Shown piece by piece: positions 1 to 64,000 of a stretch of 64,000 bases of DNA (positions within the stretch are counted from its first letter, which is position 1; the number at the start of each line of letters is the position of its first letter). The translations under genes were made by a program, and so were the position numbers. The stretch lies in assembly GCA_008632985.1 (NCBI GenBank), contig QPGO01000031.1:496001-560000 (forward strand). Direction: 5' to 3'. Below the pieces are notes generated by a model. It was not told the DNA's origin, searched no databases, and saw nothing but the letters and a program-made list of their open reading frames with translations. This DNA is from Psammoneis japonica. Lineage: Eukaryota.

Positions 1-41
1 TGCACGAGCGTAAACTCGCTAATCACAGCACAGTCATCACC

Positions 42-830
42 ATGTATCACAAACTCTGGAATAGCATGTTTGAACGCCTGGAAAGGTACAAGTCCGTCCA
101 CGGCCATTGCAGGGTTCCACCTCACTACGCTGAAGAGCCCAAGCTTGGTACGTGGGTGAGATTTACATCTTGTTCATTGTGTTTTTGTGTAAATTAATGT
201 GCTCACATTCATTTATGTATTTGCACACAAATGCCTCAACGAAGGGACGTGGGTGATGAATCAAAGAACTAACAAGAAAAAGAAGCGTCTCACACAAGAA
301 CGGATTGATCGACTGGAGTCTATTGGTTTTGAATGGAGTGTTCGACAACAAGAAACATGGGATTCTGTTTTCGAGAGGCTCGTGGAGTATAAACAGAAAT
401 ACGGGGATTGCCTCGTGCCTACTGAATACTCACAGGATCCTAAATTAGGTAATTGGGTCAAGTCCATGACCGTGGACGCGATTTCGCCTGAAACACTCAC
501 TCATACACGCTTGCTTCTTTTGTGCTTCTAGCGAGATGGGTCAAAATGCAAAGGTATCGCAAAGCCCTCTTGAGTAATGAGAGAATCGAACGACTCGATG
601 CAATCGGATTTCAATGGAGCGTGCGACACCAGAAAGAAACTTGGAATGGCATGTACGAGAAGCTAGTCAAGTGGAAGAACGAAAAAGGGACTTGCAGAGT
701 TCGTCAGGGTGAAAATCAAAAGCTTGGAAGTTGGGTGTCGGATCAAAGATACAAGAAGAAAAAGGGGCGGTTGTCTCCCGATCGGGTCAGCCTTTTGAAT
801 TCTATTGGATTCGACTGGGGAACTAGCTAG
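42..830 (+). CDS. Helicase-associated (HA) domain repeat protein, three repeats; may start upstream of the window
   Basis: Three units of W..M(F/Y)E(R/K)L...K...G.C.V...KL..WV..QR...L...R...L..IGF.W. GT-AG introns at 148-244 and 449-531 join the frames (L-G-T-W-V and L-A-R-W-V). The frame is open upstream of ATG 42. Confidence 0.85.
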
Positions 831-1255
831 AGAGTAGCAGTACCGTTTAATATATATATATACATAAAAGGGACTTGCGTACATATTTCATCATTGCCAG
901 TCCCAAATTTAGAATTGTTTCCGATTTTAAAGAGTGCAGTCAAACCACTTTCTATACCACCTTGTACTACTCTCCGCTGGTAAAGAGTGATTCCTGCGTT
1001 GTGATGCAACTAACGATGTCGCCATCATCTGTCCATTCCACGTTTCACGAACAGATTTGTCGCAGGAGGGGCGGTCAATGACCACAATAGGAATCAGGAA
1101 TGTCACTTTGAATGCTTCGTTGCATCCCGAGCTCACGCGCCAAAAAAGCTCTCACCCGTTATTGCGCGTGCAACGTGCGTGCAACACTCCAACGACAACC
1201 AAGTCACATCACGCATCAGCGTACCGGTACCGGTGTTCATATGACACGATCCACG

Positions 1256-1900
1256 ATGGAGACTCCCGCCGCTACAGGACAGCAATACAAGCTGCCTTGC
1301 CCTCGCCGCATGTTTGTCAGTGACGCTCATACCGTTGAATCAGCTTCTCAGACTCTGGTACGAATCATGGGCTGCGTCGTGGACGTGTCGGAACAAACTG
1401 TGGATACTGTAGAAAAAATGTGGTGGCTCTCTCTGGATGATGGGACGGGACGGTTGCTGCGGACGACTTGTTCCCTGGAAATGGTGACACAACTTGTACC
1501 GAAAGCGCAACAATTACTTGGTAAAACTTTGGATTGTGTGGGGACAATTCAGGAAGAAAGAGAATCACAAGAGCGAGTTCTCGTTGCAGAAACTGTGGCA
1601 ATCGTGGGCGATGTGCATGCTCAGTACTTGCGATGGCTTGAAATTTGTCTGCAAGCCAAGACTGATAATACATTCCAGGATAAGTCTGTTTTCATGGCAG
1701 GTGGGTATGAGCCCCCATCACTTTGTGCAGCAGATGTGGCTCGTTTTATTCGAGTGGGTGCATCTGATGGTGGGGTGACTTTAGAAGATTTAGCGTTGGT
1801 GGGTGGAGTCGACGAAAGTACAATGCGAGACTTAGTTCAAGAGCTGCAAGTCAACGGAGAGATATATCAGCATCGACGCGGCACTTACATGCCTCTATAG
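1256..1900 (+). CDS. OB-fold plus C-terminal winged-helix protein (RPA32/Stn1/RMI2-like)
   Basis: VRIMGCVVDV...WLSLDDGTG OB-fold motif; C-terminal GVTLEDLA...LVQELQVNGEIYQ resembles the RPA32 winged helix. Start uncertain (1241 or 1256). Confidence 0.65.
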   Translation: METPAATGQQYKLPCPRRMFVSDAHTVESASQTLVRIMGCVVDVSEQTVDTVEKMWWLSLDDGTGRLLRTTCSLEMVTQLVPKAQQLLGKTLDCVGTIQEERESQERVLVAETVAIVGDVHAQYLRWLEICLQAKTDNTFQDKSVFMAGGYEPPSLCAADVARFIRVGASDGGVTLEDLALVGGVDESTMRDLVQELQVNGEIYQHRRGTYMPL

Positions 1901-2063
1901 AAGGCCGAGGGAGTTTTCCTGGCTTTGAAAACTATTCATAATCTCATACGTTAGTTCATGTCACAAACAATAGACAAGAAATCTAGCATAGCAGGTTAAG
2001 TGTTACGTTGAGTAAGCGCAACTCTTCAACTTCGCTGTAAAGGCTAAGCTTTACATTCTGACA

Positions 2064-3935
2064 CTATGGTATCGGCTCGCCAATCTCTCCTTCGCCATAC
2101 CAATCTTTACCCACACGATCACTGCTGAAAATGGGTAAACGATTCTTCATGTGAACTCGGTCAATCTCCCACATGATTTCATCCGACAAGGAATCCTTGT
2201 TGCTAAAGTATTTGAGACACTCTTTGAGCTGGTCAATGTTTGAATGTCCCAAGAGCGTCGTCGTGACAAGAGAACGTTGACGATTCCATCGCAAAGCAAG
2301 CTCCGTCAAGGTCATTTTGTTTTTCTTTGCAATGTCATTATAAGCCTTGATGGCCTCCTGTGCCGCGGTGGTACGGTACCTGTACAACGTCCCACCCCAA
2401 CCCCGAGTGTCCATCCGCCCTCGAGGTTTCGACAGTGATGACATGGCTCGACTCTTGTTTTCCATGTCATCCAGTGCCGCAGGTATATCCATGTACTTGC
2501 CAGTCAACATCCCCCCAGCCAAGGCATTGTATGACATGAAGCCAACATTCTCATTATACGGCGAGGCGGCTTCAGCGACACCATTTTCCTCGCTCTGATG
2601 AGAGACAGTATCATAAAACCACATGCAAATCATGAGACGACACAAACACACAGGAGACAGGTTGAGGAATCTTCTCGATTCAGATCTCAAACATTACCTT
2701 TCGATCAATCAAAGAGAAATCCCCTTGTATGCTGCAAGGCGGAGTGACGCCCAACATTTTCGCTGTCCGCGTACAAGCAGTAAGACCATACGCGTTATCG
2801 TTGCAGAGGCCCCATCCACGAATCTTTCCTTGCTGAATCAGGTCTTCCATGGCAACACACAACTCTTCAAAGGACGTCGGTCCTCCCATCAACCTCCAAT
2901 AATTATCCTGATCATTTTCGATATTGTACTTGAGAGACTGTCCCCAATTCGATTGTGGCGAGTAACGCTGAGGCCAATGCAACTGCGTTTTGATGCATGG
3001 CATGTAGTACGAGAAAAGAGCGATGAGTAGACGCAGGTGGCTATGACCTGAAGCAGGATGATATGCCATAACCGTCGGAACGTCTTCTTACCTGGTACAC
3101 GTCAATGTAGTCCGTCTGCAATCGCTTTAGACTCCCCTCACAGTCGTTCCTGATATTTTTGGGAGTGACATTTCTAAAGGAACAACACCGTAGTGTCAAC
3201 AGAGTCGAAAAGTCAGAACAGCACAAAGCATAACAGACTTGCGCGTCATTCAAACACCTACCTCCCGCCCGTGATTTTAGAAGCAATTACTACTTTGTTT
3301 CTAGGCACTTTGCGATCCTGGAGCCATGCTCCAATCAGCTTCTCAGAATCGCCCTCGTTCACTGAAATACCATCACTGGGAATGGGATACTGCTCGGCCG
3401 TGTCGATCAAATTGATGCCACCATTGAGAATGGCCTCATCCATAAAGGCGTAACATTCCTCTGGACCCGGAGCATTGAAATCAGAAGATACCCTGTACAT
3501 TTCGAAAAAGAAGAAAGAATGAGAGAAACGATTGAGGCGTGAAAAATTGTTCCTTCTGCGTTCTTTGTCGTCTCACCATCGTTGCGTCCCGAGGCCCATT
3601 TCCGAAACAACAATATCAGAGCCGCCCAATCTGCGGTGCTTAATACCATTGACAACTTTTACAACTTCATTGGTGGGTCCCGCCGACTTTTTATTGCCAC
3701 TCCTCGTTGATGCTGCTGAAGCTGCTGCATTGTCACTATCGTCCCCAAAGATACCGCCCAACCAGCCACCAGCAGCCAACACGGTCCTTCTCGTGGAAGA
3801 GTACGAGTACTCATTGCGTGTCATTTGAAAAGGGTGACAACGTAAACGATTCCTGTTTCCAGTAGTAGTACCATGATGAAAGGCATACGATGCCGATGGA
3901 AAGACGAGAACGAGTGCGATCTTTAACAATTCCAT
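2064..3935 (-). CDS. Aldo/keto reductase (Tas-like), multi-exon, probable plastid bipartite presequence
   Basis: Exons encode RRLGGSDIVVSEMGLGTQ, GINLIDTAEQY, IASKI, SLKRLQTDYIDVYQ-LHWP, GKIRGWGLCN and YNALAGGMLTGKY. N-terminus MELLKIALVLVFPSASYAF resembles a signal peptide with an ASAFAP-type cleavage site. Confidence 0.9.
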
Positions 3936-4079
3936 CGTTTGCTGGTGTTTCGAACTGTGCAACTGTGATGTGTGATGATGTGACACCGTGCGCGCGTGGG
4001 GTCGGTATCGCCGGGTCGGTCGAGGGCGCCGCGAAGCGCCGCAGTGACGTGTTGTGAGTTGTGATGGCAAAAAATGGGC

Positions 4080-5660
4080 CCGCCGCCCACCTTCAACCTG
4101 TCTTCCGCCAAGCGATGGCTTGCTTGTTCATCAGCATTTTCAATTTTCGGAGGCAGCGAGAGAGCACAACAGCTTGATTCTGGAGAGTTTAGGAGTGCTT
4201 TTGCCACCACAAGAGTGGGGTTGAACAGCCAGCATTGGCGTGAACAAGCAGCAGCACGAGAAAGTTGTGCAGAGTTGGCCATGCTGCTGCGAGGATCTTC
4301 AAGTGTTGTGCCTCAGAGGCACTCTTGCAAGCCTCAGCCAGCAGGGTAGCATGCAGCTCATGACATGCCAAGACTCCTGGGAAGGAGGGCCACTTGCAAG
4401 AGAGCCAAACACTTCATCTGTGTGAGCAGCCTCATGAAAAAAAGAGAGCCCAGAAGAGCTCAAAGAAAGCCTGCTGAAGTTCCTTCCAAGTGCAGTCAGC
4501 TCCCATCTTTGATGACAGCCAGACAAAGCCCACACCATTGCACACATGGAACTCTGACTTGTTTTAGTGTGAAGACAAGGAAGAAGCAAGGGCGCACCTC
4601 TTTGACAAGTGTCTCCAATGGTCAAAATGTTGAAGAGCAAAACACTCCTTACAAGACATTGCACAGACCAATCAAGACCAAAACAAAAGCCCCTTTTGCT
4701 GCTCCACTTGGGCCCAGCTGAGCTTGCGTGTCTTGGCAGCATGTCAGACAAACAGAGAGCTCTGCTTGACAAGGCCCCAGAGAGCAGCAACCCAAATTGC
4801 TTGGGGAGAATTCTGCCTTGGTTTGTCTCTAGAGCAGTCTCTGAGTCCTGACTGTGTGGTGTGCCAGCAACCACCAAGCATGGCTGGAGAGAGAGTGCAA
4901 AAAACACGCTGACTGACAATGCCCGCCACCAGCACCAGGCCTGGCACAGACTGCAGACAAGTGCACTGGCCACCAGGGACACAGCTTCTTGTGGCTTGCC
5001 AGTGACATGCTGAGCTGCCACATGTGCCACCCTGCCTGGCTGTGTGTTTGGGTGGAGTCTGCAGCTCTTGCAGAAAGGCTGCGTGCGCCATGTGCTGCTG
5101 TTTTGAAAGAACCCAACATGGAGAACACCCTGCCAGCCCACCAGGAACAACTGAGTTGGTCTTGGCATCCCTTGGAATGGGTGAAAGTGCTGTTGAAGCC
5201 TTCCACAGAGAACAAAAGCTGGCACAAGGCAAAAGAAGATGAGAGGTTGCCGTGCCACCTGCCAGCTTCAAATGAGAAGCCCAAAGGTCTCTGAGCACTC
5301 ACACCATGACAAATGCTGGGCATGCTGGAGTTGACACCAAGCACCATGGGGACGTGATTGTTGATGGCCCAACAACATGAATGTGTGATTTTTCCAGTGA
5401 CACTTTTGTGCTGGCGTGCTTCGAAACAGCGCCAGGTGACCCACTTTTTTGCTTCCATGAGGCAGAACATGCAGAATGCTGAGAGCATCTGACCACATGA
5501 GCACAACTCAAGAAATACAACAACCCAAAATTTTGGTTCTCTGCTTCTACAGCTGTTGTTCTCTCTGTTGCTTCAATGCCGCTCTGAGACTCTCTGCCGG
5601 GGATTGATTGATTGACATGGAACATGAAACAGGCAGGGAAGAGGCAAATGTGTGCTGACC
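4080..5660. mobile_element. TpA/CpG-depleted degenerate repeat block A, family not identified
   Basis: Near absence of TA and CG, excess of TG/CA, Cys/His-rich junk ORFs in all frames. Boundaries approximate. Confidence 0.6.
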
Positions 5661-5903
5661 TGTCCGTCGTCAGTTTCCGTCTCTAATAATAACCCTGCAC
5701 CACACCCACCGTACAGTACCGTACCTGCGCGCACCGCTCCTGCACACTGCAACACTGAAACTGCAACATGATGAAAAAAGCGGCACGGACGGGGAAGTGA
5801 AGCCAGCAATTCGATGCCATTGCGTTTGCCATTTGGCATAGTTCTGTGTTCCTTTCTCCTTCGTTTAGATTTGTCTCATTTTGTTCGGGGTCTTTCTGGA
5901 ACA

Positions 5904-6593
5904 ATGTCGAACGACAATAAGGATGCCGCGTCTGCAGCCATGAAAACCGATTCTGATGCTGATGATGCCGCATCTGCAACATCATCATCTTCATCGGGAC
6001 ATGCCATTGACTTCTTGACTTGGGCACGAGGACTGAAAACAACGCCAAGAACGGGTTGGGTCATGCGACAAGTACCAAACCCAGAATCGGTAGCCGATCA
6101 CTCGTGGCGAATCACGCTCATGGCCATGCTTGCGTCCAGCAAAGAAAGCAACGGCGTGGACACTGCAAAGTGTATAAAAATGGCTCTGGTTCATGATCTA
6201 GCAGAAGCTAGTGTTGGGGACATTACACCGCATTGTGGTATTTCCTCGGAAGAAAAACATGCGTTGGAGTTGGAAGCCATGACCCAAAAGACGTCAGCCT
6301 TGGGAATGTGCGGCGACGAAATTTTGAGTTTGTGGCGTGAGTATGAAGAGGGCACGAGCGCAGAAGCAAAACTCTGCAAGGATATGGACAAGTTGGAAAT
6401 GATTCTGCAAGCTCAAGAATATGAAAGCGACGGCAAGAGTGGAAAATCATTGGATCAATTCTTTACTTCCACCAGAGGGAAATGGCAGACGCCTTTAGGG
6501 GAAGCTTGGGCGAAAGAGATTGAAGCAAGAAGAACGATGGATCAGAATCAGAGTAAGAGCAATGACAAGGAGGAAGACGACAATGGAGCTTGA
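5904..6593 (+). CDS. HDDC2: HD-domain 5'-deoxynucleotidase (HDDC2/YfbR-like)
   Basis: [10 protein letters not shown]...ESVADHSWR...[17 protein letters not shown]...[15 protein letters not shown]. Confidence 0.9.
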
Positions 6594-6715
6594 GATTTGT
6601 TTAATTAAACCATTGACATTTTGATTTGAATCTGCACATTGTCATTACGATACAACTTCTGTGAAAGATGATCAATGGATCTTTGGCTAACTACACACCG
6701 GTATGCACGGTACGT

Positions 6716-7050
6716 TCATGTTCCTCGGCTTTTATTTTCTCGAAGAAGCATACCCGCCTTATGCCATGCCTCGTCAGCGTACATAACGAAATAGGCGCCT
6801 TCTACATTCGGTGCCTTGGCAAGGAACCGCCCTCCATGTCGATGAACTTTTTCCTTAACTTTTTGCATCTGCCTGCAAGCTTCTTTTTTTCTTGTTTTCC
6901 TTGTGTGGAATTGCCTTGTGCTCATCCCTGAACAGTGCCACCACTGATTGAAGTTTCGTGTTGCCATCATGGTTGATGACAGCTCCACCTCGCCCCGGAA
7001 GGACATCAAGCTCGCGACTGGCTTTCTCCTCTACAAATGTGCAGAGAGAG
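6716..7050 (-). pseudogene. DUF6824-like domain gene, frameshifted and partly hypermutated
   Basis: DVLPGRGGAVINHDGN...FRDEHK in one frame and KVHRHGGRFL...AWHKAGMLLRE in another; together they match the diatom-expanded DVL.GRG...H.GN...GGRFL...A..K....LRE domain. Confidence 0.65.
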
Positions 7051-10000
7051 CAGTTTTTTTCATGCCAATGGACTTTGCTGCAGTGTTCCTGGTGCCTGGA
7101 ACACTTGTGAGGGATCTTGTTGGTTGTCTTGACACTGGATTTCACAGCGGGCATGGCAGCACATGCATTGACATCCACTGGGCCTGCAGATTTGTTGGAC
7201 GTGCCACCACATGTTCTTGAACCATTTGCCACTCTTCGAGCAAGCGACTCTGCTGGATGTGCCCATCCAACAGTGTCTGAAAGTTTTCCAGTGCACTTGA
7301 GCCACAGGTCTTGGAGTCAAATGGCAACACATTTTGGGGGGCAGACAGAGTGTTGCCTTGTCCTTTTTGTGCCTTGTCTGTTGAGTTCTTCATGACATCC
7401 TTTGTGATCATGTCATGGAGCACTGTGCTTCATGAACGCACATTTGAGTTGGAGATCAAAGTGACATTGACAGACCCACTCTTCTTGCCAGGATTGGACT
7501 TGCTCATTGTTGAACATGCCAAGCTCTTGAACATCTCATGAAGCTGAGGGTTGTTGTTGACAGACACTGCCAGCAGAGATTTTCAACACTCTGAGAGAGT
7601 GACCATCAATCACCAGGAGATGCTCATGATGGCATCAGCGAACCCCTTTTCTTGCACTGCAAACTGGATTTGAGGGTCATTGAGTTTGGCTGCTTGCACT
7701 TTTTCCACTGAAGAGGAAAAGTTGAGTGACAACTTTTGAGACAATGACATTGACTCCACACTGTTCATTGCAAATCTGAGATGATGAGTGTGCAGTCATG
7801 AACAACAGGCTCTTGTTGGAGCACAATCACTTGGACTTGCAAAGTGTGCTTTGTTTGTTTTTGCAAAAGATGGCCTCACAATGTTGAAGTGATGACTGGG
7901 TTGTGCTTTCACAGTTTGGTGCTTGTTCAAGTGAAAAAGCTTCCATCACTTCTGTCAGTTGGGTGAAACTGTTTTTTTCTTCAGGAAAGCCAATGTGTGC
8001 AAAGTCATTGCCTGCAAACATGCAGGAATGATTGGTCACAAGTGTGCCAACATGGCTCACAATGGCCTCCTTTGTGGTGATTGTGCTGACACTGCTCACA
8101 TTGGCTGCTGTTGTGGTCATTGCATCCTTCATTGCATGCCACAGAGACAAATTGTGAAGTGATTTTCACAAATCAAAAATGATTTTTAGGTGGTGCAGAC
8201 ATCTGGAAAACACCACAAGAATCTTGCAAAAATGAAGAAGGGGCCACACATGAAAAAGAAGGTGGGTGAGCATGTGCCCCAGTGCTCTTGCTGCACTTGC
8301 TGCCATCATTTGCAGCTGCTCCCTCTGATGTGGTTCCCTTGAATCTGCTGAGCAGCCAGCACAGATCTTTTTTCTGTCCTTTCTTCTTTTAAAACTGCAC
8401 AAAAAAAGACAGAGTCTGTGGTTTTTCAGGTTTTCTCACACTGTGCCTCAAAAAAAGGGGGCAAAGCAATGACAGAAGAAAGGGGGCAGGGGCGGGCATT
8501 GCCATTGGAGACATGACTCCAAAGTTGTGAGATCAGCCAGCACTTTTCCTGCACAGCTCTGAACTTGATGGCCAGCTGGCCCAGTGGTTGCAATGTGTGC
8601 AGGGCTCTCCTTGTTGTTGTGAGCAGCTCAGCACTTGAAAAACTTTCACTGTCTTCCAAATGCTGGTGTTTGGTTGGGCACAGTTTGGCTGCATTGTGGT
8701 TGCTCACCCACACTTGGTTGTTTGTTTTGCATTGCTGCCAATGATTTGGCATGATTTCTTTTTGTGTGTTGGTTGAGAGTGAGGCTCGTGTGCCCACACT
8801 CATTGTTGGGGTGGCATGCACATGTGCCACATGGGATGAACTTTTGCAATCTGGGTGAAAGTCAGCTGCAAACCACAAATGCATGACAGCTCTTTCTGTG
8901 TGACAGAAAAATGCACAAAACATTGGCCTGCCCAAGCAGCATTTCATGTAAAGCAAGATCGTGCTTCTGGGTGTGCGGCCACAGGTGGGCACAACAATCA
9001 AGAATGTGTGGGGTTGGGGGAAGTGCCCTTTTGCACATTTCAGGTTTTCACTGAAATCAGCCACTTTGGATGCAGCACAAGGCTGCATGGAAAGTGCTGG
9101 CTGCAGTGTGCAGCCAAAGAGAGCACAAGACACCTGGCACCCAACCCATGCATGGCAAGGGTCCAATCACTGCAGAGCTCTGATCAGCAAACTTTGCTGT
9201 GCCACATTTAATCTTGCCATTAGATTGACAATCTCAGTGAGAAACCGGAGGTCAGAAACAGCAATGACCTGAGAAGGGGAAGCCACTGCTGGTGCTGTCA
9301 CATGGAAAAGAACACAGCCTTGACAAGATGGGACAAGCAGTGCACAACTTCAAACTGCTCTGCCAGAGACAGTTTTGTGCCAAGGTTGTTCTGAAAATCC
9401 AAGACTGGCTGCCTCTTGAACAACAACAGCACCACATTTCCAGTTTGCTCTAACCACAAGCTCCTTGTTTTGTTTCTCCTTCTTAAATCATTTGTGGCAT
9501 GCTGTTGTTTGAGATTCACAATTCACAATGTCAAAACTCTCTGAGCAATCTGTTGCGCACTTTGAAAGTGACACCAAAAGACCCAACTTCAGGTCATTCA
9601 AGTTGAGCTCAACAGGAGCTTTGATTGGATGGAGTTTGGCAGGGCAGCAGAAGAGTGAAACATTGATTCAAAAACACTCTCTGACAGTTTGATGGCCCTG
9701 TTCATGATGGATGTTCAGCCACAAGTTAAAATGGGAAGTGATCAAAGACTTCTTTGTTGTGTGAAATGCAAGACACAGAAAATGTCAGTGGTGGCAAGAA
9801 ATGAGTTGCTGTGGCAATTGACTGCAGTCATCCAACACAACTGGGCAACTGCAAACCAGCCAGCAGCTGCAGCAACAATTGAAAACTGGCCAACAATGGC
9901 AATGAATTGGAGCATTGGCTTTGCTGGGCTCAGAGCTGCTGGCTCCACTGTCCTTGGTCTTTTTGCCACATGTTCCACTGCTGTTTCAGCAACACCAACA

Positions 10001-10763
10001 ACAGGGAAGCCAGAGCTTTCAGTCAGCAGAAAGGTCTGCCATGGAACTGAAACCCAGGTCATCTGCTTTTGGTGTGCTTGTCTGCCAGTGACACCCAGCT
10101 GCAGCTGTGCCATCACCAAAAAGAGGAGCAACAGGTGCTTCAGCAGTGTGCTGTTGGCTTCTTCCTGCATGGCAGCAACATCATCTGATCTTGCATTTCA
10201 AATGTTTTTCAACTTCACAATCAAAGTTTTCTCACTCATTGCGCTGTCTCCAATGGTGCTTTTTTCTGGCCAACTCAAAATGTTCATCAGGGTCATCATG
10301 TGGTGCTGGTGGGCAAAAGGGTTTGGGGGGGAGCTGGGGCTCCCCAGTTCATTTTGTCTGGCGAGATGGGTTGTGAGCTGCTGGGACGTGCCACGCACCA
10401 CGCAGTGCCACGTGCCATGCACCACGTGCTGCATTGGCATGGACCACGATGAGCGCATGGTGCTCACACGCACATGCAGTGCACCCCACACAAACCGCAA
10501 TGAAGATGCCATGGATTGCAAAAAGATGGCATTGAACGAACACACCATGGAGGATGATGCGCCTGCTGCGGGCGAGTCTTTTCTCTCCTGAGGAACTTGT
10601 TTGTGAGAATCCAACAAGAGTTCTCAGACAAGATCACACTCTCTCTGTTTCTTTCATGCAACAAAAGGCCTGTCCAGGTGCCTGGCCAGCCAGAGCAGAC
10701 TGCACTGCAGTTTAATGTGTGCAACAGATCGCATGATGATGGTTTGACCCACTGCAAGCATCA

Positions 10764-12870
10764 CAGGGCATGCTGCGAATTTGGAAACAATTGTGCGTTT
10801 TCTTGCGCAAAGCTCAAATTTTCATCCCGAAGCAATGATCGGAGCTTCGCGCAAGATTTGTGTGGAGCTGCATGGAAAACACACCAGAGAGAGACTTTTT
10901 CCTGGGGCGTGGATTTTTTTTGACATGGCACAGTGCCAATCCACACTCGGCCTTGTTTGAGCCATTCTTGATCGTTTTCATTCATTGAAGACATGGATGT
11001 TACTTTTGGGAGGTCTGATTGTCAGGTGAGCCCCTTGGTTTGGCAAAAAATGGAGTTGTCGTTGTGTTGAAATCAAAAAATGGGTGTTTTCCAATTTTGA
11101 GTGGCAAAACCCATGCTTTGATCTTCACTCATTAAAGACACCTCCTCTGTTGCCTGCCATTGCTGGTGTCTCTCCATTGCAGATGCGAAAGGTGCTCGCT
11201 GTCTTGGGCATGCTGTGCGCTCAATCTGTGGTGAGAAACAAGGCACTGTCACATTGACTGGATTGACCAGACAATCAGGAATGGTCACGACCCATGCTTT
11301 GATGTCACTTTGTTCAACACACCTCCTCTGTTGCCTCCCATTGCTGTCATCTCTTTGTCACAGATGCAAAAAGCATCTCCTGTCTTGGGCATGCTGTGTG
11401 TGTGATCTGTGGTGAGCAATGTCGGTCGCACACTTGTGGTCTTGCACCGGCGTTTTGAGACCAACACCGATCCATGCTTTGATGTTTGTTTGTTCATTTC
11501 GTCTCTTTGCTCACACTTCTTTTGCCGAATCTTTGCTTCACAGTTGTGGGGGCATCCTTCTGTCTTGGAGGCACAACAAATCCAACAAGAAATGCCAGGC
11601 AGAGGTTGCAGCATGGTTGATGCGTCCACAGATGGAAAAGCACTGATGTCGCACCGACAAATGCTGATGCAGATGATCGAGCTCCCATCGACAATGTCGA
11701 AGTCGGAAGTGCTGGCAACACATCAAACGATTCGTCCTGCAATTCCTCCACTCATGAATTTCCAGTGAACGCGCTGACATTGTAAAACATGAGGATTCGA
11801 GTCAGCACTTGACTCTCGGATGCATGAACAGCCGAGGAGCTTGATGCTGCCAATGAAAATGGGGGAACACTGGCTTCAGATGACAGAAGAATTTGTTCAG
11901 TGTCGCCACTCTGTTTTGTGATTCTGTTGGCAGTGGTGTCCAACAAACTGGACCAATGGGAAAAGCGCATTCTTGGAAAGTGAGGAGAAGGCGTCGGCAC
12001 ATGTTGCAGTTGGTTTTGTTGATGAACATTTCTTGCCACAGCTCGCACCCACAGCAAAATCAAGACAGAGCAATGCTCCCACAACCACAAAGCAAAGATT
12101 TGACAAAAGAAGTGTGAGCAAAGCGACGAAATCAATGAACAAACATCAAAGCATGGGTCGGTGGCAGCCTCAAAATGCCGACGCGAGACCACACAAATGT
12201 GAGCACTGTTTCTCGCCACAGATCATGCACACAGCATGCCCAAGACAGGGGACACTTTTCTCACCTGTGACAAAGAGATGACAGTGATGGGAGGCAACAG
12301 AGGAGGTGCATTGAACAAATTGACATCAAAGCATGGGTTTTGCCACCCAAAAATGGAAAAGACCCATTTTTGATTTCCACACAACGACAACTCCGTTTCT
12401 CACCAAAGCAAGGGCCTCACCTGTCAATTGCACCGCCTGAAAGTAATGGCCATGTCTTCAATGAATGAAAATGATCAAGAATGGCTCAAACAAGGCCGAG
12501 TGTGGGTCGGCGCGGGCGTCATCTCCAGAAACCTCTCCGGAAAAAAGTTGAGCCTGGGAATGGCCTCCAGCGCCACCACTGGACGGATGAGTCTCTGTGT
12601 CTCCAGGTGCTTGAGCAGGAACACAATGATTTCATCTCTTTGTGGGTGGCATGGTGGTGAGAAACGCTCACAAAGGGACACAACAACATCACTGTGATGA
12701 CACACGCACCATTCAGATGTTTTTTCTCCGTTCTGGAGTTCTGGCTCTGGCGTGTTTTCTGCGCATTTCTGCATGAGTTTTGCACGAAGCGCTGATCGTT
12801 GCTTCAGGCACGATGTTCAACCTTCACGCTGGAAAACGCGCAATTGTTTCTGAATTCGCAGTGATCCCTG
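10764..12870. mobile_element. Non-autonomous foldback/TIR element with ~800-bp imperfect inverted arms
   Basis: Termini CAGGG (10764) and CCCTG (12870). 10764-~11570 aligns in reverse complement with ~12060-12870, with indels; the peptide MSSMNENDQEWLKQGRVW appears on both strands. Confidence 0.8.
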
Positions 12871-15800
12871 CCGGTGCCCTGCTCTGGGTTTGACAGGCAG
12901 GAGTGTGATGGCGCATTCCAAAAACTGGGCCCCTGCTTTTTTCATTGGGGGGATTCCCCTTTTTGTCACGAAGTGCTCCCCCCTGAACCCTTTTGCCTGG
13001 GTGCTGGGCAGTTGTCACAAGAGAGTGGGTTTCTTGACTCTGTGTGTTGCTCCACTTGAGTTGATGATGTTTCTGGCATGAAAAAGAAATTTCCTTGGCT
13101 TTGAGCATGTCCATTGATTTCTTCATAATTCTGAAAGTTCAGTTGATGCAAACAAAGCTCCACTTGGATTTTCAGAAGGTGTTTTCTTCCATTCTTTCAA
13201 AAACAGATGGCATGACTTTGTGGCTGATTGACAACAATCCAAAAGGGAGTCTTCAATGTCCTGTGTGTGCAAAGGCACCAAAACTGCCTTGTGGAAGGCA
13301 GTCACAGCATCAAGGTGACTGCCACATTTGTGTGGAACATCTGTCACCAAAGCTCTCAAGAATGTGCTCCTGTTGATGCTGGCTTCTTGCACTCTTTGGG
13401 TGCTTGGCCAAGATTTCTTTTGCCGTGCTGCTGTGTGGCTCTTTGGGCTTTTGCACTTGCACCCCTTTTTGCATTTTGTCTCCTTTTTGCAGCATCCAAG
13501 CCCCACATTAGGATGCTCAAGATCCCCCCCAATGAGATGAAGGAGTGAGTCAACTCTTTGTTCAAGACCTTTTGACAAGATGGTCTCTGGGCAGTTCACC
13601 CAACCATGTGCAATTGCCTGCAATGCTGAGGGCATTTTGTTTTTGCACTCTGTCTTCAGTGCTGAAATTGTCATCCATTGCAAGTGAATCTTTGTCAAAA
13701 GATTTTTGGACAGACAAAAACAGCAATTTCCAAGTCAGAAAGAATGATGGGTGTCTCTGCTGACTTTGTCATGTCTCAGCTTCTGTCCATGACAGTCCAG
13801 TGCAGTGTTTTCAAGCACAGGGCCTTGGGGGTGTTGGAGTGTGCTTTGCATGTGACTTGGTGAACATTTGTCCAAATGCTTTTTCTCAGGTCCTTTTCTG
13901 AGTTTAAAAAGGCATGTTCTGTCATTCCCAGAAGAGCCCTTTCTCTCTTTTGATTGCCAGTGGGTGCCACAAAGGCATGCTGCCTTTGCCAACAGCCGGC
14001 CCCACAAGGCCACTTGTTGCACTTTGTCATTTTCCTGAGAAATGTGCTCAAGAAGTGGGGTGAGCTCTTTTTTCATTTTCAATGCTCATCACATCTGAAG
14101 AAGCTGCAGAAGATGATGGCCACAGAGGCAGCTGTGTCAACATGGCAAGTGGGCAAAAAACAACAGCAGCAGCAACAAGGCTGTCACTTTGTGCTTTTCA
14201 CAAATCTCACCAAGCACTGCATTCTTTGCTCATTTGATGTTGTCTGTCACAAGGAATTTGGCTGCTTCAAAAAATCAATGTTGAGATGTGCCACATGGGG
14301 TGCATTGAGTGTTGTGCACACTGCACATGAGAAAGCTGTGGTGCACACCCACACATCCAAAACGAGCATTTTTGTTGCTTTTGCACAACTGCACTTCTTT
14401 TTGTGACCAACTCCAGCATGTGCTGAGTGACCCATCAGCAGGAGTGGGACTTTGGGGTTGGTGTCATCTGCTTGAAGGATGGAGTTGTCAACTTCATGCA
14501 GAAATCAGGCACAGCAACCAAGTGCAAAAGATGAGGAGCACAAACAACATTTTCCAACTTTTGAATCAATCAGATCCAAGAAGCTCAGATTCTGCATTTT
14601 GAAAACAATGCTGCAGCCACAGTTTGGGATTTCCAACATTTGGCATGGTGCAGGGCATGAAACAGGGACACACAGGAGCACTGTTCCTCCTGGGATTGTT
14701 GGGCTTTTCAAGGATGTGCACATTGAAGTGACCAAAGATCAACCCTTGCCATGTTGTTTTGGTGCATGCTTCTTTTTGAGATCAGCCATTGAAGTGCAGT
14801 CTGTGTCAAAAGAAACACTCTGGTGAGGACCACCTTGCTTGGACCTTTGTCAAAACCATCCTTAATTTTTTCCAGATTCAGCAGAAATTGTGTGATCGTG
14901 ATCAAATGATGCACTTGCAACAAAGAGATTCTGACCAACATGTGCAGCATTGAAGTGGCAGTTGTCTGAGTCCTCCTTGGTGCACTTGATGTGGAGCACT
15001 TTGTTGCAAACTCACATTTCACTGCCACAGCAAGAGCAACAACTTTGCTGCCCTCCTCCATGTCACCAACCAAACTCTCGCACATGGTGGATTCTCAGGA
15101 AGCATTTGAGGCATTGTCTGTTTCATTGCTTTGGCATTTTTGTTGACATCAGCATGATTGGCAAAACAGAAATGTGCACATCCCACTGGATGGTTGACAA
15201 CCAGGTCATTGAAGTTTGGGGTCAGGGGTGATGCTGGAATGAATCATGGCATGGTGCTCCCCAAATTGCCAGCATTTGAGAGGGAAAAACTGTGTTGTGC
15301 ATGTGCAGACACTTCTTGCTCCACTGCTGGTGCTGCAGGAGAGATGAAACACAAGACATCCAGCATGATGTGACAGAGGAAGGGGGTGCCTCTCTTGTGG
15401 TCATTGTCAAGCTCAGTTGACCTCCACAATGGCCAATGAGGACACCAACAAGTGTGGCCAACACAAAATTCCCTCAGACACACTAATTTGTTCAAATGCC
15501 ATGGACAGCTTGACAAGTTTTTTCATTTTTGACATCATGAAAACAGAAATTCAATGCATTTCTACACTCAGCAGTTTTTCATGCATGCTCACGCACATCA
15601 CGAGCTCTGCAAGCTCCAGCCCAAGAAATGACATGAAGCACAAAGATGTTGCAATAATGCAGGCAGTGTTGCCAATCCTCTTTAAGTGCAAGAAAGTGAT
15701 CACACAACACACGACAACAAAACAAATCTTGTTGTTCAAAGCTGGTCAGAAAAAGCTTCAACAGACAACACAGATGTTTTAGATGTTGCTGAGTCACCTG

Positions 15801-17523
15801 CAATGCCCAGCCCACTTTGAATCATTCTCAGATGACAACCATGTCCAGCTCCTCCACCACCAACAGTGCAAACAATTTCTCTTCTGTGCTGCTCAATTCC
15901 ACCAATGTGCTCTGTGGCAGAAGAGCAAATGACAACACTTCTGGCTCACCCAGCAAGACAACAATGCCGCTGACTCCACAACTCTCCAGCTTTTCCATTT
16001 TTTCTGCCATTGACTGTTGTGTGACTCTTCACTGCTCAAAATTGGCATGGCAGCATGACACAGTGAGGAGGGGGGTTCAACTGCACATGAGCAAAGCACA
16101 ACAAGAGGTGGCGCCAATGCCACAGTGGCCTGGTGCACCTTTGGTGGCCATGATGCAGCTGTTGTGTTTGATGCCGGTGCAGCAGCCACTGCATTGGAGC
16201 CCCCACAAAACAGGAAACCATGGGACAGATCCTGGCAGTGCTGGGGCAAAAGGGCCAACCAAAACAAAGGTTGTGAATCCCCCACCATCTCTGACAGCAT
16301 GCAACATGGTGTCATCAGCACTGCCACCCCATGCAAACAAAAGGTGGCCCAGGAACAGCTGCACCCCCAGCAACAAGAGCAGGAGCTGTGGGGTGAATCC
16401 CAGCAGCGTTCTCTCCAGCTTGCAACCCCAACACACATGTGTTCCAGCAGATGCGCCCCCGACAGAAGTGGGGGTCATGGAACAAACCCTGACAGCACAA
16501 TTGCTCAGCACCAAGCAAGCTGCACCCCCAGAAAAATGAGGGTTGTGGGATGAACCCTGGCGGCATTGTTCATGGGTGCTTCTAAAAATCAAAGACCCCC
16601 CCCCCCACACACATGCACAAAAAGTGAGTGGGACAAACCCTGGTGGCAACTGCAAACACGGCAGTCTTTTGCACTTCCACAGCACATCTGGTGTTGGGCC
16701 CCTCACTTCAGAGTTCTTGGCTGCTGCACTCTGGTCGTGCTGCCTTTTCAATTGGCAAACATCGCCAGAAGGGCAGAATTGGTGACCCCACGATGCATCT
16801 GAAAGTGATGCCATGCATGCAAAAAGCGACTCTCTGATTTTGGGCATGCAGTGGCTGCAAACGAGTCAGAGAAGCTGTGAGTGGAATTTCAAATGAACAA
16901 AAAAAAATTCAGCAAACACATCAAACTTGAACAGAAAACAGGAAAATTTCACTCAACTGCTGTCACACTGTGGAAACAAAAGAGTGCTTGTGAGCAGCTC
17001 CACAGCTGTGCAGCATGAGCAAAAAGAAGGGTGCGTGTGCAAATGACATGCTTCTTGGAGAGAATGTGAGGGGGAAAGCAGGATGTGGAAAAAATGTGGT
17101 GCAAACCACATTTTCCACTCAGGTTGTTGAAACCAAGTGTGGGCTTGGAGAGCCAACAAGTTGTTTGGGCAAAGCAACCAGACCAAAAGAACCAAATGCA
17201 CATCTGGCTGGTCTGGACAGCGACAATCTCCTGTGGGCTGGACACTTCTCCCAAAACAAGAAATGTGGGCTTTTCAGCACTCTGCTGCTTTCACAACCAA
17301 ATTGTTGTGAGGAAGTGCAGGAGTGGGGGGCAGATTTTTGTACATTTTTGGAACAGTGCTGAGCTGCTCTCACTGACAACTTTCACTGTTTCCCTGTGGT
17401 TGTGCCAATGTCTTGACCAGCACCTCCAACAATGTGAACACTCATGTTGCTGGTGGTTTTCCGATCCCGTTCGTACGGTGCGCACATCAACATGGGTTTG
17501 CGTTGTTGCGCACCGGGCCAACA

Positions 17524-19187
17524 CATCCAAAAAAATCTACCCTCAGTTCTACCCTGTAGAGAGTGGCACTCATCCTGCGGGGAAGAAGACCAACCCGCAG
17601 CCATCAGCAGAGAAGCTGCGTGCTAGCAATCAACCTACGCAAACCCCACGCGAGGAGTTGAACCCGAAAAAAAACTCCAAGACGAAGCGAGCGACGCTCA
17701 AAAAACACCGCGCCGTCACCTTGACCATGGCCTTTGAATGCCCGTAGTTCTGCTCGGCACCCATTGCAGCGAAGGTGTGAATGCCAACATTGACTGATGA
17801 GACTGTGAAAAAAATGATGCTTGCTTTGGATTTTTTGCTTGCCCTTGCCTTTTGGGTGTTTGACGACTTTTGCTGCAAGAGAGGAAACACGCGGCGCCAC
17901 CGCGTCGGTGACAGTGGCATTGACATTTCTGCTCAGTGATTTGAGGACAAAGGTGAGAATGCCAATGCTTGCTAAACTCAGCTTTAAAAATCGCATGGTT
18001 GTGTTTGCACTCATTGCAAAGCCCGCATTTTGGGCGTTTGATGCTTTTTTCTGAGGCACAGCTTTTCTCTCACTTTTTCCATTGTTTTGTGGTCGCTCAT
18101 AGGTCCACCCGGCACCCATTGCAGCGACGGCATGAACACCGCTACGGATTGACATGACTGTGGAAAAAAATGATGCTTGCAGTGGATTTGTTGCTGCTCC
18201 TCACCTCTTGGGTGTTTCGCGACTTTTGCTCCCAGAGAGGACACTGACAGGACTGCCGCGTCTGACACAGCAGCATTCACAATCAAGCTCGGCTTCGGAC
18301 TGCAAAGGCAAGAACAACAAAATTTGCTAACAACAATGTCGAACATGTGATGGAAATGTTTGTTTGTTGCACACATCTCATGTTTTGTGCGTTTGATGAT
18401 TGTCAAGTGTGGCGCAGTTTTTTCCTCACACTTTCTCCTGTCTCGCCGTCGCTGACAGGCCCACTTGGCACCCATTGCAGCGTGGGTGCCAAGGTGAGTG
18501 CGGACCAAATAGTTGTGAAAAAATGCGTCTCAAGCCAAGGATGCGGAACAATCCATTTAAAGATCAACGGCAGCAACCCTTGGTCGTGCCTTCCGCGCTG
18601 GGGAGCAGCTTGTTTTCTTCTCAAGCTGGCGGAAGTGCAATGAGGTGCTGATTGTTCCTTAGGCCAGTGCAATTGTTTGGCAATGTTTAAATGTAAAATT
18701 CACAACAGCAATCTCAAACAGGTGCTTTAGAGCTTGTCAAAGTTGAAAGCAGTGCAAGTCGTTCGTCTGCTTTCCCACAGGGAGTGTGAAGGTTTCTGCT
18801 GCACTCAGGACGCCTGTGAGTGCTGCTTGCCATGCCACCATAGATGCAGTTGGCATTGGTGCAGTTGCCGGGGTTGCATGCGGCAACGCTCATGGTTGAG
18901 ATGCCGCATTGAGACGAGCAGGTTCCTAGAACTTTCGAGCATTTTTTTTTGTTCCTCCCGTCGCACTCGACATCACGCACCAAGGACAGACTGTTTAGAT
19001 CGCGCGAAAGGGGCGCGCAGGGTAGAATTTTTGGCTCCGAAAATTCTACTGTGCCTTCTACCTGAGTGGAATAAACAGTGGATGTACGGTAGATCTTTTT
19101 AGAAGATACTAACACCGTATTGACATTTTTACATACGAGAATTCCACTTTCCAGTAGAAAAATACTACTTGGGTAGAATTTTGGGTG
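17524..19187. mobile_element. Putative non-autonomous TIR element, possibly Tc1/mariner-type
   Basis: Left catccaaaaaaatctaccc vs right gggtagaattttgggtg (imperfect inverted ends). Right flank is TA, left flank is CA. Confidence 0.45.
17756..18485 (+). repeat. ~355-bp tandem repeat, two full units plus the start of a third
   Basis: ggcacccattgcagcg at 17756, 18111 and 18467; the first two units also share gactgtg(a/g)aaaaaaatgatgcttgc and gggtgttt..cgacttttgct. Confidence 0.8.
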
Positions 19188-19357
19188 TAACGGTACCGTA
19201 CTACCAATGCCACAAAAATATAAAAAAATATTCAGAAATGGTAATTGGCATTTGCCTCCGTAACAAACAGCCGCATGCCCAACGTGCAACAACCGAAACC
19301 GAACCACAACAGGAAACCAAAACGGTGGCAACGAAAAAACAGAAAGTACCATCAACC

Positions 19358-21314
19358 ATGCCAACTACGGTAGCTGTGATCGGATGTGGTCCTGGTGGCA
19401 TGTCGTTTTGCCATGCGCTTGAATCGCGACGCCGAACCTTACAACAGGCCGGCGATGAGGAGGGCCTCGCTGACCTTCCCATTGTCACATGCTATGAGCG
19501 TGCCTCAGCTCCGGGAGGAGTCTGGAGGGCGAAACGGAGCTTTGTCGACAGTAAAAAAAGTGAGAAACCTGCTGCCAAGTTGCTTGATCGAAAAGGCAGT
19601 AGAGACGAAATAGAGCCAGCCACGGTGGACGCGTCCTTGACACCAAGCATACCTCAGCTGCCTGTCGCTGAAAGCATGATTGAGACGACCAACATGTATG
19701 AAGCCCTCTGGACAAACGGACCCAAAGAATCCATCGAATATTTCGATTATACATTTGATGAACACTTCCAGTGCGCTCTCCCAGTCTACATGCCCCGAGA
19801 AGATCTTCTGGACTACATAACGAGCCGTGTCACGAAACATTGCCCCGACTTTTTTGAAAAGTACGTCAAGTTCAACACGACAGTCCAGAAGGTCAAGTAC
19901 AATCACACTACGTTAAAGTTTGAAGTAACGATTCATGACTGGGTGGTCGACAAGCTTGTCACTGTCGAATACGACAAATGCATCTGGGCAGCCGGCGAGA
20001 ACGGCAAACCCATGATGCCCGCACCACTCGTCAATATGTTTCGCGAGGGAGGCTTCCAGGGGCGCCTTATTCACTCATCCGATACTGCCAATTTTTGAAG
20101 CAGACGTCAAAGGGAAACGCGTGTTGCTGATTGGTGGTTCGTACAGTGCCGAGGATCTCGCGTTGATGGCCGTCAAGGTAGGTGCCGAGAAGGTGTATGT
20201 TAGCTCACGTACAGAAGACAATGTAGCGGCATGGACCACTACATGGCCCTTGAACAAGGTAGAAATCCTTGAGGAGATGATCCCAGTAAAGGTGACTGAA
20301 GAAGGAAAATGTATTCAGTTTGCGGAAACCTCGTGGGAATTCCCTGACAAGTGGGAAACTGCAGAGGAGATCGAAACGTCCATACCCGACATTGACACCG
20401 TCATATTCTGCACAGGGTACAAGGCCAACATGACAATGCTGGACGACGAATTAAAGGCGCCATTTATTTGCCCCATTGAGAAGAAGGTGCAGGTACCTTC
20501 AGACTGGAAGATGACCGAAAATGAGTGGACCGAGTTTCTCGGGGACGTCGAACCCGGTGATGTGCGCTGGTACAACAGCTTGCTGAAATATCCAGACATT
20601 TACCATGGTGTAATGATTTCGAACCCCAATATGATGTTCATTGATAATCTTCTGCAGCCGAATCCTCTTTTTGCTACGGATGTTTCCGCCTGGCTGCTCC
20701 TTGCTTTCATCACGGGAACTGCCGACTTGCCGTCTCGGGAAGAAATGATGCAAGAGAACTTGGAGGAAGTCTGTCGGCACATGCAAAACGCGTCTCTCCG
20801 GTACTACATGGACAAAAATTACAGTGCTGCCTGGGATGCAAAAATCGATGACGATGATGAGAGACTGAACGAAAAATATTACGATGCCGTTTGGGATCAC
20901 GACCGCATCTTGACCCGTCTCATGGCTCGTGCTGTAGAAATGGCCGGCTATCCCGTGAGCTTGGGGACTTATGATGATCTGAATGACATTGCGGAGAAAT
21001 CGCTCTACTACGGTAAACTGTCTTATTATCACCGAGAGAATACTACCGCCCCCGAGAACAAAGACGCAGATTACTGGAAGACCTTTCGCGACTACACGGA
21101 TGCGGGGAAGTTCAAGTCTCTCTTTACCGGTACGACTGCTGTTCCGTTGGCAAAGAACTGGCTGGACATTGACCCGCATGATCGAGCGTCGATTGGATAC
21201 AGTGTCCCGGTGATCCGCACTCCCAGCGATGAGTCAAGGCATCTAAAGGACGACGTGCGGATGCTGGAGAGGTCCGGTCGTAAAGTAAGTGGCGATGATA
21301 TTGGTGAACCTTAG
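19358..21314 (+). CDS. Flavin-containing monooxygenase (class B FMO) with one apparent +1 frameshift
   Basis: VAVIGCGPGG (FAD), GGVW, MYEALWTN, FQGRLIHS (FMO motif), LLIGGSYSAED (NADPH) and DTVIFCTGY. Removing one T from the T5 run at 20092-20096 joins the two ORFs. Confidence 0.9.
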
Positions 21315-21560
21315 CACCTTTAAAATGCAGCACCTTAATGCTAGTAAATAACAGCCCGAAGAGTAAACATTTTTTTACACCTCTTTCAGGAAAGAGAAAG
21401 ACCAGAGCAACATGTTTTCTGTCCCTTCGTACCTTTTTAAAAATGCAGCACCTCACTAAAAAACAGCCCGAAAGGCAAACAATTTTTTTTCACCTGGAGA
21501 AAAAAAGCTGCCTCTCCATCACACCTTTAGAAGCCACCAGAACAACATGTTTCTGCACCA
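21311..21560. repeat. Short dispersed repeat with an internal dimer; related inverted copy at ~39170-39320
   Basis: The pattern accttt..aaaatgcagcacct...aacagcccgaa...accag..caacatgttt occurs twice; the reverse complement of 39260-39318 reads ttggcacctttaaaaacccagcactt...aacagccc. Confidence 0.6.
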
Positions 21561-21781
21561 CATTTTTGCTCACCACTCACACCACCATTCAGACCAGTGC
21601 GTGAAGGCTCTGCGCGCGCGGAGCGTCCGCTGTTCGTTGCGCTTTGTGTGTTTGTTGTCATGATTGATGAGTTCATCCTGCGGGTCTTTCGCTACTTCGG
21701 CAACAAGTAATAGCTCTTTCTTTGATCTTTTATATAGTCTTTTGAGAGTGCTTTCTGAATTGACATCGATATCGCTGCAGT

Positions 21782-22102
21782 ATGCTTCGTGTGGTAGCGC
21801 CAAGTCTCAAGTCCAGGGTAACGCTCTTCGTGTCTCGCCAACTGCCACAGCAAACCTTGACAAATAATTGCCGTTGCTTTACAGAGATGGCTATCCTGCT
21901 CCCGAGACCTCTCCCATTGACAATGATGTCATTGGACTCTTTATTTTCGTCTTGGATTTGGATGATCAAAAGGACATTTCAACCATCCATCATCCGGAAG
22001 CGGCGTAAAACTGGCTTTCTGAAAAGGCAGAAATCCGTAGGCGGCCGACGCGTGCTGAAACGCCGCGCTGCGAAGGGACGTGCCCGATTGGGTGGTTGTT
22101 AG
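21782..22102 (+). CDS. MRPL34: Mitochondrial ribosomal protein bL34m with transit peptide
   Basis: C-terminal [41 protein letters not shown] matches L34; the N-terminal extension is basic and hydroxylated. Confidence 0.9.
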
Positions 22103-22176
22103 AAGACGATAGAAAGCTTTGCAGTATAATGGGCGTTCAATGGCATTTAAATGTTAGTTGACTCCCGTCCAAATCT

Positions 22177-25100
22177 TTAAACGGAAGCTACAGAATGCTT
22201 GAACAAATCCATAATACTAGCACAAGCCAAGTATCGTCGCAGCAAACTGTAATGTCACCAGCTCCTGTCTTGAAATTGCACTGTACGACAACAAAAACGT
22301 TGTCGCTACTCGCCGGCAAGGCTCCAGCCAGATGAAACTTGTTGTCCTTCCATGTCGTATCTAACGGGGTCTAGAATCAAAGGCATGAACAGACATAAAC
22401 AGTGAGGATACGTGAAGGCTACAAACACAAGCTTCACATTTGAGGTCACAACTTACCAAACAAGTCTGTTTGACAATGTGAGCCGGCAGCTTTTCTTGCG
22501 CATCTTTGTCTTTGATTGTAAATGTCGACGTCGCACGCTGGTGAATGCCCTTCATGCGTTTCATGGCGGCATCTAAGTCCACCCTTGTCATGCTCGTTGG
22601 CCGAATCATTTCTCCGAGAGGGGGTTTGATTTCAACTGCATTGCTGCCGCGATCCGATTTGAAATCAAAGCGTGCCACTAAGGAACCGTCACGATTGGAG
22701 GAAGATACAAAGTCCATGCCCAGGACTGCCAAGGACATTTGACCCCTTTTCAAGGCTTCAATTTCCTGGGGAATTACTACTTTGCTGGTGGATATGGAAC
22801 CACTTGGCGTGCCGCGTTGAACGATACGGATACGCCGCAAAATACCAGCGTCGGTCCGTCTTACAACAAAAACATCGAAGGATACGTTTTAGCTTTATCA
22901 ACATCAACACCGACAAAGGCAATACAGAAGAATCGAAACTCACCTATTCTCAAACTTGACTTGAAGACAGATGGTGGTAACTTTTTCTCCATCCAACCCA
23001 AGTAGTTTAGCTTCTTTCTTCTTCGTTATTCCTCGGAGATATCGCGCTTGCACCATTAAACCACCGCCTAGTTCTGGCCTGACAAGTTTCATCCACTCGC
23101 TGCTATCGTTTTCGAAAGCGGCATCGTCGCCATTGTCCTTTTCAACTACAAGTGGTGCCATGACGAGGCCCTCAAGTCCAGACGCCAGGGAAGACGTGGA
23201 CGAAGCGCCACCACTCGAATTCTGCCTTTTGACAGGCTGCTGCTTTGACGGTTCAGGTGCAGCTCCCATTGCCAATAAGTCGCCGTTTTCATTGTCTGAA
23301 TCATCATCGCTCTCTTCACTGGAAGAGTCGTCAGAAGAGTCCGACGATGATTCGTCCTCGGAGGAAGTGGCGTCATCACAAGGGACTCTGAGAGCTTCGG
23401 ATTGGGCAACATTGTACCGCCGTTCGCTACCGGCGCTGTCGGGACGGGAATGAGTTCTTGAGTCTTGAAACCAGGAGTGTCGCCGTCATTATCCGATTCG
23501 TCACTGCTGCTAGTATCTTCGTCGTCACTCGAACTATCCGAGGAACTATCGTCGCTAGAAGATGACTCGCTGCTTGAACTTTCCTCTGAAGTGCTTTCGT
23601 CTGAATCGGAAGCAGTGGATGATTCGTCCGATGAGGAGTCCTCGTCGGAATCGTAGAATCCAGCTGATTTTCCTTTTTGGTTACCCAACCGTCAGTATCT
23701 TGGGCGTGCATGGTGGAATATGTCTCTTCGGGTGGGTTGCGAAGAGAGTCAGGCGAATCCACGGCAGACCAAGGCGGCAATGGCAAATAAGCCGTTCTGG
23801 CTCTGTGCGATACAAGGCTACTCAACGTGCCAAATCGGAAGTTCCCATTTGCAGAATCTGGGCTGTTACCATCACTTTCTTCTTCTTCCAATGGGAGCGA
23901 CGACGATGGAGGCTTCATCTGCAAGAACATCGTTTTGAGTTTATCCGTCGAAATTGTCTTCCCGTTTGAAGTTGACTCAATCAAACCATCAAAATCATGA
24001 TTCAGACCTATGCTCCTCAGTATCAAACCGCTCTCGAATCGAGATCGATCTCTAACATCTGGATCGACATCTGATCTCCCCATTGAAAGAATATGTTCGC
24101 AGACGGCAACATCAGAAGCGGCCAGTTTCACACCTGATGTTTTGGAGGAGACAAGAGCCTTTGTAGCTAAATGCACACCTTGCAGTTTCTCATTGGGTTT
24201 CATGTGAGGAAATGACCTGGCAACAAGCCTCAACACTTCCGATGTGGCTCTTGTTCGGTCTGAATTGCTTGAAGACAAGGGGGAGGAAGCCACGAGGAAT
24301 TCACCTACGATCCACAAAGTTGAGGACGTCGCAGCTGCAGGTAGAATCACAGTGCTTTCCTCAAGATCGTTGTCGTTGGTCTCTTTTCATCTTCGTCGTT
24401 TTCTTCCTCCTCGTCATTCGCTTCATTGCCAAGTGATGATAGTGCCCGTACAAGCAACAACGTTAGTCGTCTTTGTGCCGATTTTTGCACATGATTTGAA
24501 TCTTCCACATTCATCAGTCCACCAGCCTGTCCTGAATCGGATCTAAGCTGCAGCATAATTCTTTCCATTACCATTACGCACTCCCCGATAACCTCCTCAT
24601 TCTGACAAGCTTGTGTCAAGGCAAACAGACCATAGAGGCAGTTCAAAGCTATACGATTCGCCTCCTTGCGTTCCTTGGCAACTTCGCCTACTTTTGTACC
24701 GTAGCGATCGTGAACAATCCGCGCAAGCTCCACAATCTTTCCCACAGCACGTATGGACGCACAAACAAATGCCTTGTCATTGTGTCGAATGTAATTTCGA
24801 AGTTCTTTCAGTACTGCTTCAATGGAAGCAGGTTCCAATGCAAGAGATGTTAAAATGTCTAACTTGATCATGCGGGTAAATGAGGGATCCATCGCCTTGA
24901 CGAAAAAGTCATTCAAAAAGGGTGTAAAGGCAGAGGGACATTCCTTCGCAAGTGTTCGGATGGACGTCAGAACAACGTATTGTATCTCTCGTCTGTCGCG
25001 GTGGATTCGGACCAGAGCCTTGCCTAGCGCTGATCGAACCTTGACGCTAGATACGCCACAATAGTAGTGAAGGGAGCACACTGCCAAGACCACGCCAGAA

Positions 25101-26413
25101 TTACGACTCTTGAGTAAAGGCAGGGAGGATCGGAGTAGCAATCGATGGTCTTCCGCCAGCTCGCCGTCTTCGTCGACTGACGTAAGGGTATCGGACACGG
25201 GGCCTCCTCCGGGCATCCCTTCACCACCGCCTCCGAGGCCCAGGCCCAGACATTTCGTTGTCTCATCGCAGATGAAAGAGAAACAGGCGTACCAAGGGTC
25301 TCGTCAACGTATACTTCTTCCTCTGTGCTCTCGTCCTCTTCGTCGGAATAGAAACCTTTTACAACAACTCGTCTCTTCACTTTCTTTGGTCCTCCTTTAT
25401 TGTTTCCTCGCACAGGATCTTTGCTGTCATTCTCCCCAGTAGCCACCAACGCATCCAATCCAGCGCGACGGCAGAAGATCATGGTTTGCAATTCCTTTCA
25501 CGGTTCGTCGGACTCGGCGTTCCCGATCAATCAATTCAGCGGACCCGGTCTTCATCGCTCTTGGTTCTCGAAAGAATCGTCGACAGTAGCGTGCCATCAT
25601 GTCAATAACCACAACTTGTCCCCATTCATCCATATCAGTAAGCAAATGACAAATCTTGCGATAGCTGGCGTGTATCAATTCTAGTCGATCTGGCATAATT
25701 CACAAAAGGCAGTAATGCGCTTGTCAACACCATGGTACTCGTGTCCTCGTCCAGCAGCTTCTGCATGATTTCTAATAGCATTTCTTGTTGGTGAACATCA
25801 CAGCGTGGACTCAGTTTTGCCAAGGCATTGGCTGCACACTTGCGAACGTAGGGACTCTTGTCTCGTGCACATTTCTGAACACCCAAAATTTGAATCTGCA
25901 AAATATCTGAAATACGAATGCTACTCAATACCCGAAGCGCCAACGCTCGAATCAGTTGTTCTGAATCCGCCAATCCTCGTTGAAAGGAATTGATACTCAG
26001 TAAAGACAGCTCCCGCGTAGTGGCATCATGATCGGCGTATTGTACCAAGTACATGTAAACCATCTTTCTCACCTCCAGGCTTTGAGCACCAACCAGTTTG
26101 ACAACTTGTGGATAAAAGTCAGATACATTCCGTCCCTTTGACATGGTCGCCAGCAGCCACTTCATTCCTCTGAGTAACGTGGGAGTGCTGTTTGGGTTGG
26201 AAGGGTCCGAGTTTGAAAGTGAGGTGCGAATGGTGGAGGGTGCAATCGATTCTTCCCAAAACTGCGCATCACCCATGGTACTGAGAGCCGACGCCAATTG
26301 AGTGTTGAGAATACTCGTGGGATCCGCAACAGCGGAGGAGGCAACAGCGCCATGCCTGTTGTTGGAACATTTGACTGAACTGACTCCCAAACTGACGATG
26401 ACATGGATGACAT
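22177..26413 (-). CDS. AP3B: AP-3 complex beta subunit, several apparent 1-bp frameshifts
   Basis: LLRGMKWLLATMSKGRNVSDFYPQVVK...LLSINSFQRGLADSEQLIRALALRVLSSIR, DMDEWGQV, DHRLLLRSSLPLLKSRNSGVV, DVRDRSRF, FGTLSSLV, an acidic Ser/Asp hinge and an ear domain. Intron 22371-22456. Confidence 0.88.
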
Positions 26414-27191
26414 GTTGTTGTTGTTGTCTCGTTTTGAAGCCGTGAAAGTGGGAGTAAAATCGAGATCTGAATAAACCAATTGAAGTCTATTTCGCTATTC
26501 AAAATAGGAATTGAATAAGCAAAATTGATTGCCAGCAGGTCACGGAAATGACAGGCGCGTTCGGTTGTCCTTGGATATAGCTAGAGCAACAACGTCAAAA
26601 AAAAGGCTTTGGCTGTCAATCTAAGCTCCTTGTGCAACATGTGCTTATCAAAATGTGGGAGAACCAGGGCAACAAAGCTCCACACAGGTCAAACCACGAG
26701 GAGTAGTTGTAAGGTCAGTTTGTGACGGCGGCAGGCGGGCGGGATGGACAAAAAATTGCTGGATGTCCGTGCATCATCCGTTTCCGATTTCGCTTGCGCA
26801 CTAACTCGCGCATGCCAGAGTGGCGACGTCACAAGGATAGGTATGGATAGACATCGACGAGTCACAAGATGGTCACAACGGAAAAATGGAAATAAGCCCA
26901 GACACAAAAAGTCATTTCGATAATCGGAAGACATAAAAGGATAACTGAGCACATGTAATTTGTCAATTTCCATGTATATGTCCACGTATGTTGTTATATT
27001 CGAAAATTTACTGTCACAAATTGGGTGGATTTCGTTCTGCTGATTGAAGAGCTAAGACAAAGGAAGATACAAGTGCCGCTTCTGTTAGCAAGCGGGACGT
27101 GGGACATTGCTCGTTTTCAACGAACGGAAGCGAGAGCCTCAGTCCTTTCTTATTAGTCTTATTTGCCCTCGCTTTGGCTACGTCGTTCACC

Positions 27192-30100
27192 ATGTCGGGC
27201 ACGTTGGATATGCTTGCCCACAGTGTGGAGAAGGCTTACAAGAGAGAAGCGCGTTCTTTCAAAAAGGAAAAGCGTGATCGTCGAATGTCTGGAGACTCGG
27301 TTTCGGTCCGTGATATTCATCACATGACAGAGCAAGAAGCACTGCAAAGTGGGAACCTCAAGATGCGTAAGGAAATGTTGGAAGCGTGGCAGTTCATGGT
27401 TCATGCACTTCAAGAAGAACGGGTTTTCTTGCAATACACAGACATGTTACAGAGACTGTTTGAACAGCAGGAACAACTCTTCCCACATTTACCTGAGTCT
27501 ACACTATTGAAAGTAACGCGGTCCATGGAAGCGCTAAGAAAAACGGTTGAAAACCATACAGAGCCACAAACAGAATGTTGCTTTGTGACTCTTGTCGAGA
27601 TCAATGCGTCGTATTTGCACGACTGGAAGGTATCACCCGAGCTGGAAGTAATGTGGAAAGGACTGGGCCAGAGTGTCGACGTCAACACTCCTTCTCATAA
27701 CTTTCGAAACATGGCCTACGGTATGCTCATGTCACTCAAGTGGCTTCCGAGCAATCTTGATTTGCATTGGATCTGTCACTTTGAAGACGACGATACCACC
27801 GAACTTATTACCGTCCCGTCATCTCAGCTCTCATACGTGAAATCAGTGTTTGAACGAATAAATTCATCAGTGCCACTACCCCGACACAACTTGTGTGACC
27901 GAGTAGCTCAACAGTTAAAGGACGAATCCCCTCCGTTCACTGTTGTTATTTCGGCCGAAAGGGATGAAGAAGGACGCCCACAGCGTGGGGTGGGGAAAAC
28001 GACGCTGGCAGCAATGGTGGCAATGCAAGTCCAACCGCAATTCTGCGTCTTGTGGTTGTCCTTGAGAGACCTGGCCTGGGATGGTGGTGAAATGACGCTT
28101 CAGAGATACACACGATACTTGGATTCGTTATGTGAACAAATAGGTGTCAAGCCATCTTGGCCCTGTCAGTCTTATGAACTGAACCAACCAGAGTCACTTG
28201 CCACGAAACTAGAGGAAGAGCGAATACGGAATACCAAGAGTGAAATGGGGGATATCCTTGGAAGGCTTCCGAAGGACGTGTTGATTGTGATCGATCAGGT
28301 ACGACACGAAGAGGATTTGGATTGGTTTCGGTTCCAGAAATCACAGTCGCTGCTCGCCACGACTGTAACAAGTGGTCTCTCTGCTGATTTTTCTTTGCCG
28401 GTGGATTCGTTGACGGAAGACGAGGCAGTTGAGCTGTTCCTGACAGAATCCGACTACCCACCTTCTGATGTGCTTGGAACTTCCGTGGAAGTCAAAGCAA
28501 CGGTTCAGAGATGCAATTTTCATCCCTTGACCATACGGACCGTTGCCCGGTGGTTTCGACTCAAGAAATCTGCAGCCGACGAGATTCATGGGCTAGAAGA
28601 ACTGACTCATGAATTGAGCTCCTGTTCAACGAAGCTACGACACTCTGCTAATGGAGATCCTGGGAACCCTTCGCATTTTCTGACGGAAGTAATGGATATC
28701 ATGCTAAGTCCCGTCCTGGCAACTGATGGACAGCCTACCAAACTCATGAAATTATGCTTACAAAGCATGGCTATTGTGTTTCTACAGGAGAGAGTTCCAG
28801 TGGAAGTGCTTCTTGCGTTTTGGGAACAGCTTTAGAGACAGAGCCGGACGTTGTAAAGGAGCTCGGTCCTGAACCGACCAAAAGTGCTATCAAGAAACAT
28901 GTTAGAATCATTTGTCGGGCATTGGAAACACTAGGAGTTGTTTCTGTCACTCAAAAGGAGGGAATTGCTTGGGTTGCCATCTATCACGACATGCAGCTAG
29001 AATATGCGTTGTACCACCTTGAAACCGTCGAGTTCAGCGAAGAGGCATCTCCAGATCAATTTACGCAGCAGTGTCGTGAAGCGCTTATTGAAGTATGCCA
29101 GTCGAAAATCAAGGAGGACGACTATGGAAGTAATGCTTCATATAGAGCATTCGCAGCAAAAAACTTGGTTCAACACATGATGAAAGCCAAAATGTATCAA
29201 GATACTGCAAAGTTGTTGAAGAACGAATCTTTCATCCGGAATCGTCTGAAGCATTTCGGACTCATTGCTGGGACGGAGTGCCACATTGATGATTGTCAGC
29301 GGCTTCAAGCTGCGTCAAAGGACGAAGGAAAAGCTACGAGCAAAGCGACCGATGATGTTACGTCGATCTACATGAAACTTTTCCTTTACTTGAGCAGGCA
29401 AGGCGACGATACCGGGGCGAAACCGGAAGAGATCGCTGAAGCGCTCCATCGCACGGGTTTCGCACTGTCGCAGCACAAATGTCGGTCCGATGCTCTGAAC
29501 TGCTACAAGACGGCTATCAAGAACATATCTACTCCATGTGTTCTCTTGAGTAGAGTTCTATACAGCGTGGGGATGATTCATTTAGCCAATCAGGATCCAA
29601 AGCGGTGCCTTGGAAAACTGGAAAAGAGTTTGGAAACACTGGAGAGTGTCGACGGTATCTGCCGTGATCATGACGCAGTCTATGGACAGGTCCTACTAAA
29701 GGCCGGTCATGTTGCTGAGATTCTGCATGACTATAGGTCAGCGATTGACTTCTACAATAGATCGCTGGAAGCCTTCGATTCTGAGGCCAATCGAGTCAAT
29801 GTTGGCAGAATTTTGTTGCACAAGGGTATCCTGCACCGAAAGATGGGCGAATTTGGCACATCAATACAAATTCTTACAAGATGCATTGAATGGAAATCAA
29901 AGCTGGGAGAAACCGATGGAGACATCGCAACGGCCTACAGTAACATCGGGGATGCCTACCTGGAAAAGGGAGCATTTTCCGACGCCACCCTCTGCTTTAA
30001 ACATGCCGCCAACATAATGGCAGCGAACTCGAACGAGGTGGACGAGTTTGATGTGGACGTTACAAGTGGGAAAATTCTCATGTTGGAGGACGACCACGGC

Positions 30101-31706
30101 GGTTGCCAAAGGGCATTCGATTCTGCACTTTTGTGTCTCAATGAATCGCCGTCGAATCATTTCTGGCAGCAAAACTGTTTTAGTGTTTGCTGGATATGCC
30201 GCATACTCCTGAAGCTCAACAAGGATGAAAGTGTTCTCGAGCTGCTCGATCAATGCGTGGAGCATCTAACGGCCGAGCCGCAGTGCTTGGAAATGGCTAG
30301 CGTTCTGTTTTGTAAAGGCGAGTATTATCTAAAACGCGAAAAGGACCAGGCACTTCCCTTCTTTGAAGGGGCACTCAAGATCCGAATCGACAAGGTCGCC
30401 ATGAACGAGGGCTTGTTGGAAAACTACAAGAGATTTGTGACATTCACGTATCCAATGGCGAAATGAGAAAGGCCGAAGGACTCTATCTACAAGCTCTGCA
30501 GCTAGCTGAGGAAGCCCACGGAGATGCGAGCCACGAGGCTTCCACGGTTCTTTTTGAAATGGGAAAGTTGTTGACGCAAATGGAAGAAGAAACAGAGGCA
30601 CTTGCCATATTCACAGAGTGTCTTGACGCCCAGAGACGCACTCTGGGTGAGACACACCCAGCTGTTGCTTCTACCTTACACAGCATGGGATCTCTTATGC
30701 CGATAGATCTCTTTTCGAGAGAGCGCACAACTACTACTCTCAGGCATTAGAGATCCGGTTTGAGAATTCTCGGGTGGACGACACTGTCGTGGCGGAAACA
30801 ATGCACGCCCTTGGGTATGTATCAAGACTTTGTGGTGACAGCGAACGTGCTCTTGAATTGTTGCTAGATGCCTTGCACATCCGAAATGAAACAAGCAACA
30901 CTCGGGCAATTTGTGAAACTCTAGCGGAGCTGGGTCATGTTTATCGAGTACTAAAGCATCCCGAGAATGCGATTGAGTATTACGAAAAGTGTCTGGAAAT
31001 GATGATTAGCGAGTTTGGTGACGGGCATGAGATTGTAGGAGATGTCTATCACTCGCTGGGGCACTCGAAGAAGCGTGTAGGCGAAACTAACGATGCCATC
31101 CGGAGCTATCAACGATGTAAGTGATACGACGAATTCCGGTACACATGCAGGAAATGCAACCTGACTGATCAACTTTTCCGTTTGCCGCAAACAGCGCTTG
31201 ACGTGAGACTGGCTGTACATGACAGTGACCACCCCAAAGTTGCTGCATCTCGTCGGTCCTTGGGAATCATGCTCTTTCAACGCCGTGATCTGGAAGACGC
31301 GGCGACTCAATTGAATGAATACGTAAGAATTTCCGAAGCAGCAGATCAAACAGAAACTCTGGATTACATTTTGGTGCTGCAAATCCTTGGTGATATTCAA
31401 GAGTTGAACAACAACCCCGAGGATGCGTTGGCAATGTGGACGGCCGCACAACGAACCTTCTTGAACAACAACGACCTTGTCAAGCAGCATCCGGAGTTGG
31501 GAGAGAGCCTGGAACGCCGTGTCCCAAGCACCAGTTTGTCTGAAGAAGAGCAGCCAGGATTCTTTCAAAAGTTGACGGATGGGTTCAAGAGCCTTTCTGA
31601 TGAAACGAATGCATCAAGTGAATTAGAAACGGAGCCGACAGAGGAGGACGACAATTGCACGCAAGACTTGCTGAGAAGAGTAACCTTCATGGATGATGAG
31701 TTCTAA
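27192..31706 (+). CDS. STAND/NB-ARC-like NTPase with C-terminal TPR repeats (NLR-like), three apparent 1-bp deletions
   Basis: Walker A GVGKTTLA, Walker B VLIVIDQV, LTEDEAVELF, CNFHPLTI (GxPL-like); TPRs such as HPAVASTLHSMG and IATAYSNIGDAY. Intron 31117-31194. Confidence 0.8.
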
Positions 31707-31939
31707 GTACCCTTACAGTAGTGCACTTCGATAAAGTCCGAGTCCACGGAAGAGGACTACGCACTTCTCCAGGTCAGCTTTCGTACAATTTGACTGCAGT
31801 GTATATAATAATAGGGATCTCTACACGATTACCAAAGGGATAAACATAATTTGGAGTGGGGCATCGCAATGACAATATCTGTATCATTTTACTAACAATC
31901 GACATGAAACATTACTCTGTCCCAACCACGAGAGATAAA

Positions 31940-32546
31940 TTAGTTTCCTTCGCAGATGAAAGAGTTCTGGGACAAGATAAGTGCGACAATAAGTCCTGGA
32001 TAGAACCAAAGGAGGAAAGAGGAGTCAGCACTCAGTCAACGAATGATGCAGTACGAGACAACATACAGACGAAAAACAAAGGCGAGACGTACCGTAAAGC
32101 CCAAGAGCCTCAGCGAAAATCAAAATAAGAATCATTCCAACAAAGAGCTTCTCTTGCTGTCCAACAGCACGCACACCTGCATCACCAACAATTCCAATCG
32201 CCATACCGGCAGCAAGACCCGAGAGTCCACAGCAGAGCCCGGCCGCCAAGTGAGCAAACGCAGTGTATAGACTGTATTGACTGAGACCGTTCTGTGGTGA
32301 AACAATAGAACCTTGAATGATAACAGCCACAATAAGACCGTAGATACCCAACACACCCGCCATAACTACTGGAATAATGTTTCTCATCACGAGTCCGGGG
32401 TTCATCACACCCATCGAAGAAATACCGACTCCGGACTTGGCAGTTCCGTAAGCAGCTCCAATGTTGGCAAACACCAAAGCGCTGGTTACACCCATGAACC
32501 CAAAGAAGGGGGCGCTGGCGGGGCACGTTTCCATTTCAACACTCAT
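31940..32546 (-). CDS. ATP6V0C: V-type H+-ATPase proteolipid subunit c
   Basis: APFFGFMG...[13 protein letters not shown]...[15 protein letters not shown]...[13 protein letters not shown]; intron 31996-32092 gives last exon [17 protein letters not shown]. Confidence 0.97.
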
Positions 32547-33525
32547 GATTTCAGTCGGTAAGCACTACAACAACTGCCACAAACGAGAAGTAACGTTGTT
32601 TTGTTTTTTTGTGAGACTTCTTGAAACAGTATTTTCGCAGAGGACGCATCGCCACACAAACACAATGACCAAATGATAGTATACAAGAATGAATATCAGT
32701 GACAAATATTATCATAAATACACATGAGGAAATGAAATAACCGAATAACGGGTCGAGTTCAGTACGGACGAATATTCATCATACAAATACGAATAAACGC
32801 ATAAATATTCGAGTGGAAACAAGGCAACGAGCCGTTTGCTCTGCGGCGTTGGCCATGAGAAAGCAACGACAGCGGCTCTCGGTGCACAAAAGAGATTCAA
32901 GACCGGCGTGTTATATCCACATAAGCGGAGCGTTGCTAACGCTTTATCAAATCAACGGACGGCAAAGATGCCCGAACGATATGACCGTACTGGGAGCTGC
33001 TGCTGTGCGTGCGGTACGAATGAACGACTAATCGCTTTCTCATCACAGCAGGGCGTATGCAACCAACTGCCGCTCCATCATTGCAAACTAACAACCAACA
33101 TCAAATTCATCCGTTCCACTCCAACGACAACGTGAAAACACAAGTCATTGCAGTCCATCGTCGCACAACTAACTCACCAAGCAACAAAAAATTTTGAAGA
33201 CTGCGGCCGCTCGCTCGTCGAGACGGCGAAGCAGTCGAATGGTTCGACGACATACTGGGGACCACGTGGATTTCTACAGATACCGAATCGGTACTGAACT
33301 TCCTGGAAACCAACGGCAGATGGTGCGATTTGAGTTTATTAGGGCATGAATAAGATATAATGCGTCCGTCATTCATCCGCATTTCCGTGAACGAGCTATC
33401 CGCGCTCTAAAAACAAACCTCTTCGCAGTGCGTGTGATGCGTGACAACATGATCACTTACTTTCTGTTGCGGTGTCGGCGGCTGTGTTGCAGTGCAGTGT
33501 TGTTCCTTATATTTCTTTTTTGGAA

Positions 33526-34455
33526 ATGCACACGTTGCTGTTCTTGCGTTTCTTGTCACTTGTTGGTCTCGCAATGGCATTGTCAAGCAGCAGCAGCAGT
33601 GTTGGCGGGTTGACGAGCTCCAAGCACGGCGGCGGCGAAAGCGGTGGACTCGCTGTTGTGTTTTTACACGGCTTGGATTCCTCGGGGAACACATGGAAGG
33701 ACGTCATTCCTCGTATTGCGACAGAAAAAATCGCTTGTATTACCATGGACCATCGTGGATGTGGTACAAGCTCCTTGGGGAATGCCGACGAATTTTCATC
33801 TCAAGCTCTTGTCAAAGACGTCGGGCGGGTATTGAAGACTCATAATTGCGATGACCACAAAATAGTGTTGGTGGGACATTCCATGGGAGGTCGAATAGGC
33901 ATGGCATATGCAGCCACACATCCTTCCAACGTTGTGGCTCTTGTCATTGAAGACATGGATATTGCAAGACGAACTGTTGAATCGAGTCCAATTCCGATTC
34001 CTACCACCACTACCGATTTGTTTGAACGCAGATTCAATTCAAAGCAAAGCGCTATAGATGCATTATTGAAGGCCGACTATCCAATGGAACGTATCTCCTC
34101 ATGGATACAAGACGGTCGGATTCACCCCTTCGAAGAAGAAGGAAAATTTTGGTATAGTGATGTGAATCCTGATTTCCGTAGACTGTGTTATCAACGCATT
34201 TTGGACACCGATCTTGCGCGAGATATTTGGTACAACCAGTTGTGTGGTCTTGAATTTCCAGTTTATGTCTTGGTGGCGCATGACACCATTTGTAAAAGCG
34301 AGAGCTTGGAGGAAATGCAATCCAGCATGGATAGGGTCGTCATTCACAAATACCCCGAGGGTTCTACTCATTCTATTCATTCGTCGGCACAAGATGACTT
34401 TGTTTCTACTCTCAAGGACATTATTTCGAAAGCAGCTCAGTCAGAGGAGAGTTGA
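33526..34455 (+). CDS. Alpha/beta hydrolase (YbfF/ABHD11-like esterase) with N-terminal signal
   Basis: VFLHGL, DHRGCGTS, nucleophile elbow GHSMGG and STHSIH. Confidence 0.85.
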   Translation: MHTLLFLRFLSLVGLAMALSSSSSSVGGLTSSKHGGGESGGLAVVFLHGLDSSGNTWKDVIPRIATEKIACITMDHRGCGTSSLGNADEFSSQALVKDVGRVLKTHNCDDHKIVLVGHSMGGRIGMAYAATHPSNVVALVIEDMDIARRTVESSPIPIPTTTTDLFERRFNSKQSAIDALLKADYPMERISSWIQDGRIHPFEEEGKFWYSDVNPDFRRLCYQRILDTDLARDIWYNQLCGLEFPVYVLVAHDTICKSESLEEMQSSMDRVVIHKYPEGSTHSIHSSAQDDFVSTLKDIISKAAQSEES

Positions 34456-34503
34456 TAGCGACAAAGAAGAAGTAGCAATCCAATCCAAAGATCGAGGCGA
34501 CAT

Positions 34504-34755
34504 TCATCGTGGAACCCCGCAAATACGCGGGGACCCTCCTGTAGAGGTCTACGCTCATTTTTGTATGTGGTACTGAAACATGTAGTCTACATACGCAAAA
34601 CTGGTACAGTTTCTACGAAAAAATTTCGAAAAAACGCCTAGTTCGCGAGATAGCTCTGGTACAAAACCTACGTAAATAGTCCCCATACATGCACGTACAA
34701 CTCTACACATTTCCGGGTTACGGGTCCCCGCGTATTTGCGGGGGTTCCACGATGA
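34504..34755. mobile_element. MITE, 252 bp, ~33-bp TIRs, 4-bp TSD ACAT
   Basis: tcatcgtggaaccccgcaaatacgcggggaccc (34504-34536) vs gggtccccgcgtatttgcgggggttccacgatga (34722-34755), differing by one homopolymer base; ACAT at 34500-34503 and 34756-34759. Confidence 0.85.
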
Positions 34756-35053
34756 ACATGATGTAATGCTCTATGGTAAATTTTGCGTGCGGTCTTCGTC
34801 TGTCCGCCGTTTCAATTATTTTTGAAATCTTCTTGTTTTACACAGATTAGGTAGGAGAATTTACGTATGTAAAAAGATACAGGTTCCTCTCGTACCTGTT
34901 GGCGCGCTGACAACTTTTCCGCGTTTCCCGCGCAAAAACAAGACGAGTTATGACACAGCCATCATCTCACATCATTCTTTATGTGCATTGACACCCTCCC
35001 CACATCATTGCAAATCATTAGCACCGTCTTTCCTGCAACGATTATATTCTGAA

Positions 35054-35941
35054 ATGAGATGCATTGCTCTGTTTCGACAGCTATTCATTCTTGGGTTTTT
35101 GTTTCGATGTAGTAATGCGCATTCCCCTGAAACTTGCAATTGGTCGCCCCCAATCACCAGAAGTTGCTACAGGCTCGGAAAACGCTGGAATCTCTACACA
35201 TCTGCTATATCCAACCATTTCGATACTACTAGATCCCTTGCCGTTCGAGGTGGGGCCGACATTGCCGTCGACAGCCAGTCAATTTTAGATTTTTGGAGTG
35301 CAATCGACAAAGTTGGTACCGCAATTTTTGCGTTTTCGGGCGCCGTCACGGCCGGAAGAAAAGGTATGGACTTGCTTGGCATGACAATCATTGCAACCAT
35401 CACAGCTGTAGGAGGAGGCACAGTACGAGATGTATTATTGGATGCGGGACCAGTTTTTTGGATGCAGAGTCCGGTGTATATCGAAATATGCGTCTTTACT
35501 ACTCTCGCAACCTTTTTGTTGTGGCCAATATTGGAAGAGCGATTCGGTTGGAGGGATTCGGCATTGCCTATTTGCTACGCTGATGCTATTTGTATTGGTG
35601 CCTTTGCCGTTGTTGGAACGGAAAAGGCAATCAAGCTGAACTTGGCTCCAGTGCTATGGGTTGTTTGCGGGCTTGTGACTGCGACCTTTGGCGGAGTTAC
35701 TCGCGATATCATTTGCCAACAACGGCCACGTGTCATGTATCCATATCGATCAATGTATGCACCTCCTGTCATTCTTGGAAGTGCTGTATACGCCCTTTTG
35801 TACGAAAAGACTGCTGTCAACACACAGACTGCGGCCTATATTTCCATGCTGGTGACATTTTCCAGTCGCGTTCTCTCCTTTAACCATCCAATGCGACTAC
35901 CACATTGGACGAACAGCAACGAGACTTCAGCTACAAAATAG
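35054..35941 (+). CDS. TRIC/UPF0126 (YadS-like) membrane protein with N-terminal signal
   Basis: Duplicated unit: DKVGTAIFAFSGA...MDLLG...TAVGGGTVRDVL and DAICIGAFAVVG...TATFGGVTRDII. Confidence 0.85.
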   Translation: MRCIALFRQLFILGFLFRCSNAHSPETCNWSPPITRSCYRLGKRWNLYTSAISNHFDTTRSLAVRGGADIAVDSQSILDFWSAIDKVGTAIFAFSGAVTAGRKGMDLLGMTIIATITAVGGGTVRDVLLDAGPVFWMQSPVYIEICVFTTLATFLLWPILEERFGWRDSALPICYADAICIGAFAVVGTEKAIKLNLAPVLWVVCGLVTATFGGVTRDIICQQRPRVMYPYRSMYAPPVILGSAVYALLYEKTAVNTQTAAYISMLVTFSSRVLSFNHPMRLPHWTNSNETSATK

Positions 35942-35990
35942 ATTGTGATTATGCGAGCGTACGAGTATCACGAAAATAGCATTTTAGGGG

Positions 35991-36836
35991 CTACTGAATT
36001 GAGCAGAGTAGACAACACTGGTCGTCTTCATTTCTCGATTTTCCAAGCAGATCGATAGGGAAACTTCTGCCGTCATTCTCTTCGTCCTCGCATAAATGAG
36101 AAACGTCACCAGACGGCGTTGCAGCAAAGTATGGTTGATCGACTACAACGAAGCTCTTGTCAATGGCTTCATCAGTAGAGTTGGATTTCACATCCGCAGC
36201 GGCTCTTAGTACGGAAGGCAAAGGAGAGACATTGTCGCTACCGTCTACCGGAACGTGATTTGAATTGCTTCTTGAGTATCCGAGTAGGGCACTATCTGCT
36301 TGTTCTTCATTCTCTTGTGCATCGTCATAAATAAATAGCTTGACCCTCTCTTCCAGAAAATGCTGCCTCCTCAGCATCGAAGACACAATCGCTCTATCTT
36401 CTTCCACACTAGACTCCCACACCCTTCTTTCTAATGCCTCTTGCTCCTCTATCAGATTGTAGATGTATTGTTGTTCCTCTGCGAGTGTCTCAAGTTCTAT
36501 GCAGTCATCTTCTCGCTCGAGTGCAAATCCTCCCCTCTCATCCGCAACAACGACAGAAGGGAAGATTTCTGGAGTGAAGAGTCGTGAGTCATCTTCAGAC
36601 TGGAATGGACTGGTAGAGTCGTCTTGCACAAAAGAAAGACGACAGTTGGGTGATGGGATTTCCGGTGTACGTTCAGGACTCCACGAGAGGTTGATGTCCA
36701 TCGACTGAGTGTCAAAACGCCCCGCTTGAGAGCCATCGCTACTCCAAGTTGAAGATGGTGTAACCACGGCGCCTCTAGTGGGAGCGCACGAGGGCAAAGA
36801 GTCTGAATCCATTGGTCTCTTTTTCAGAGACATCAT
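35991..36836 (-). CDS. Hypothetical acidic protein with coiled-coil segment and C-terminal CaaX
   Basis: Long ORF with normal dinucleotide use, ending CCLLCSIQ*. Start uncertain (ORF open to 37157). Confidence 0.6.
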   Translation of the reverse strand: MMSLKKRPMDSDSLPSCAPTRGAVVTPSSTWSSDGSQAGRFDTQSMDINLSWSPERTPEIPSPNCRLSFVQDDSTSPFQSEDDSRLFTPEIFPSVVVADERGGFALEREDDCIELETLAEEQQYIYNLIEEQEALERRVWESSVEEDRAIVSSMLRRQHFLEERVKLFIYDDAQENEEQADSALLGYSRSNSNHVPVDGSDNVSPLPSVLRAAADVKSNSTDEAIDKSFVVVDQPYFAATPSGDVSHLCEDEENDGRSFPIDLLGKSRNEDDQCCLLCSIQ

Positions 36837-37599
36837 TTGACCTTTCTCACTTTCGTGCATTGCGCTGCATTTGCAACTCATGTCAACTGCTTCTCGTCTC
36901 TTCGATTTCTTCGCTTTCAGTTGAAACCCTTTATGTGCTGTATCGCCAATCGAAATAGCGCCGGACAAGTGGATGTCGATTGCTGATGCTTTATTCAGAA
37001 TTTCGTGTGATGCTTGCGATGCATTGTGAATGAGTGGGAACTGCCACTTTGTGACACCCGATTGGTCAAATCGTTGGTTACTATGTATATACTTCATCGT
37101 TGACGAATGATGCGAAAACGTTTTTTCCGTTGTATTCTTAACGAAATACTTCATCACTTAAGGTTACTAAATCATTAATTTATTTAAGGACATGTCGGCC
37201 ACCTCAGAAATAGTGGCACGACTGACACATCTCTCTCTTTGGCGCCAAAGACAAAGACAATGTGGCAACGCACACGCACTGCACTCTACTCTCTAGAGAG
37301 AGAGCAGTGGGCACAGCAGTGCGCGGTTCTTAGACTGGCTGTGTGGGACAATTGTGTGGGAGTGTGTGCACAATTCTGCCTTTGTTTCACGGCCACACCC
37401 TCTGCGTGTTTTTCTGTGTAAGCTCTGGTGCAGATGTCGCCTTTTTCTGACGGTGTGATGATGGTTCTCACTTGCCTGTTCAGACGTGTTCTTTTGTCGA
37501 CGTGCCATTGTTCTGTGATCATTGGCAATCTCATGCAGTGGAAAATGATTTGTGCCACACTCTCTTGGCTCATTTGCTTGACGTTCTTCTCGGCATTTT

Positions 37600-38330
37600 C
37601 TGTTCTTGTGTGCAAAGTTTCTGCACAGGTCTCAGCACAAATTCCATGCATTCTGCGAGTCATTTCAGACGGACGACTCATCAAACTGCCGATTGCTCTC
37701 TCTCCACACCTCCCAAGCATCAATGACCCCCCTTCTCTCCATTGTCCATTCAAGTTTCCTGTGTTGTGTGGTGAACATTTTCCCATCATTGCTGTTTTCA
37801 GAAGTTTGAAGCAGAGACCAGAGTTCAGTGTGCATTGGCCATCCTTCCGCTTGCCGACAAGTCTGCACAAGTTTCAGCACAAGTTCCATGTGTCACAGAA
37901 ACATTTTCAAATGGCTGACCTCCCAATCTCCTGACTGCTCTCTGTCCATCCCTGCCAAGCACCAACGACTCCCCTTTTACCTGCTGTCCTTTTAAGTTCT
38001 CTGCTTTGTGTGGCGGACACCCCTTCTGTCCTTGCTGCAACCAGAAGTGTGAATTTGAGATCAACTGGGCTTGATTTGGCTCTTTGCCTGTTTGCCAATG
38101 CTTCCTGCTAAGTTCCTGTGCAAGACTCAGTGCAAGTTCTGTGTGTCATGGAAACATGTTCTGACAGAAGATCTCCCAATCTTCTGATGGCTCTCTGTCC
38201 ACACCTGCCAAGCTCCAATGACTGCCCCTTTGCTCAATGCTTTTTTAAGTTCTCTGCTCTGGACAATGAACTCCCTTTTGTTGCTGCTGCTGTCGTGAGT
38301 TTGACTTTGAGACCAACTCAGTGGTCGGTG
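37600..38330 (+). repeat. Three diverged ~245-bp tandem units
   Basis: gctctct(c/g)tcca..cct.ccaagc..caa(t/c)gac recurs near 37695, 37937 and 38189. Confidence 0.7.
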
Positions 38331-40949
38331 ATGTTTTGGTCCCTGGTTGTGAAATTTGTGGTGTTTGCTCTGTTTCAGATCCTTTCTCACTTTGGAATGT
38401 TCCAAGATGGCTTGCTTCAGTGGAATGACCAGATCCAGTCCCAAGAAAAGAGCTCTTCTGTTGCTTTGGTTTCTCAAGTGCTTTGAAGTTGACAAATCAA
38501 TTTGCTGTTGCTGTCCGTGGCACCACTCCAACTGTTCCTGGCGGGCATCATTGTTTGTTGGTGGCGCCTGTCATGGCTGATCGCAACACATTCCTGCCAC
38601 ACTGTTGGTGCACTGGGGGTGTGGGTTAGCTTGTTGCTGGAGTTGCAGGGTGGAAGTGCAGCAGCACTTTAAATGTGGATTTTTGGTTTGGTTTTGTGTG
38701 GGAGTGTGTGCATGTGTGAGGGCACAAGTGGAGCACGCAGAGTCACCACTGAGTGAGTTGACATGTGCGGTGGATTTTCCACTGGTTCAAAATCCACGTG
38801 GTCCACAAACCCTTTCAGTCAGCAAAACTGCAGCATGCTGTGGCACTTGGCGCAAAATTATGTGCGCACTTCACCGTGTCAAAAAATGGAAACCAACAAA
38901 AGCACAAAGGAAAGAGACAATCTGTTGTCTGCCCTGTGCAATGGAGGTGCTCCAGTGTTGAACTCGCTTTGCAAGATTGTTCCATGCAACATTTGTGACA
39001 AACTCATGAAGAGACTTGGATGCTGGATCTCCTCCATTGCATTCAACAAATGGCACTTGGGCCATTGTCACGACGTTGTTCGCAAGGTGAGCACAAAGAC
39101 TCACAACTGTTTTTTCCACAAATGATTCACAATTCAGTGAAAACATGGCTCCAACATGCACGTGAAAAACAACGGCATTTAAAGGTGCTCTGTTTTCAAA
39201 AAGGCGCTGGATTTTTAAGCCATTTTCAATTTTTTAAAAGGTGCTGAGCAATGAACAAAGGTGCTGACTTTTTGGGCTGTTTTTTTTTTTAAGTGCTGGG
39301 TTTTTAAAGGTGCCAAGTGCAGCACTGTGCTTTCAGGTGTGTGCAAGGGAGAAGAATGGTCAAGGCATGAACTCATGATGGAGAGTGTCTCTCTCATGAT
39401 GATGCTCACAGAGTGCCCGTTGCATGCTCTGCCATCTCCAGAGCAAAAAATTTGAGCAGCCCTGGGAATGACTTTGCTCTGGCCCTGTCTGGCTGACCAG
39501 AGCAGCTGGAGCTGGAGCAGTGGAATGCGTGCAGATGTGCACAAGTTGTCTGTTGTTGTTTGCTCACATGCCTTTGCACACTGAGCATGCACACAAATGA
39601 CAAAACCTGGCTTTTTTTGGCTGTGACGACCTGCAGCACCTGAGAGAATTTGATGTAAAAAAGCAGTTCATTTGCCAAAATCTCACATCACAACATGACT
39701 CATTGAGAACACATCACAGGGCTCTCTTTGGAAAGCAGCTTTCTTCTAAATCTGTGACATCCACTTCATTTGCAATGACAAGCAACAAAGTTCAGCAGGA
39801 TGCCGTGGGCTGTGGAGAGACAATGATGTGCAATTTAGACTTGCAGCCTCAGTGTTTTTTCTTTGTGCCCACCATCAGGTGTTTCATCATTGGCTTCTCT
39901 CAAGATGAATTTTTCATGGCAATTGTGTGTTCCCGGTGTCAAACATGTGACAAGTGACAACATGTCAAGGGTGTCCAGCAGCATCACAAATGCAAGCAAG
40001 TTGATTGAATCCAATGGGCTTTTTGCACTTGCTCCAATTGCATTGGCACAGATCACAAGCCAGCAAATGTGACCTTGGCACATTGTGTGGAGCATCTGGT
40101 GATGTCAGCACAATTGATTGCATTGTCAGGTGCAGCAGAACATGGGGGCAAACTTGTCATTTGGTGTGCATTGCATTGCTGCAAATTTGCAAAAATTTGG
40201 AATTTTGCCCCACAACATTCTCTCATTGCAGCCCATCTGCATCTGTGAGCCACCTCATCTTTTTGTTGTTCACATGTTGATTGCATGCAAGGAAGCACAT
40301 GCATGGATGACAAGACAATTTGCGCACCTTTGGCAGAATGGCCGCAGATGGACAAGAAGGGTGTGGGTGTGATGAAGAGATGCAGGTAGAGGAGCATGAT
40401 GTGCCCAACCAACATGAGCCAACTGGCTGTGCAATGTGCAGCATGCGCATGCAAGACAGTGTGTGATGCCATCTCAGCAAGTGTTTGAAGACAGCTGTGG
40501 TGACTTTCTGTTTGACAATGCACCAACAGATTCCCAATGAGTGCAGCATGACCCGTGTGCAGCAGAGTGAAAGGCACAGTTGTCCATCTGGGGCAGTGCT
40601 GCTCTCAGCTGTTGCAACAAGTGCTGATGGCAGCCAATGCATGCAGAAAAAATGGTGCAGTGAGTCCCTGGGTGCAGCTTGTTGTTGAGTTGGGGCACGA
40701 TTGTTGTCAGCATTTTTGCAATTTTGTTTGCTGCGAACACCAAAAACTCAGGACATTGATGACAATGACATCATCTCAAGCAATGGATTGGAGCACTCAA
40801 GCAGATGCCAGCAAGCCAAATGTTTTGCACTGGGTTAATTTGTCATGTTTGCATTGTTGTGCCTGCATGCCTGAAATCAGCGTGGGTGATGTTTTCATCC
40901 CCACATGGCTGCCATTGTTGCTTCTCATCTCTGTCACATGTTTTGACCC

Positions 40950-42200
40950 AACCTCATCCATTTTTTGAAGCTGCGCACATTTCCTGCATGACAGTGTTGC
41001 CAAAAAAATGCTGGAATGCTGGAGTCCAACAATGCCTCTGTGTGCTCTGCCCACAGCTGGGTGACCCCAATCATCCATGAACACTTCAGCATGGTTGTGT
41101 TCCTTTTTAACAAGGACAAGGAGGGCACTGCCGAAGGCAACCCAATGGACATTGTGGGGTGTGGGCTGGGCCTTTTTTGCTGGCCCAGTGCCAAGCACTT
41201 GATTCCCAGTGTGACCCTGACCCTTGGCATGCCAATCACTCTGAAAGTTCAGTGTCCCTCTCTGGGATTTGCTTGCAGCAGCACTTTGTGCCGCTGCCCC
41301 CCAGTGCCAATGCCGCCATGCCAGCAACTCCAAATGCATTGTCATTGTCCCGGAGCACAACTTCTGGCAACTCCAAGAGAGCTCTCATGTTTTCCCAGAA
41401 CACAACCTGGAAAATGACAAGAATCACTTTGGAGATCTTGGATTTGCAGAAACAACAGGGCTTGAGCCATGGAATGACACCAGCACACCCATCCATGCTG
41501 AGCAGCAACAAACTTTCCTGTCAAGAGTTTCTTCATGTGCTCTTGCACAGTGCACAGCCATGGACCATCACTTGTGTGTCCATCATCCCAATTTCTTTTT
41601 TGGGAAACTCAAGAATGGAGCAATGAGCAGGGCATGCTGCATGATGATGGTTGGTGTGCATGATGTGTGACATCTGACTGGCTGTCACATTTGACCATTT
41701 GGCAGGTTGACTGCTCTCTGTTGCTGTCTGACCATGCTTCCTCTGGTGTCTGTTGCACTCTTGGATGAGCTCCCTGGTTGGCTGTGGTGCAGGCCATGAG
41801 CACCAGACCTTGAGCTGAGGCTCCAGATCTGGGGACCTGAATTTGGAGCTCCAACCAGAGAGCTGCCACCCCAAAGGAAGGCAAGCAAGAGGCCTGCACT
41901 CAAGCAACAAGTGAGGCAAAGGTGAAGGTGAAGTGGGAGGGGAGCTGTGCAATGGCTCCTGGGCCACAAAGCAAAGAGCTGGGAAGGCCACAGCACCTCC
42001 ATGGAGAACAGCCAAGCAGTGTCATGCAAGCAGCACAGAGGACAAGCAAAGGAAGGCAAAGCCAGTGGGGAGCAAGGTTGGATGAGAGCTGTCAAACAAG
42101 GCAGTTGGGCTCCACCAGATGTGGAGGATGCATGCTGAGCTGCTCTCACATGCCATCTAGCTGCACCACAGCCAGGTGTTCAACTTGGGCAGTGCCAGTC
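40950..42200 (+). mobile_element. Degenerate CRE-like non-LTR retrotransposon (RT and downstream region)
   Basis: KEGTAEGNPMDIVGCGLGL (cf. EGVTQGDPL.M..YGLG), PWHANH (cf. PWYADD), SKCIVIVPEHN...FGDLGF..TTG and PSML...LSCQEF. Confidence 0.65.
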
Positions 42201-42249
42201 TCAAGGCAGGCATCATGCAAGCTGGCTGCTGGAGAAGCATGGCACACTC

Positions 42250-43300
42250 CCAGAGGCTCACAAGAAGGTGTGCCAAGCCTCCAGGCTTGGTGAGTGCTGC
42301 AGCAACAAATTGTGCAGCTCTCTTTGCAATTTGTTGCAGCAAAGCAGAAGGTGCAGCTGGGTGGCCTCCTCAGAGAGCCTCCAACACCAAGGCAGAGCAA
42401 GATGAGCAGAGGCACAGAAGGCAGAGTCAACCTCAACAAGCACCAAAGGCATGTCAGTCCACTCACCTGCTTCATCATTGAAAGGGATTGACACACAAGC
42501 TTGACCCTTTAGAGTCCCACTCTAAGTGCAATTGGCAAGACAACTGGTGCATTGTCCAAAACAGCACAAAAGCACCAGGCAGCAATCAAGCGGTGCAGTG
42601 TGGTGTCAATGGAAGAAAAGAGCCACACAAGTGTTGACAATGCATGGGGCCCTTGGCATTGACAAAAGGCTCCTACACTCAGCTTTCAATGAGCTTTGTG
42701 GGGAAGCCCATGCACTGGATTGGCACAACCAAGCAATTGCACAAAGTTGAGCTCAAGGCTCCACAACCACCCAAGCATGCACAGGGTGTCAGACAACTCC
42801 TCCTCAGAGTGTTGGTCACATGAGACCAAGCAACTGACAAGCCAAGACCAGAGGTTCTTGTCAAAGCAAGGCTCCACGAGATGGTCATGTGGCAACCACA
42901 AGTTGCAGTGAGCTCCAACTTGTGTCATGATCTTGCCATGGCACCACAATGCTTTGGAGAAGGCCCAAGCTGCTTGAGTGCTGATCACCCAGTCAAGAGC
43001 CATGGCAATGCAGAGGCACAGGAAGACGCCTGTGCTGGTGTCTTGAAAAAGGTGCTGCACATGATGTCAAAAGCTCTGGGCCATCTCTCTGCAGGCAAGC
43101 AGCAGAAGGAAATTTGATGCATTTCTCAACTGGCCAGATGACAACAACCCAACAATTGTCAGTGTCAAAACCCAAGAAGCAAAGAAGATGGCTGACAATC
43201 ATGCCATCCCATTTCATGTGGCTGAGCACCAGAGTTGGTCATGGACTCTTGTCTGAGAATCCAAGCACAGTGAAAGCTGTGATGGCATTGATGGCTTAGA
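42250..43300 (+). mobile_element. Possible second degenerate CRE-like LINE RT fragment
   Basis: SAFNEL and FLSKQGST resemble NAFNE and FLSKEGVTQGD; heavily decayed. Confidence 0.4.
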
Positions 43301-44279
43301 GAGTGCATTCCACAGTGTGTGCTGTGGCATTGTTGCACAAGGTGTTCCATGGAGTCTGTGCAACACCTTGATGCCTTGAGACAACCATCAAGCTTTCTGA
43401 TTGTAGAATGACAAGAACAATGAAGATCCAACTTGTGGTGCACTTGCTTCTTGCATTCATCCTTGACCCTCAATGATGCAATTTGCAAGCCTCCAATTGA
43501 ATTTCAGAAAATGAGCCCACCAACCTGTTCTTCTCTGAAACAATGGTCTGGAAACTCATTGACTCTGCCTTGAATTTAGAGTCAAAGAGGTTCATGTCCT
43601 TTGTGTTTTTGACAGAGCCATCACCAGGAGCGTTTGCACTGCATCGACACAGCACCATGGTCCAAGCTTTCCTGCTTGCCATTCAGCCTGGCTCAACTGC
43701 ATTGTGCCAACCTCCACATTGTCTGAATCATCCAGTTTGTTCCAAAATTCCAAAAACAATCTGGGAAAGTTAACAAGTGGGGCCATCCTTTGTGATGGAC
43801 ACACATGCCTGCCTTGGACCACACCCCGACTTAACCATGATGTGGACACGACATGCACAGAGTCATGCCTCTTTGCCAAAAACATGCAGAAGACGAATCT
43901 AACTTGCACTGCTTTGTTCTTCTCACCCTTTGTGAATGCACTCAAGCTGCAGTTCTGTCATGTGTGTCTTCATCCTTTGACAAACTGGGATCTGTCCATT
44001 CCCACGGCTTTGGAGTCTGACAAAAGAAGAGCAGATTTGTGACAGAAAATCATCTTGCCCCACTTGGTTTGCTTCTTGATTAAACGCACCCATTTTCCTT
44101 TGGCTGCTTCACAAGATTGGGTTTGTAGGGTGTTCTGCCGTCAAGACATAAATTGCACAATTTTGAAGTGGAAAACATGATTCTGCCCAATCTCAGATGT
44201 AAAACAAAGCCAGCTCTCAAATGCTGACAGTGACAAAATTTTCTGTTGTGTCTTTTCCCAGTGCAAATCCCACAGCAGC

Positions 44280-45520
44280 CACATGAATTTGAAAATTCAT
44301 GCTGCAAAATGCTCAAATCATCATCATCTCCTTTGGCCCAGAAACATTGTTGACAAATTGCAAGAGCAAAAGGTCAAGAGCACATCAATGCATCTTGAAT
44401 GTCTTGATGAGCTTGTTGAGTGCAGTTGGTCCAAATTCAGCCAAAGTGTGCTTTTGTTGGGCTTTTTTGCAAACTTGCACACATCAGCACCCGATGGAGG
44501 ACAACATGATTGCTGAAGCCCAAAGACATTCCATGCCTTCCCCTGTCAACTCTGCACATGCATGGCTTTTTGGAGTCAACATCACATGCACTTCCATGAT
44601 GCACATGATGCTGTGAAAGGAGCACAGCTTCATTTGCAAAATCTTCACAAGAGGCAAGCACTTCTGCCAGCTTTGCACATTTTTTGCACAACTTAAGTGC
44701 TGATCTTCTGCCCCTCCTTTTTCATGCTTCAGGTTTGCACCAATCAACCCCCTTTCAACCAAGACTTGCAGCAACCCCTTTGGTTTGCTGTGCCAACCTC
44801 AGAGTTTCTTCTGCTCCATCTTTTTTGTTGCTGGAGCACTTGCTTTTTCACAGCCATCCTGCAAATTCTTCCTTGCTGTGCCCTTTGGCATGGCACAGAT
44901 GGAGTTCTTGCTGGTCAAGTCATTCTCCAGCTCTTGCCAGAGTTTCTCAGCAGGAGCTCCATTTGTCATTCATGGTGTCATTCCTTTTCTCACAGTTGCT
45001 CCTCCTTTTCCATGGGGCTCAGTGTCATCCTAAAATGCCATTGATTGTGTGTCACCAGCTTGCAATCTGCAAGCATTCACATGCCATCCCATGCATTTCT
45101 CTGTCAATTTGGCATCTCTCATCATGTGTTCCCCATCCCAGGTTCATCTCATGTGCAAATGAGCTGTTCTCCATCTGCTTTGAATGGCCCATGACAGTGG
45201 CAAAAAAGAACATGTGGTCAAAATCAGGGCTCCTCATTTCTGCAATTGTGTTGACACACAGTCCACAATGTTGCAAGTCCAGCACCTTTCATTGTTTTGG
45301 CTGCACTGAAACTCACATGTGAGTTGTTGTTTGTTGTGTTGTCAAAGCTTTCTTCTTTGTGCTTCTCATCCTCTGGCATCCATTGCTGCTGCTTCATCAC
45401 AGTGGAGCACTCCTTTCCTTTTTCATTGGCTTTCTCTCAAACAAAGCATCACTGAGATCTTTGCAGCAAGCCAAATGCCAGGCATGTGAAAAAAAGAGGC
45501 TCTGGTTTGCAACCAATGCA
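44280..45520 (-). mobile_element. Degenerate IS630/Tc1-like DDE transposase
   Basis: PDFDHMFFF...GHSK...MNLGWG; LQVLVERGLI; LASCEDFANE; LTPKSH..AELTGEGMECLWA (cf. TPKYHAELAGEGIEYSW). Confidence 0.7.
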
Positions 45521-46699
45521 AACACCAACACAGCATGGCAGTTGGGCTGGTTGTCACCAAGCAGTGCCATTTTCTGCCAGCCACTTTGCAGCATGATGCT
45601 GACAACACTTGCCCTGACAACTCACACTGCTCTCACTCTCACTTCCTTCCTCTCCTTTAAGACATCCAAGGACAGCCCAATGCCAAATGGCCTTTTTTTA
45701 TAAGTTGGTTGCCATGCTCTCAATGTCCCATCCAGAGGCAACTGAGACTGACACCCAGCTGGAAAATTGACAACATCAGACAAAACATCAGTGCAATCTC
45801 ACACCACCATCTTGACAAAGGTGGTGTTCCATGATTGTGAACAGGTGAGAAATTTGGCAACAGTGTGACACAGAATGATGTCCACTTGTGCAAACCCTGC
45901 AGGACAAGCCACAAAAGGGTTTGTCATGGTGGTTGTGAGTGAGGTGTCCCTGGCAAAGCCTCACATGAAGAAAGCATGAGTGGAGACTTGCACTCTGACC
46001 CTTGTCAGCAAAAAGGAGCAACAACCCAAGAAAATGAGCAAGAAGATGTGCTTGACAATGTCTGCCAGCCTGGCTCATGGTTGGTCACATCACAAACATG
46101 GCCAACCATGCAGCTCTTGTGCTTGTTTCAACAAACACAAGAGCAAGGCAGGGCTCCCAACTTGTGGCTTGAGCAACAGGAATTTGGACAAGAAACCTTA
46201 AAAGCTTGCAACCTCCCTGGAGACTGGCCTGCTTCAGCCAGAAATTTGCAGACTCATCAATGACCCCACCCCCAATGACAAAAAATGACAAGGACAAAAA
46301 AACAAGTCATGTGCTGACAGTGAAAAGGAAAATGCAACACCCAAGAATAAAAAGAAGGACATTGACAATGGAAGAGATGGCAAGGAGGTTGAAACTGCCT
46401 CAAAGGAAAGAGCACATTTGGAGGAGAGCACTTTCGCCTCAGCTGCAGAGCACATCATTCACAAGGCACATGGCAAGACATGTCACTTGATGACAGATCT
46501 CATTGGTGGTGTGGTGGAATGTCAGACAATCAACACTGTCAAGAGTGTTGATGCTGGGCAGCACCTGCTCATGCCTGCCAAACAATGCAATTTCATGGGG
46601 TCAAAATGTGAAAATGGGGAGCTCAGAGAGGTTTGCTGCACTCCAAATGGCAGTTTTGCAGCAGGGTTGCAATGCAAAAAGAGCCAAGGACATCAGAAC

Positions 46700-48000
46700 C
46701 CTGTTCACCAGGCAAACAGCAGATGACTTGGGATGTGGGTGAGCATGAGATGCTCATCCTTGTGATGGAACAACTTCTTGAAAGCCATCTTGAGTCCACT
46801 CTGGAAAAGGGAAAATTGCCAGAGAGCAGCATGCCAAGACATTCAACAGAATGGCCCCATGTCAAAACTTGCAGGAAGCAGCAAGATGCATTTCTGAACA
46901 TGAAATTTGTGGATTGCTTGCACACTGAATGACATTGATGGAAAGACCAATGAGCCCATCTTTGATGCACTGCACTCAAAACATCTTGATTTAAGAGTTC
47001 TTGAAGAAGAAAAAACAGCAAACTGCTGGAGCTTCAACACATCATCACAGACAGTGCAACAGAGACCATGACAAGAAAAATGTTGAGGAGACTTGTTTGG
47101 GACAGATGCCAGCATGGCATCAGATTGGCTGCTCTGCCACAGCAAAAGCCAGTGGGTTGCTCAGGGAAGCATTGCGTGTGTTCACAAACTGCCTGGCAAA
47201 TGAGTCTTGTCTCCCATGGGCAGCCTGCCAAGCAATGACAATGACATTCTTGGTGCCAGAAAAAAATCTGGGCAGCCATCAGGTCTTGAACTCGTGGAGG
47301 TCTGGCACTGTGCCATGCCCAAGTCCATTCTTGCAGTTGCTGGATTTGAAGCCAAGGAAGCCTGTCGCATGGATCAGCTTTGTGCTGAGCTGGAAGCAGG
47401 TGCCCAAGAGTGAGATTCAGATGACATGGACATGCTCTGGGAGCAACACAATTGAAAACAACTGTGGTTTTCTGTTTGTTGAGACCTTCAGCAGAGTCAA
47501 TGCATTGAATGTGATCTTGATGCTGCACAATGTGAGGCACAATCTGGGACAGGTTTGCTGTCAGTTTTTTGCAAGCACTGGGTGATCCCAGTCCTCCATG
47601 GACACTTTGGCATGGCCAAGTTCCTTTTCTGTGAGAAGGTGCTGTCCAAGAAGGTGATCCACTGGGCATGGTGGCACATGGGCTGCACATGGGCCAAGCC
47701 TTCTTAAACTGGTCCAATGCTCAACACTTGAGATTTCCCAATGTGCTTGCTCCTTGCCCCTTGGCATGCCAGCAACTCTGCTGCTGTGGGATTTTTCTTT
47801 GCACTTTGCACCATTGGTTGCAAGCATGAATGCCACCCTGTTGACAACTTTGAGAATGTTTTCATTTTCCCAGAACACAACCTGGAGAACACCAAAAATC
47901 ATTTTAGATGTCTTGGAGTGGGGGGGATTTCATTGGCAAGAAGGATGTGCACAACCAGCAGATCAATGCAAATCAAAGGCACAGACCTTGGCAGTCAATG
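46700..48000 (+). mobile_element. Degenerate CRE-like non-LTR retrotransposon RT
   Basis: KASGLLREAL...LANESCLPWAACQAM, VAGFEAKEACRMDQLCAELEAG, GFLFVE...MLHNVRH, EGAVQEGDPLGMVAHG and PWHASN (cf. WYADD). Confidence 0.75.
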
Positions 48001-50244
48001 AGGTCACCAAGATCATGATTTGTCACCCACAGACCACTCCTCACACCAGTCTTCAGAAGTTCCCACAGCATGAGTGGCAATGTGTGCAGCACATCATTTG
48101 AGGATTGCACAGAAAACCCATTCCCCCCCAAGATGGAGCCCATGTTGGGGGACGTTTTACCCCCTCAACAGGTCCTGCCCCTGCACCCCTCCACTGTCAC
48201 ATGCAGAAGGGTTGTGCCTCAACTTGAGGTTTCCCATCTGTGTTGCATCATGTCAAAGCAAATCACCTGGCTTGGCTGTGTTCCCATGATGTCACCCATG
48301 AATGTCACTGCCCCAATTCTGAGACTTGTTGATGTCACACTGTGACATAATTTCACAACGTCAGATCCTCCACCCCAAAGGGATGACTTCACCATCACAA
48401 TGTCAGAATTTTTGATCTGGCCCATCTGCCTCATGTGCACGTCACACCCAAACTCTGAAGTTGGCATTTGTGCTGTCTTGCATTGTGCATTTTCCATCTT
48501 GGCTTGGCTGTTTCACCCACTCTGATGTTTTGTGCATTTCAATGCATGACAGAATCATCATGCAATGGCTGGCAATGCTGCGCTGTTTTGCTGTTTGTCA
48601 GACCATCATGTTGTGTCCATTTCTGCCAAATCCATCACCGTTGGATGCCCTTTTGTTTCTTCTGGAGACGCCCCCTGCTCTGCAACTGTTGGTCACCGCA
48701 AGCAATGCAACATGTCACCCAACAGCACCCATTGTTTTCTCTGCATCACACATGCATCCTGCTCTGCAGTCATTCTCCATCCTCTTGGTTTGCAATGTTG
48801 CATTTGAACCCGACAACAAGCTCTTGCCCATGAATGAAATTTGCAGCTGTGAGAGAGCCACGCACCATTCTTGTTGTAAAGGAAATGACAATGCAAGACA
48901 CACATGTGGCACAAACTTGCCTCTTCAATGTGAGTCTTTGTCCTCCTCTGCCTGCTTGGTTTCCCACTCTGCATCTTAAAGCAAACCTTGCAGCATCAAT
49001 CTTGATCGTTTCTCTTGTCTGTGGCATCCAGCCCATTCATTGGCCATGTCGTTCTGCTGGCCATGATGGTTTGGGGGTTCCTGTTGTTGGTGCCTTTCAT
49101 GCGGCAAGGATGACCAAGTCCACCCCAGCAGCACTCCAGTTGTTCATGTTTCATGTCCAATGTTCAGTCGAAAAGTCGGTTTGTGTGTTGGTTGCAGCTC
49201 CATCAGATGTGTCCTTGGCAGTTTTCAAAGTTTTCACGGTTGCCATTTGCAGGTGCTGGAAACGTTTGTCACTGAAGTTCTTAATTTTGATTTTGAACAA
49301 TGATGACATCCAGCTGTGGATTTGTTCAATGTGGTCATTTTGAAAAATGCAGATGTCCAGCCTTTAAAAAAGGCTTTTTTGAAACTTGTGTTTTCCTTTC
49401 TGATGAAGCTCCCTCTCGCAACAAACGTCCAATTTCCTTGTGACGTGGATGCCTTTTTTGTGCTGTGCATCACAAATGCAATGTCAGATTCTAGCTGCTG
49501 AATGGGCACAATGCTTTTGCACCACCTGCAGCATGTGCCTGCCATCAACAGCACCACTGTTGCCCCTCCCCATGCCTGGCATGTTGCCAAAGCAGTTCCT
49601 GCTTGCTCCATGGCAGAGTTTGCATCTTTGCAGCTGGCATTGCCAGAGCCCCTCCCCGTGTGCCCAATGTGGGTTGACAGTGCATTGCCGCAGCCCCTGG
49701 CTCTGTGATTTGCAACGTGCTCTGCCACAGCAGAGTTCATTTTCCATGATTTCTGATTCACCATTTTGTTGTTTTTGTGCAAGTGCATCCATCACTGTTG
49801 GTTGTCATGTCCTCTGCAGAGTTTCAGAGTTGCCACAGCAGCAAGTGAACACCAACAATCCACACGCACTGGCTTTCAGGGACAGCTGAACCCTTTTGAC
49901 AGAGATTTCAGGTGTGTGCAACATTGATGGCACTTCTTCCTTGGAGAGGTGCCACTCTCAGTCTTGCCAGGGAGGCAAGCCCATTGCTCTCTGAGGCCAT
50001 CTTGATGTTCAGAGGTTGGGGGGGGAGCCACAGGCATCCCAGGCCACGCGAACAACTTTGCACAAAGACATCACCTGGGTGCAGCTGCAGCCGGCAACCC
50101 GGGCAGTTGCTCAAAATGTTTAGAGACAAGAGCAACCTTGTCTGCCATTCATGGCCACCAGACTTTTTGAAAAGTGGCAGATTGTAGATTTAAAAACAAA
50201 AGAATGCTCTTCACCCTTGGACCACTCCACATGATGGCATTCAA

Positions 50245-50465
50245 TGTTGGCATCCACTTGAGCCACCCAGCAAGTCATTGGCATCTGCTTGAGCCACCCA
50301 GCAAGGTGTCGGCATCCTCTTGAGCCGCCTTGCATGCTGCAGTGTCCACTTGAGCTGCCCCATTTGAAGTGGTGTCAACTTGAGCCACCCGCATGATGTG
50401 GCATCACACTTGAGCTGCCTGCATGACATGGTGTCAACTCAGCCACCCTGCATGATGTGGTGTCT
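50245..50465 (+). repeat. ~30-bp minisatellite, about 7 units
   Basis: Head-to-tail cttgagcc(a/g)ccc...gg(c/t)(a/g)tc units. Confidence 0.8.
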
Positions 50466-50999
50466 TCCTGCAGAAGTGTGGACAAAGATTGAAGGAAAAC
50501 AAGAAGTTGAGAAAACAAAAAAAACAATGCATTGAATCAACGGAATCCATCAAATGCTGTGGAGTGATTCATTTGCTGAGAATGTGAGAATGAAACAACA
50601 GCACAATGACAGACGCAGTTTTTGTTCATTTTTGGACTGTCTCTCACCTCTCTTTTCACAGATGTGCTTGTCAGAGCAAAACAAATCATGTCATGCATTG
50701 GCACTGTTGTCAGGAAAGCATTTGGCAGCAAAATTGGCAATATTTGTTGATGCCATCATGGTGACAGAGAAAAATCTAATGTTGAAATGACGAGAAAGAA
50801 AGGTTTGCGACACAGGGAGGGAAATCTGACCTTGTTTCATGACGTCCCATGACGTTTCACAACAGTGCATCAGAATCTGACATTGTGGTGGTGACATCAA
50901 CAGGATCGGAAAATGCCAAGGTTGCGCTGCAGTTCCAGAGCCACGAAAACTGTTTTCTAAACCAAGGGCATCATGTTCATTGAAAGATCTGGACAGGAA

Positions 51000-52400
51000 C
51001 ACAACAAAGCATGGCCATCAAATAAAAATGTCTGGTGTGACATGGCCAAGTGGAGGGAGGTCAAGATGAGGGAGGTTTGGGGGGTGAGTCACCTGAGATG
51101 GTGCACCCCTGACATGGACACCCAACATGAGGGACTCCATTGAGAGGGAGTCCCTTGCAATGGCAAAAACACCCTCAAGCTGGGCAAAGTCTGATGAAAC
51201 CCATTTCCTGTGTGTGGCAAGCTGTTTGCAGATGTGGAAGTTTCTCCAGCATTGGCTGGCAAGATCCCAGTGGGTGCAAACACAAAAACAGCCTTGTTGT
51301 TCTCCCAAGAAAATTTGCAGGACTGTCCATCTCTCTCATCCAATGGAGTCTGTGGTGCAGAGCCACAAAACAAATGCTCTTGCATGCTCTCACATGATCA
51401 ACTTGCTGCACAGCTGCTCAAAAGCCACCTTGGCATTCCACAAGGACATGATTTGTGAAGTGAAATGAGAAGCACAGCTCTGAGGAAAGCACAAGTGCAT
51501 CATGAGGAAACCTTGAGATTGAGACTCTCAAGACTCTCCACCTGCAGATGGCCCAAGCCACAGGATGCAGTGCCAAGGCTGGCACATGGCTGTCAGCACA
51601 CCCATCCATGCTGAATGGTGCCAAACTCTCCAGCCAAGAGTTTTGCAACACACTCTGTGCTGTTTGGGTGTGCTTCACCTGATCTGCCTGGGAATTGCAA
51701 TGGATGTGGGTGCAAGTTCTCCATCCATTCAACACACCCTTCAGCTCAAGAAGCCCCCCCCCCCCCCCCCCCAGGTCATCCAGCGACATGACCAGATTCA
51801 TGACAAGCCAGCAATCTGTTGTTGGCAAAGGCAACCAAGCCTTCCCAAATGCATGCATGATGAACCTGTTGTTGACCCTTGCCACACCTCAGGAGTCCAA
51901 ATGCAAAGAGAGCCAACAACCCCCAACAGAACTTGCTGAGCATTGCTGCAAACTCAAACAAGATGGGAGATGGCAGCTGTTGAGATGTCTCAGTCTGCAG
52001 TGGGTGGGGAAGAATGGCGGATGATGCAGTCATGGATGTCAGAGTTGTTGACACAGACACGAAGTCATGCTTGTCCAAGACACCAGAACAGCTTCTGTTG
52101 GACCACAAAAAAGCAAAAGCACAGCACAAGTCTCAAGCCTTGCCTTGAACAACATCACAGGCCTGCTTGGCAAAGAGGCCAGGGGCAACTCTGCACTCAA
52201 CAGCACAGCACAGTTGGCCAACAAATGGCAAAAGCCACACTTGGAAGTGCTGGGCTTTGTTGGTGTGAGAATGAGAGCTGTGTGCAGCAACGGCAAGGGC
52301 AGCAGCCCGCCTTTGCCTGTGGGACTCACACATCCCACTGTCCTCTCAGATTGGCACCAGATGCGCTCAATGGGAAAATGGCACTGGTCCATCTCTCCAC
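51000..52400 (+). mobile_element. Degenerate CRE-like LINE 3' part (zinc knuckle and restriction-like endonuclease region)
   Basis: GTWLSAHPSMLNGAKLSSQEF; GLLGKEA...LANKWQKPHLEVLGFV..RM (cf. LA.KW.KPYSEV.G+V..RM). Confidence 0.65.
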
Positions 52401-53783
52401 AAGTGCCAGATCAATTCAAGACTGGCAGAATCCACATGTGCTGAGACTCAGCAATTGTGTCAATGTCCTGCACTTTGAGGTCAGTTTGACCAACCCTGCA
52501 GGTTGTCAAAGCCCATCATGAGAATGGGTCCAATGCCAGGTTCCATTCAAACCACCCACCCAAAATCCAACTCTGTTTGCATGGCTGCATCAACTGCACA
52601 AATTCCCTTTTCTCATGTTGAGATTGAAGCACATCAATCAGTTTTGACAAAACAGATGTGGTGCATGTAAAATCACATGTGAGCTGCACGTCATCCAGTG
52701 CGAAAAGCATGCCCCGAAGCACCGAGTGAACAAAGTGCCCTGTGGTTGCATGCACTGGGGATGAGACCAAAGAAATCTTGCAACATTGTGCCACTTTTCC
52801 AGAAGTGAGATCCACATCTGAGGAACTGCTTGATGCCCAACTGCCAATGACAAAGCACAAAAACCTGTCCCAAGTTGATTGCGGGGTAAATTCTTCAGTC
52901 CCTCAAGTCGATGAATTGGACAATGAGCCAGCTTGACCCAACTCATGCTCTGGCCACATCTGGTCACTCTGGTGTGACAAGGAAACCCTGGCAACCTGGG
53001 CTGAACCCTCCCCCCAAGGGGAAAGGGAGCTGGATGTGATGGACAACTGGTCTTCACAGATGTCGTGGAGGATCATCCCCACAAGTTCACCTCATTTCAT
53101 GCCACCACACATGATCTCAGTTGTGAGATCCACCGGATTGCATTCCAAAACAAATGTGCCCAGTGAGTGACTCACCCATTGCCATGGACTCACTCATGTC
53201 ATGGCGGCAAATGGAGCTTGACTTCTTCTTCAAAGCAGACTCCAGACTTTGCCTGTTGTGGACAACTGACATGTTGTCCCCACAGATGCAGGGTGGCCAG
53301 ATGATGGCACACCCATCATCCTTGACTTGTGTTGCAGGCCATGCAACGGCTCCATGCCCTGCTTCATGGCTGCAAACTTGGCTCCAAAACCAGGGTTTCA
53401 ACTGCAATGTGCGCTTTGAAAACCACATCATCAAGGCCATGTTTGCGCAGATGAAGAAGCCGGTGTGTGAGCGCCTTGTCAACTTGTCATTCGCATGATC
53501 CAAGTCAACAAACAAGTGCAGATCAACCTCCAAGCTGGAGGTTCTGGCGCACTGGGTGGGATTGTTTCTTGCACATCCCCGCAAAATGACTTCCAGCCAC
53601 ATTCCTTGAAGTCAGACGTGTCAATGTCTGGGTGTGTCAGGCTGAACAATCTGGCATTGTGTCTTGCCTTGAGGTGCCCACAGACATGGAAAACAGCCTC
53701 AAGATGACCCTCCCTGGGCATGGCAAGAAACAAGGCAAGCTCAGAAACCTCCATCATCAGATTGATGTGTCCAAGCTCCGCTG

Positions 53784-54230
53784 TGCAGCATGCATGCAGA
53801 CAAAAGGTCATTTTTGTCACACCCTTTGTGACATTTAAAGGCTGCAACACGTCGCCGTGATGCATTGACTCTTGTCAGCAGCTGTGTGTTGCACTCCTCC
53901 CCATGCATCACGCGTCCATGCGGCTCTTTACTGACGTGCACTGACACTGCACGGTTTTGGCGGAACAGTGTGGGCACGTGCGAAGGAACACGCAGAACTG
54001 CACAGAGTTTTGCGCGTTCGACAGTGATCAACGTTGCTGCAGGCAACTCCCACTCAGGGTTTCGAACCCCTGGCCTCCTGCCCAATGGTTGCGATGAACC
54101 ACTCCGCCATGAATTCACAGTGCAGCATGCATGCAGACAAAAGGACATTTTTGTCACGCCCTTTGTGACATTTAAAGGCTGCAACACGTCGCCGTGACAC
54201 ATTGACTCTCATCAGCAGCTGTGTGTTGCA
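53784..54230 (-). mobile_element. TRIM (miniature LTR element): 110-bp LTRs, 227-bp interior, 4-bp TSD GCTG
   Basis: TG...CA direct repeats at 53784-53893 and 54121-54230; GCTG at 53780-53783 and 54231-54234; PPT ggggaggag on the minus strand next to the left LTR. Excision restores the Copia RT frame GVLQWTAELGH. Confidence 0.9.
54045..54116 (-). ncRNA. tRNA-derived segment with Pol III A and B boxes inside the TRIM
   Basis: A box TGGCGGAGTGG (54109-54099), D-stem GCGG/TCGC, GGAGGC variable-loop-like segment, B box GGTTCGAAACC (54068-54058); anticodon arm shortened. Confidence 0.7.
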
Positions 54231-57099
54231 GCTGTCCATTGCAGGACACCTGCCTGCAACTGGCAGAACGGGACTTTGTCTGCTTCTGGCTCAGGCAATG
54301 CATCCAACTTGGGGCGGCAATCCTGTGGAAGTGGATGATGCCCAACATGGCAATGTCTGTCCAGGGTGGCATTCGTCCAGACGCGCCTTGACATTCTTGA
54401 CAGCCTGCTGGGTGCACTTGCTGGAGCTCATGTCCCATGCACAAATGCCGTTTGGCATCTGCACCTCTCGGATCTTGGCACCCAGACACATCTCAGGGTC
54501 GCCGATTGAACCAGGCTTCATCTTGAAGCAATGGCCCAACTCCTTGAGTGCCCTTGTGGCATCGCGGTGTGCCATTGGTGCATGTCTGCATGGAGCAGTG
54601 CACGTGCACAGTGTCAGAGGAACCTGTCCTTGGGCCGGACCATCTCCCCAAGCCACACATCGGGATCAGCCAAGCAAGGCTTCCACCCAAGGTGTTGCAT
54701 GCCTTCCTGCATCATGGCCAAACTCTGGGCCTGTGGTCACAGCAATCTTCTCACCATCTGCCTTGACCTCCAAATCATTCAGAGCAACCAGAGTGAAGGC
54801 AATCCTTGCACTCTTGCACGATGCGACACTTGCACATGTCAAGGTTGTGGGAGCATTGGCGGTGTGTCCACCAGCTGTGCAGCATGCCTTGTGCTCAAAG
54901 TCCTGCAGCTTTGTGTCAAAGACCAAGTGACACTTGACATGCTGGCATCCAACCAGTTCCTTGCCATCATCAATGATCTCAAATGCCTTGTCAATGATGC
55001 CCATCTCCTTGTTTGTGGCATCTTGCCTCAGACGTTTGTTGTTTGCCTTGTTGATCTTGACAGCCTCATCTCATGTCTTGGGAATGTGTGTCCTGGTTCA
55101 TCCTCAATTGACTGGGCTCCAGCACACTCAGCCAACTTGACAGGATTGGATTCCTTCAAGTCTGCAAGGTGTTCCCAAGTGGTGGTTCCATCTTTCCAAC
55201 AAACACAAAGGTGCCATCCTTTGGTCATCTCATGCATCATGGTTTGGCATCCTCTGCTGTCCTGTGGGAAGGCGTCATCCTTCTGGACTGCATGCCCATC
55301 AGTCTTGTGATCAATGATTGCTTCCAGCGGCCTTTGTTGTTGCATTGTGCAAAAATGTTCTTGGCTGTGATGTTGGCCATGAACTCTGCTTCCTGTCCAT
55401 CAGGAAATTCGACCTCATGTGTGCAAGTGTCCAGGATGGGATTGGCACTGGCTCCACCCATCAGTGTTCCATCTGAATCGAGCTTGCGCTGTTTGACTGT
55501 TCCAGTTTGTTGGGTGTCCCCATGAGGCAGCAACAGCACCTCTGAGTTTACACAGACATCAAAGGCAGCATTGGGAATGTCATCCTCATTGGGTGCACTC
55601 GCAGGAGCATCCTGGTCTTCATCATCCTCGTGCAGATCAAAGGCAGGAATCACTGCATTGGGGTCATTGATGTCTCCAACTGTCACACCTGGACCTGGCT
55701 TGGCCTCCATTGGCCCATCAAATTTCTCACACAATGCCACATGCATCTGGTGGTGCTGTTCCTCTGGGCTCAAGGGTCAACAGGATGAATGGTGGACAAC
55801 TTGTCCATTGTCTTTCAGTGTCATGGTGGGACCCACATCTTGACTCGGACCATGGTGCTGATGCCCTGGGACTTCCTTGTCCTCAGGGAATGAGGCTGCA
55901 GTGCCCCTGAACATGACCCATCACACCAAAAGTCACACCAGCCAAACTCACACATGTGCAAAATGTTGGCTGTCTGTCTGGACAGCGTGGTTTCTGGAAC
56001 CTCTCCATCTAACTTGCAAATGTCGTGGATGATGTTGGATTGGATGAGAGCTTCAAGCTCAAGACAATCATTCCAAAGACTTTTTGGGGGCTTGAGTCTT
56101 CACCATTTTTTGTCTGACACCCCGCATGAGTTCACAAACAGTGCCCTCAGCGAAGTTGGACCATGGGGTGTGGGGTTCAGTCTGCTTGATGTGGCAGTCA
56201 GCCTCGCTGGCCTTCTTGCTGAACTGACCCAATGTCCACTCCTTTGCCCCATCCATGATCATTGTGTGGGGTGCACCATTTTGCATGAAGAGCAAGGACA
56301 GAGCCTCATGAGACAATCCTTTAGATCTCAGGGGACAAGCCCATGCCCAACCATTGGACATGCCAAAGAAGACTTGTGTGCAGTTGTTGCCCCTTCTTGA
56401 TTCAGTTGAGGAGATCAAGGTGTCAGAGCACATCTCCTTTGCAATGCGCCTGTGTCGCAACTGTTGGTCGTTGGTCCAAAACCTTCACAACAGTTGGATG
56501 GAGGACCATTCGCATGGCATGCTGCATTGTGACTTTGACAGCATTGTCAGTGTCCAATGCTGACAGACCAATTCTTGGCCAACCATTCTGCATCAACGTG
56601 CAGTCCCCGCTTCATTGTCTTGAGTGAAGAGAAACTGATTGAGGCTGGCAGCGTGCAGTCATTGCATGCATGCATGATGTCTCAAAGTGGCTGATTCCCC
56701 AGATGGTCTGAGGTCTTTTGAGCTGTGGTGCATGAGAGCTTTGTGCTCATGATTTGAGTCTGAGGACACGCATCATCCCCAGTCTCAGGCATGCATCCAA
56801 GAGAGTCCATCATGGAATCCTCTCTGGCTTGGAAATTGGCAGTTTGTGGGTCCCATTTGGGGGACTTGCATGCAAGTTCTGCTGCCGTGCCATCTTGCAT
56901 GGCTGCTGCTTCACACTCTGAAGCTGTGGGTTTGGAGGTGGGAAAGCAGCTTGTGATGCCATGCAACTCCAATGGAATCAGGAGTTTGTCCCCATTTGCA
57001 CCAGTCAACATCACCGCATGTGACTTGCTGTCAGGCTTTGTCAGTGGAAATTTTGGTTGCAGATTGACCCCTGCATCATTCAGCCACAGCTGCACAGGA

Positions 57100-57990
57100 T
57101 CCTTTCTACCAGATTTGAGGTTGCCATTCTTGTCATGCCAGTTGTTCATCATCATGTCCTTCAATGACTGAAAGTTGGAGTGGCTGCACTTCTGCTTGAT
57201 GGCAGGCCACTGTGTTGGTTCCTTGGACTTGCAGCATTGTCCTGCTGGTCCTTGACATGGGCAGCAATGGCTGAGACTGTGCTGGTGAGGACCTTGACCT
57301 GCTTGGTGTTGTCCACAGCAGACGTTGTGTCCTGGGTCCCACGGGCATCTCACAGAGACTTGAGCTTCTTCTGCACCTTTGGGTTCAAGGTGCGGGATGT
57401 GCACAGCCTGGTGGACTGCCAGGATGCACAGGTGGCCCAAAGTGGGATCCGCACATGCAACAGCTCCACTGATGGTGCGCAGACTCTTGCTGGTGCCCTT
57501 TTTTGGGTTGCAACCTGTGACATCTGCTGGACAACCATGGTCAAGTGTAGTTGAAGCATGCTTGCCTGGTGTGCTCATGTCTGCATGACTGTCAATCTCA
57601 GCACAAGCTTCAGTGTGCACAGCATCCCTCGTGGTTGTTTGAGTGATGTGCAGGGCTCAAAGTGGACTGAGACACAGGGTTGGAGAGGATCAGCATTCCT
57701 TCTCCTTTCTGCCAGATTTGAGGTTGCGATTCTTGTCATGCTGGTTGTTCGTCATCGTGTCCTTCAATGACTGAAAGTTGGAGCAGCTGCACTTCTGCTT
57801 GATGGCAGGCCACTGTGTTGGTTCCTTGGACTTGCTTGCAGCATCATCCTGCTGGTCCTTGACATGGGCAGCAATGGCTGAGACTGTGCTGGTGAGCACC
57901 TTGATCTGCTTGGTCTTGTCCACAGCAGACATTGTGTCCTGGGTCCCACGGGCATCTCACAGAGACTTGAGCTTCTTCTGCGCCTTTGGG
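57100..57990. repeat. ~280-bp internal direct duplication within the Copia (57100-57383 and 57703-57990)
   Basis: Near-identical ccagatttgaggttgc.attcttgtcatgc...cacagagacttgagcttcttctgc.cctttggg in both copies. Confidence 0.9.
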
Positions 57991-60228
57991 GACATTGGCT
58001 TGCACTCCCTGTCAGAGCAGCACTTGTCCTTGACGTCTTGTTCATGAACGATGTCATCACATTGGCATTTGGCAGCCTTCAAGAAGGCAGCAATGCAAAG
58101 CTTCTTGTTTTCATTGTCTGGCTTGGACTGCTTGATGAAGTCTTTGTGCAAGACAACACACCCATCAAAGTTGCTGTGCAGCATCATGCTGGTCATGATC
58201 TGGGCTTTGATGGAGTCAAGGGGGACACATTCTTGATGCTCTCTAGAAGGTGGCGCACCTTGGAGTGTTCGTCAATTCCAGCACAGCCGTGCTCTTTGAG
58301 GCCCTCAATTGCAGAGTGCTGTTCAATGTGAACATGCACTGGGCACTCAAAGTTCCAGCTTTGGCACTCATGGTGGTGGGAAAGAAGTGCTGAGTGCTTT
58401 TCAGCCACATTGGCCATGTTGTCTGTGTTGTTTGGACCCAAGAAGTGGTTGTGCAGGTTCAGCAGGTGGGCCGTCCTGCTGTCCTGACCATGCTGAGCCT
58501 TCTTGACATGTGCCCAACATGCAGATGTTCCCGCATGATTCCGGCAACAATCTCCACACCTTGATGTCATTGGTGGTGAATGTTTTGGTGGGTTGCGGGT
58601 CAGCCCCAGCAGTGAAGTGGGGGGCACAGGCCATCATCTCAGCACGGGCATTGGCATGGTTCTTGGCATCGTCGTCCGCCTCCAGCATCACCGCCTGATT
58701 CTCTTGGACCAGCATGCAGTGACAGTGGGCAGGGTGTTGGGGTTCTCATGGGTGGTCTCCACCACATGGAGGTGGCGGTGCCCCCCGACATGCTCAAGAA
58801 GAGTGATGTCAATTGCGCGCAATGCCAGTGAGATGCACTTGCAATGACTGGCAGTGAAAGCTGCGAGATTGAGATTTGTCTCAGCCTGCAGCAACACACG
58901 GTCATCCCCAGGTTGGGTTGTGGATTTACTCCACCACCCGCTGCACCTCCTGGGCAATGCATGACCTTGCATGGGGTCTTGACCTCATGGTCATCAAGAT
59001 GATGCAGTTCCTTGATGGTGTTGATTCCCTGGTCAGCAGCAAGGGCCGCTGACGCTTCATTCGTGAAGCTCAGTCTGTGGTGTGCAGAATGCATGGCTGC
59101 AACGTTTCGGGCTGTTGTCAATGGCTTGGTGGTTTGATGATGACAAAAACTTGGTTCACACAAGTTGTGCGGTTCTCACATGAAAAGTGAGCAAGTTGCA
59201 CGAAGTTTGCATCACTTTTTCATTGTCACATTTGCTCCATCAGTTCATCTGATCAATGTGTCTGGAGATTGGATTCCAATGTTGTGTCTGCATGTCACAA
59301 TGCATGAACATCATGCAGACTGGAGTGCCAACTCTCATTGGACATGCATGATCACACACCAATGCATGCCATTGTTCCCAAAGGTCAGCTTGACCCACAG
59401 CAAGTGTGCAACACAGTTGTTGTGGATTGTGTCACGTGAACACATTCGCAATGGATGTGTGTGTGACTCACTCAGTGATTTCAAATGGCTCATGCATCTG
59501 CCTCTGAGATGACTTTGGCATGGAAATGGTGTCCCAAATCCATCAATTTGCACTCTGTGTTCGCGCATGTGCGCCATGAAAAACATCAGAACAGACGATG
59601 CTGCAGTTGTCAACAAGCACCGGAACTCGCACCAACTCTGGGAGTGTGAAACTCATCAAGCATGAATGCTTCTTGCATTTGCAGATGTTTGCACATCATC
59701 CCTGACTCATGTGGAATGTTTTGTCTTTGTTGCGGTGCATCGCAAGCACAGCACTCATTGTCACTGTCGCTGCACATGGCAACGGCTCTGACAAAGTGAA
59801 CAAATTACCCTGTGGTCGCGTGCACCGGGGACAAGACTAAAAGAAAGCTTGTGACATCATGCCACTTTTCTAGAAGTGAGATCTACATCTGAGGAACTGC
59901 TCGACGCGACGCCCAATCGCCAATGACAAAGCACAAAAACCTAACCCGAGTTGATCGCGGGGTAAATTCTTCGAGAGCGAGAGATGGCGAGCGTCGGATC
60001 AAATTCGAGCTCGTGAAAACACCGCATGCAGTGGTATCCGCGTTCATCGTTCTTCAAGTTTTGCTTGGGGTGACCTTTCGATCCGCAACACTCTCACTCG
60101 TGTTGCCCACCTTCAAGCTGGCTGTTCGTTGACTTCCTTCTCATTAATCAGAGCATCAAACTCTCTCTTTTATCCAGCAAGTGTGGTGTGACCACATCTC
60201 TCTCTCTCTTTCTAAAACTGTTTGACCC

Positions 60229-62805
60229 ATGATGAACAGTTCCATCGACGACGATGACAAAGTTCGCGGCAGCGCCAAGAGCGGCAGCTTGAAGGACGAC
60301 GAAAAGGAGAAGCAACTGGAAGAATTTGAAGAAACAATTCCAGCGGGAGAATCCCCCGCTTCTTCTCATGACAAAAAGAAGAAGCGGCAAACTGCCCATT
60401 CCCGCCGTCAAGAGCAGCAACAAGCAGAAGAAAACTTTGCGGTCGAAGAACAAAAAGAGGAAGAACGAGAACACCTCGTCGCTGCGGATGATGCTGATCA
60501 AGACACCGGCGCCTTGTCTTCATCTGATAATGCAGATGCTGCTGGAGCCGCTGGAGCTTTTGCCATCAGTCAAGGAGGAAGAGAGGTTCGAAGAGGAAGG
60601 AACGCTGACTACAATGTTTCGCTCTTGTCAATGCTTGACACGATACGGTCCGATGATCCAACGCCTCCTCCTCAAGATCAAGAGCAGTCTGCTCACACTG
60701 ACAATGGCGACACTCCACTCGTCGTAGCTCAATTGGCAGAGGAAGCGGAGGATGTCACAGCTCTTCGGCAAGAATTTGCTCGTCTCGAAGCAGGAATTCA
60801 CCAGGCACAAGTTGTAGAGGGGGTTCCCGCGGATGACAATGGTGTTGGTGGGCAGAATGATCAAGCAAAGGAAACAACACGAGTTGGGAAAGATGATGAG
60901 AACTCTGAAGAGGAGCTTCGTTACAAGCGCCGTAAATGGTTCATTGTTCTGGGCGTTGTAGTGTTGGCCATTGCAGCGATTGTCGGGATTGCTGTTGGCG
61001 TATCTTCTGGTGGTAGCGGCGACAACAGCAGCGGTGCTCCAGGTACCACTACGTCCAGTAAAGAAGCTTCTGGGTTGGTAATGAATTTGGTTGGCATCAG
61101 CAACGAGTTTGATGAAGACGACTCTGAATTATGGGCCACCGCAACCAAGGCATTTGTCGAGAATTATTACAACACTCGTCGTCGTCGTCGTGGCCTAGTC
61201 GGTCTCCCGCTCCGGATTTTACAAGTGTCAAATGTACAGGATGTCGTGACGACGATTCAAGTTACCAACACTGCTGTGGTCCAAGATGGCAATGGCGGAG
61301 AACCCTCCATTCAAATCGTGTACAACCAAGCCGTTACATATGCTCTTGACAGTAGCGGCAAAGATGTTTCCATGGATGTAATTGCGACCGAGCCATTCAA
61401 GACATCAGCTCTGAGGTTGGCCTATGTGAATGACCTCCAGTCGGCAGGTGAAAATGTAGGAAGCGATACTTTTGACAATTTGATTGGTGCGAGTGAAGTG
61501 TCAACAAGTACATCTAATCCAACGCCATCACCCACCAACAGCATTCCCGTCACAGAACCACCAACGCAAGATCCCATTACAGAACCGCCGACTGCAGTCA
61601 TTCCGACCAATTGGAATCCTCTTGGGCAAATCTTAAATGGCAAAGCTGACGAAGATTATTTTGGACAATCCGTCTCCTTGTCTCATGATGGTAGTGTCAT
61701 GGCTATCGGAGCAGATCAAGTGGACTCTTCCAACCCCGGCTATGTTGTTGTGCAACGATACAATCAAACTACCCGACAATGGACACAAATTGGCCAAGAC
61801 ATGATTGGACAAGCCGGCGGGGACAGTTATGGAAAGTCTGTTTCGTTAAATGGCAACGGTACAATTCTTGCTGTTGGAGCTGTATGGAATGACAGTGGCG
61901 GAGAAGATGCCGGTCATGTACGCGTGTTTTCCTACAACTCTTTCTTGGATCGTTGGGTTCAACTCGGTAGTGATATTGTTGGAGAAGGCGCTGGTGATTG
62001 GTCTGGTTTCTCCGTCTCGCTCTCGGACGCTGGAGACATTCTTGCCGTGGGAGCGCAGGGCGATGATACGGAAAATGGCGATGTTTCTGGATCCGCTCGC
62101 TTGTTTCAATATGACCACCATACATCCTCCTGGGTGCAGCTTGGGCAGAAACTAATTGGACAAGCCGCCGGAGATCTCTTTGGCATTTCCGTTTCCTTGA
62201 ATGCGCAGGGGACCATTGTTGGCGTTGGAGCAGATGATAATGATTCGGGTGGAGTCGATGCAGGGCAGGTTTCGGTGTATTAATACAATTCTTCTTCCTC
62301 AACATGGGATCCATTGGGTGATCCAATCAATGGACGAGTTGCTGAAGGTTGGTTTGGGTATTCTGTTTCTCTTGATGACAGCGGTTTGATCTTGGCCGTG
62401 GGTGCGTATGGAGTTGACGAGAGGGTTCTTGTCTATTCGTACGACCGTGCGACGTCTAAATGGAATCAACGTGGGCAAACTCTACTCACGCAACAGCCAA
62501 GCAATGATTTTGGTTTATCGGTGTCGTTGAGTGGAAATGGAAACGTCTTGGCGGTTGGAAGTGATTCGCATGACGACAATGGAATGATCGACATGGGCCA
62601 AGTTCGAATCTTTCAATACGACACCACGACATCCAAATGGAATCAAGTCGGAGATCCCTTGAACGGTGAGTCTGAAGATGATGAATTTGGACGGTCCGTG
62701 TCCTTGTCGTCAGACGGGAGGGTCGTTGGAGTTGGTGTACCTGGGGCCTACGTCAATGGCTCGGATTCCGGATCCGCGTATGCATTCACATTAAATAACA
62801 ATTAG
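60229..62805 (+). CDS. Single-pass membrane protein with Pro/Thr linker and FG-GAP-like beta-propeller repeats; in-frame TAA at 62281-62283
   Basis: KRRKWFIVLGVVVLAIAAIVGIAVGV transmembrane helix, PTPSPT linker and seven G.SVSL..G.(I/V)(L/V)A(V/I)G repeats; the downstream ORF continues in the same frame. Confidence 0.8.
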
Positions 62806-64000
62806 AAATGCATTATGTTTTTCATCCTTTTGTATCAAGCATGCTACATTTGTAGCGTATTCTTCGTTGTAAATAGTGTTGCAGGAACAACAACACGGGA
62901 TGATTGGAGCTGTGTTGTTGTTGACGACGAGTGCCCATCGTGGTTGGAATGATCTGCCCATCTTTTTTTTTCTATCCTGTCTCTATCACTCTTCTGTTCT
63001 TCTGTTGAATCTTTTTCTTTTCTATCGGCGCACCTAGACCATATGTGACAAACACAAGAGGTCTATATATGCTACATGTAAGAAATACCGTAATGCTACA
63101 CTTGTTCTGGCACAGATAGTCGTTGCTTTTCCAGGTCGACCTTAATATGCTTATTTTGAGCTTCAGGTGAGTTTGTATGGTCGGGTACACCGAACAAATG
63201 CCGGTTAGTGAAATATCCAGCAAGTCTGATGAACGCGACAATCCACGCCTCTAGAGGCACGAAATCACGCAGAAATGTGATCCAGAGTAGTTGATAGGTG
63301 ACCGCGGTGTGCTTGATGCAGTACCTAGCTATAGATCCCTTTGTGTGATATTGTGCTGCTTGTACCTACGGCAAAGGCTCTTGTGATTCGAATCATCAAG
63401 AAGCTTCCAAGGTCTCTATCAAATTACGCATCCTTGCATTCCATCTAAGAAATGAGATAATCAAAAGGGTCTTTCTGGTCGCGTTGTTACAGCTGTCTTG
63501 ACGCATAATCAATTTCAAGAAGACGTGGAGACCAGTCAGTCTTGCTTTTGGGTGGGTTGTTGGCAACAGCAAGAAGAACAACATACCTCTGGTCATGATT
63601 CATTCGGCGACTCATCATCACAGGTGGCGCTCCATTGTAGTCTACAAAAAAGCGTTTAGGAAGGATGAAAGGTTTGGCAGGGATTCTATCTCGAAATCGC
63701 CGCTTATGGGTAATCAAGCTGACATTTATTTAGAGCAGAGTAAGGAGGCCGCAGTACCTTTTGGGATAGTATGTCCTCAACTGTTTGATATTCTTAAGGT
63801 TCCGCCGTCATTTAACCGATACGGAAGACTTTGATTTGTCTCTCTATTGGATGACACAAAATTGACACTCCTGGTCGTCGTTTTTTTGTTTCTTTGGAAA
63901 GCAAAACACATCATGCGAATCGTTATCCTCCGTCGTGGGAGGCTTGATCAGTGGAGCTGGCGCCACAAGGAGATCCTTTCCATTTTGACGCATAAACTCA

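Follow-up and report, generated by a model that had tools for sequence, protein, structure and literature searches.

As far as we found, hypermutation aimed at TpA has a single published description, a 2026 preprint on one rhizarian alga that identifies no enzyme. In integrated viruses of the chlorarachniophyte Bigelowiella natans the changes were described as exclusively TpA to TpG/CpA and as restricted to foreign-derived regions of an otherwise ordinary genome, TpA-poor transposon-like coding sequences were also found, and windows that are poor in TpA and rich in CpA and TpG were clustered and enriched in RT and DDE domains; mutation-accumulation lines gave a de novo rate about 1000-fold over background, and the authors proposed a role in defence, with an ADAT2-type deaminase as the agent (Mettrop et al., bioRxiv 10.64898/2026.01.13.699255). 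An initial sequence-only reading of the locus described here had known of no such description, a statement that this preprint supersedes.

A related system is fungal RIP, in which irreversible, dinucleotide-specific transitions likewise scramble transposons on both strands and leak into unique neighbours. However, RIP is a C-to-T process, mostly at CpA, that creates TpA, the opposite of the loss of TpA and gain of G:C found here; RIP was rejected as an explanation because it would raise TpA, which instead falls about 10-fold while TG and CA rise. Diatom DNMT4 has been reported as a relative of RID, of unknown function (PMC9998398).

The window analysed here, a stretch of 64,000 nucleotides of diatom DNA (Psammoneis japonica), resembles the B. 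natans case as set out in the preprint: TpA is converted to TpG/CpA with other adenines spared, in mobile-element DNA with ordinary DNA adjoining. Gene matches likewise indicate a diatom, and an Atlas search with the adaptin yielded no informative taxon. The case differs from B. natans in host (a diatom, Stramenopiles, against a chlorarachniophyte, Rhizaria), in confirmed target (a retrotransposon island against a giant-virus/virophage insert) and in the extent of depletion, with an observed/expected ratio (o/e) of 0.05, near saturation, against a Rho of 0.45 for the B. natans NCLDV insert. The diatom case also has CpG co-decay, an influence of the 3' neighbour and spread into unique genes, while the main text of the preprint is silent on CpG, context and flanking spread; conversely, de novo rates were measured in B. 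natans, whereas the process here is known from sequence alone. An in-place TpA to TpG/CpA process acting on transposon islands, with a deaminase as its agent and a separate decay of CpG, is probably the best explanation of the data that follow.

Three blocks are poor in both TpA and CpG on both strands while genes have ordinary TA (Table 1), and here the counts agree with the sequence-only reading. Dinucleotide counts gave 78 TpA and 265 CpG sites in 37240-59973, with o/e values of 1.85 for TG and 1.86 for CA, against o/e values of 0.55 for TpA and 0.99 for CpG in the gene region 19400-37000. Both strands are hit, TG being about equal to CA (2665 vs 2597), and with the gene level as expectation the TA plus CG lost is balanced by the TG plus CA gained in each of the three blocks (125/103, 887/861 and 1814/1850). 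The extent of the change is domain-like, with block borders sharp at a scale of about 200 bp and ordinary composition adjoining. GC-biased gene conversion, which would be neither TpA-specific nor CpG-removing, was rejected.

Table 1. Coordinates, in window positions, of the depleted blocks, their flanks and the elements discussed in the text.
Feature	Position	Strand	Remarks
Third hypermutated block, short	4080..5660	.	TpA o/e 0.077, CpG o/e 0.21
HD_3-domain host gene, spared island	5775..6590	+	Normal TpA, between two hypermutated blocks
Second hypermutated block	6850..18950	.	TpA o/e 0.056, CpG o/e 0.29
Unique flank, Gly_transporter gene and orphan ORF	35001..37240	.	Window compared with run X1
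Main hypermutated block	37240..59973	.	TpA o/e 0.053, CpG o/e 0.19; run X1 contigs concur
Second repeat family, much diverged, copy 1 (earlier 'LINE')	41057..41442	+	RT identity not confirmed
Second repeat family, much diverged, copy 2	47578..47917	+	
Inner LTR, 3' LTR	52725..52896	-	83.7% identity to edge LTR
Degenerate Copia-type pol (integrase, RT, RNase H), several frames	53059..57653	-	phmmer and tblastn
Edge LTR, 5' LTR of minus-strand Copia	59795..59972	-	TpA and CpG still present
Fringe past LTR, into FG-GAP ORF (60226-62283)	59973..60600	.	TpA scarce, CpG normal

Loss of TpA varies with the nucleotide that follows the A, being greatest at TAT and TAC, less at TAG and least at TAA, with TTAA spared. 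Taking gene regions as a stand-in for ancestral transposon composition, survival relative to genes ran from 0.004 for ATAC and 0.009 for ATAT up to 0.27 for CTAA and 1.02 for TTAA, and an additive model on the 3' base with four parameters gave an R2 of 0.93. CpG survival was 0.61 for GCGC vs 0.09 for TCGA, GC-rich contexts losing CpG more slowly. Signs of CpG decay include the CpG o/e of 0.19-0.29, losses of Arg CGN codons and 29 CG-type differences among repeat copies. At borders, and within younger sub-blocks, TpA has gone further than CpG: sub-blocks at 10-13 kb, within 6850..18950, still have CpG at 0.4-0.6 with TpA at 0.02-0.04, and at 59800-60600 and 4000-4200 TpA is lost with CpG intact. 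Because TpA loss is thus faster and wider than CpG loss, the two processes are co-located yet separate. Deamination of 5-methylcytosine in methylated transposons would account for the CpG-to-TpG/CpA half of the signal, including its slower course in GC-rich contexts, but it cannot remove TpA, the loss of which extends beyond the CpG-poor zone.

By strand symmetry the A in TAY is the opposite-strand T in RTA, so the target base is indistinguishable by context data, which are equally compatible with thymine. A TET/JBP-type oxidase or other modifier would then mark T in RTA within silenced DNA (for example as 5-hydroxymethyluracil, 5hmU), with mispairing or misrepair leading to T-to-C. In dinoflagellate DNA 5hmU occurs preferentially at TpA, but 5hmU opposite A is only weakly mutagenic. 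The B. natans authors, in the text of their preprint, also prefer deamination, and we regard thymine as an unlikely target.

The best phmmer match of the Copia-type pol had an E value of 1.4e-35. This degenerate pol is genuine and contains the two Copia peptide strings quoted in the sequence-only reading. Conserved columns were taken from tblastn of 19 intact polyproteins (314 columns). None of the 14 conserved Tyr columns was kept, 9 having become Cys (TGY), 4 His (CAY) and 1 Arg (CGC), so that the replacement by His or Cys put forward earlier holds for 13 of 14, while control columns were kept for Asn (7/7), His (6/6), Lys (10/12), Phe (10/13) and Trp (8/9). A-to-G change is restricted essentially to TpA, where it was far more frequent (14/14) than at other adenines (5/102; Fisher p = 3e-14). 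All 14 Tyr-codon changes were transitions, and none produced Phe, Asn, Ser or Asp. Arg was kept in 9 of 21 columns, with 8 changed to Gln, Cys or His, as expected from CpG decay.

These columns bear on a second alternative, namely that frequent T:G mismatches left by 5-methylcytosine deamination in methylated transposons attract mismatch or long-patch repair in which a Pol-eta-like polymerase miscopies T at WA. Such miscopying is phase 2 of antibody hypermutation, Pol eta prefers TA, and error-prone repair of this kind would tie the co-located CpG and TpA losses together. As in ADAR hyperediting and AID/Pol-eta hypermutation, which serve against repeats or to diversify, the change here is a context-biased A-to-G with a 5' T/U preference, and we propose that it too is enzyme-driven. 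However, Pol eta acts at AA sites and produces transversions, whereas here AA sites are spared, as the Asn and Lys columns indicate, and the Tyr codons changed by transitions without exception; TpA is moreover lost where CpG is intact. Error-prone repair is, like a thymine target, unlikely.

Timing and direction, which favour mutation of the DNA in place, are given by the Copia LTRs. The LTRs of one element are identical at insertion, and here TpA and CpG sites retained in the edge LTR are gone from the inner one. In 172 aligned bases there were 3 TG/CA doubles, 4 differences of TA vs TG/CA and 8 of CG vs TG/CA, the remainder being 1 other transition and 4 transversions. This divergence, almost confined to TpA and CpG, means that mutation came after insertion. 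Six repeat pairs within the window (1,514 aligned columns, leaving out the trivial self-overlap of 37620-38066 with 37862-38318) had 35 TG/CA doubles, 7 TA-type and 29 CG-type differences, alongside 50 other transitions and 88 transversions.

Hypermutation spills over into flanking unique genes. The unique flank 35001-37240 was compared between the window and public run X1; of 686 differences between the two, the best-supported 40 were listed, and among those listed all 20 in the flank fall in TpA (16) or CpG (4), dinucleotides that occupy 19% of flank positions (p = 5e-15). Where the window has TpA, X1 has CpA/TpG at 15 of the listed flank positions, and where the window has CpG, X1 has TpG/CpA at 4. 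In the flank 15 of 196 TpA bases differ, with none listed among the approximately 1,810 bases outside TpA and CpG. A contig of X2, from the same sample, is identical to the window, so both sequence forms exist; X2 had 6 contigs that matched, and run X3 had none. The orphan ORF at 35994-37157 has no homologues and so provides no outgroup polarity for the flank differences, which in the reverse direction would be RIP-like CpA-to-TpA changes. Targeting of repeats in the RIP sense, as claimed in the sequence-only reading, is not supported, because unique flanking genes are also affected, and targeting of a chromatin domain fits at least as well as repeat sensing. With regard to duplication as a trigger, many bins of the block now have single-copy depth, yet copies would diverge once mutated.

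The LTRs and the flank also weigh against A-to-I hyperediting of transposon transcripts in RNA, fixed through reverse transcription before insertion. ADARs prefer a 5' U, a preference that also appears in the B. natans preprint, and the sole confirmed element is a retrotransposon. However, LTR divergence postdates insertion, the changes also reach neighbouring unique genes and intergenic DNA, and ADAR acts on RNA and on a single strand, whereas both DNA strands are equally affected here (TG and CA counts above). We consider RNA hyperediting very improbable.

In-place mutation of DNA presupposes that the sequence itself is sound. An artefact of sequencing, base-calling or assembly in modified DNA might be suspected, as the sequence comes from a single sample and a single study, with no record of the library type. 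Contigs of run X1 match the TpA-free sequence, eight contig pieces with a word depth of about 50-65 covering 10.1 kb of block with 37 differing letters, although X1 is from the same sample and from the only study found, and may underlie or have polished the assembly, and thus is not independent confirmation. The changes also obey reading frames and LTR logic, and fragments free of Tyr occur in other collections. An artefact is accordingly as improbable as RNA hyperediting.

Tyr-free Copia fragments are present in Logan, JGI/IMG and ENA. Relatives of the element are not equally TpA-poor: all 14 related metagenome Copia loci obtained in a search with P0221, a set from which the Tyr-free JGI contigs were absent, have a TpA o/e of 0.52-0.79. 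With 0/14 of these loci carrying it, the signature is not general for such Copia elements. That the elements were always TpA-free, or that foreign DNA brought the bias along, has the composition itself in its favour and nothing more, and is scarcely credible given that a working pol needs Tyr (0/14 kept here vs a Tyr content of 3-5% in intact Copia polyproteins), that the edge LTR retains TpA, that related loci are normal and that the bias is common to several unrelated sequences in three blocks.

Other elements proposed for these blocks fared less well than Copia. All five peptide strings quoted in the sequence-only reading are present where it placed them, but neither Pfam nor Atlas confirmed its LINE and Tc1 assignments; its extension of the process to repeat DNA of all classes is not borne out, Copia being the sole class confirmed. 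Among 124 main-block ORFs with a minimum length of 85 aa Pfam found no transposon family, nor did it find one in the read-through frames 39902-42903(+), 52901-55902(-), 46401-48802(+) and 43801-45302(-), each with 0 families. The blank on 52901-55902(-) shows that Pfam overlooked the Copia pol later caught by phmmer. The ORF with 'WHASN' had no usable match in Atlas. Across the remaining blocks and their fringes (78 ORFs) Pfam detected a clear HD_3 (5775-6590) and weak DUF6824 matches, and nothing else. No deaminase gene was found among the window ORFs scanned, and Rfam and ARAGORN returned 0 matches and 0 tRNAs, respectively, across the window. Since such islands defeat Pfam and repeat annotation, the transposon content of such genomes will be underestimated.

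The LTR pair, the contrast of Tyr with Asn, Lys and Phe, the mass balance and the flank together uphold a separate A:T-to-G:C process at TpA, acting in place, as first proposed in the sequence-only reading. In the mechanism that we favour, DNA of transposon-rich, presumably heterochromatic islands would be mutated at its chromosomal site: A:T-to-G:C transitions on both strands turn TpA into TpG or CpA until near saturation, and CpG in the same islands also becomes TpG/CpA. For the TpA part, a TadA/ADAT2-like deaminase, possibly recruited to silenced chromatin, would convert DNA adenine to inosine, as has been proposed for B. natans; the CpG part may be ordinary 5-methylcytosine deamination in methylated transposons. 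Elements would thereby be permanently inactivated, with each Tyr codon and TAA/TAG stop rewritten. A candidate DNA adenine deaminase is our leading guess for the agent of the TpA change. More tentatively, and with the odds somewhat against it, this could be a chromatin-guided, TAY-specific adenine deaminase that forms an old defence of diatoms and chlorarachniophytes, possibly ancestral to SAR, and that is active now, independent of CpG methylation, spreading into genes and making allelic differences.

Beyond the B. natans case, as far as the preprint's main text describes it, the diatom shows depletion close to saturation, a parallel decay of CpG, a rule of sequence context and spread into the genes alongside. 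The TpA process can be told apart from the decay of methylated CpG, and the context rule (TAY > TAG > TAA) is a requirement for any candidate enzyme. A natural DNA adenine deaminase would be of interest both to genome-defence biology and to base editing, and if the proposal is true the enzyme would be a natural adenine 'base editor' in a double-strand context. Spill-over implies a mutational cost to genes adjoining transposon islands. That so extreme and saturated a case occurs in a diatom means that the process is no single-species quirk, and places it in a group that comprises leading marine primary producers and genetically tractable models.

Exact counts confirmed that the three blocks described in the sequence-only reading are poor in both TpA and CpG and lie beside ordinary genes. 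In a 1-kb scan of the window, the observed/expected ratio (o/e) was 0.01–0.19 for TpA and 0.00–0.69 for CpG in the blocks, with TG and CA raised to about 1.4–2.3, while the genes between the blocks gave 0.42–0.76 for TpA and about 1 for CpG. Measured against gene-level expectations, the loss of TA and CG equalled the gain of TG and CA in each of the three blocks (125/103, 887/861 and 1814/1850), as predicted for conversion of TA and CG to TG/CA; no dinucleotide besides these four changed by a comparable factor, and TG (n = 2,665) and CA (n = 2,597) were equally enriched. The main block also showed more GC (o/e 1.21; genes 0.99) and less GA and TC (0.96 and 0.98; genes 1.15 and 1.16), which may reflect the ancestral composition of the transposons.

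Features of the window, with exact dinucleotide counts for the blocks and the gene region
Feature	Position	Strand	TpA n	TpA o/e	CpG o/e	Remarks
Short block	4080-5660		7	0.077	0.21	
HD_3 gene	5775-6590					ordinary TpA; between two blocks
Second block	6850-18950		46	0.056	0.29	
Gene region	19400-37000		666	0.55	0.99	
NB-ARC + TPR gene (STAND-type NTPase)	27168-30463	+				large, two ORFs; gene region between blocks
Main block	37240-59973		78	0.053	0.19	
Copia pol (integrase, RT, RNase H)	54236-57653 and 53059-53778	-				tBLASTn, 19 full-length polyproteins
LTRs of Copia element	52725-52896 and 59795-59972	-				direct repeats, 83.7% identity

Pfam detected no transposon domain in 124 main-block ORFs, in 78 from the other blocks and their fringes, or in the read-through frames, because the block sequences are too degraded; long ORFs in the blocks are partly spurious, since TAA and TAG stops have gone. 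With phmmer, the read-through reverse transcriptase (RT; 54294–55070, minus strand) gave 1,270 matches (E up to 1e-3), led by a 1,165-aa Copia-type polyprotein (E 1.4e-35), and the outer LTR of this Copia element ends exactly where the main block ends. Two sites previously read as LINEs (41057–41442 and 47578–47917) are weakly similar copies of one repeat; their RT identity went unconfirmed, with no Pfam family in the read-through frames, as did the Tc1 call. Summed contig depths of 330–3,400 (vs about 55), with many joints and loose ends, mark repeat families of high copy number at the left edge (37002–39002) and in the middle (48341–51008) of the main block. Inside the Copia element, depth reached about 66,600 at 53677–54343 (vs about 55 elsewhere), where 111-bp direct repeats (53783–53893 and 54120–54230, 94.6% identical) enclose an insert of about 226 bp with a tRNA-like T-arm by eye; ARAGORN and Rfam made no call at 53677–54343, which may represent a small element present in very many copies, or else sequence common to other organisms in the run.

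Since LTRs are identical when inserted, the differences between those of the Copia element postdate insertion. Over 172 aligned bases these comprised 3 TG/CA doubles, 4 TA-versus-TG/CA and 8 CG-versus-TG/CA differences, 1 other transition and 4 transversions, with TpA and CpG retained in the edge (5') LTR and gone from the inner (3') LTR. TG/CA doubles are the mark of opposite-strand changes at one palindromic TA or CG in two copies, and 35 were found over six repeat pairs (1,514 aligned columns; a seventh pair, a self-overlap, was excluded).

The same direction was seen in 314 columns of Copia pol, each with at least 70% agreement among at least six intact homologues. Tyrosine was kept in 0/14 columns, having become Cys (TGY) in nine, His (CAY) in four and Arg (CGC) in one, while Asn (7/7) and His (6/6) were unchanged and Lys (10/12), Phe (10/13), Trp (8/9) and Gly (30/34) were largely kept; Arg was kept in 9/21, with eight changes to Gln, Cys or His that match the prediction for CpG decay. 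A-to-G change affected 14/14 adenines at TpA vs 5/102 outside it (Fisher p = 3e-14), and T-to-C change outside TpA affected 8/109 sites. Related Copia elements from metagenomes had TpA o/e of 0.52–0.79 in 14/14 loci. On these protein-column and metagenome results, two refutation tests proposed in the sequence-only reading, whether intact elements are equally TpA-poor and whether other adenines are equally changed, were both negative. One of these loci (L006, 3056 bases, 40% G+C, from another organism) combined a CpG o/e of 0.31 with an ordinary TpA o/e of 0.68, indicating that the two losses can arise separately, also across taxa.

Survival of TpA in the blocks (125 in 36.2 kb) relative to genes (963 in 25.0 kb) varied by tetranucleotide, from 0.004 for ATAC, 0.009 for ATAT, 0.017 for GTAC and 0.02 for ATAG, through 0.05 for ATAA, 0.087 for GTAA, 0.088 for CTAC, 0.15 for CTAG and 0.27 for CTAA, to 1.02 for TTAA. 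An additive model, in which the 3' neighbour determines how fast the adenine on each strand is changed, fitted these values (R2 0.93) with rates of 2.67 for T, 2.12 for C, 0.93 for G and 0.14 for A, and this rule accounts for Tyr (TAY) becoming Cys more often than His. CpG survival climbed with flanking G+C (TCGA 0.09, GCGC 0.61), as expected for spontaneous 5mC deamination.

Targeting is sharp, as the HD_3 gene spared between two blocks indicates. At the right border, TpA was scarce for about 0.7 kb beyond the LTR into an FG-GAP ORF (6, 3, 1, 1 and 3 in successive 200-bp bins starting at 59800) despite ordinary CpG in this fringe (16, 10, 12, 12 and 13); the 200-bp bin at 4000–4200 held 2 TpA and 17 CpG, and sub-blocks at 10–13 kb and 53–55 kb had CpG o/e of 0.4–0.6 with TpA o/e of 0.02–0.04. 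TpA loss is thus faster, further-reaching and separable from CpG loss. In the unique flank at 35001–37240, the 20 listed differences that separate the window from contigs of public sequencing run X1 (40 of 686 differences were listed, and the flank figures rest on these) all fell in TpA (16) or CpG (4), which make up 19% of flank positions (p = 5e-15), and in 15/16 TpA differences the window had TpA and X1 CpA/TpG. Such differences affect 15 of 196 TpA bases, and no listed difference falls in the roughly 1,810 bases outside TpA/CpG; by 3' base the 15 number C 7/55, T 4/62, G 3/48 and A 1/31, following the order of the context rule but too few as a test of it. Of the 20 listed differences, 18 lie in ORFs; 11 alter the encoded protein, three of them replacing Tyr by Cys. 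A contig of run X2, from the same sample, was identical to the window over 35001–35959, so both flank forms are present in the sample. The excess at TpA suggests recent activity, with the reservation that contigs hide minor variants and that direction is read here without an outgroup.

The window sequence was found in one public sample (one study, three runs). Eight listed pieces of X1 contigs (Logan; word depth about 50–65) span 10.1 kb of 39831–52899, departing from the window at 37 letters and by 15 gaps, so that the TpA-free sequence is present in accurate reads; this answers the proposed raw-read check in part, through contigs of the same sample, and X1 may be the assembly's own data and is not independent. 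Among the best 150 matches to the window's RT in 1.84 billion representative proteins, three (P0072, P0127 and P0211) lacked Tyr and were rich in Cys and His, as did and was a further one (P0256) among 116 relatives of P0072. Derived from Logan, JGI/IMG (four contigs) and ENA, they carry Cys or His at Tyr sites of intact relatives (e.g. ALCGLK and ALHGLK vs ALYGLK) and give partial independent support; they may stem from the same species or from another.

These data show a directional, TpA-specific transition process at work in chromosomal DNA, affecting both strands and extending across domains, with a 3'-neighbour hierarchy, alongside CpG decay and independent of it. The core of the sequence-only reading, a TpA-specific A:T-to-G:C process apart from CpG decay, holds on the LTR pair, the Tyr columns, the balance of losses and gains and the flank differences; repeat sensing and action on all transposon classes would be candidate extensions of it, Copia being the class confirmed. 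A TadA/ADAT2-like enzyme recruited to silent chromatin could deaminate adenine to inosine; in the natural tRNA substrate of this family, U precedes the edited A. Adenine deamination by an ADAT2-like enzyme has likewise been proposed in Bigelowiella natans (bioRxiv 10.64898/2026.01.13.699255). Modification of thymine would fit the window data as well as adenine deamination does, since every A in TAY is paired with the T of an RTA. Pol-eta-type repair is disfavoured by the sparing of AA sites, the missing transversions and the loss of TpA where CpG is intact. Native composition is contradicted by the TpA-normal relatives, the tyrosine columns and the TpA-retaining edge LTR, an artefact by the X1 contigs, and single-strand RNA editing before insertion by the equal TG and CA enrichment together with LTR differences arising after insertion.

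The alpha/beta-hydrolase gene at 33529–34455 had its best named matches in the diatoms Seminavis robusta (45% identity), Stephanopyxis turris and Pseudo-nitzschia pungens, and no match above 47% identity. Judged from these matches, the window is DNA of a diatom with no near relative sequenced in the collection searched, not of B. natans. At the start of the second block (6719–7316, minus strand), two overlapping ORFs in different frames each gave a weak DUF6824 match (E 1e-4 and 1.8e-5, neither reaching the Pfam cut-off); this family is diatom-rich, so the matches are consistent with a diatom origin, and the locus looks like a frameshifted host-family gene copy inside the hypermutated zone. 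The NB-ARC and TPR gene looks like a putative immune receptor.

The sequence-only reading knew of no description of such a process; one has been published for a different alga, B. natans, the sole description of TpA hypermutation found in the literature (Mettrop et al., bioRxiv 10.64898/2026.01.13.699255). In B. natans mutation-accumulation lines, two integrated viral regions held 231/302 nuclear point mutations. Of these, 230/231 were A-to-G or T-to-C changes confined to TpA, with a rate near 6e-7 per site and generation. Windows poor in TpA form 124 clusters in that genome, and its TpA-poor coding sequences are enriched in RT and DDE domains. CpG, sequence context and flanking spread have no mention in the main text of the preprint. 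The literature searched held no description of TpA hypermutation in diatoms. In a term search, hypermutation, deamination and dinucleotides were all absent from the founding diatom retrotransposon paper (PMC2806351); a study of diatom DNMTs relates DNMT4, whose function it gives as unknown, to RID, the enzyme of RIP (PMC9998398). With TpA hypermutation just described in B. natans, the window is a case in a new major lineage, and it goes beyond that description in its near-saturation, the co-decay of CpG, a context rule, the sharp borders of its domains and a spill-over into genes.

Follow-up and report, generated by a model that had tools for sequence, protein, structure and literature searches.

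The window, that is, the whole 64-kb stretch of Psammoneis japonica DNA analysed here, was segmented by an HMM into normal DNA and three TA-depleted blocks (3927-5672, 6864-18507 and 37336-59802), which together cover 35,857 bp and retain 114 TA steps, with an observed/expected ratio (o/e) of 0.049 against 0.55 in the normal DNA of the window. The largest block, 37336-59802 (22,467 bp, 69 TA), encloses positions 37900-53000, is depleted in both TA (o/e 0.048) and CG (0.183), and is enriched in TG (1.85) and CA (1.87). Its edges are sharp: TA steps stand at 37331, then at 37419 and 37978, and TA is back from 59806. The second block, 6864-18507 (11,644 bp, 37 TA), has a TA o/e of 0.047 and a CG o/e of 0.279, and includes a weakly mutated edge zone at 17300-18507 in which TA is scarce and CG dense. 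The small block, 3927-5672 (1,746 bp, 8 TA), is less fully mutated (TA o/e 0.081, CG o/e 0.344). Genes adjoining the block edges are of normal composition. In a protein atlas, a fragment of adaptin was assigned to Eukaryota and to no narrower group.

Over all blocks TG and CA are about 1.8-fold enriched (o/e 1.82 and 1.83), and neither AA (1.21, against 1.12 in normal DNA) nor AT (0.87) is erased. Among steps ending in A, TA alone has been removed, AA, CA and GA being spared, which defines a rule of T at position -1 relative to the A. With the ancestor represented by proxies, the gains of NTGN and NCAN in the blocks approximate the losses of NTAN and NCGN in each flank class, the balance by the base at +1 spanning 0.73-1.42, and the blocks display TpA-only loss that yields TpG and CpA. 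Three zones, at 3.9-4.3 kb, 10-13 kb and 17.4-18.5 kb, are poor in TA yet keep many CG steps, and the losses of TA and CG are therefore spatially separable; the decay of CpG in the blocks is probably a separate process, namely deamination of 5-methylcytosine. A derivation of the remaining CpG from TA steps hit twice was rejected by reasoning, since the first hit deprives the other A of its preceding T, and a simultaneous double hit was likewise rejected as a source, since its products segregate at replication.

The repeat status of the blocks is based on contig depth, which is not a copy number. A search of sequencing runs listed a single run that contains the stretch, and no RNA run. In this run, 3,013 contig pieces matched 20 kb at a likeness of at least 80%, and transitions made up 1,399 of the 1,891 differences between these pieces and the window. 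Summed contig depth on 37336-59802 ranges from 55 to 34,424 and is highest over the high-copy repeat at 53344-54677 (34,424 and 33,114 versus about 55 in the lowest bins). A direct duplication of 111 bp links 54120-54230 to 53783-53893 (94.6% identity). Self-BLAST of the window returned 8 repeat pairs. At 48 steps the copies of the aligned in-window repeats differ as TG versus CA; their TA-versus-TG/CA steps (10) and CG/TA step (one) are too few for a tally of context. A Pfam scan of the blocks, covering 139 of 178 open frames with at least 90 codons, detected no transposon or viral domain, nor did a comparison of 10 further proteins with Pfam at E up to 1. The Pfam scan also gave two sub-threshold matches to DUF6824 at a block edge. 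The open frame at 56685-57656 on the minus strand (324 codons) belongs to no Pfam family and appears from the homologue search as a decayed coding remnant, with 7 unnamed relatives (E 2e-21 to 6e-11, 38-45% identity, 26-39% query coverage). In its alignment conserved Tyr columns read Cys at two positions and Trp at one in the window, these roughly three informative columns being too few for a test of Cys versus His. The search with 4302-5267 on the minus strand gave no match at E <=0.001.

The sequence-only reading had described the residual TAs of 37900-53000 as mostly YTAR, with some RTAR and YTAY and almost no RTAY, and the counts bear this out: among the 58 TAs left, 38 are YTAR (TTAA 22, TTAG 7, CTAA 7 and CTAG 2), 14 RTAR (ATAA 5, GTAA 5, GTAG 4, ATAG 0), 5 YTAY (TTAC 2, TTAT 2, CTAC 1, CTAT 0) and one RTAY. 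This sole RTAY survivor is the ATAT at 50741-50742, within the caatattt near 50740 that had been singled out as a rare case. The o/e values by base composition are 0.149, 0.056, 0.019 and 0.004 for YTAR, RTAR, YTAY and RTAY, respectively, and equal depletion over flanks is rejected (chi2 57.1, p 2e-12). The same order of classes is seen in 37336-59802 (43/16/9/1) and 6864-18507 (20/8/7/2), and the small block 3927-5672 has 3/1/2/2. The proposed NTAN tally, blocks against normal and non-ORF DNA, likewise revealed unequal depletion, with 66/25/18/5 of 114 in the three blocks versus the reverse order, 158/264/286/354, in the normal segments of the window (chi2 133.6, p 9e-29) and 68/88/79/98 in normal DNA without ORFs of at least 120 codons (p 3e-14), the latter being a rough proxy for introns and intergenic DNA.

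Random draws of 114 among the 8,300 TA, TG and CA steps of the blocks never reached 66 YxxR in 10,000 trials (mean 26.3) and never fell to 5 RxxY (mean 29.0). Not all survivors are independent: five of TTAA type (39180, 39216, 39235, 39290 and 39305) lie in a short tandem repeat at 39180-39306. When the weakly mutated zones are removed along with five redundant sites (four in the 39180-39305 repeat, one a duplicate at 54173), the classes are 54/20/12/1. Zone 17300-18507 holds most CTAC and GTAG survivors, and pooled with 3927-5672 it shows no difference from normal DNA (classes 7/4/6/4, p 0.12). TTAA occurs at 0.95 per kb in the blocks and 1.17 per kb in normal DNA, whereas RTAY falls from 12.6 per kb in normal DNA to 0.14 per kb in the blocks.

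The R/Y classes are too coarse to describe the flank rule and need refining. Every TAN context is depleted by at least 79% in the blocks, and half-site survival relative to normal DNA is 0.211 for TAA, 0.100 for TAG, 0.046 for TAC and 0.019 for TAT; these figures rest on proxies, with base composition or the window's normal DNA taking the place of the ancestral TA content. Erasure is most complete where a pyrimidine follows TA or, equivalently, a purine precedes it. A model with four bases at +1 is better than one with R and Y (2dLL 31.2, p 1.6e-7), and TA followed by C survives 1.5- to 2.9-fold better than TA followed by T. A at +2 protects further (2dLL 39.9, p 2.6e-10), being present in 55% of survivors and 29% of TAs in normal DNA (p 2e-15), and survival climbs with the length of the A-run through 0.05, 0.14, 0.26, 0.41 and 0.97. 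In a Poisson model with two ancestor proxies, 2dLL is 104-152 for +1 and 52-92 for +2, and both effects persist when the analysis is limited to the core blocks and redundant sites are dropped. The effects of the two strands are multiplicative, with no interaction between them (interaction term p 0.54), and by hand calculation the survival of RTAR/YTAY, 0.061, is close to that expected from the other two classes, sqrt(0.327 x 0.011) = 0.060. Both strands were struck in every kilobase, as the per-tile imbalance of TG versus CA does not exceed that of normal DNA (var z 1.59 versus 1.77).

The sequence-only reading had further named TAY as the preferred target. The flank preference does run in that direction, and the more specific part of the claim, which places the change at the A followed by Y rather than at the A preceded by R-T, is moderately supported. 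The survivor counts fit both geometries equally, because the derivation yields an identical survival formula when the far-side flank matters and A is struck fast in R-T-A, in which case YTAY would yield CA rather than TG. The products favour the A followed by Y. Gains of YTGY and RCAR amount to 25.4 per kb versus 14.4 per kb for YCAY and RTGR, a share of 0.64 (CI 0.57-0.70) that fell to 0.5 or below in none of 5,000 bootstraps, and the TG share of the TA-derived gain is 0.62 with C at +1, 0.58 with T, 0.40 with G and below zero with A. CpG decay may contribute to this asymmetry, a point in favour of the far-side geometry: regression of the asymmetry D on CG o/e gave a slope of -12.8 +/- 13.3, and D extrapolated to zero CpG loss is 7.1, with 6.3 in normal DNA. 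The asymmetry is nevertheless seen in all thirds of CpG loss (ratios 1.41, 1.29 and 1.31 versus 1.14 in normal DNA) and still exceeds that of normal DNA in the 9 tiles whose CG o/e is at least 0.3 (D 15.1 versus 6.3, p 0.03). GC is raised in the blocks (o/e 1.23 versus 1.01), AC is lowered and GA is not raised; the rise of GC and fall of AC are expected if TAC becomes TGC. Seven TA-versus-TG/CA changes occur among the 40 contig differences listed (of 1,891), of which TAY fits four, the far-side geometry is the better fit for two and one is a tie. Strong flank control of the strand should make TG/CA discordance between repeat copies rarer in Y..Y and R..R contexts; this strand rule found no support in the repeat pairs, with discordance at 23/156 in these contexts versus 10/108 elsewhere (p 0.26), a test that CG ancestors may blur. 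On balance the far-side geometry is considered unlikely.

Several known deaminases share single elements of this rule. Bacterial TadA requires TACG within YTACGAA, and a C>T change at +1 abolished editing (PMC12255301). Like the A edited by TadA in tRNA-Arg2 and mRNA, the target in the blocks follows T/U and is readily changed with C at +1; the TadA substrate is a stem-loop YTACGAA, whereas the blocks are DNA in which the erasure of TAT is no less complete than that of TAC (survival 0.019 versus 0.046), so that C at +1 is not required. Nor is G favoured at +2: the TAC survivors carry A, C, G and T there in 21, 9, 5 and 4 cases (216/155/138/163 in normal DNA), and TACG is not the most depleted, although CpG decay confounds this comparison. 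The likeness to TadA suggested earlier thus stands for the T before the A and fails for the TACG requirement, and the link to that enzyme is weak. The contrast with ADAR drawn at the same time is fair: the editing hot spot of ADAR2 is UAG (PMC10661471), and ADARs show a slight enrichment of G or A at +1 (PMC9600606), whereas in the blocks only TAA is spared more than TAG (survival 0.10). ADARs share A-to-I chemistry and a bias to U before A, and their substrate is dsRNA. In fungi, A-to-I editing of mRNA is performed by a eukaryotic tRNA deaminase on new substrates (FgTad2-FgTad3 with Ame1; PMC11087585), and such ADAT2/3 editing prefers U at -1, A or G at +1 and C or U at -2 (PMC9600606). The strong need for U/T at -1 is shared with the blocks; Y-U-A-R, the context preferred on RNA, is the one most spared in their DNA (66/114).

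A process of the same type has been reported in the alga Bigelowiella natans, where mutation-accumulation lines acquired de novo A>G/T>C mutations at TpA only, at a rate about 1000-fold above background, and an ADAT2-like adenine deaminase was proposed without proof (Mettrop et al., bioRxiv 10.64898/2026.01.13.699255). In that species, as here, TpA alone is struck, with TpG and CpA as products, and the mutations of its integrated giant-virus and virophage DNA are confined to foreign or repeat-like domains seen as TpA-poor clusters rich in CpA and TpG. Differences are the near saturation of the present blocks (TA o/e 0.05 versus Rho 0.45 in the Bigelowiella NCLDV region) and the spatial coupling of TA loss with CpG decay in another organism. 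The words 'context', 'flanking', 'neighbour' and 'trinucleotide' occur 0 times in the main text of the preprint, which contains no flank analysis, and its figure 2B or supplements may hold a logo. This preprint was the only relevant result of a literature search covering TpA hypermutation, diatom TEs and RIP, and DNA adenine deaminase defence. RIP, known from Neurospora and other fungi, converts CpA to TpA by C>T transitions in repeats, and the blocks resemble it in outline, in that repeats undergo transition hypermutation at a dinucleotide target within sharply bounded domains. The direction is opposite: RIP makes TpA from CpA and leaves an excess of TpA with loss of CpA and TpG, whereas here TpA is destroyed (A:T>G:C) and CpA and TpG are gained. 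Membership of RIP is rejected on account of this opposite direction and target.

The surviving TAs are probably the slow substrates of a domain-restricted process converting TpA to TpG or CpA (A:T to G:C) in repeated DNA. TA would be the ancestral state and TG and CA the products, as suggested by the mass balance, the differences between copies and the Bigelowiella precedent. The two strands of each TA step would be struck independently, and the probability that an A:T pair changes would be set by what follows the A in the 3' direction on the same strand. T or C at +1 would make the change fastest, G would improve survival about 4-fold and A about 9-fold, and A at +2 would improve it a further 2.6- to 4-fold, more so in longer A-runs. 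From this +1/+2 rule acting on both strands it would follow that TTAA between a T-run and an A-run is nearly immune and RTAY is erased. The chemistry may be that of a polynucleotide deaminase converting DNA adenine to hypoxanthine, with a putative pocket that would read T at -1 and tolerate purines poorly, A least of all, at +1 and +2. Surviving TAs could in part have been regenerated from TG or CA and then filtered again, giving the same ranking with different numbers. More tentatively, and with somewhat less than even probability, a dedicated DNA adenine deaminase system may mark repeats and defend the genome by erasing their TpA, a counterpart of RIP in mirror image that would be shared with Rhizaria; its rule (T at -1, pyrimidine at +1, no A at +1 or +2), unlike those of TadA, fungal ADAT2/3 and ADAR, would make the enzyme a new specificity class.

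Deamination of A and modification directed at T leave identical patterns in DNA, A>G on one strand being T>C on the other, and all counts fit equally a thymine chemistry in which the T of R-T-A is hydroxylated or otherwise modified and then read as C. In dinoflagellates 5-hydroxymethyluracil replaces T preferentially at TpA, a point in favour of this chemistry. No enzyme route is known by which a modified T becomes a C-coding base at high yield, and conversion of adenine to hypoxanthine, the mechanism proposed for Bigelowiella, gives A>G directly; the thymine route is thus distinctly improbable. A process free of flank preference, whose survivors mirror the ancestral DNA or arose as new TAs after it had ended, could draw on the abundance of T-run/A-run DNA in non-coding repeats and on an ancestor known only through proxies. 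It would need an ancestor with 58% YTAR and 4% RTAY, compared with 15% and 33% in normal and 20% and 29% in non-ORF DNA; new TAs from TG and CA steps would favour neither RxxY nor YxxR, as in the random draws; and TTAA has kept nearly its normal density while RTAY has collapsed. Such a process is very improbable.

The joint loss of TA and CG in the same blocks could point to error-prone repair of the polymerase eta type, with A>G at WA during repair of deaminated methyl-CpG. Polymerase eta prefers WA>WG, whereas AA is undepleted in the blocks, so the target is TA and not WA; as the two losses are also spatially separable, this origin is hardly credible. Editing of retroelement RNA followed by integration is known in animals, and U at -1 is favoured by both ADAR and fungal ADAT, so that A-to-I editing of repeat transcripts by an ADAR- or ADAT-like enzyme, fixed by reverse transcription, might be envisaged. 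The equal enrichment of TG and CA, with a per-tile balance as in normal DNA, indicates that both strands were struck in place, and the 48 TG-versus-CA steps between in-window repeats indicate changes after duplication. The blocks are moreover continuous and sharp-edged, no recognisable retroelement domain emerged from the 139 frames scanned, and the +1 preference is opposite to those of ADAR (UAG) and fungal ADAT, all of which renders an RNA-level origin scarcely tenable.

Hypermutation limited to TpA is so far known from a single alga, through a 2026 preprint in which no enzyme is proven. The flank rule reported here, in which TAT and TAC are erased fast, TAG more slowly and TAA most slowly, A at +2 protects and the two strands act independently, is a testable fingerprint of the mutator. 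It argues that the activity is not a simple carry-over of the substrate rules of TadA, fungal ADAT2/3 or ADAR, and shows which TA sites are still usable as age markers of mutated repeats. It can be compared with the 231 de novo mutations of Bigelowiella, as a means of asking whether the same activity operates in both lineages, and could rank candidate deaminases by their preference in vitro. If a dedicated DNA deaminase is indeed responsible, its flank fingerprint can serve to identify the enzyme.

Three TA-depleted blocks were delimited in the window by a two-state HMM over TA, TG and CA steps, at 3927-5672, 6864-18507 and 37336-59802. Together they cover 35,857 bp and contain 114 TA, while the normal DNA of the four remaining segments (28,117 bp) contains 1,068. 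In 1-kb bins, TA and CG fall to near zero in some stretches, and TG and CA are almost doubled there. The observed/expected ratio (o/e) of TA is 0.05-0.08 in the blocks and 0.48-0.60 in normal DNA, that of CG is 0.18-0.34 and about 0.95, respectively, and TG and CA reach 1.6-1.9 in the blocks. Loss is confined to TA and CG, with AA at 1.21 and AT at 0.87. The block borders are abrupt; at one of them, for example, TA are spaced 10-50 bases apart until 6856 and then come at 7032 and 8187. A DUF6824-like domain (6737-7007, minus strand), broken across two frames and seen as two sub-threshold Pfam hits of 25.5 and 23.1 bits, spans the edge at 6864, with TA absent on the block side and abundant on the outer side. 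At 3927-4300, 10000-13000 and 17460-18500, CG is plentiful and TA scarce (CG o/e 0.4-0.6), and at 13000-16000 and 45000-47000 both are gone (CG o/e 0.0-0.1). This spatial uncoupling of TpA loss from CpG loss suggests two processes or two ages. The CpGs left in the blocks are biased in context; relative to normal DNA, density over all CG sites is 0.61 for GCGC and 0.10 for TCGA, and retention by class is 0.35 for RCGY and 0.18 for YCGR.

The normal parts are those of a eukaryotic window, with ORFs matching Adaptin_N, Stn1, NB-ARC with TPR, alpha/beta hydrolase and glycine-transporter families. Two adjacent long ORFs at 27099-30466 (plus strand), carrying NB-ARC (near threshold) and TPR repeats, suggest an NLR-like gene; they lie in the normal segment that separates the blocks. 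Only 8 repeat pairs occur within the window, and a Pfam scan of 139 of the 178 ORFs of at least 90 codons in the blocks found no transposon or viral domain. Contigs of one public run placed on the window at a likeness of at least 80% include 3,013 pieces over 20 kb, and their summed depth per bin, which does not equal copy number, ranges from about 55 up to 34,424. Transitions make up 1,399 of the 1,891 differences between these contigs and the window. Pile-up and depth are good but indirect evidence that the blocks are repeated DNA. In the segment 53344-54677 summed depth climbs to about 34,000, the lowest bins of this run standing near 55, which points to a very high-copy element; the segment holds a 111-bp direct duplication (53783-53893 and 54120-54230, 94.6% identity). 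Over 39831-48191, long contigs of the run (depth about 55-65) show scattered mismatches, for example 14 in one piece of 1,945 bases, which may be allelic or assembly differences; at three of these sites (42674, 44081 and 46199) the contig reads CA where TA stands in the window. A 324-codon ORF at 56685-57656 (minus strand) has seven relatives without a family name, and alignment with them places Cys at two conserved Tyr columns.

The TA that survive in the blocks are strongly biased in their flanking bases. Between 37900 and 53000, inside the largest block, 58 TA comprise 38 YTAR, 14 RTAR, 5 YTAY and a single RTAY, the ATAT at 50741, as the sequence-only reading had described: mostly YTAR, with RTAY nearly absent. 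Counts in the same class order are 66/25/18/5 for all blocks pooled, and the order is reversed in normal DNA (158/264/286/354; chi2 = 133.6, p = 9e-29) as well as in normal DNA outside long ORFs (68/88/79/98; p = 3e-14). When TA/TG/CA steps of the blocks were drawn at random 10,000 times, no draw approached the observed counts. The pattern is found in 6864-18507 (20/8/7/2) and in 37336-59802 (43/16/9/1), the small block 3927-5672 giving 3/1/2/2 from merely 8 TAs, and it is kept (54/20/12/1) when 5 non-independent sites and weakly mutated zones are excluded. Equal depletion of all NTAN contexts is contradicted by o/e values from 0 (CTAT) to 0.22 (TTAA). Among TA contexts, normal DNA is already poorest in TTAA (o/e 0.25), CTAG (0.34) and CTAA/TTAG (0.35-0.38), and because TTAA is rare there too, its density is nearly equal inside and outside the blocks.

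A finer rule emerges from half-sites, the bases 3' of each A with both strands pooled, whose survival was measured against normal DNA: TAA 0.211, TAG 0.100, TAC 0.046 and TAT 0.019. At +2, A is over-represented in all +1 classes (55% of survivors versus 29% in normal DNA), and in TAAA half-sites an extra A at +3 gives further survival (p = 0.009). With the count of additional As, survival rises from 0.05 through 0.14, 0.26 and 0.41 to 0.97. Per half-site and relative to T, a Poisson model assigns A, G and C at +1 factors of 8.6-9.1, 4.1-4.5 and 2.0-2.9, respectively, and A at +2 a factor of 3.3-4.2, all stable under either ancestor proxy. In core blocks, distinguishing all four bases fits better than R/Y alone (p = 1.6e-7), with a further gain (p = 2.6e-10) when A at +2 is included. 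An interaction term between half-sites is unnecessary (p = 0.54), and survival of the mixed classes (0.061) matches the geometric mean of YTAR and RTAY (0.060), as predicted by two independent strand-wise hits.

The changed A:T pair could be that of an A with a pyrimidine 3' (TAY), the target preferred in the sequence-only reading, or that of an A whose T has a purine 5'. Both yield the same formula for survivors, so that survivor counts are blind to the choice, whereas products can discriminate. Product gain per kb is 25.4 for YTGY+RCAR and 14.4 for YCAY+RTGR, a share of 0.64 (bootstrap CI 0.57-0.70) in favour of TAY; the excess is seen in tiles of low, medium and high CpG loss, and the trinucleotide balance, GC increase and AC decrease are all consistent with it. 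The fit of product excess to CpG loss is loose enough to allow for some CpG contribution, and aligned repeat copies lend no support, since TG/CA discordance is not rarer at asymmetric flanks (23/156) than elsewhere (10/108; p = 0.26). Of seven readable TA-related differences among the contig differences listed, four fit TAY, two do not and one is a tie. An A followed by a pyrimidine is thus probably, though not securely, the changed pair.

Among known adenosine deaminases, TadA requires TACG within YTACGAA (PMC12255301), fungal ADAT2/3 editing favours U at -1, A/G at +1 and C/U at -2 (PMC9600606), and ADAR2 has its hot spot at UAG (PMC10661471). On these descriptions, T at -1 is all that the block rule shares with the three. 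The proposed likeness to the UAC context of TadA extends to that base and breaks down at +1, where C>T abolishes TadA editing whereas TAT survives less in the blocks (0.019) than TAC (0.046). The +1 preference is opposite to that of fungal ADAT2/3 and of ADAR2, which bears out the suggested contrast with ADAR.

One-stranded editing of RNA that was then reverse-transcribed could be considered for the blocks, but their per-tile TG/CA balance is the same as in normal DNA, implying that both strands were altered in place, which speaks against it. A WA-type polymerase error is likewise disfavoured, AA being left intact. Thymine-directed chemistry would give the same pattern as adenine deamination. 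In the published literature on TpA-only hypermutation, one preprint alone was found, on Bigelowiella lines with 231 de novo TpA mutations (Mettrop et al., bioRxiv 10.64898/2026.01.13.699255), and no flank analysis was found in its main text, considered apart from figure 2B and the supplements. For TpA loss, adenine deamination in DNA would be the simplest chemistry, and adenine deamination is also proposed by the Bigelowiella authors.

Follow-up and report, generated by a model that had tools for sequence, protein, structure and literature searches.

A stretch of Psammoneis japonica DNA (the window, 64,000 nt of contig QPGO01000031.1) holds two LTR-like segments, one of which carries TA and CG dinucleotides where the other carries CA or TG. 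The locus raises the question of whether TA was lost from one copy or gained by the other, when and on which strand the changes arose, and what kind of process could have produced them. An earlier note had taken the pair as a direct record of TA loss, and all eight of the contrasts that it quoted are present in the sequence.

A full-length Copia element in a TA-poor block

A single full-length Copia element in this pennate-diatom DNA has its LTRs at 52727-52897 and 59797-59972. They had previously been placed at 52725 and 59795; the pair itself stands, while the starts are refined to the TG at 52727 and 59797, the earlier ends including a shared AG. The element and its surroundings comprise the following features.

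37332..59805, no strand assigned: repeat block low in TA and CG, within which the Copia element lies
52727..52897, minus strand: 3' LTR, interior copy, with TG...CA termini and 1 TA and 1 CG remaining (from the alignment and a fitting read contig)
52898..52906, minus strand: PPT-like purine-rich stretch directly upstream of the 3' LTR
53047..58897, minus strand: decayed Copia gag-pol with frameshifts and stops, all Tyr codons gone
53784..54230, minus strand: nested TRIM-like mini LTR element of 447 nt, with LTRs at 53784-53893 and 54121-54230 and TG...CA ends
57100..57990, minus strand: internal duplication (copies 57100-57383 and 57703-57990)
58928..59796, minus strand: gag start and 5' leader, with zero TA and part of the CG retained
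59797..59972, minus strand: 5' LTR, edge copy, without its terminal base, 6 TA and about 12 CG retained
60226..62805, plus strand: host gene at the block edge, encoding an FG-GAP repeat protein, CG normal

The coding region runs through gag, the protease region, integrase, RT and RNase H, which is the Copia order; integrase precedes RT in the HMM domain matches, the homologues have RVT_2, and by tblastn the region is collinear with residues 113-1881 of P0066. Its nearest matches among named proteins come from Fragilaria crotonensis and Nitzschia inconspicua. Other family contigs run from the LTR into a similar purine-rich stretch (loose contig end at 59972). That the two LTRs come from one element is borne out by the collinear gag-pol between them and by two minority states, 59886 C and 59888 T, which are common to both LTRs and absent from 23-24 other family contigs. 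A global alignment of the pair has 147 identical columns out of 178 (83%); the interior LTR ends in ...TTCA at 52897, and the edge LTR has C at 59972, followed by G. No clean TSD was found at the LTR junctions, where the left flank reads CCGAG and a fit of the right junction to CGAG requires a presumed deletion of 2-3 nt. The element may therefore have arisen by recombination between two closely related family members, an origin that would leave the polarity of the TA changes unaltered. A candidate PBS fits what we take to be an iMet-type motif given one TA>TG change; the TA form of the motif occurs in none of 80 relatives (the best 80 of 480 matches), and the site was dropped as evidence on polarity.

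Contrasts between the LTRs

Five of the six TA steps in the edge copy correspond to CA or TG in the interior copy and one TA is common to both, although the fifth contrast, at 59838, lies beside a 1-nt gap and an alternative alignment gives four, counting 59838 as a transversion. The interior copy has lost CG too, as the earlier note had it: eight CG steps of the edge copy are CA or TG there and one is shared, a count that excludes the terminal CA/CG difference (52897/59973), which may be a small deletion. There are zero cases of the reverse, interior TA or CG against CA or TG at the edge, and the losses are one-sided (13/13 in the interior LTR, p=2.4e-4). Elsewhere the pair shows 3 transversions and 1 other transition, or 4 in 94 other positions, as well as one 1-nt and one 5-nt indel; against this background the TA contrasts are significant (5/6 versus 4/94, Fisher p=1e-5). 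The claim that some ancestral TA or CG sites had resolved in opposite ways finds its counterpart in three CA/TG swaps, beside 21 CA or TG steps that are unchanged. The control was a set of 10 LTR pairs of metagenome relatives, from which L040, L046, L062 and L078 (100%-identical terminal repeats, probably overlaps left by the assembler) and a second L034 hit had been excluded. In this set 26 of 127 TA sites differ (p=0.003 versus 5/6), and 2 swaps stand beside 327 unchanged CA/TG steps (p=0.003 versus 3 and 21).

Polarity, timing and strand

The fate of conserved codons identifies TA as the ancestral state, with CA and TG derived. Not one of 16 conserved Tyr codons in gag-pol survives, and 15 are now His or Cys codons; conserved His is kept at 8 of 9 positions and Cys at 5 of 6, with no His or Cys changed to Tyr (0/15). 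Taken together, Phe, Trp, His, Cys and Asn are kept at 50 of 56 positions as against 0 of 16 for Tyr (p=2e-11), and first-position A has become G in 8 of 9 cases after T and in 1 of 85 after other bases. The TA o/e ratio is 0.025 inside the diatom element and 0.47-1.18 in all 80 related metagenome elements (the best 80 of 480 matches). The motifs of that scan contained Tyr and Arg, and since it favours intact copies, the lack of a TA-erased locus among its matches carries no information about how widely the process occurs; a look-alike stretch was not found in the other genomes scanned. Alignment of the LTRs to family copies was informative at 59852-3 (TG and CA in the window): G>A occurs in 12 family contigs and T>C in 10, at equal total depth, so that about two contigs most likely carry TA. 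At 59813-4 it was ambiguous, the counts implying several states. This analysis drew on 40 of 83 differences, with 59872, 59884 and 59792 among the remainder.

The outcomes at Tyr codons, 7 CA and 11 TG on one molecule, uphold the view that change followed insertion and affected both strands. In all, 39 inferred TA events comprise 21 TG and 18 CA, those at Ile, Val and Leu being less certain than those at Tyr; by eye no strand runs are evident among them, and the two outcomes interleave on one haplotype. The pattern of the LTR pair recurs in inverted-repeat arms (10.9-12.5 kb), with 19 swaps. Within the internal duplication, 288 columns hold 1 TA/TG contrast, 3 swaps, 4 CA/CG contrasts and 4 other substitutions; one of the swaps reads Trp/Gln in frame, which points to an ancestral CG and indicates that the swaps are not all derived from TA.

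Logan read contigs, all from one sample that is possibly the assembly's own source, carry the letters of both LTRs: the edge LTR is represented by one contig with 0 differences from the window and one with 1 (depth 56-60), and the interior LTR is fitted by a contig with a 5-nt gap and 13 other letters. Two further sequencing runs gave no contig on the LTR stretch.

Sequence context of TA loss

The loss of TA follows the order TAY > TAG >> TAA, A being spared when its 3' neighbour is A. TTAA makes up 32 of the 90 TA steps that survive in the blocks, whereas in gene regions its share is 24 of 962. All ten context counts are recovered by a model that assigns a single rate to each 3' neighbour (A 0.003, G 1.3, C 2.4, T 3.0), gene DNA standing in for the true ancestor as baseline. 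All three TTAC Tyr sites have become TTGC, in agreement with this order. Tetranucleotide excesses suggest TAC > TAT, but the directions at Tyr sites offering a choice are the opposite, with the A before T, not the A before C, mutated in six of six.

TA and CG loss in the block and at its edge

Within the window the loss of TA and CG is confined to repeat blocks, putatively silent, and genes are spared. Pooled blocks have o/e ratios of 0.043 for TA, 0.19 for CG and 1.85 for CA/TG; the corresponding values in gene regions are 0.56, 0.97 and 1.20. At the edge, 58928-59805 holds no TA in 878 nt, and 6 follow in 167 nt. The earlier note had described the process as weakening near the block edge; protection there takes the form of a step and not of a demonstrated gradient. 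The edge copy serves as the 5' LTR and has the gene about 250 nt away, so that distance from the edge is inseparable from protection by a promoter or chromatin boundary. This boundary is not perfectly clean, as TA o/e is 0.19 in 60001-61000, which takes in the first part of the adjoining gene.

CG loss is a separate process, slower than TA loss. The nested element is flanked on both sides by a 4-bp GCTG TSD (53780-53783 and 54231-54234) and has 3 TA and 23 CG in 448 nt, its LTRs differing by 2 CA/TG swaps and 1 CG loss, with 3 CG in both copies. An element with a clean TSD has thus lost TA and kept most CG, which indicates that TA is lost faster, and the erasure of this younger insertion suggests that the process has acted repeatedly. 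At block edges the TA-low domains extend past the CG-low domains. The values for the relative L022 (CG o/e 0.01, TA 0.47) indicate that loss of CG does not necessarily entail loss of TA. In the tRNA-like interior of the nested element ARAGORN had no hit, and none of the Rfam matches came near a gathering score.

Proposed mechanism

We are highly confident of the timing after insertion, the direction of change, the involvement of both strands, the strict requirement for a 5' T, the sparing of TAA and of genes, and the greater speed of TA loss relative to CG loss. The best explanation of the whole, which we favour with moderate confidence, is a host TpA mutator. Such a mutator would act on silenced repeat domains in chromosomal DNA, converting A:T to G:C at 5'-TpA specifically. 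It would do so after insertion, on either strand and through many cell generations, until hardly any TA was left; ordinary 5mC deamination would strip CG from the same domains separately and more slowly. We give an even chance to a heterochromatin-targeted adenine deaminase as the responsible step: A would be deaminated to hypoxanthine and copied as G by a candidate enzyme of the TadA/ADAT2-3 fold, recruited or let in by repeat chromatin through its CG methylation or its histone marks. Escape of the edge LTR may be due in part to its boundary position beside the gene promoter. Tyr codons, many Ile, Val and Leu codons and TA-containing signals would be destroyed, leaving the elements permanently inactive.

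Alternative explanations

A lesion on T is the strongest competitor, albeit an unlikely one. A TET/JBP-type thymine oxidase would mark the T of RpTpA in repeats, first as 5hmU and then as 5-formylU or a larger adduct, and the modified T would mispair with G, giving T>C. By strand symmetry the result is the same sequence as that of adenine deamination, A-centred and T-centred chemistry leaving identical scars. 5hmU, however, pairs normally with A. Dinoflagellate repeats are enriched in 5hmU, which was reported to take the place of T preferentially in TA and TC, but 5fU was undetected in those dinoflagellates, and diatoms are never mentioned in the portions of that paper available to us (PMC11572971). 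In the diatom block, moreover, TC is spared, with GA>GG in 3 of 63 Asp/Glu codons.

It is improbable that TA loss is the by-product of a pol eta-like polymerase (WA motif) filling patches at T:G mismatches that arise from 5mC deamination. TA and CG are indeed lost from the same blocks, pol eta prefers WA, and the literature extracts place pol eta in non-canonical mismatch repair. Yet AA is undepleted (AA/TT o/e 1.19 in blocks versus 1.12 in genes), AA>AG changes number 4 in 46 versus 4 in 83 for other A>G changes (p=0.45), TA has run out in places where most CG survives, and L022 combines near-complete CG loss with a TA o/e of 0.47.

Change before integration, whether by A-to-I RNA editing, by reverse-transcription errors or through LTRs drawn from different diverged elements, has very little probability left and is already largely refuted. 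The lack of a clean TSD on the Copia element would suit it, and P. tricornutum has recombinant CoDi elements that lack a TSD, according to the part of the account consulted (PMC2806351). RNA editing, however, would yield TG only on the sense strand, which the mixed Tyr outcomes contradict; reverse transcription leaves both LTRs identical; the shared minority states speak against different elements; and the nested element with its perfect TSD and the inverted-repeat arms show the same pattern.

Misreading of modified bases in sequencing or assembly is still less credible. The reads derive from one sample of unrecorded library type, but the changes in B. natans were Sanger-checked, as far as the accessible text goes (10.64898/2026.01.13.699255). 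Here, contigs that do not depend on the assembly reproduce its letters at single-copy depth, a single haplotype bears CA and TG outcomes interspersed with each other, and each family copy has its own fixed pattern.

Although the LTR pair alone cannot polarise TA against CA/TG, a fungal-type RIP that made the edge-copy TAs (C:G to T:A at CpA, with TpA excess) can be dismissed almost entirely, and is refuted for the coding part, as Tyr is lost 16/16 and never gained from His or Cys, the block is TA-poor, not TA-rich, and about two family contigs most likely have TA at 59852-3.

Relation to known systems

Mutation of silenced repeats is usually AT-biased, as in 5mC deamination and RIP. In Neurospora and other ascomycetes RIP converts CpA to TpA (C:G to T:A) and involves homology sensing, premeiotic timing and dependence on RID/DIM-2. 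The host TpA mutator that we favour would resemble RIP in making repeat-confined, dinucleotide-specific transitions on both strands that are lethal to transposons and cease close to genes, and differ in direction, since RIP creates the TA that the diatom process removes.

A literature search found a targeted A:T to G:C eraser in one 2026 preprint only, on a rhizarian alga (Mettrop et al., 10.64898/2026.01.13.699255); the comparison that follows covers the parts of it available to us. AT>GC changes made up 230 of the 231 SNMs in MA lines of B. natans, each of them at TpA; integrated NCLDV and virophage DNA is TpA-hypermutated, with ADAT2 as the proposed candidate, and TpA-poor CDS are enriched for RT and DDE domains. 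Both cases involve change of TpA to TpG or CpA on both strands of chromosomal DNA, in foreign or silent regions only. The diatom, by contrast, is a stramenopile, and its targets are LTR elements and other repeats, whereas those in B. natans include a single-copy region; mutation was measured de novo there, at a 1000-fold raised rate, and is read from a fossil record here. The diatom blocks are also closer to saturation (TA o/e 0.04 versus a Rho of 0.45 in the B. natans NCLDV region) and add CpG loss and a +1 context rule, the B. natans text consulted making no mention of diatoms, CpG, LTRs or trinucleotides. This saturated case extends TpA erasure to another SAR lineage and to transposons.

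The TadA-derived editor ABE7.10 prefers 5'-TAC and fails at 5'-AAA, in the portion of the source seen (PMC12595020). Like TadA/ADAT2-3 and TadA-derived editors, the diatom process changes A to G after T, favouring TAY and sparing TAA; unlike ABE7.10, it has a near-absolute requirement for T and treats TAT at least as well as TAC. The context fingerprint provides a handle for finding the enzyme, and diatoms have CRISPR genetics, which makes the process testable there. A natural DNA adenine deaminase would be relevant to base editing. We regard as conceivable, though rather doubtful, a conserved, SAR-wide genome defence in which such an enzyme is steered to silenced chromatin and irreversibly erases TAY in every repeat. 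If true, this would be the A:T counterpart of RIP, with this diatom as the saturated case and nested LTR pairs as its clock, and would supply a natural editor of adenine in double-stranded DNA, a tool that biotechnology has until now had to obtain by laboratory evolution.

The element itself resembles the CoDi elements, as far as the published description was seen, in its Copia domain order, length of about 7.2 kb, LTR of about 171 nt and TG/CA ends (Maumus et al., 2009; PMC2806351). Selected CoDi elements in the same account have LTR identities of 94-100%, compared with the 83% of columns found here; in genomes subject to such erasure, LTR-divergence dating and repeat annotation would both be biased.

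Composition of the window

The window is DNA of a pennate diatom; the nearest named relatives of an AP-3 beta exon are Nitzschia inconspicua (83%), a Bacillariaceae MAG (82%), Cylindrotheca fusiformis (81%) and Seminavis robusta (79%). TA and CG are near zero in repeat blocks at about 3.9-5.7, 6.9-18.7 and 37.3-59.8 kb, with gene regions in between. Pooled observed/expected (o/e) ratios in the blocks are 0.043 for TA, 0.19 for CG and 1.85 for CA/TG, compared with 0.56, 0.97 and 1.20 in gene regions, and the other dinucleotide steps tested differ by no more than 0.24. The TA deficit cannot be put down to a difference between coding and non-coding DNA, since seven inter-ORF stretches of the gene-rich parts keep TA o/e of 0.52-1.05. 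An HD-domain gene (5775-6593) occupies a 1.2-kb island of normal TA and CG with erased block on either side, a very local sparing. Short repeats common to distant parts of the large block (41390-41530, 47865-47917 and 51594-51643) are probably relics of another repeated element.

The Copia LTR pair

52727-52897, minus strand: 3' LTR of a Copia element (interior copy)
59797-59972, minus strand: 5' LTR (edge copy)

The LTRs are identical in 147 of 178 alignment columns and enclose a single collinear minus-strand gag-pol (residues 113-1881 of P0066, the protein used for tblastn matching, with integrase ahead of RT), which is decayed by stops and frameshifts. Every TA/CG contrast between the LTRs that the earlier note quoted is present in the sequence. 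The edge copy has six TAs, five of which have become CA or TG in its interior counterpart, as have eight CGs. All 13 TA/CG losses lie in the interior copy, with none in the opposite direction (P=2.4e-4). At three further sites CA in one copy faces TG in the other (a swap), and one TA (within GTAAA) and one CG are common to both. The background is three transversions and one transition in 94 other positions, together with two indels. Ten control LTR pairs from related metagenomic elements differ at 26 of 127 TA sites and have two swaps against 327 unchanged CA/TG sites; these exclude five hits, namely L040, L046, L062 and L078, whose 100%-identical terminal repeats are likely assembler overlaps, and a second hit in L034.

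The target-site duplication is not clean, as the left flank CCGAG fits the right junction only with an assumed deletion of 2-3 nt, from which the missing terminal base of the edge copy would also follow; diatom Ty1/copia (CoDi) elements that are recombinant and lack such duplications are documented in the accessible text of PMC2806351. The LTRs nevertheless belong to one element or one close subfamily, because they have in common states that are absent from most family contigs (59886 differs in 23 contigs and 59888 in 24), further common states differing in 6 (59823) and 4 (59940) family contigs. Contig depth over 59868-59893 is about 3500, compared with 56 in the flank, and most family contigs show a different subfamily state at 59886/59888.

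Direction of change

Codon polarity was examined at columns in which 120 intact homologues show 85% conservation or more. None of 16 conserved Tyr residues is kept (six are now His codons, nine Cys codons and one CGC), and there are no cases of His or Cys becoming Tyr; other residues are kept in 13/13 (Phe), 10/12 (Trp), 8/9 (His), 5/6 (Cys) and 14/16 (Asn) columns. Arg is kept in 13 of 35, the losses being mostly via CG loss. Codon-initial A is read as G in 8 of 9 cases after T versus 1 of 85 after another base. TA o/e is 0.025 in this Copia element versus 0.47-1.18 in 80 related elements, a set biased to intact copies. Comparison with family contigs over the edge LTR and leader (40 of 83 difference rows) places 31 of the 34 listed transitions at TA, CG, CA or TG steps, where 52% would be expected, and at 59852-3 TA is the most probable reading for about two contigs. 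The lost Tyr residues, the A to G changes after T, the TA content of the relatives and the family-contig transitions show that TA is the ancestral state, as the earlier note had supposed, and a reversed polarity is very improbable. Neither of the observations that could have overturned that view, a family consensus of CA/TG at the LTR sites or an origin of the two segments in different elements, is borne out.

At columns at least 70% conserved, Tyr codons have resolved to CA in seven cases and TG in eleven on one molecule, and this rules out an origin by RNA editing of the sense strand. Change after insertion on both strands is borne out, and change before integration has very little credibility. 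The A:T to G:C change is chromosomal, post-insertion, restricted to TpA and confined to repeat blocks, and affects both strands; we regard an artefact as highly implausible.

Sequence context and block edges

TTAA accounts for 32 of 90 surviving TAs in the blocks, compared with 24 among the 962 of gene regions; ATAC, ATAG and GTAC are absent from the 90. All ten context classes are matched by a model that gives each 3' neighbour of the A its own rate (A 0.003, G 1.3, C 2.4, T 3.0; rough values, with gene DNA as baseline), a preference for TAY, and the importance of the 3' base is confirmed by the direction of change at TTAC Tyr sites, which became TTGC in 3/3.

The pair was also thought to show a weakening toward the block edge. 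TA is indeed kept there, with none in 58928-59805 (878 nt) and then six in 167 nt (P=1.5e-5), and CG recovery begins at about 59560; the edge copy is also altered, by the three swaps. The LTR-pair observation is real and its interpretation holds, but the gradient is unproven; edge distance is confounded with 5'-LTR/promoter status in this single pair. TA recovery is graded at 17.4-18.9 kb, where tandem 355-nt repeats (17400-18900) at the block edge have normal CG and partly lost TA. The first kilobase of the neighbouring FG-GAP gene (60001-61000) has a TA o/e of 0.19 with normal CG, reflecting either its acidic composition or spreading of the process.

Possible mechanism

The logic resembles that of fungal repeat-induced point mutation, but the direction of mutation is opposite, and the process does not belong to that class. 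It agrees on every feature testable here with one measured in B. natans, where 230 of 231 de novo SNMs in two integrated regions of viral DNA were AT>GC, all 230 at TpA (Mettrop et al., 10.64898/2026.01.13.699255); the available portion of that text mentions neither diatoms, CpG nor LTRs. No diatom report of such TpA erasure was found in the PMC-CC and bioRxiv literature. Methylation of diatom transposable elements depends on DNMT5, and DNMT4 homologues are also documented (PMC9998398); the accessible part of that study describes no TpA-type mutation. The process in the window is a variant of a barely known kind.

We lean slightly toward adenine deamination, in which silent chromatin would direct a candidate TadA/ADAT-fold enzyme to repeats, where deamination of the adenine of TpA would convert A:T to G:C. 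The strict 5' T and disfavoured 3' A favour this reading, as in TadA-derived ABE7.10, which prefers TAC and fails at AAA (PMC12595020, in part), as does the proposal made for B. natans. Oxidised thymine as the lesion is an unlikely source: dinoflagellate 5hmU is repeat-enriched with a TA/TC preference, according to the available text of PMC11572971, but TC is not affected in the window. Pol eta-like repair is more doubtful still, AA being unaffected.

TA loss and CG loss

53784-54230: TRIM-like mini LTR element of 447 nt interrupting pol, with 110-nt LTRs, TG...CA ends and a 4-bp target-site duplication (GCTG) on both sides
10362-12912: long inverted-repeat element that has lost its TA and kept half of its CG, the arms being 79-86% complementary with 19 CA/TG swaps between them

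TA is lost faster than CG, and the two losses can be separated: these two elements show it, and so do TA-low domains that reach past CG-low domains at block edges. Between the LTRs of the mini element there are two CA/TG swaps, one transversion and one lost CG, and both LTRs retain three CGs and one TTAA (3 TA and 23 CG in the whole element); since CG is mostly intact there, the swaps would most simply be former TAs resolved in opposite ways. The inverted-repeat element has TA o/e of 0.02-0.04 and CG o/e of 0.41-0.57. A purine run precedes the 3' LTR of the mini element, and its interior has motifs resembling tRNA A and B boxes, with no ARAGORN or Rfam hit. L022, a related metagenomic Copia element with a long pol match, has CG o/e of 0.01 and TA o/e of 0.47, an extreme CpG loss without TpA erasure.
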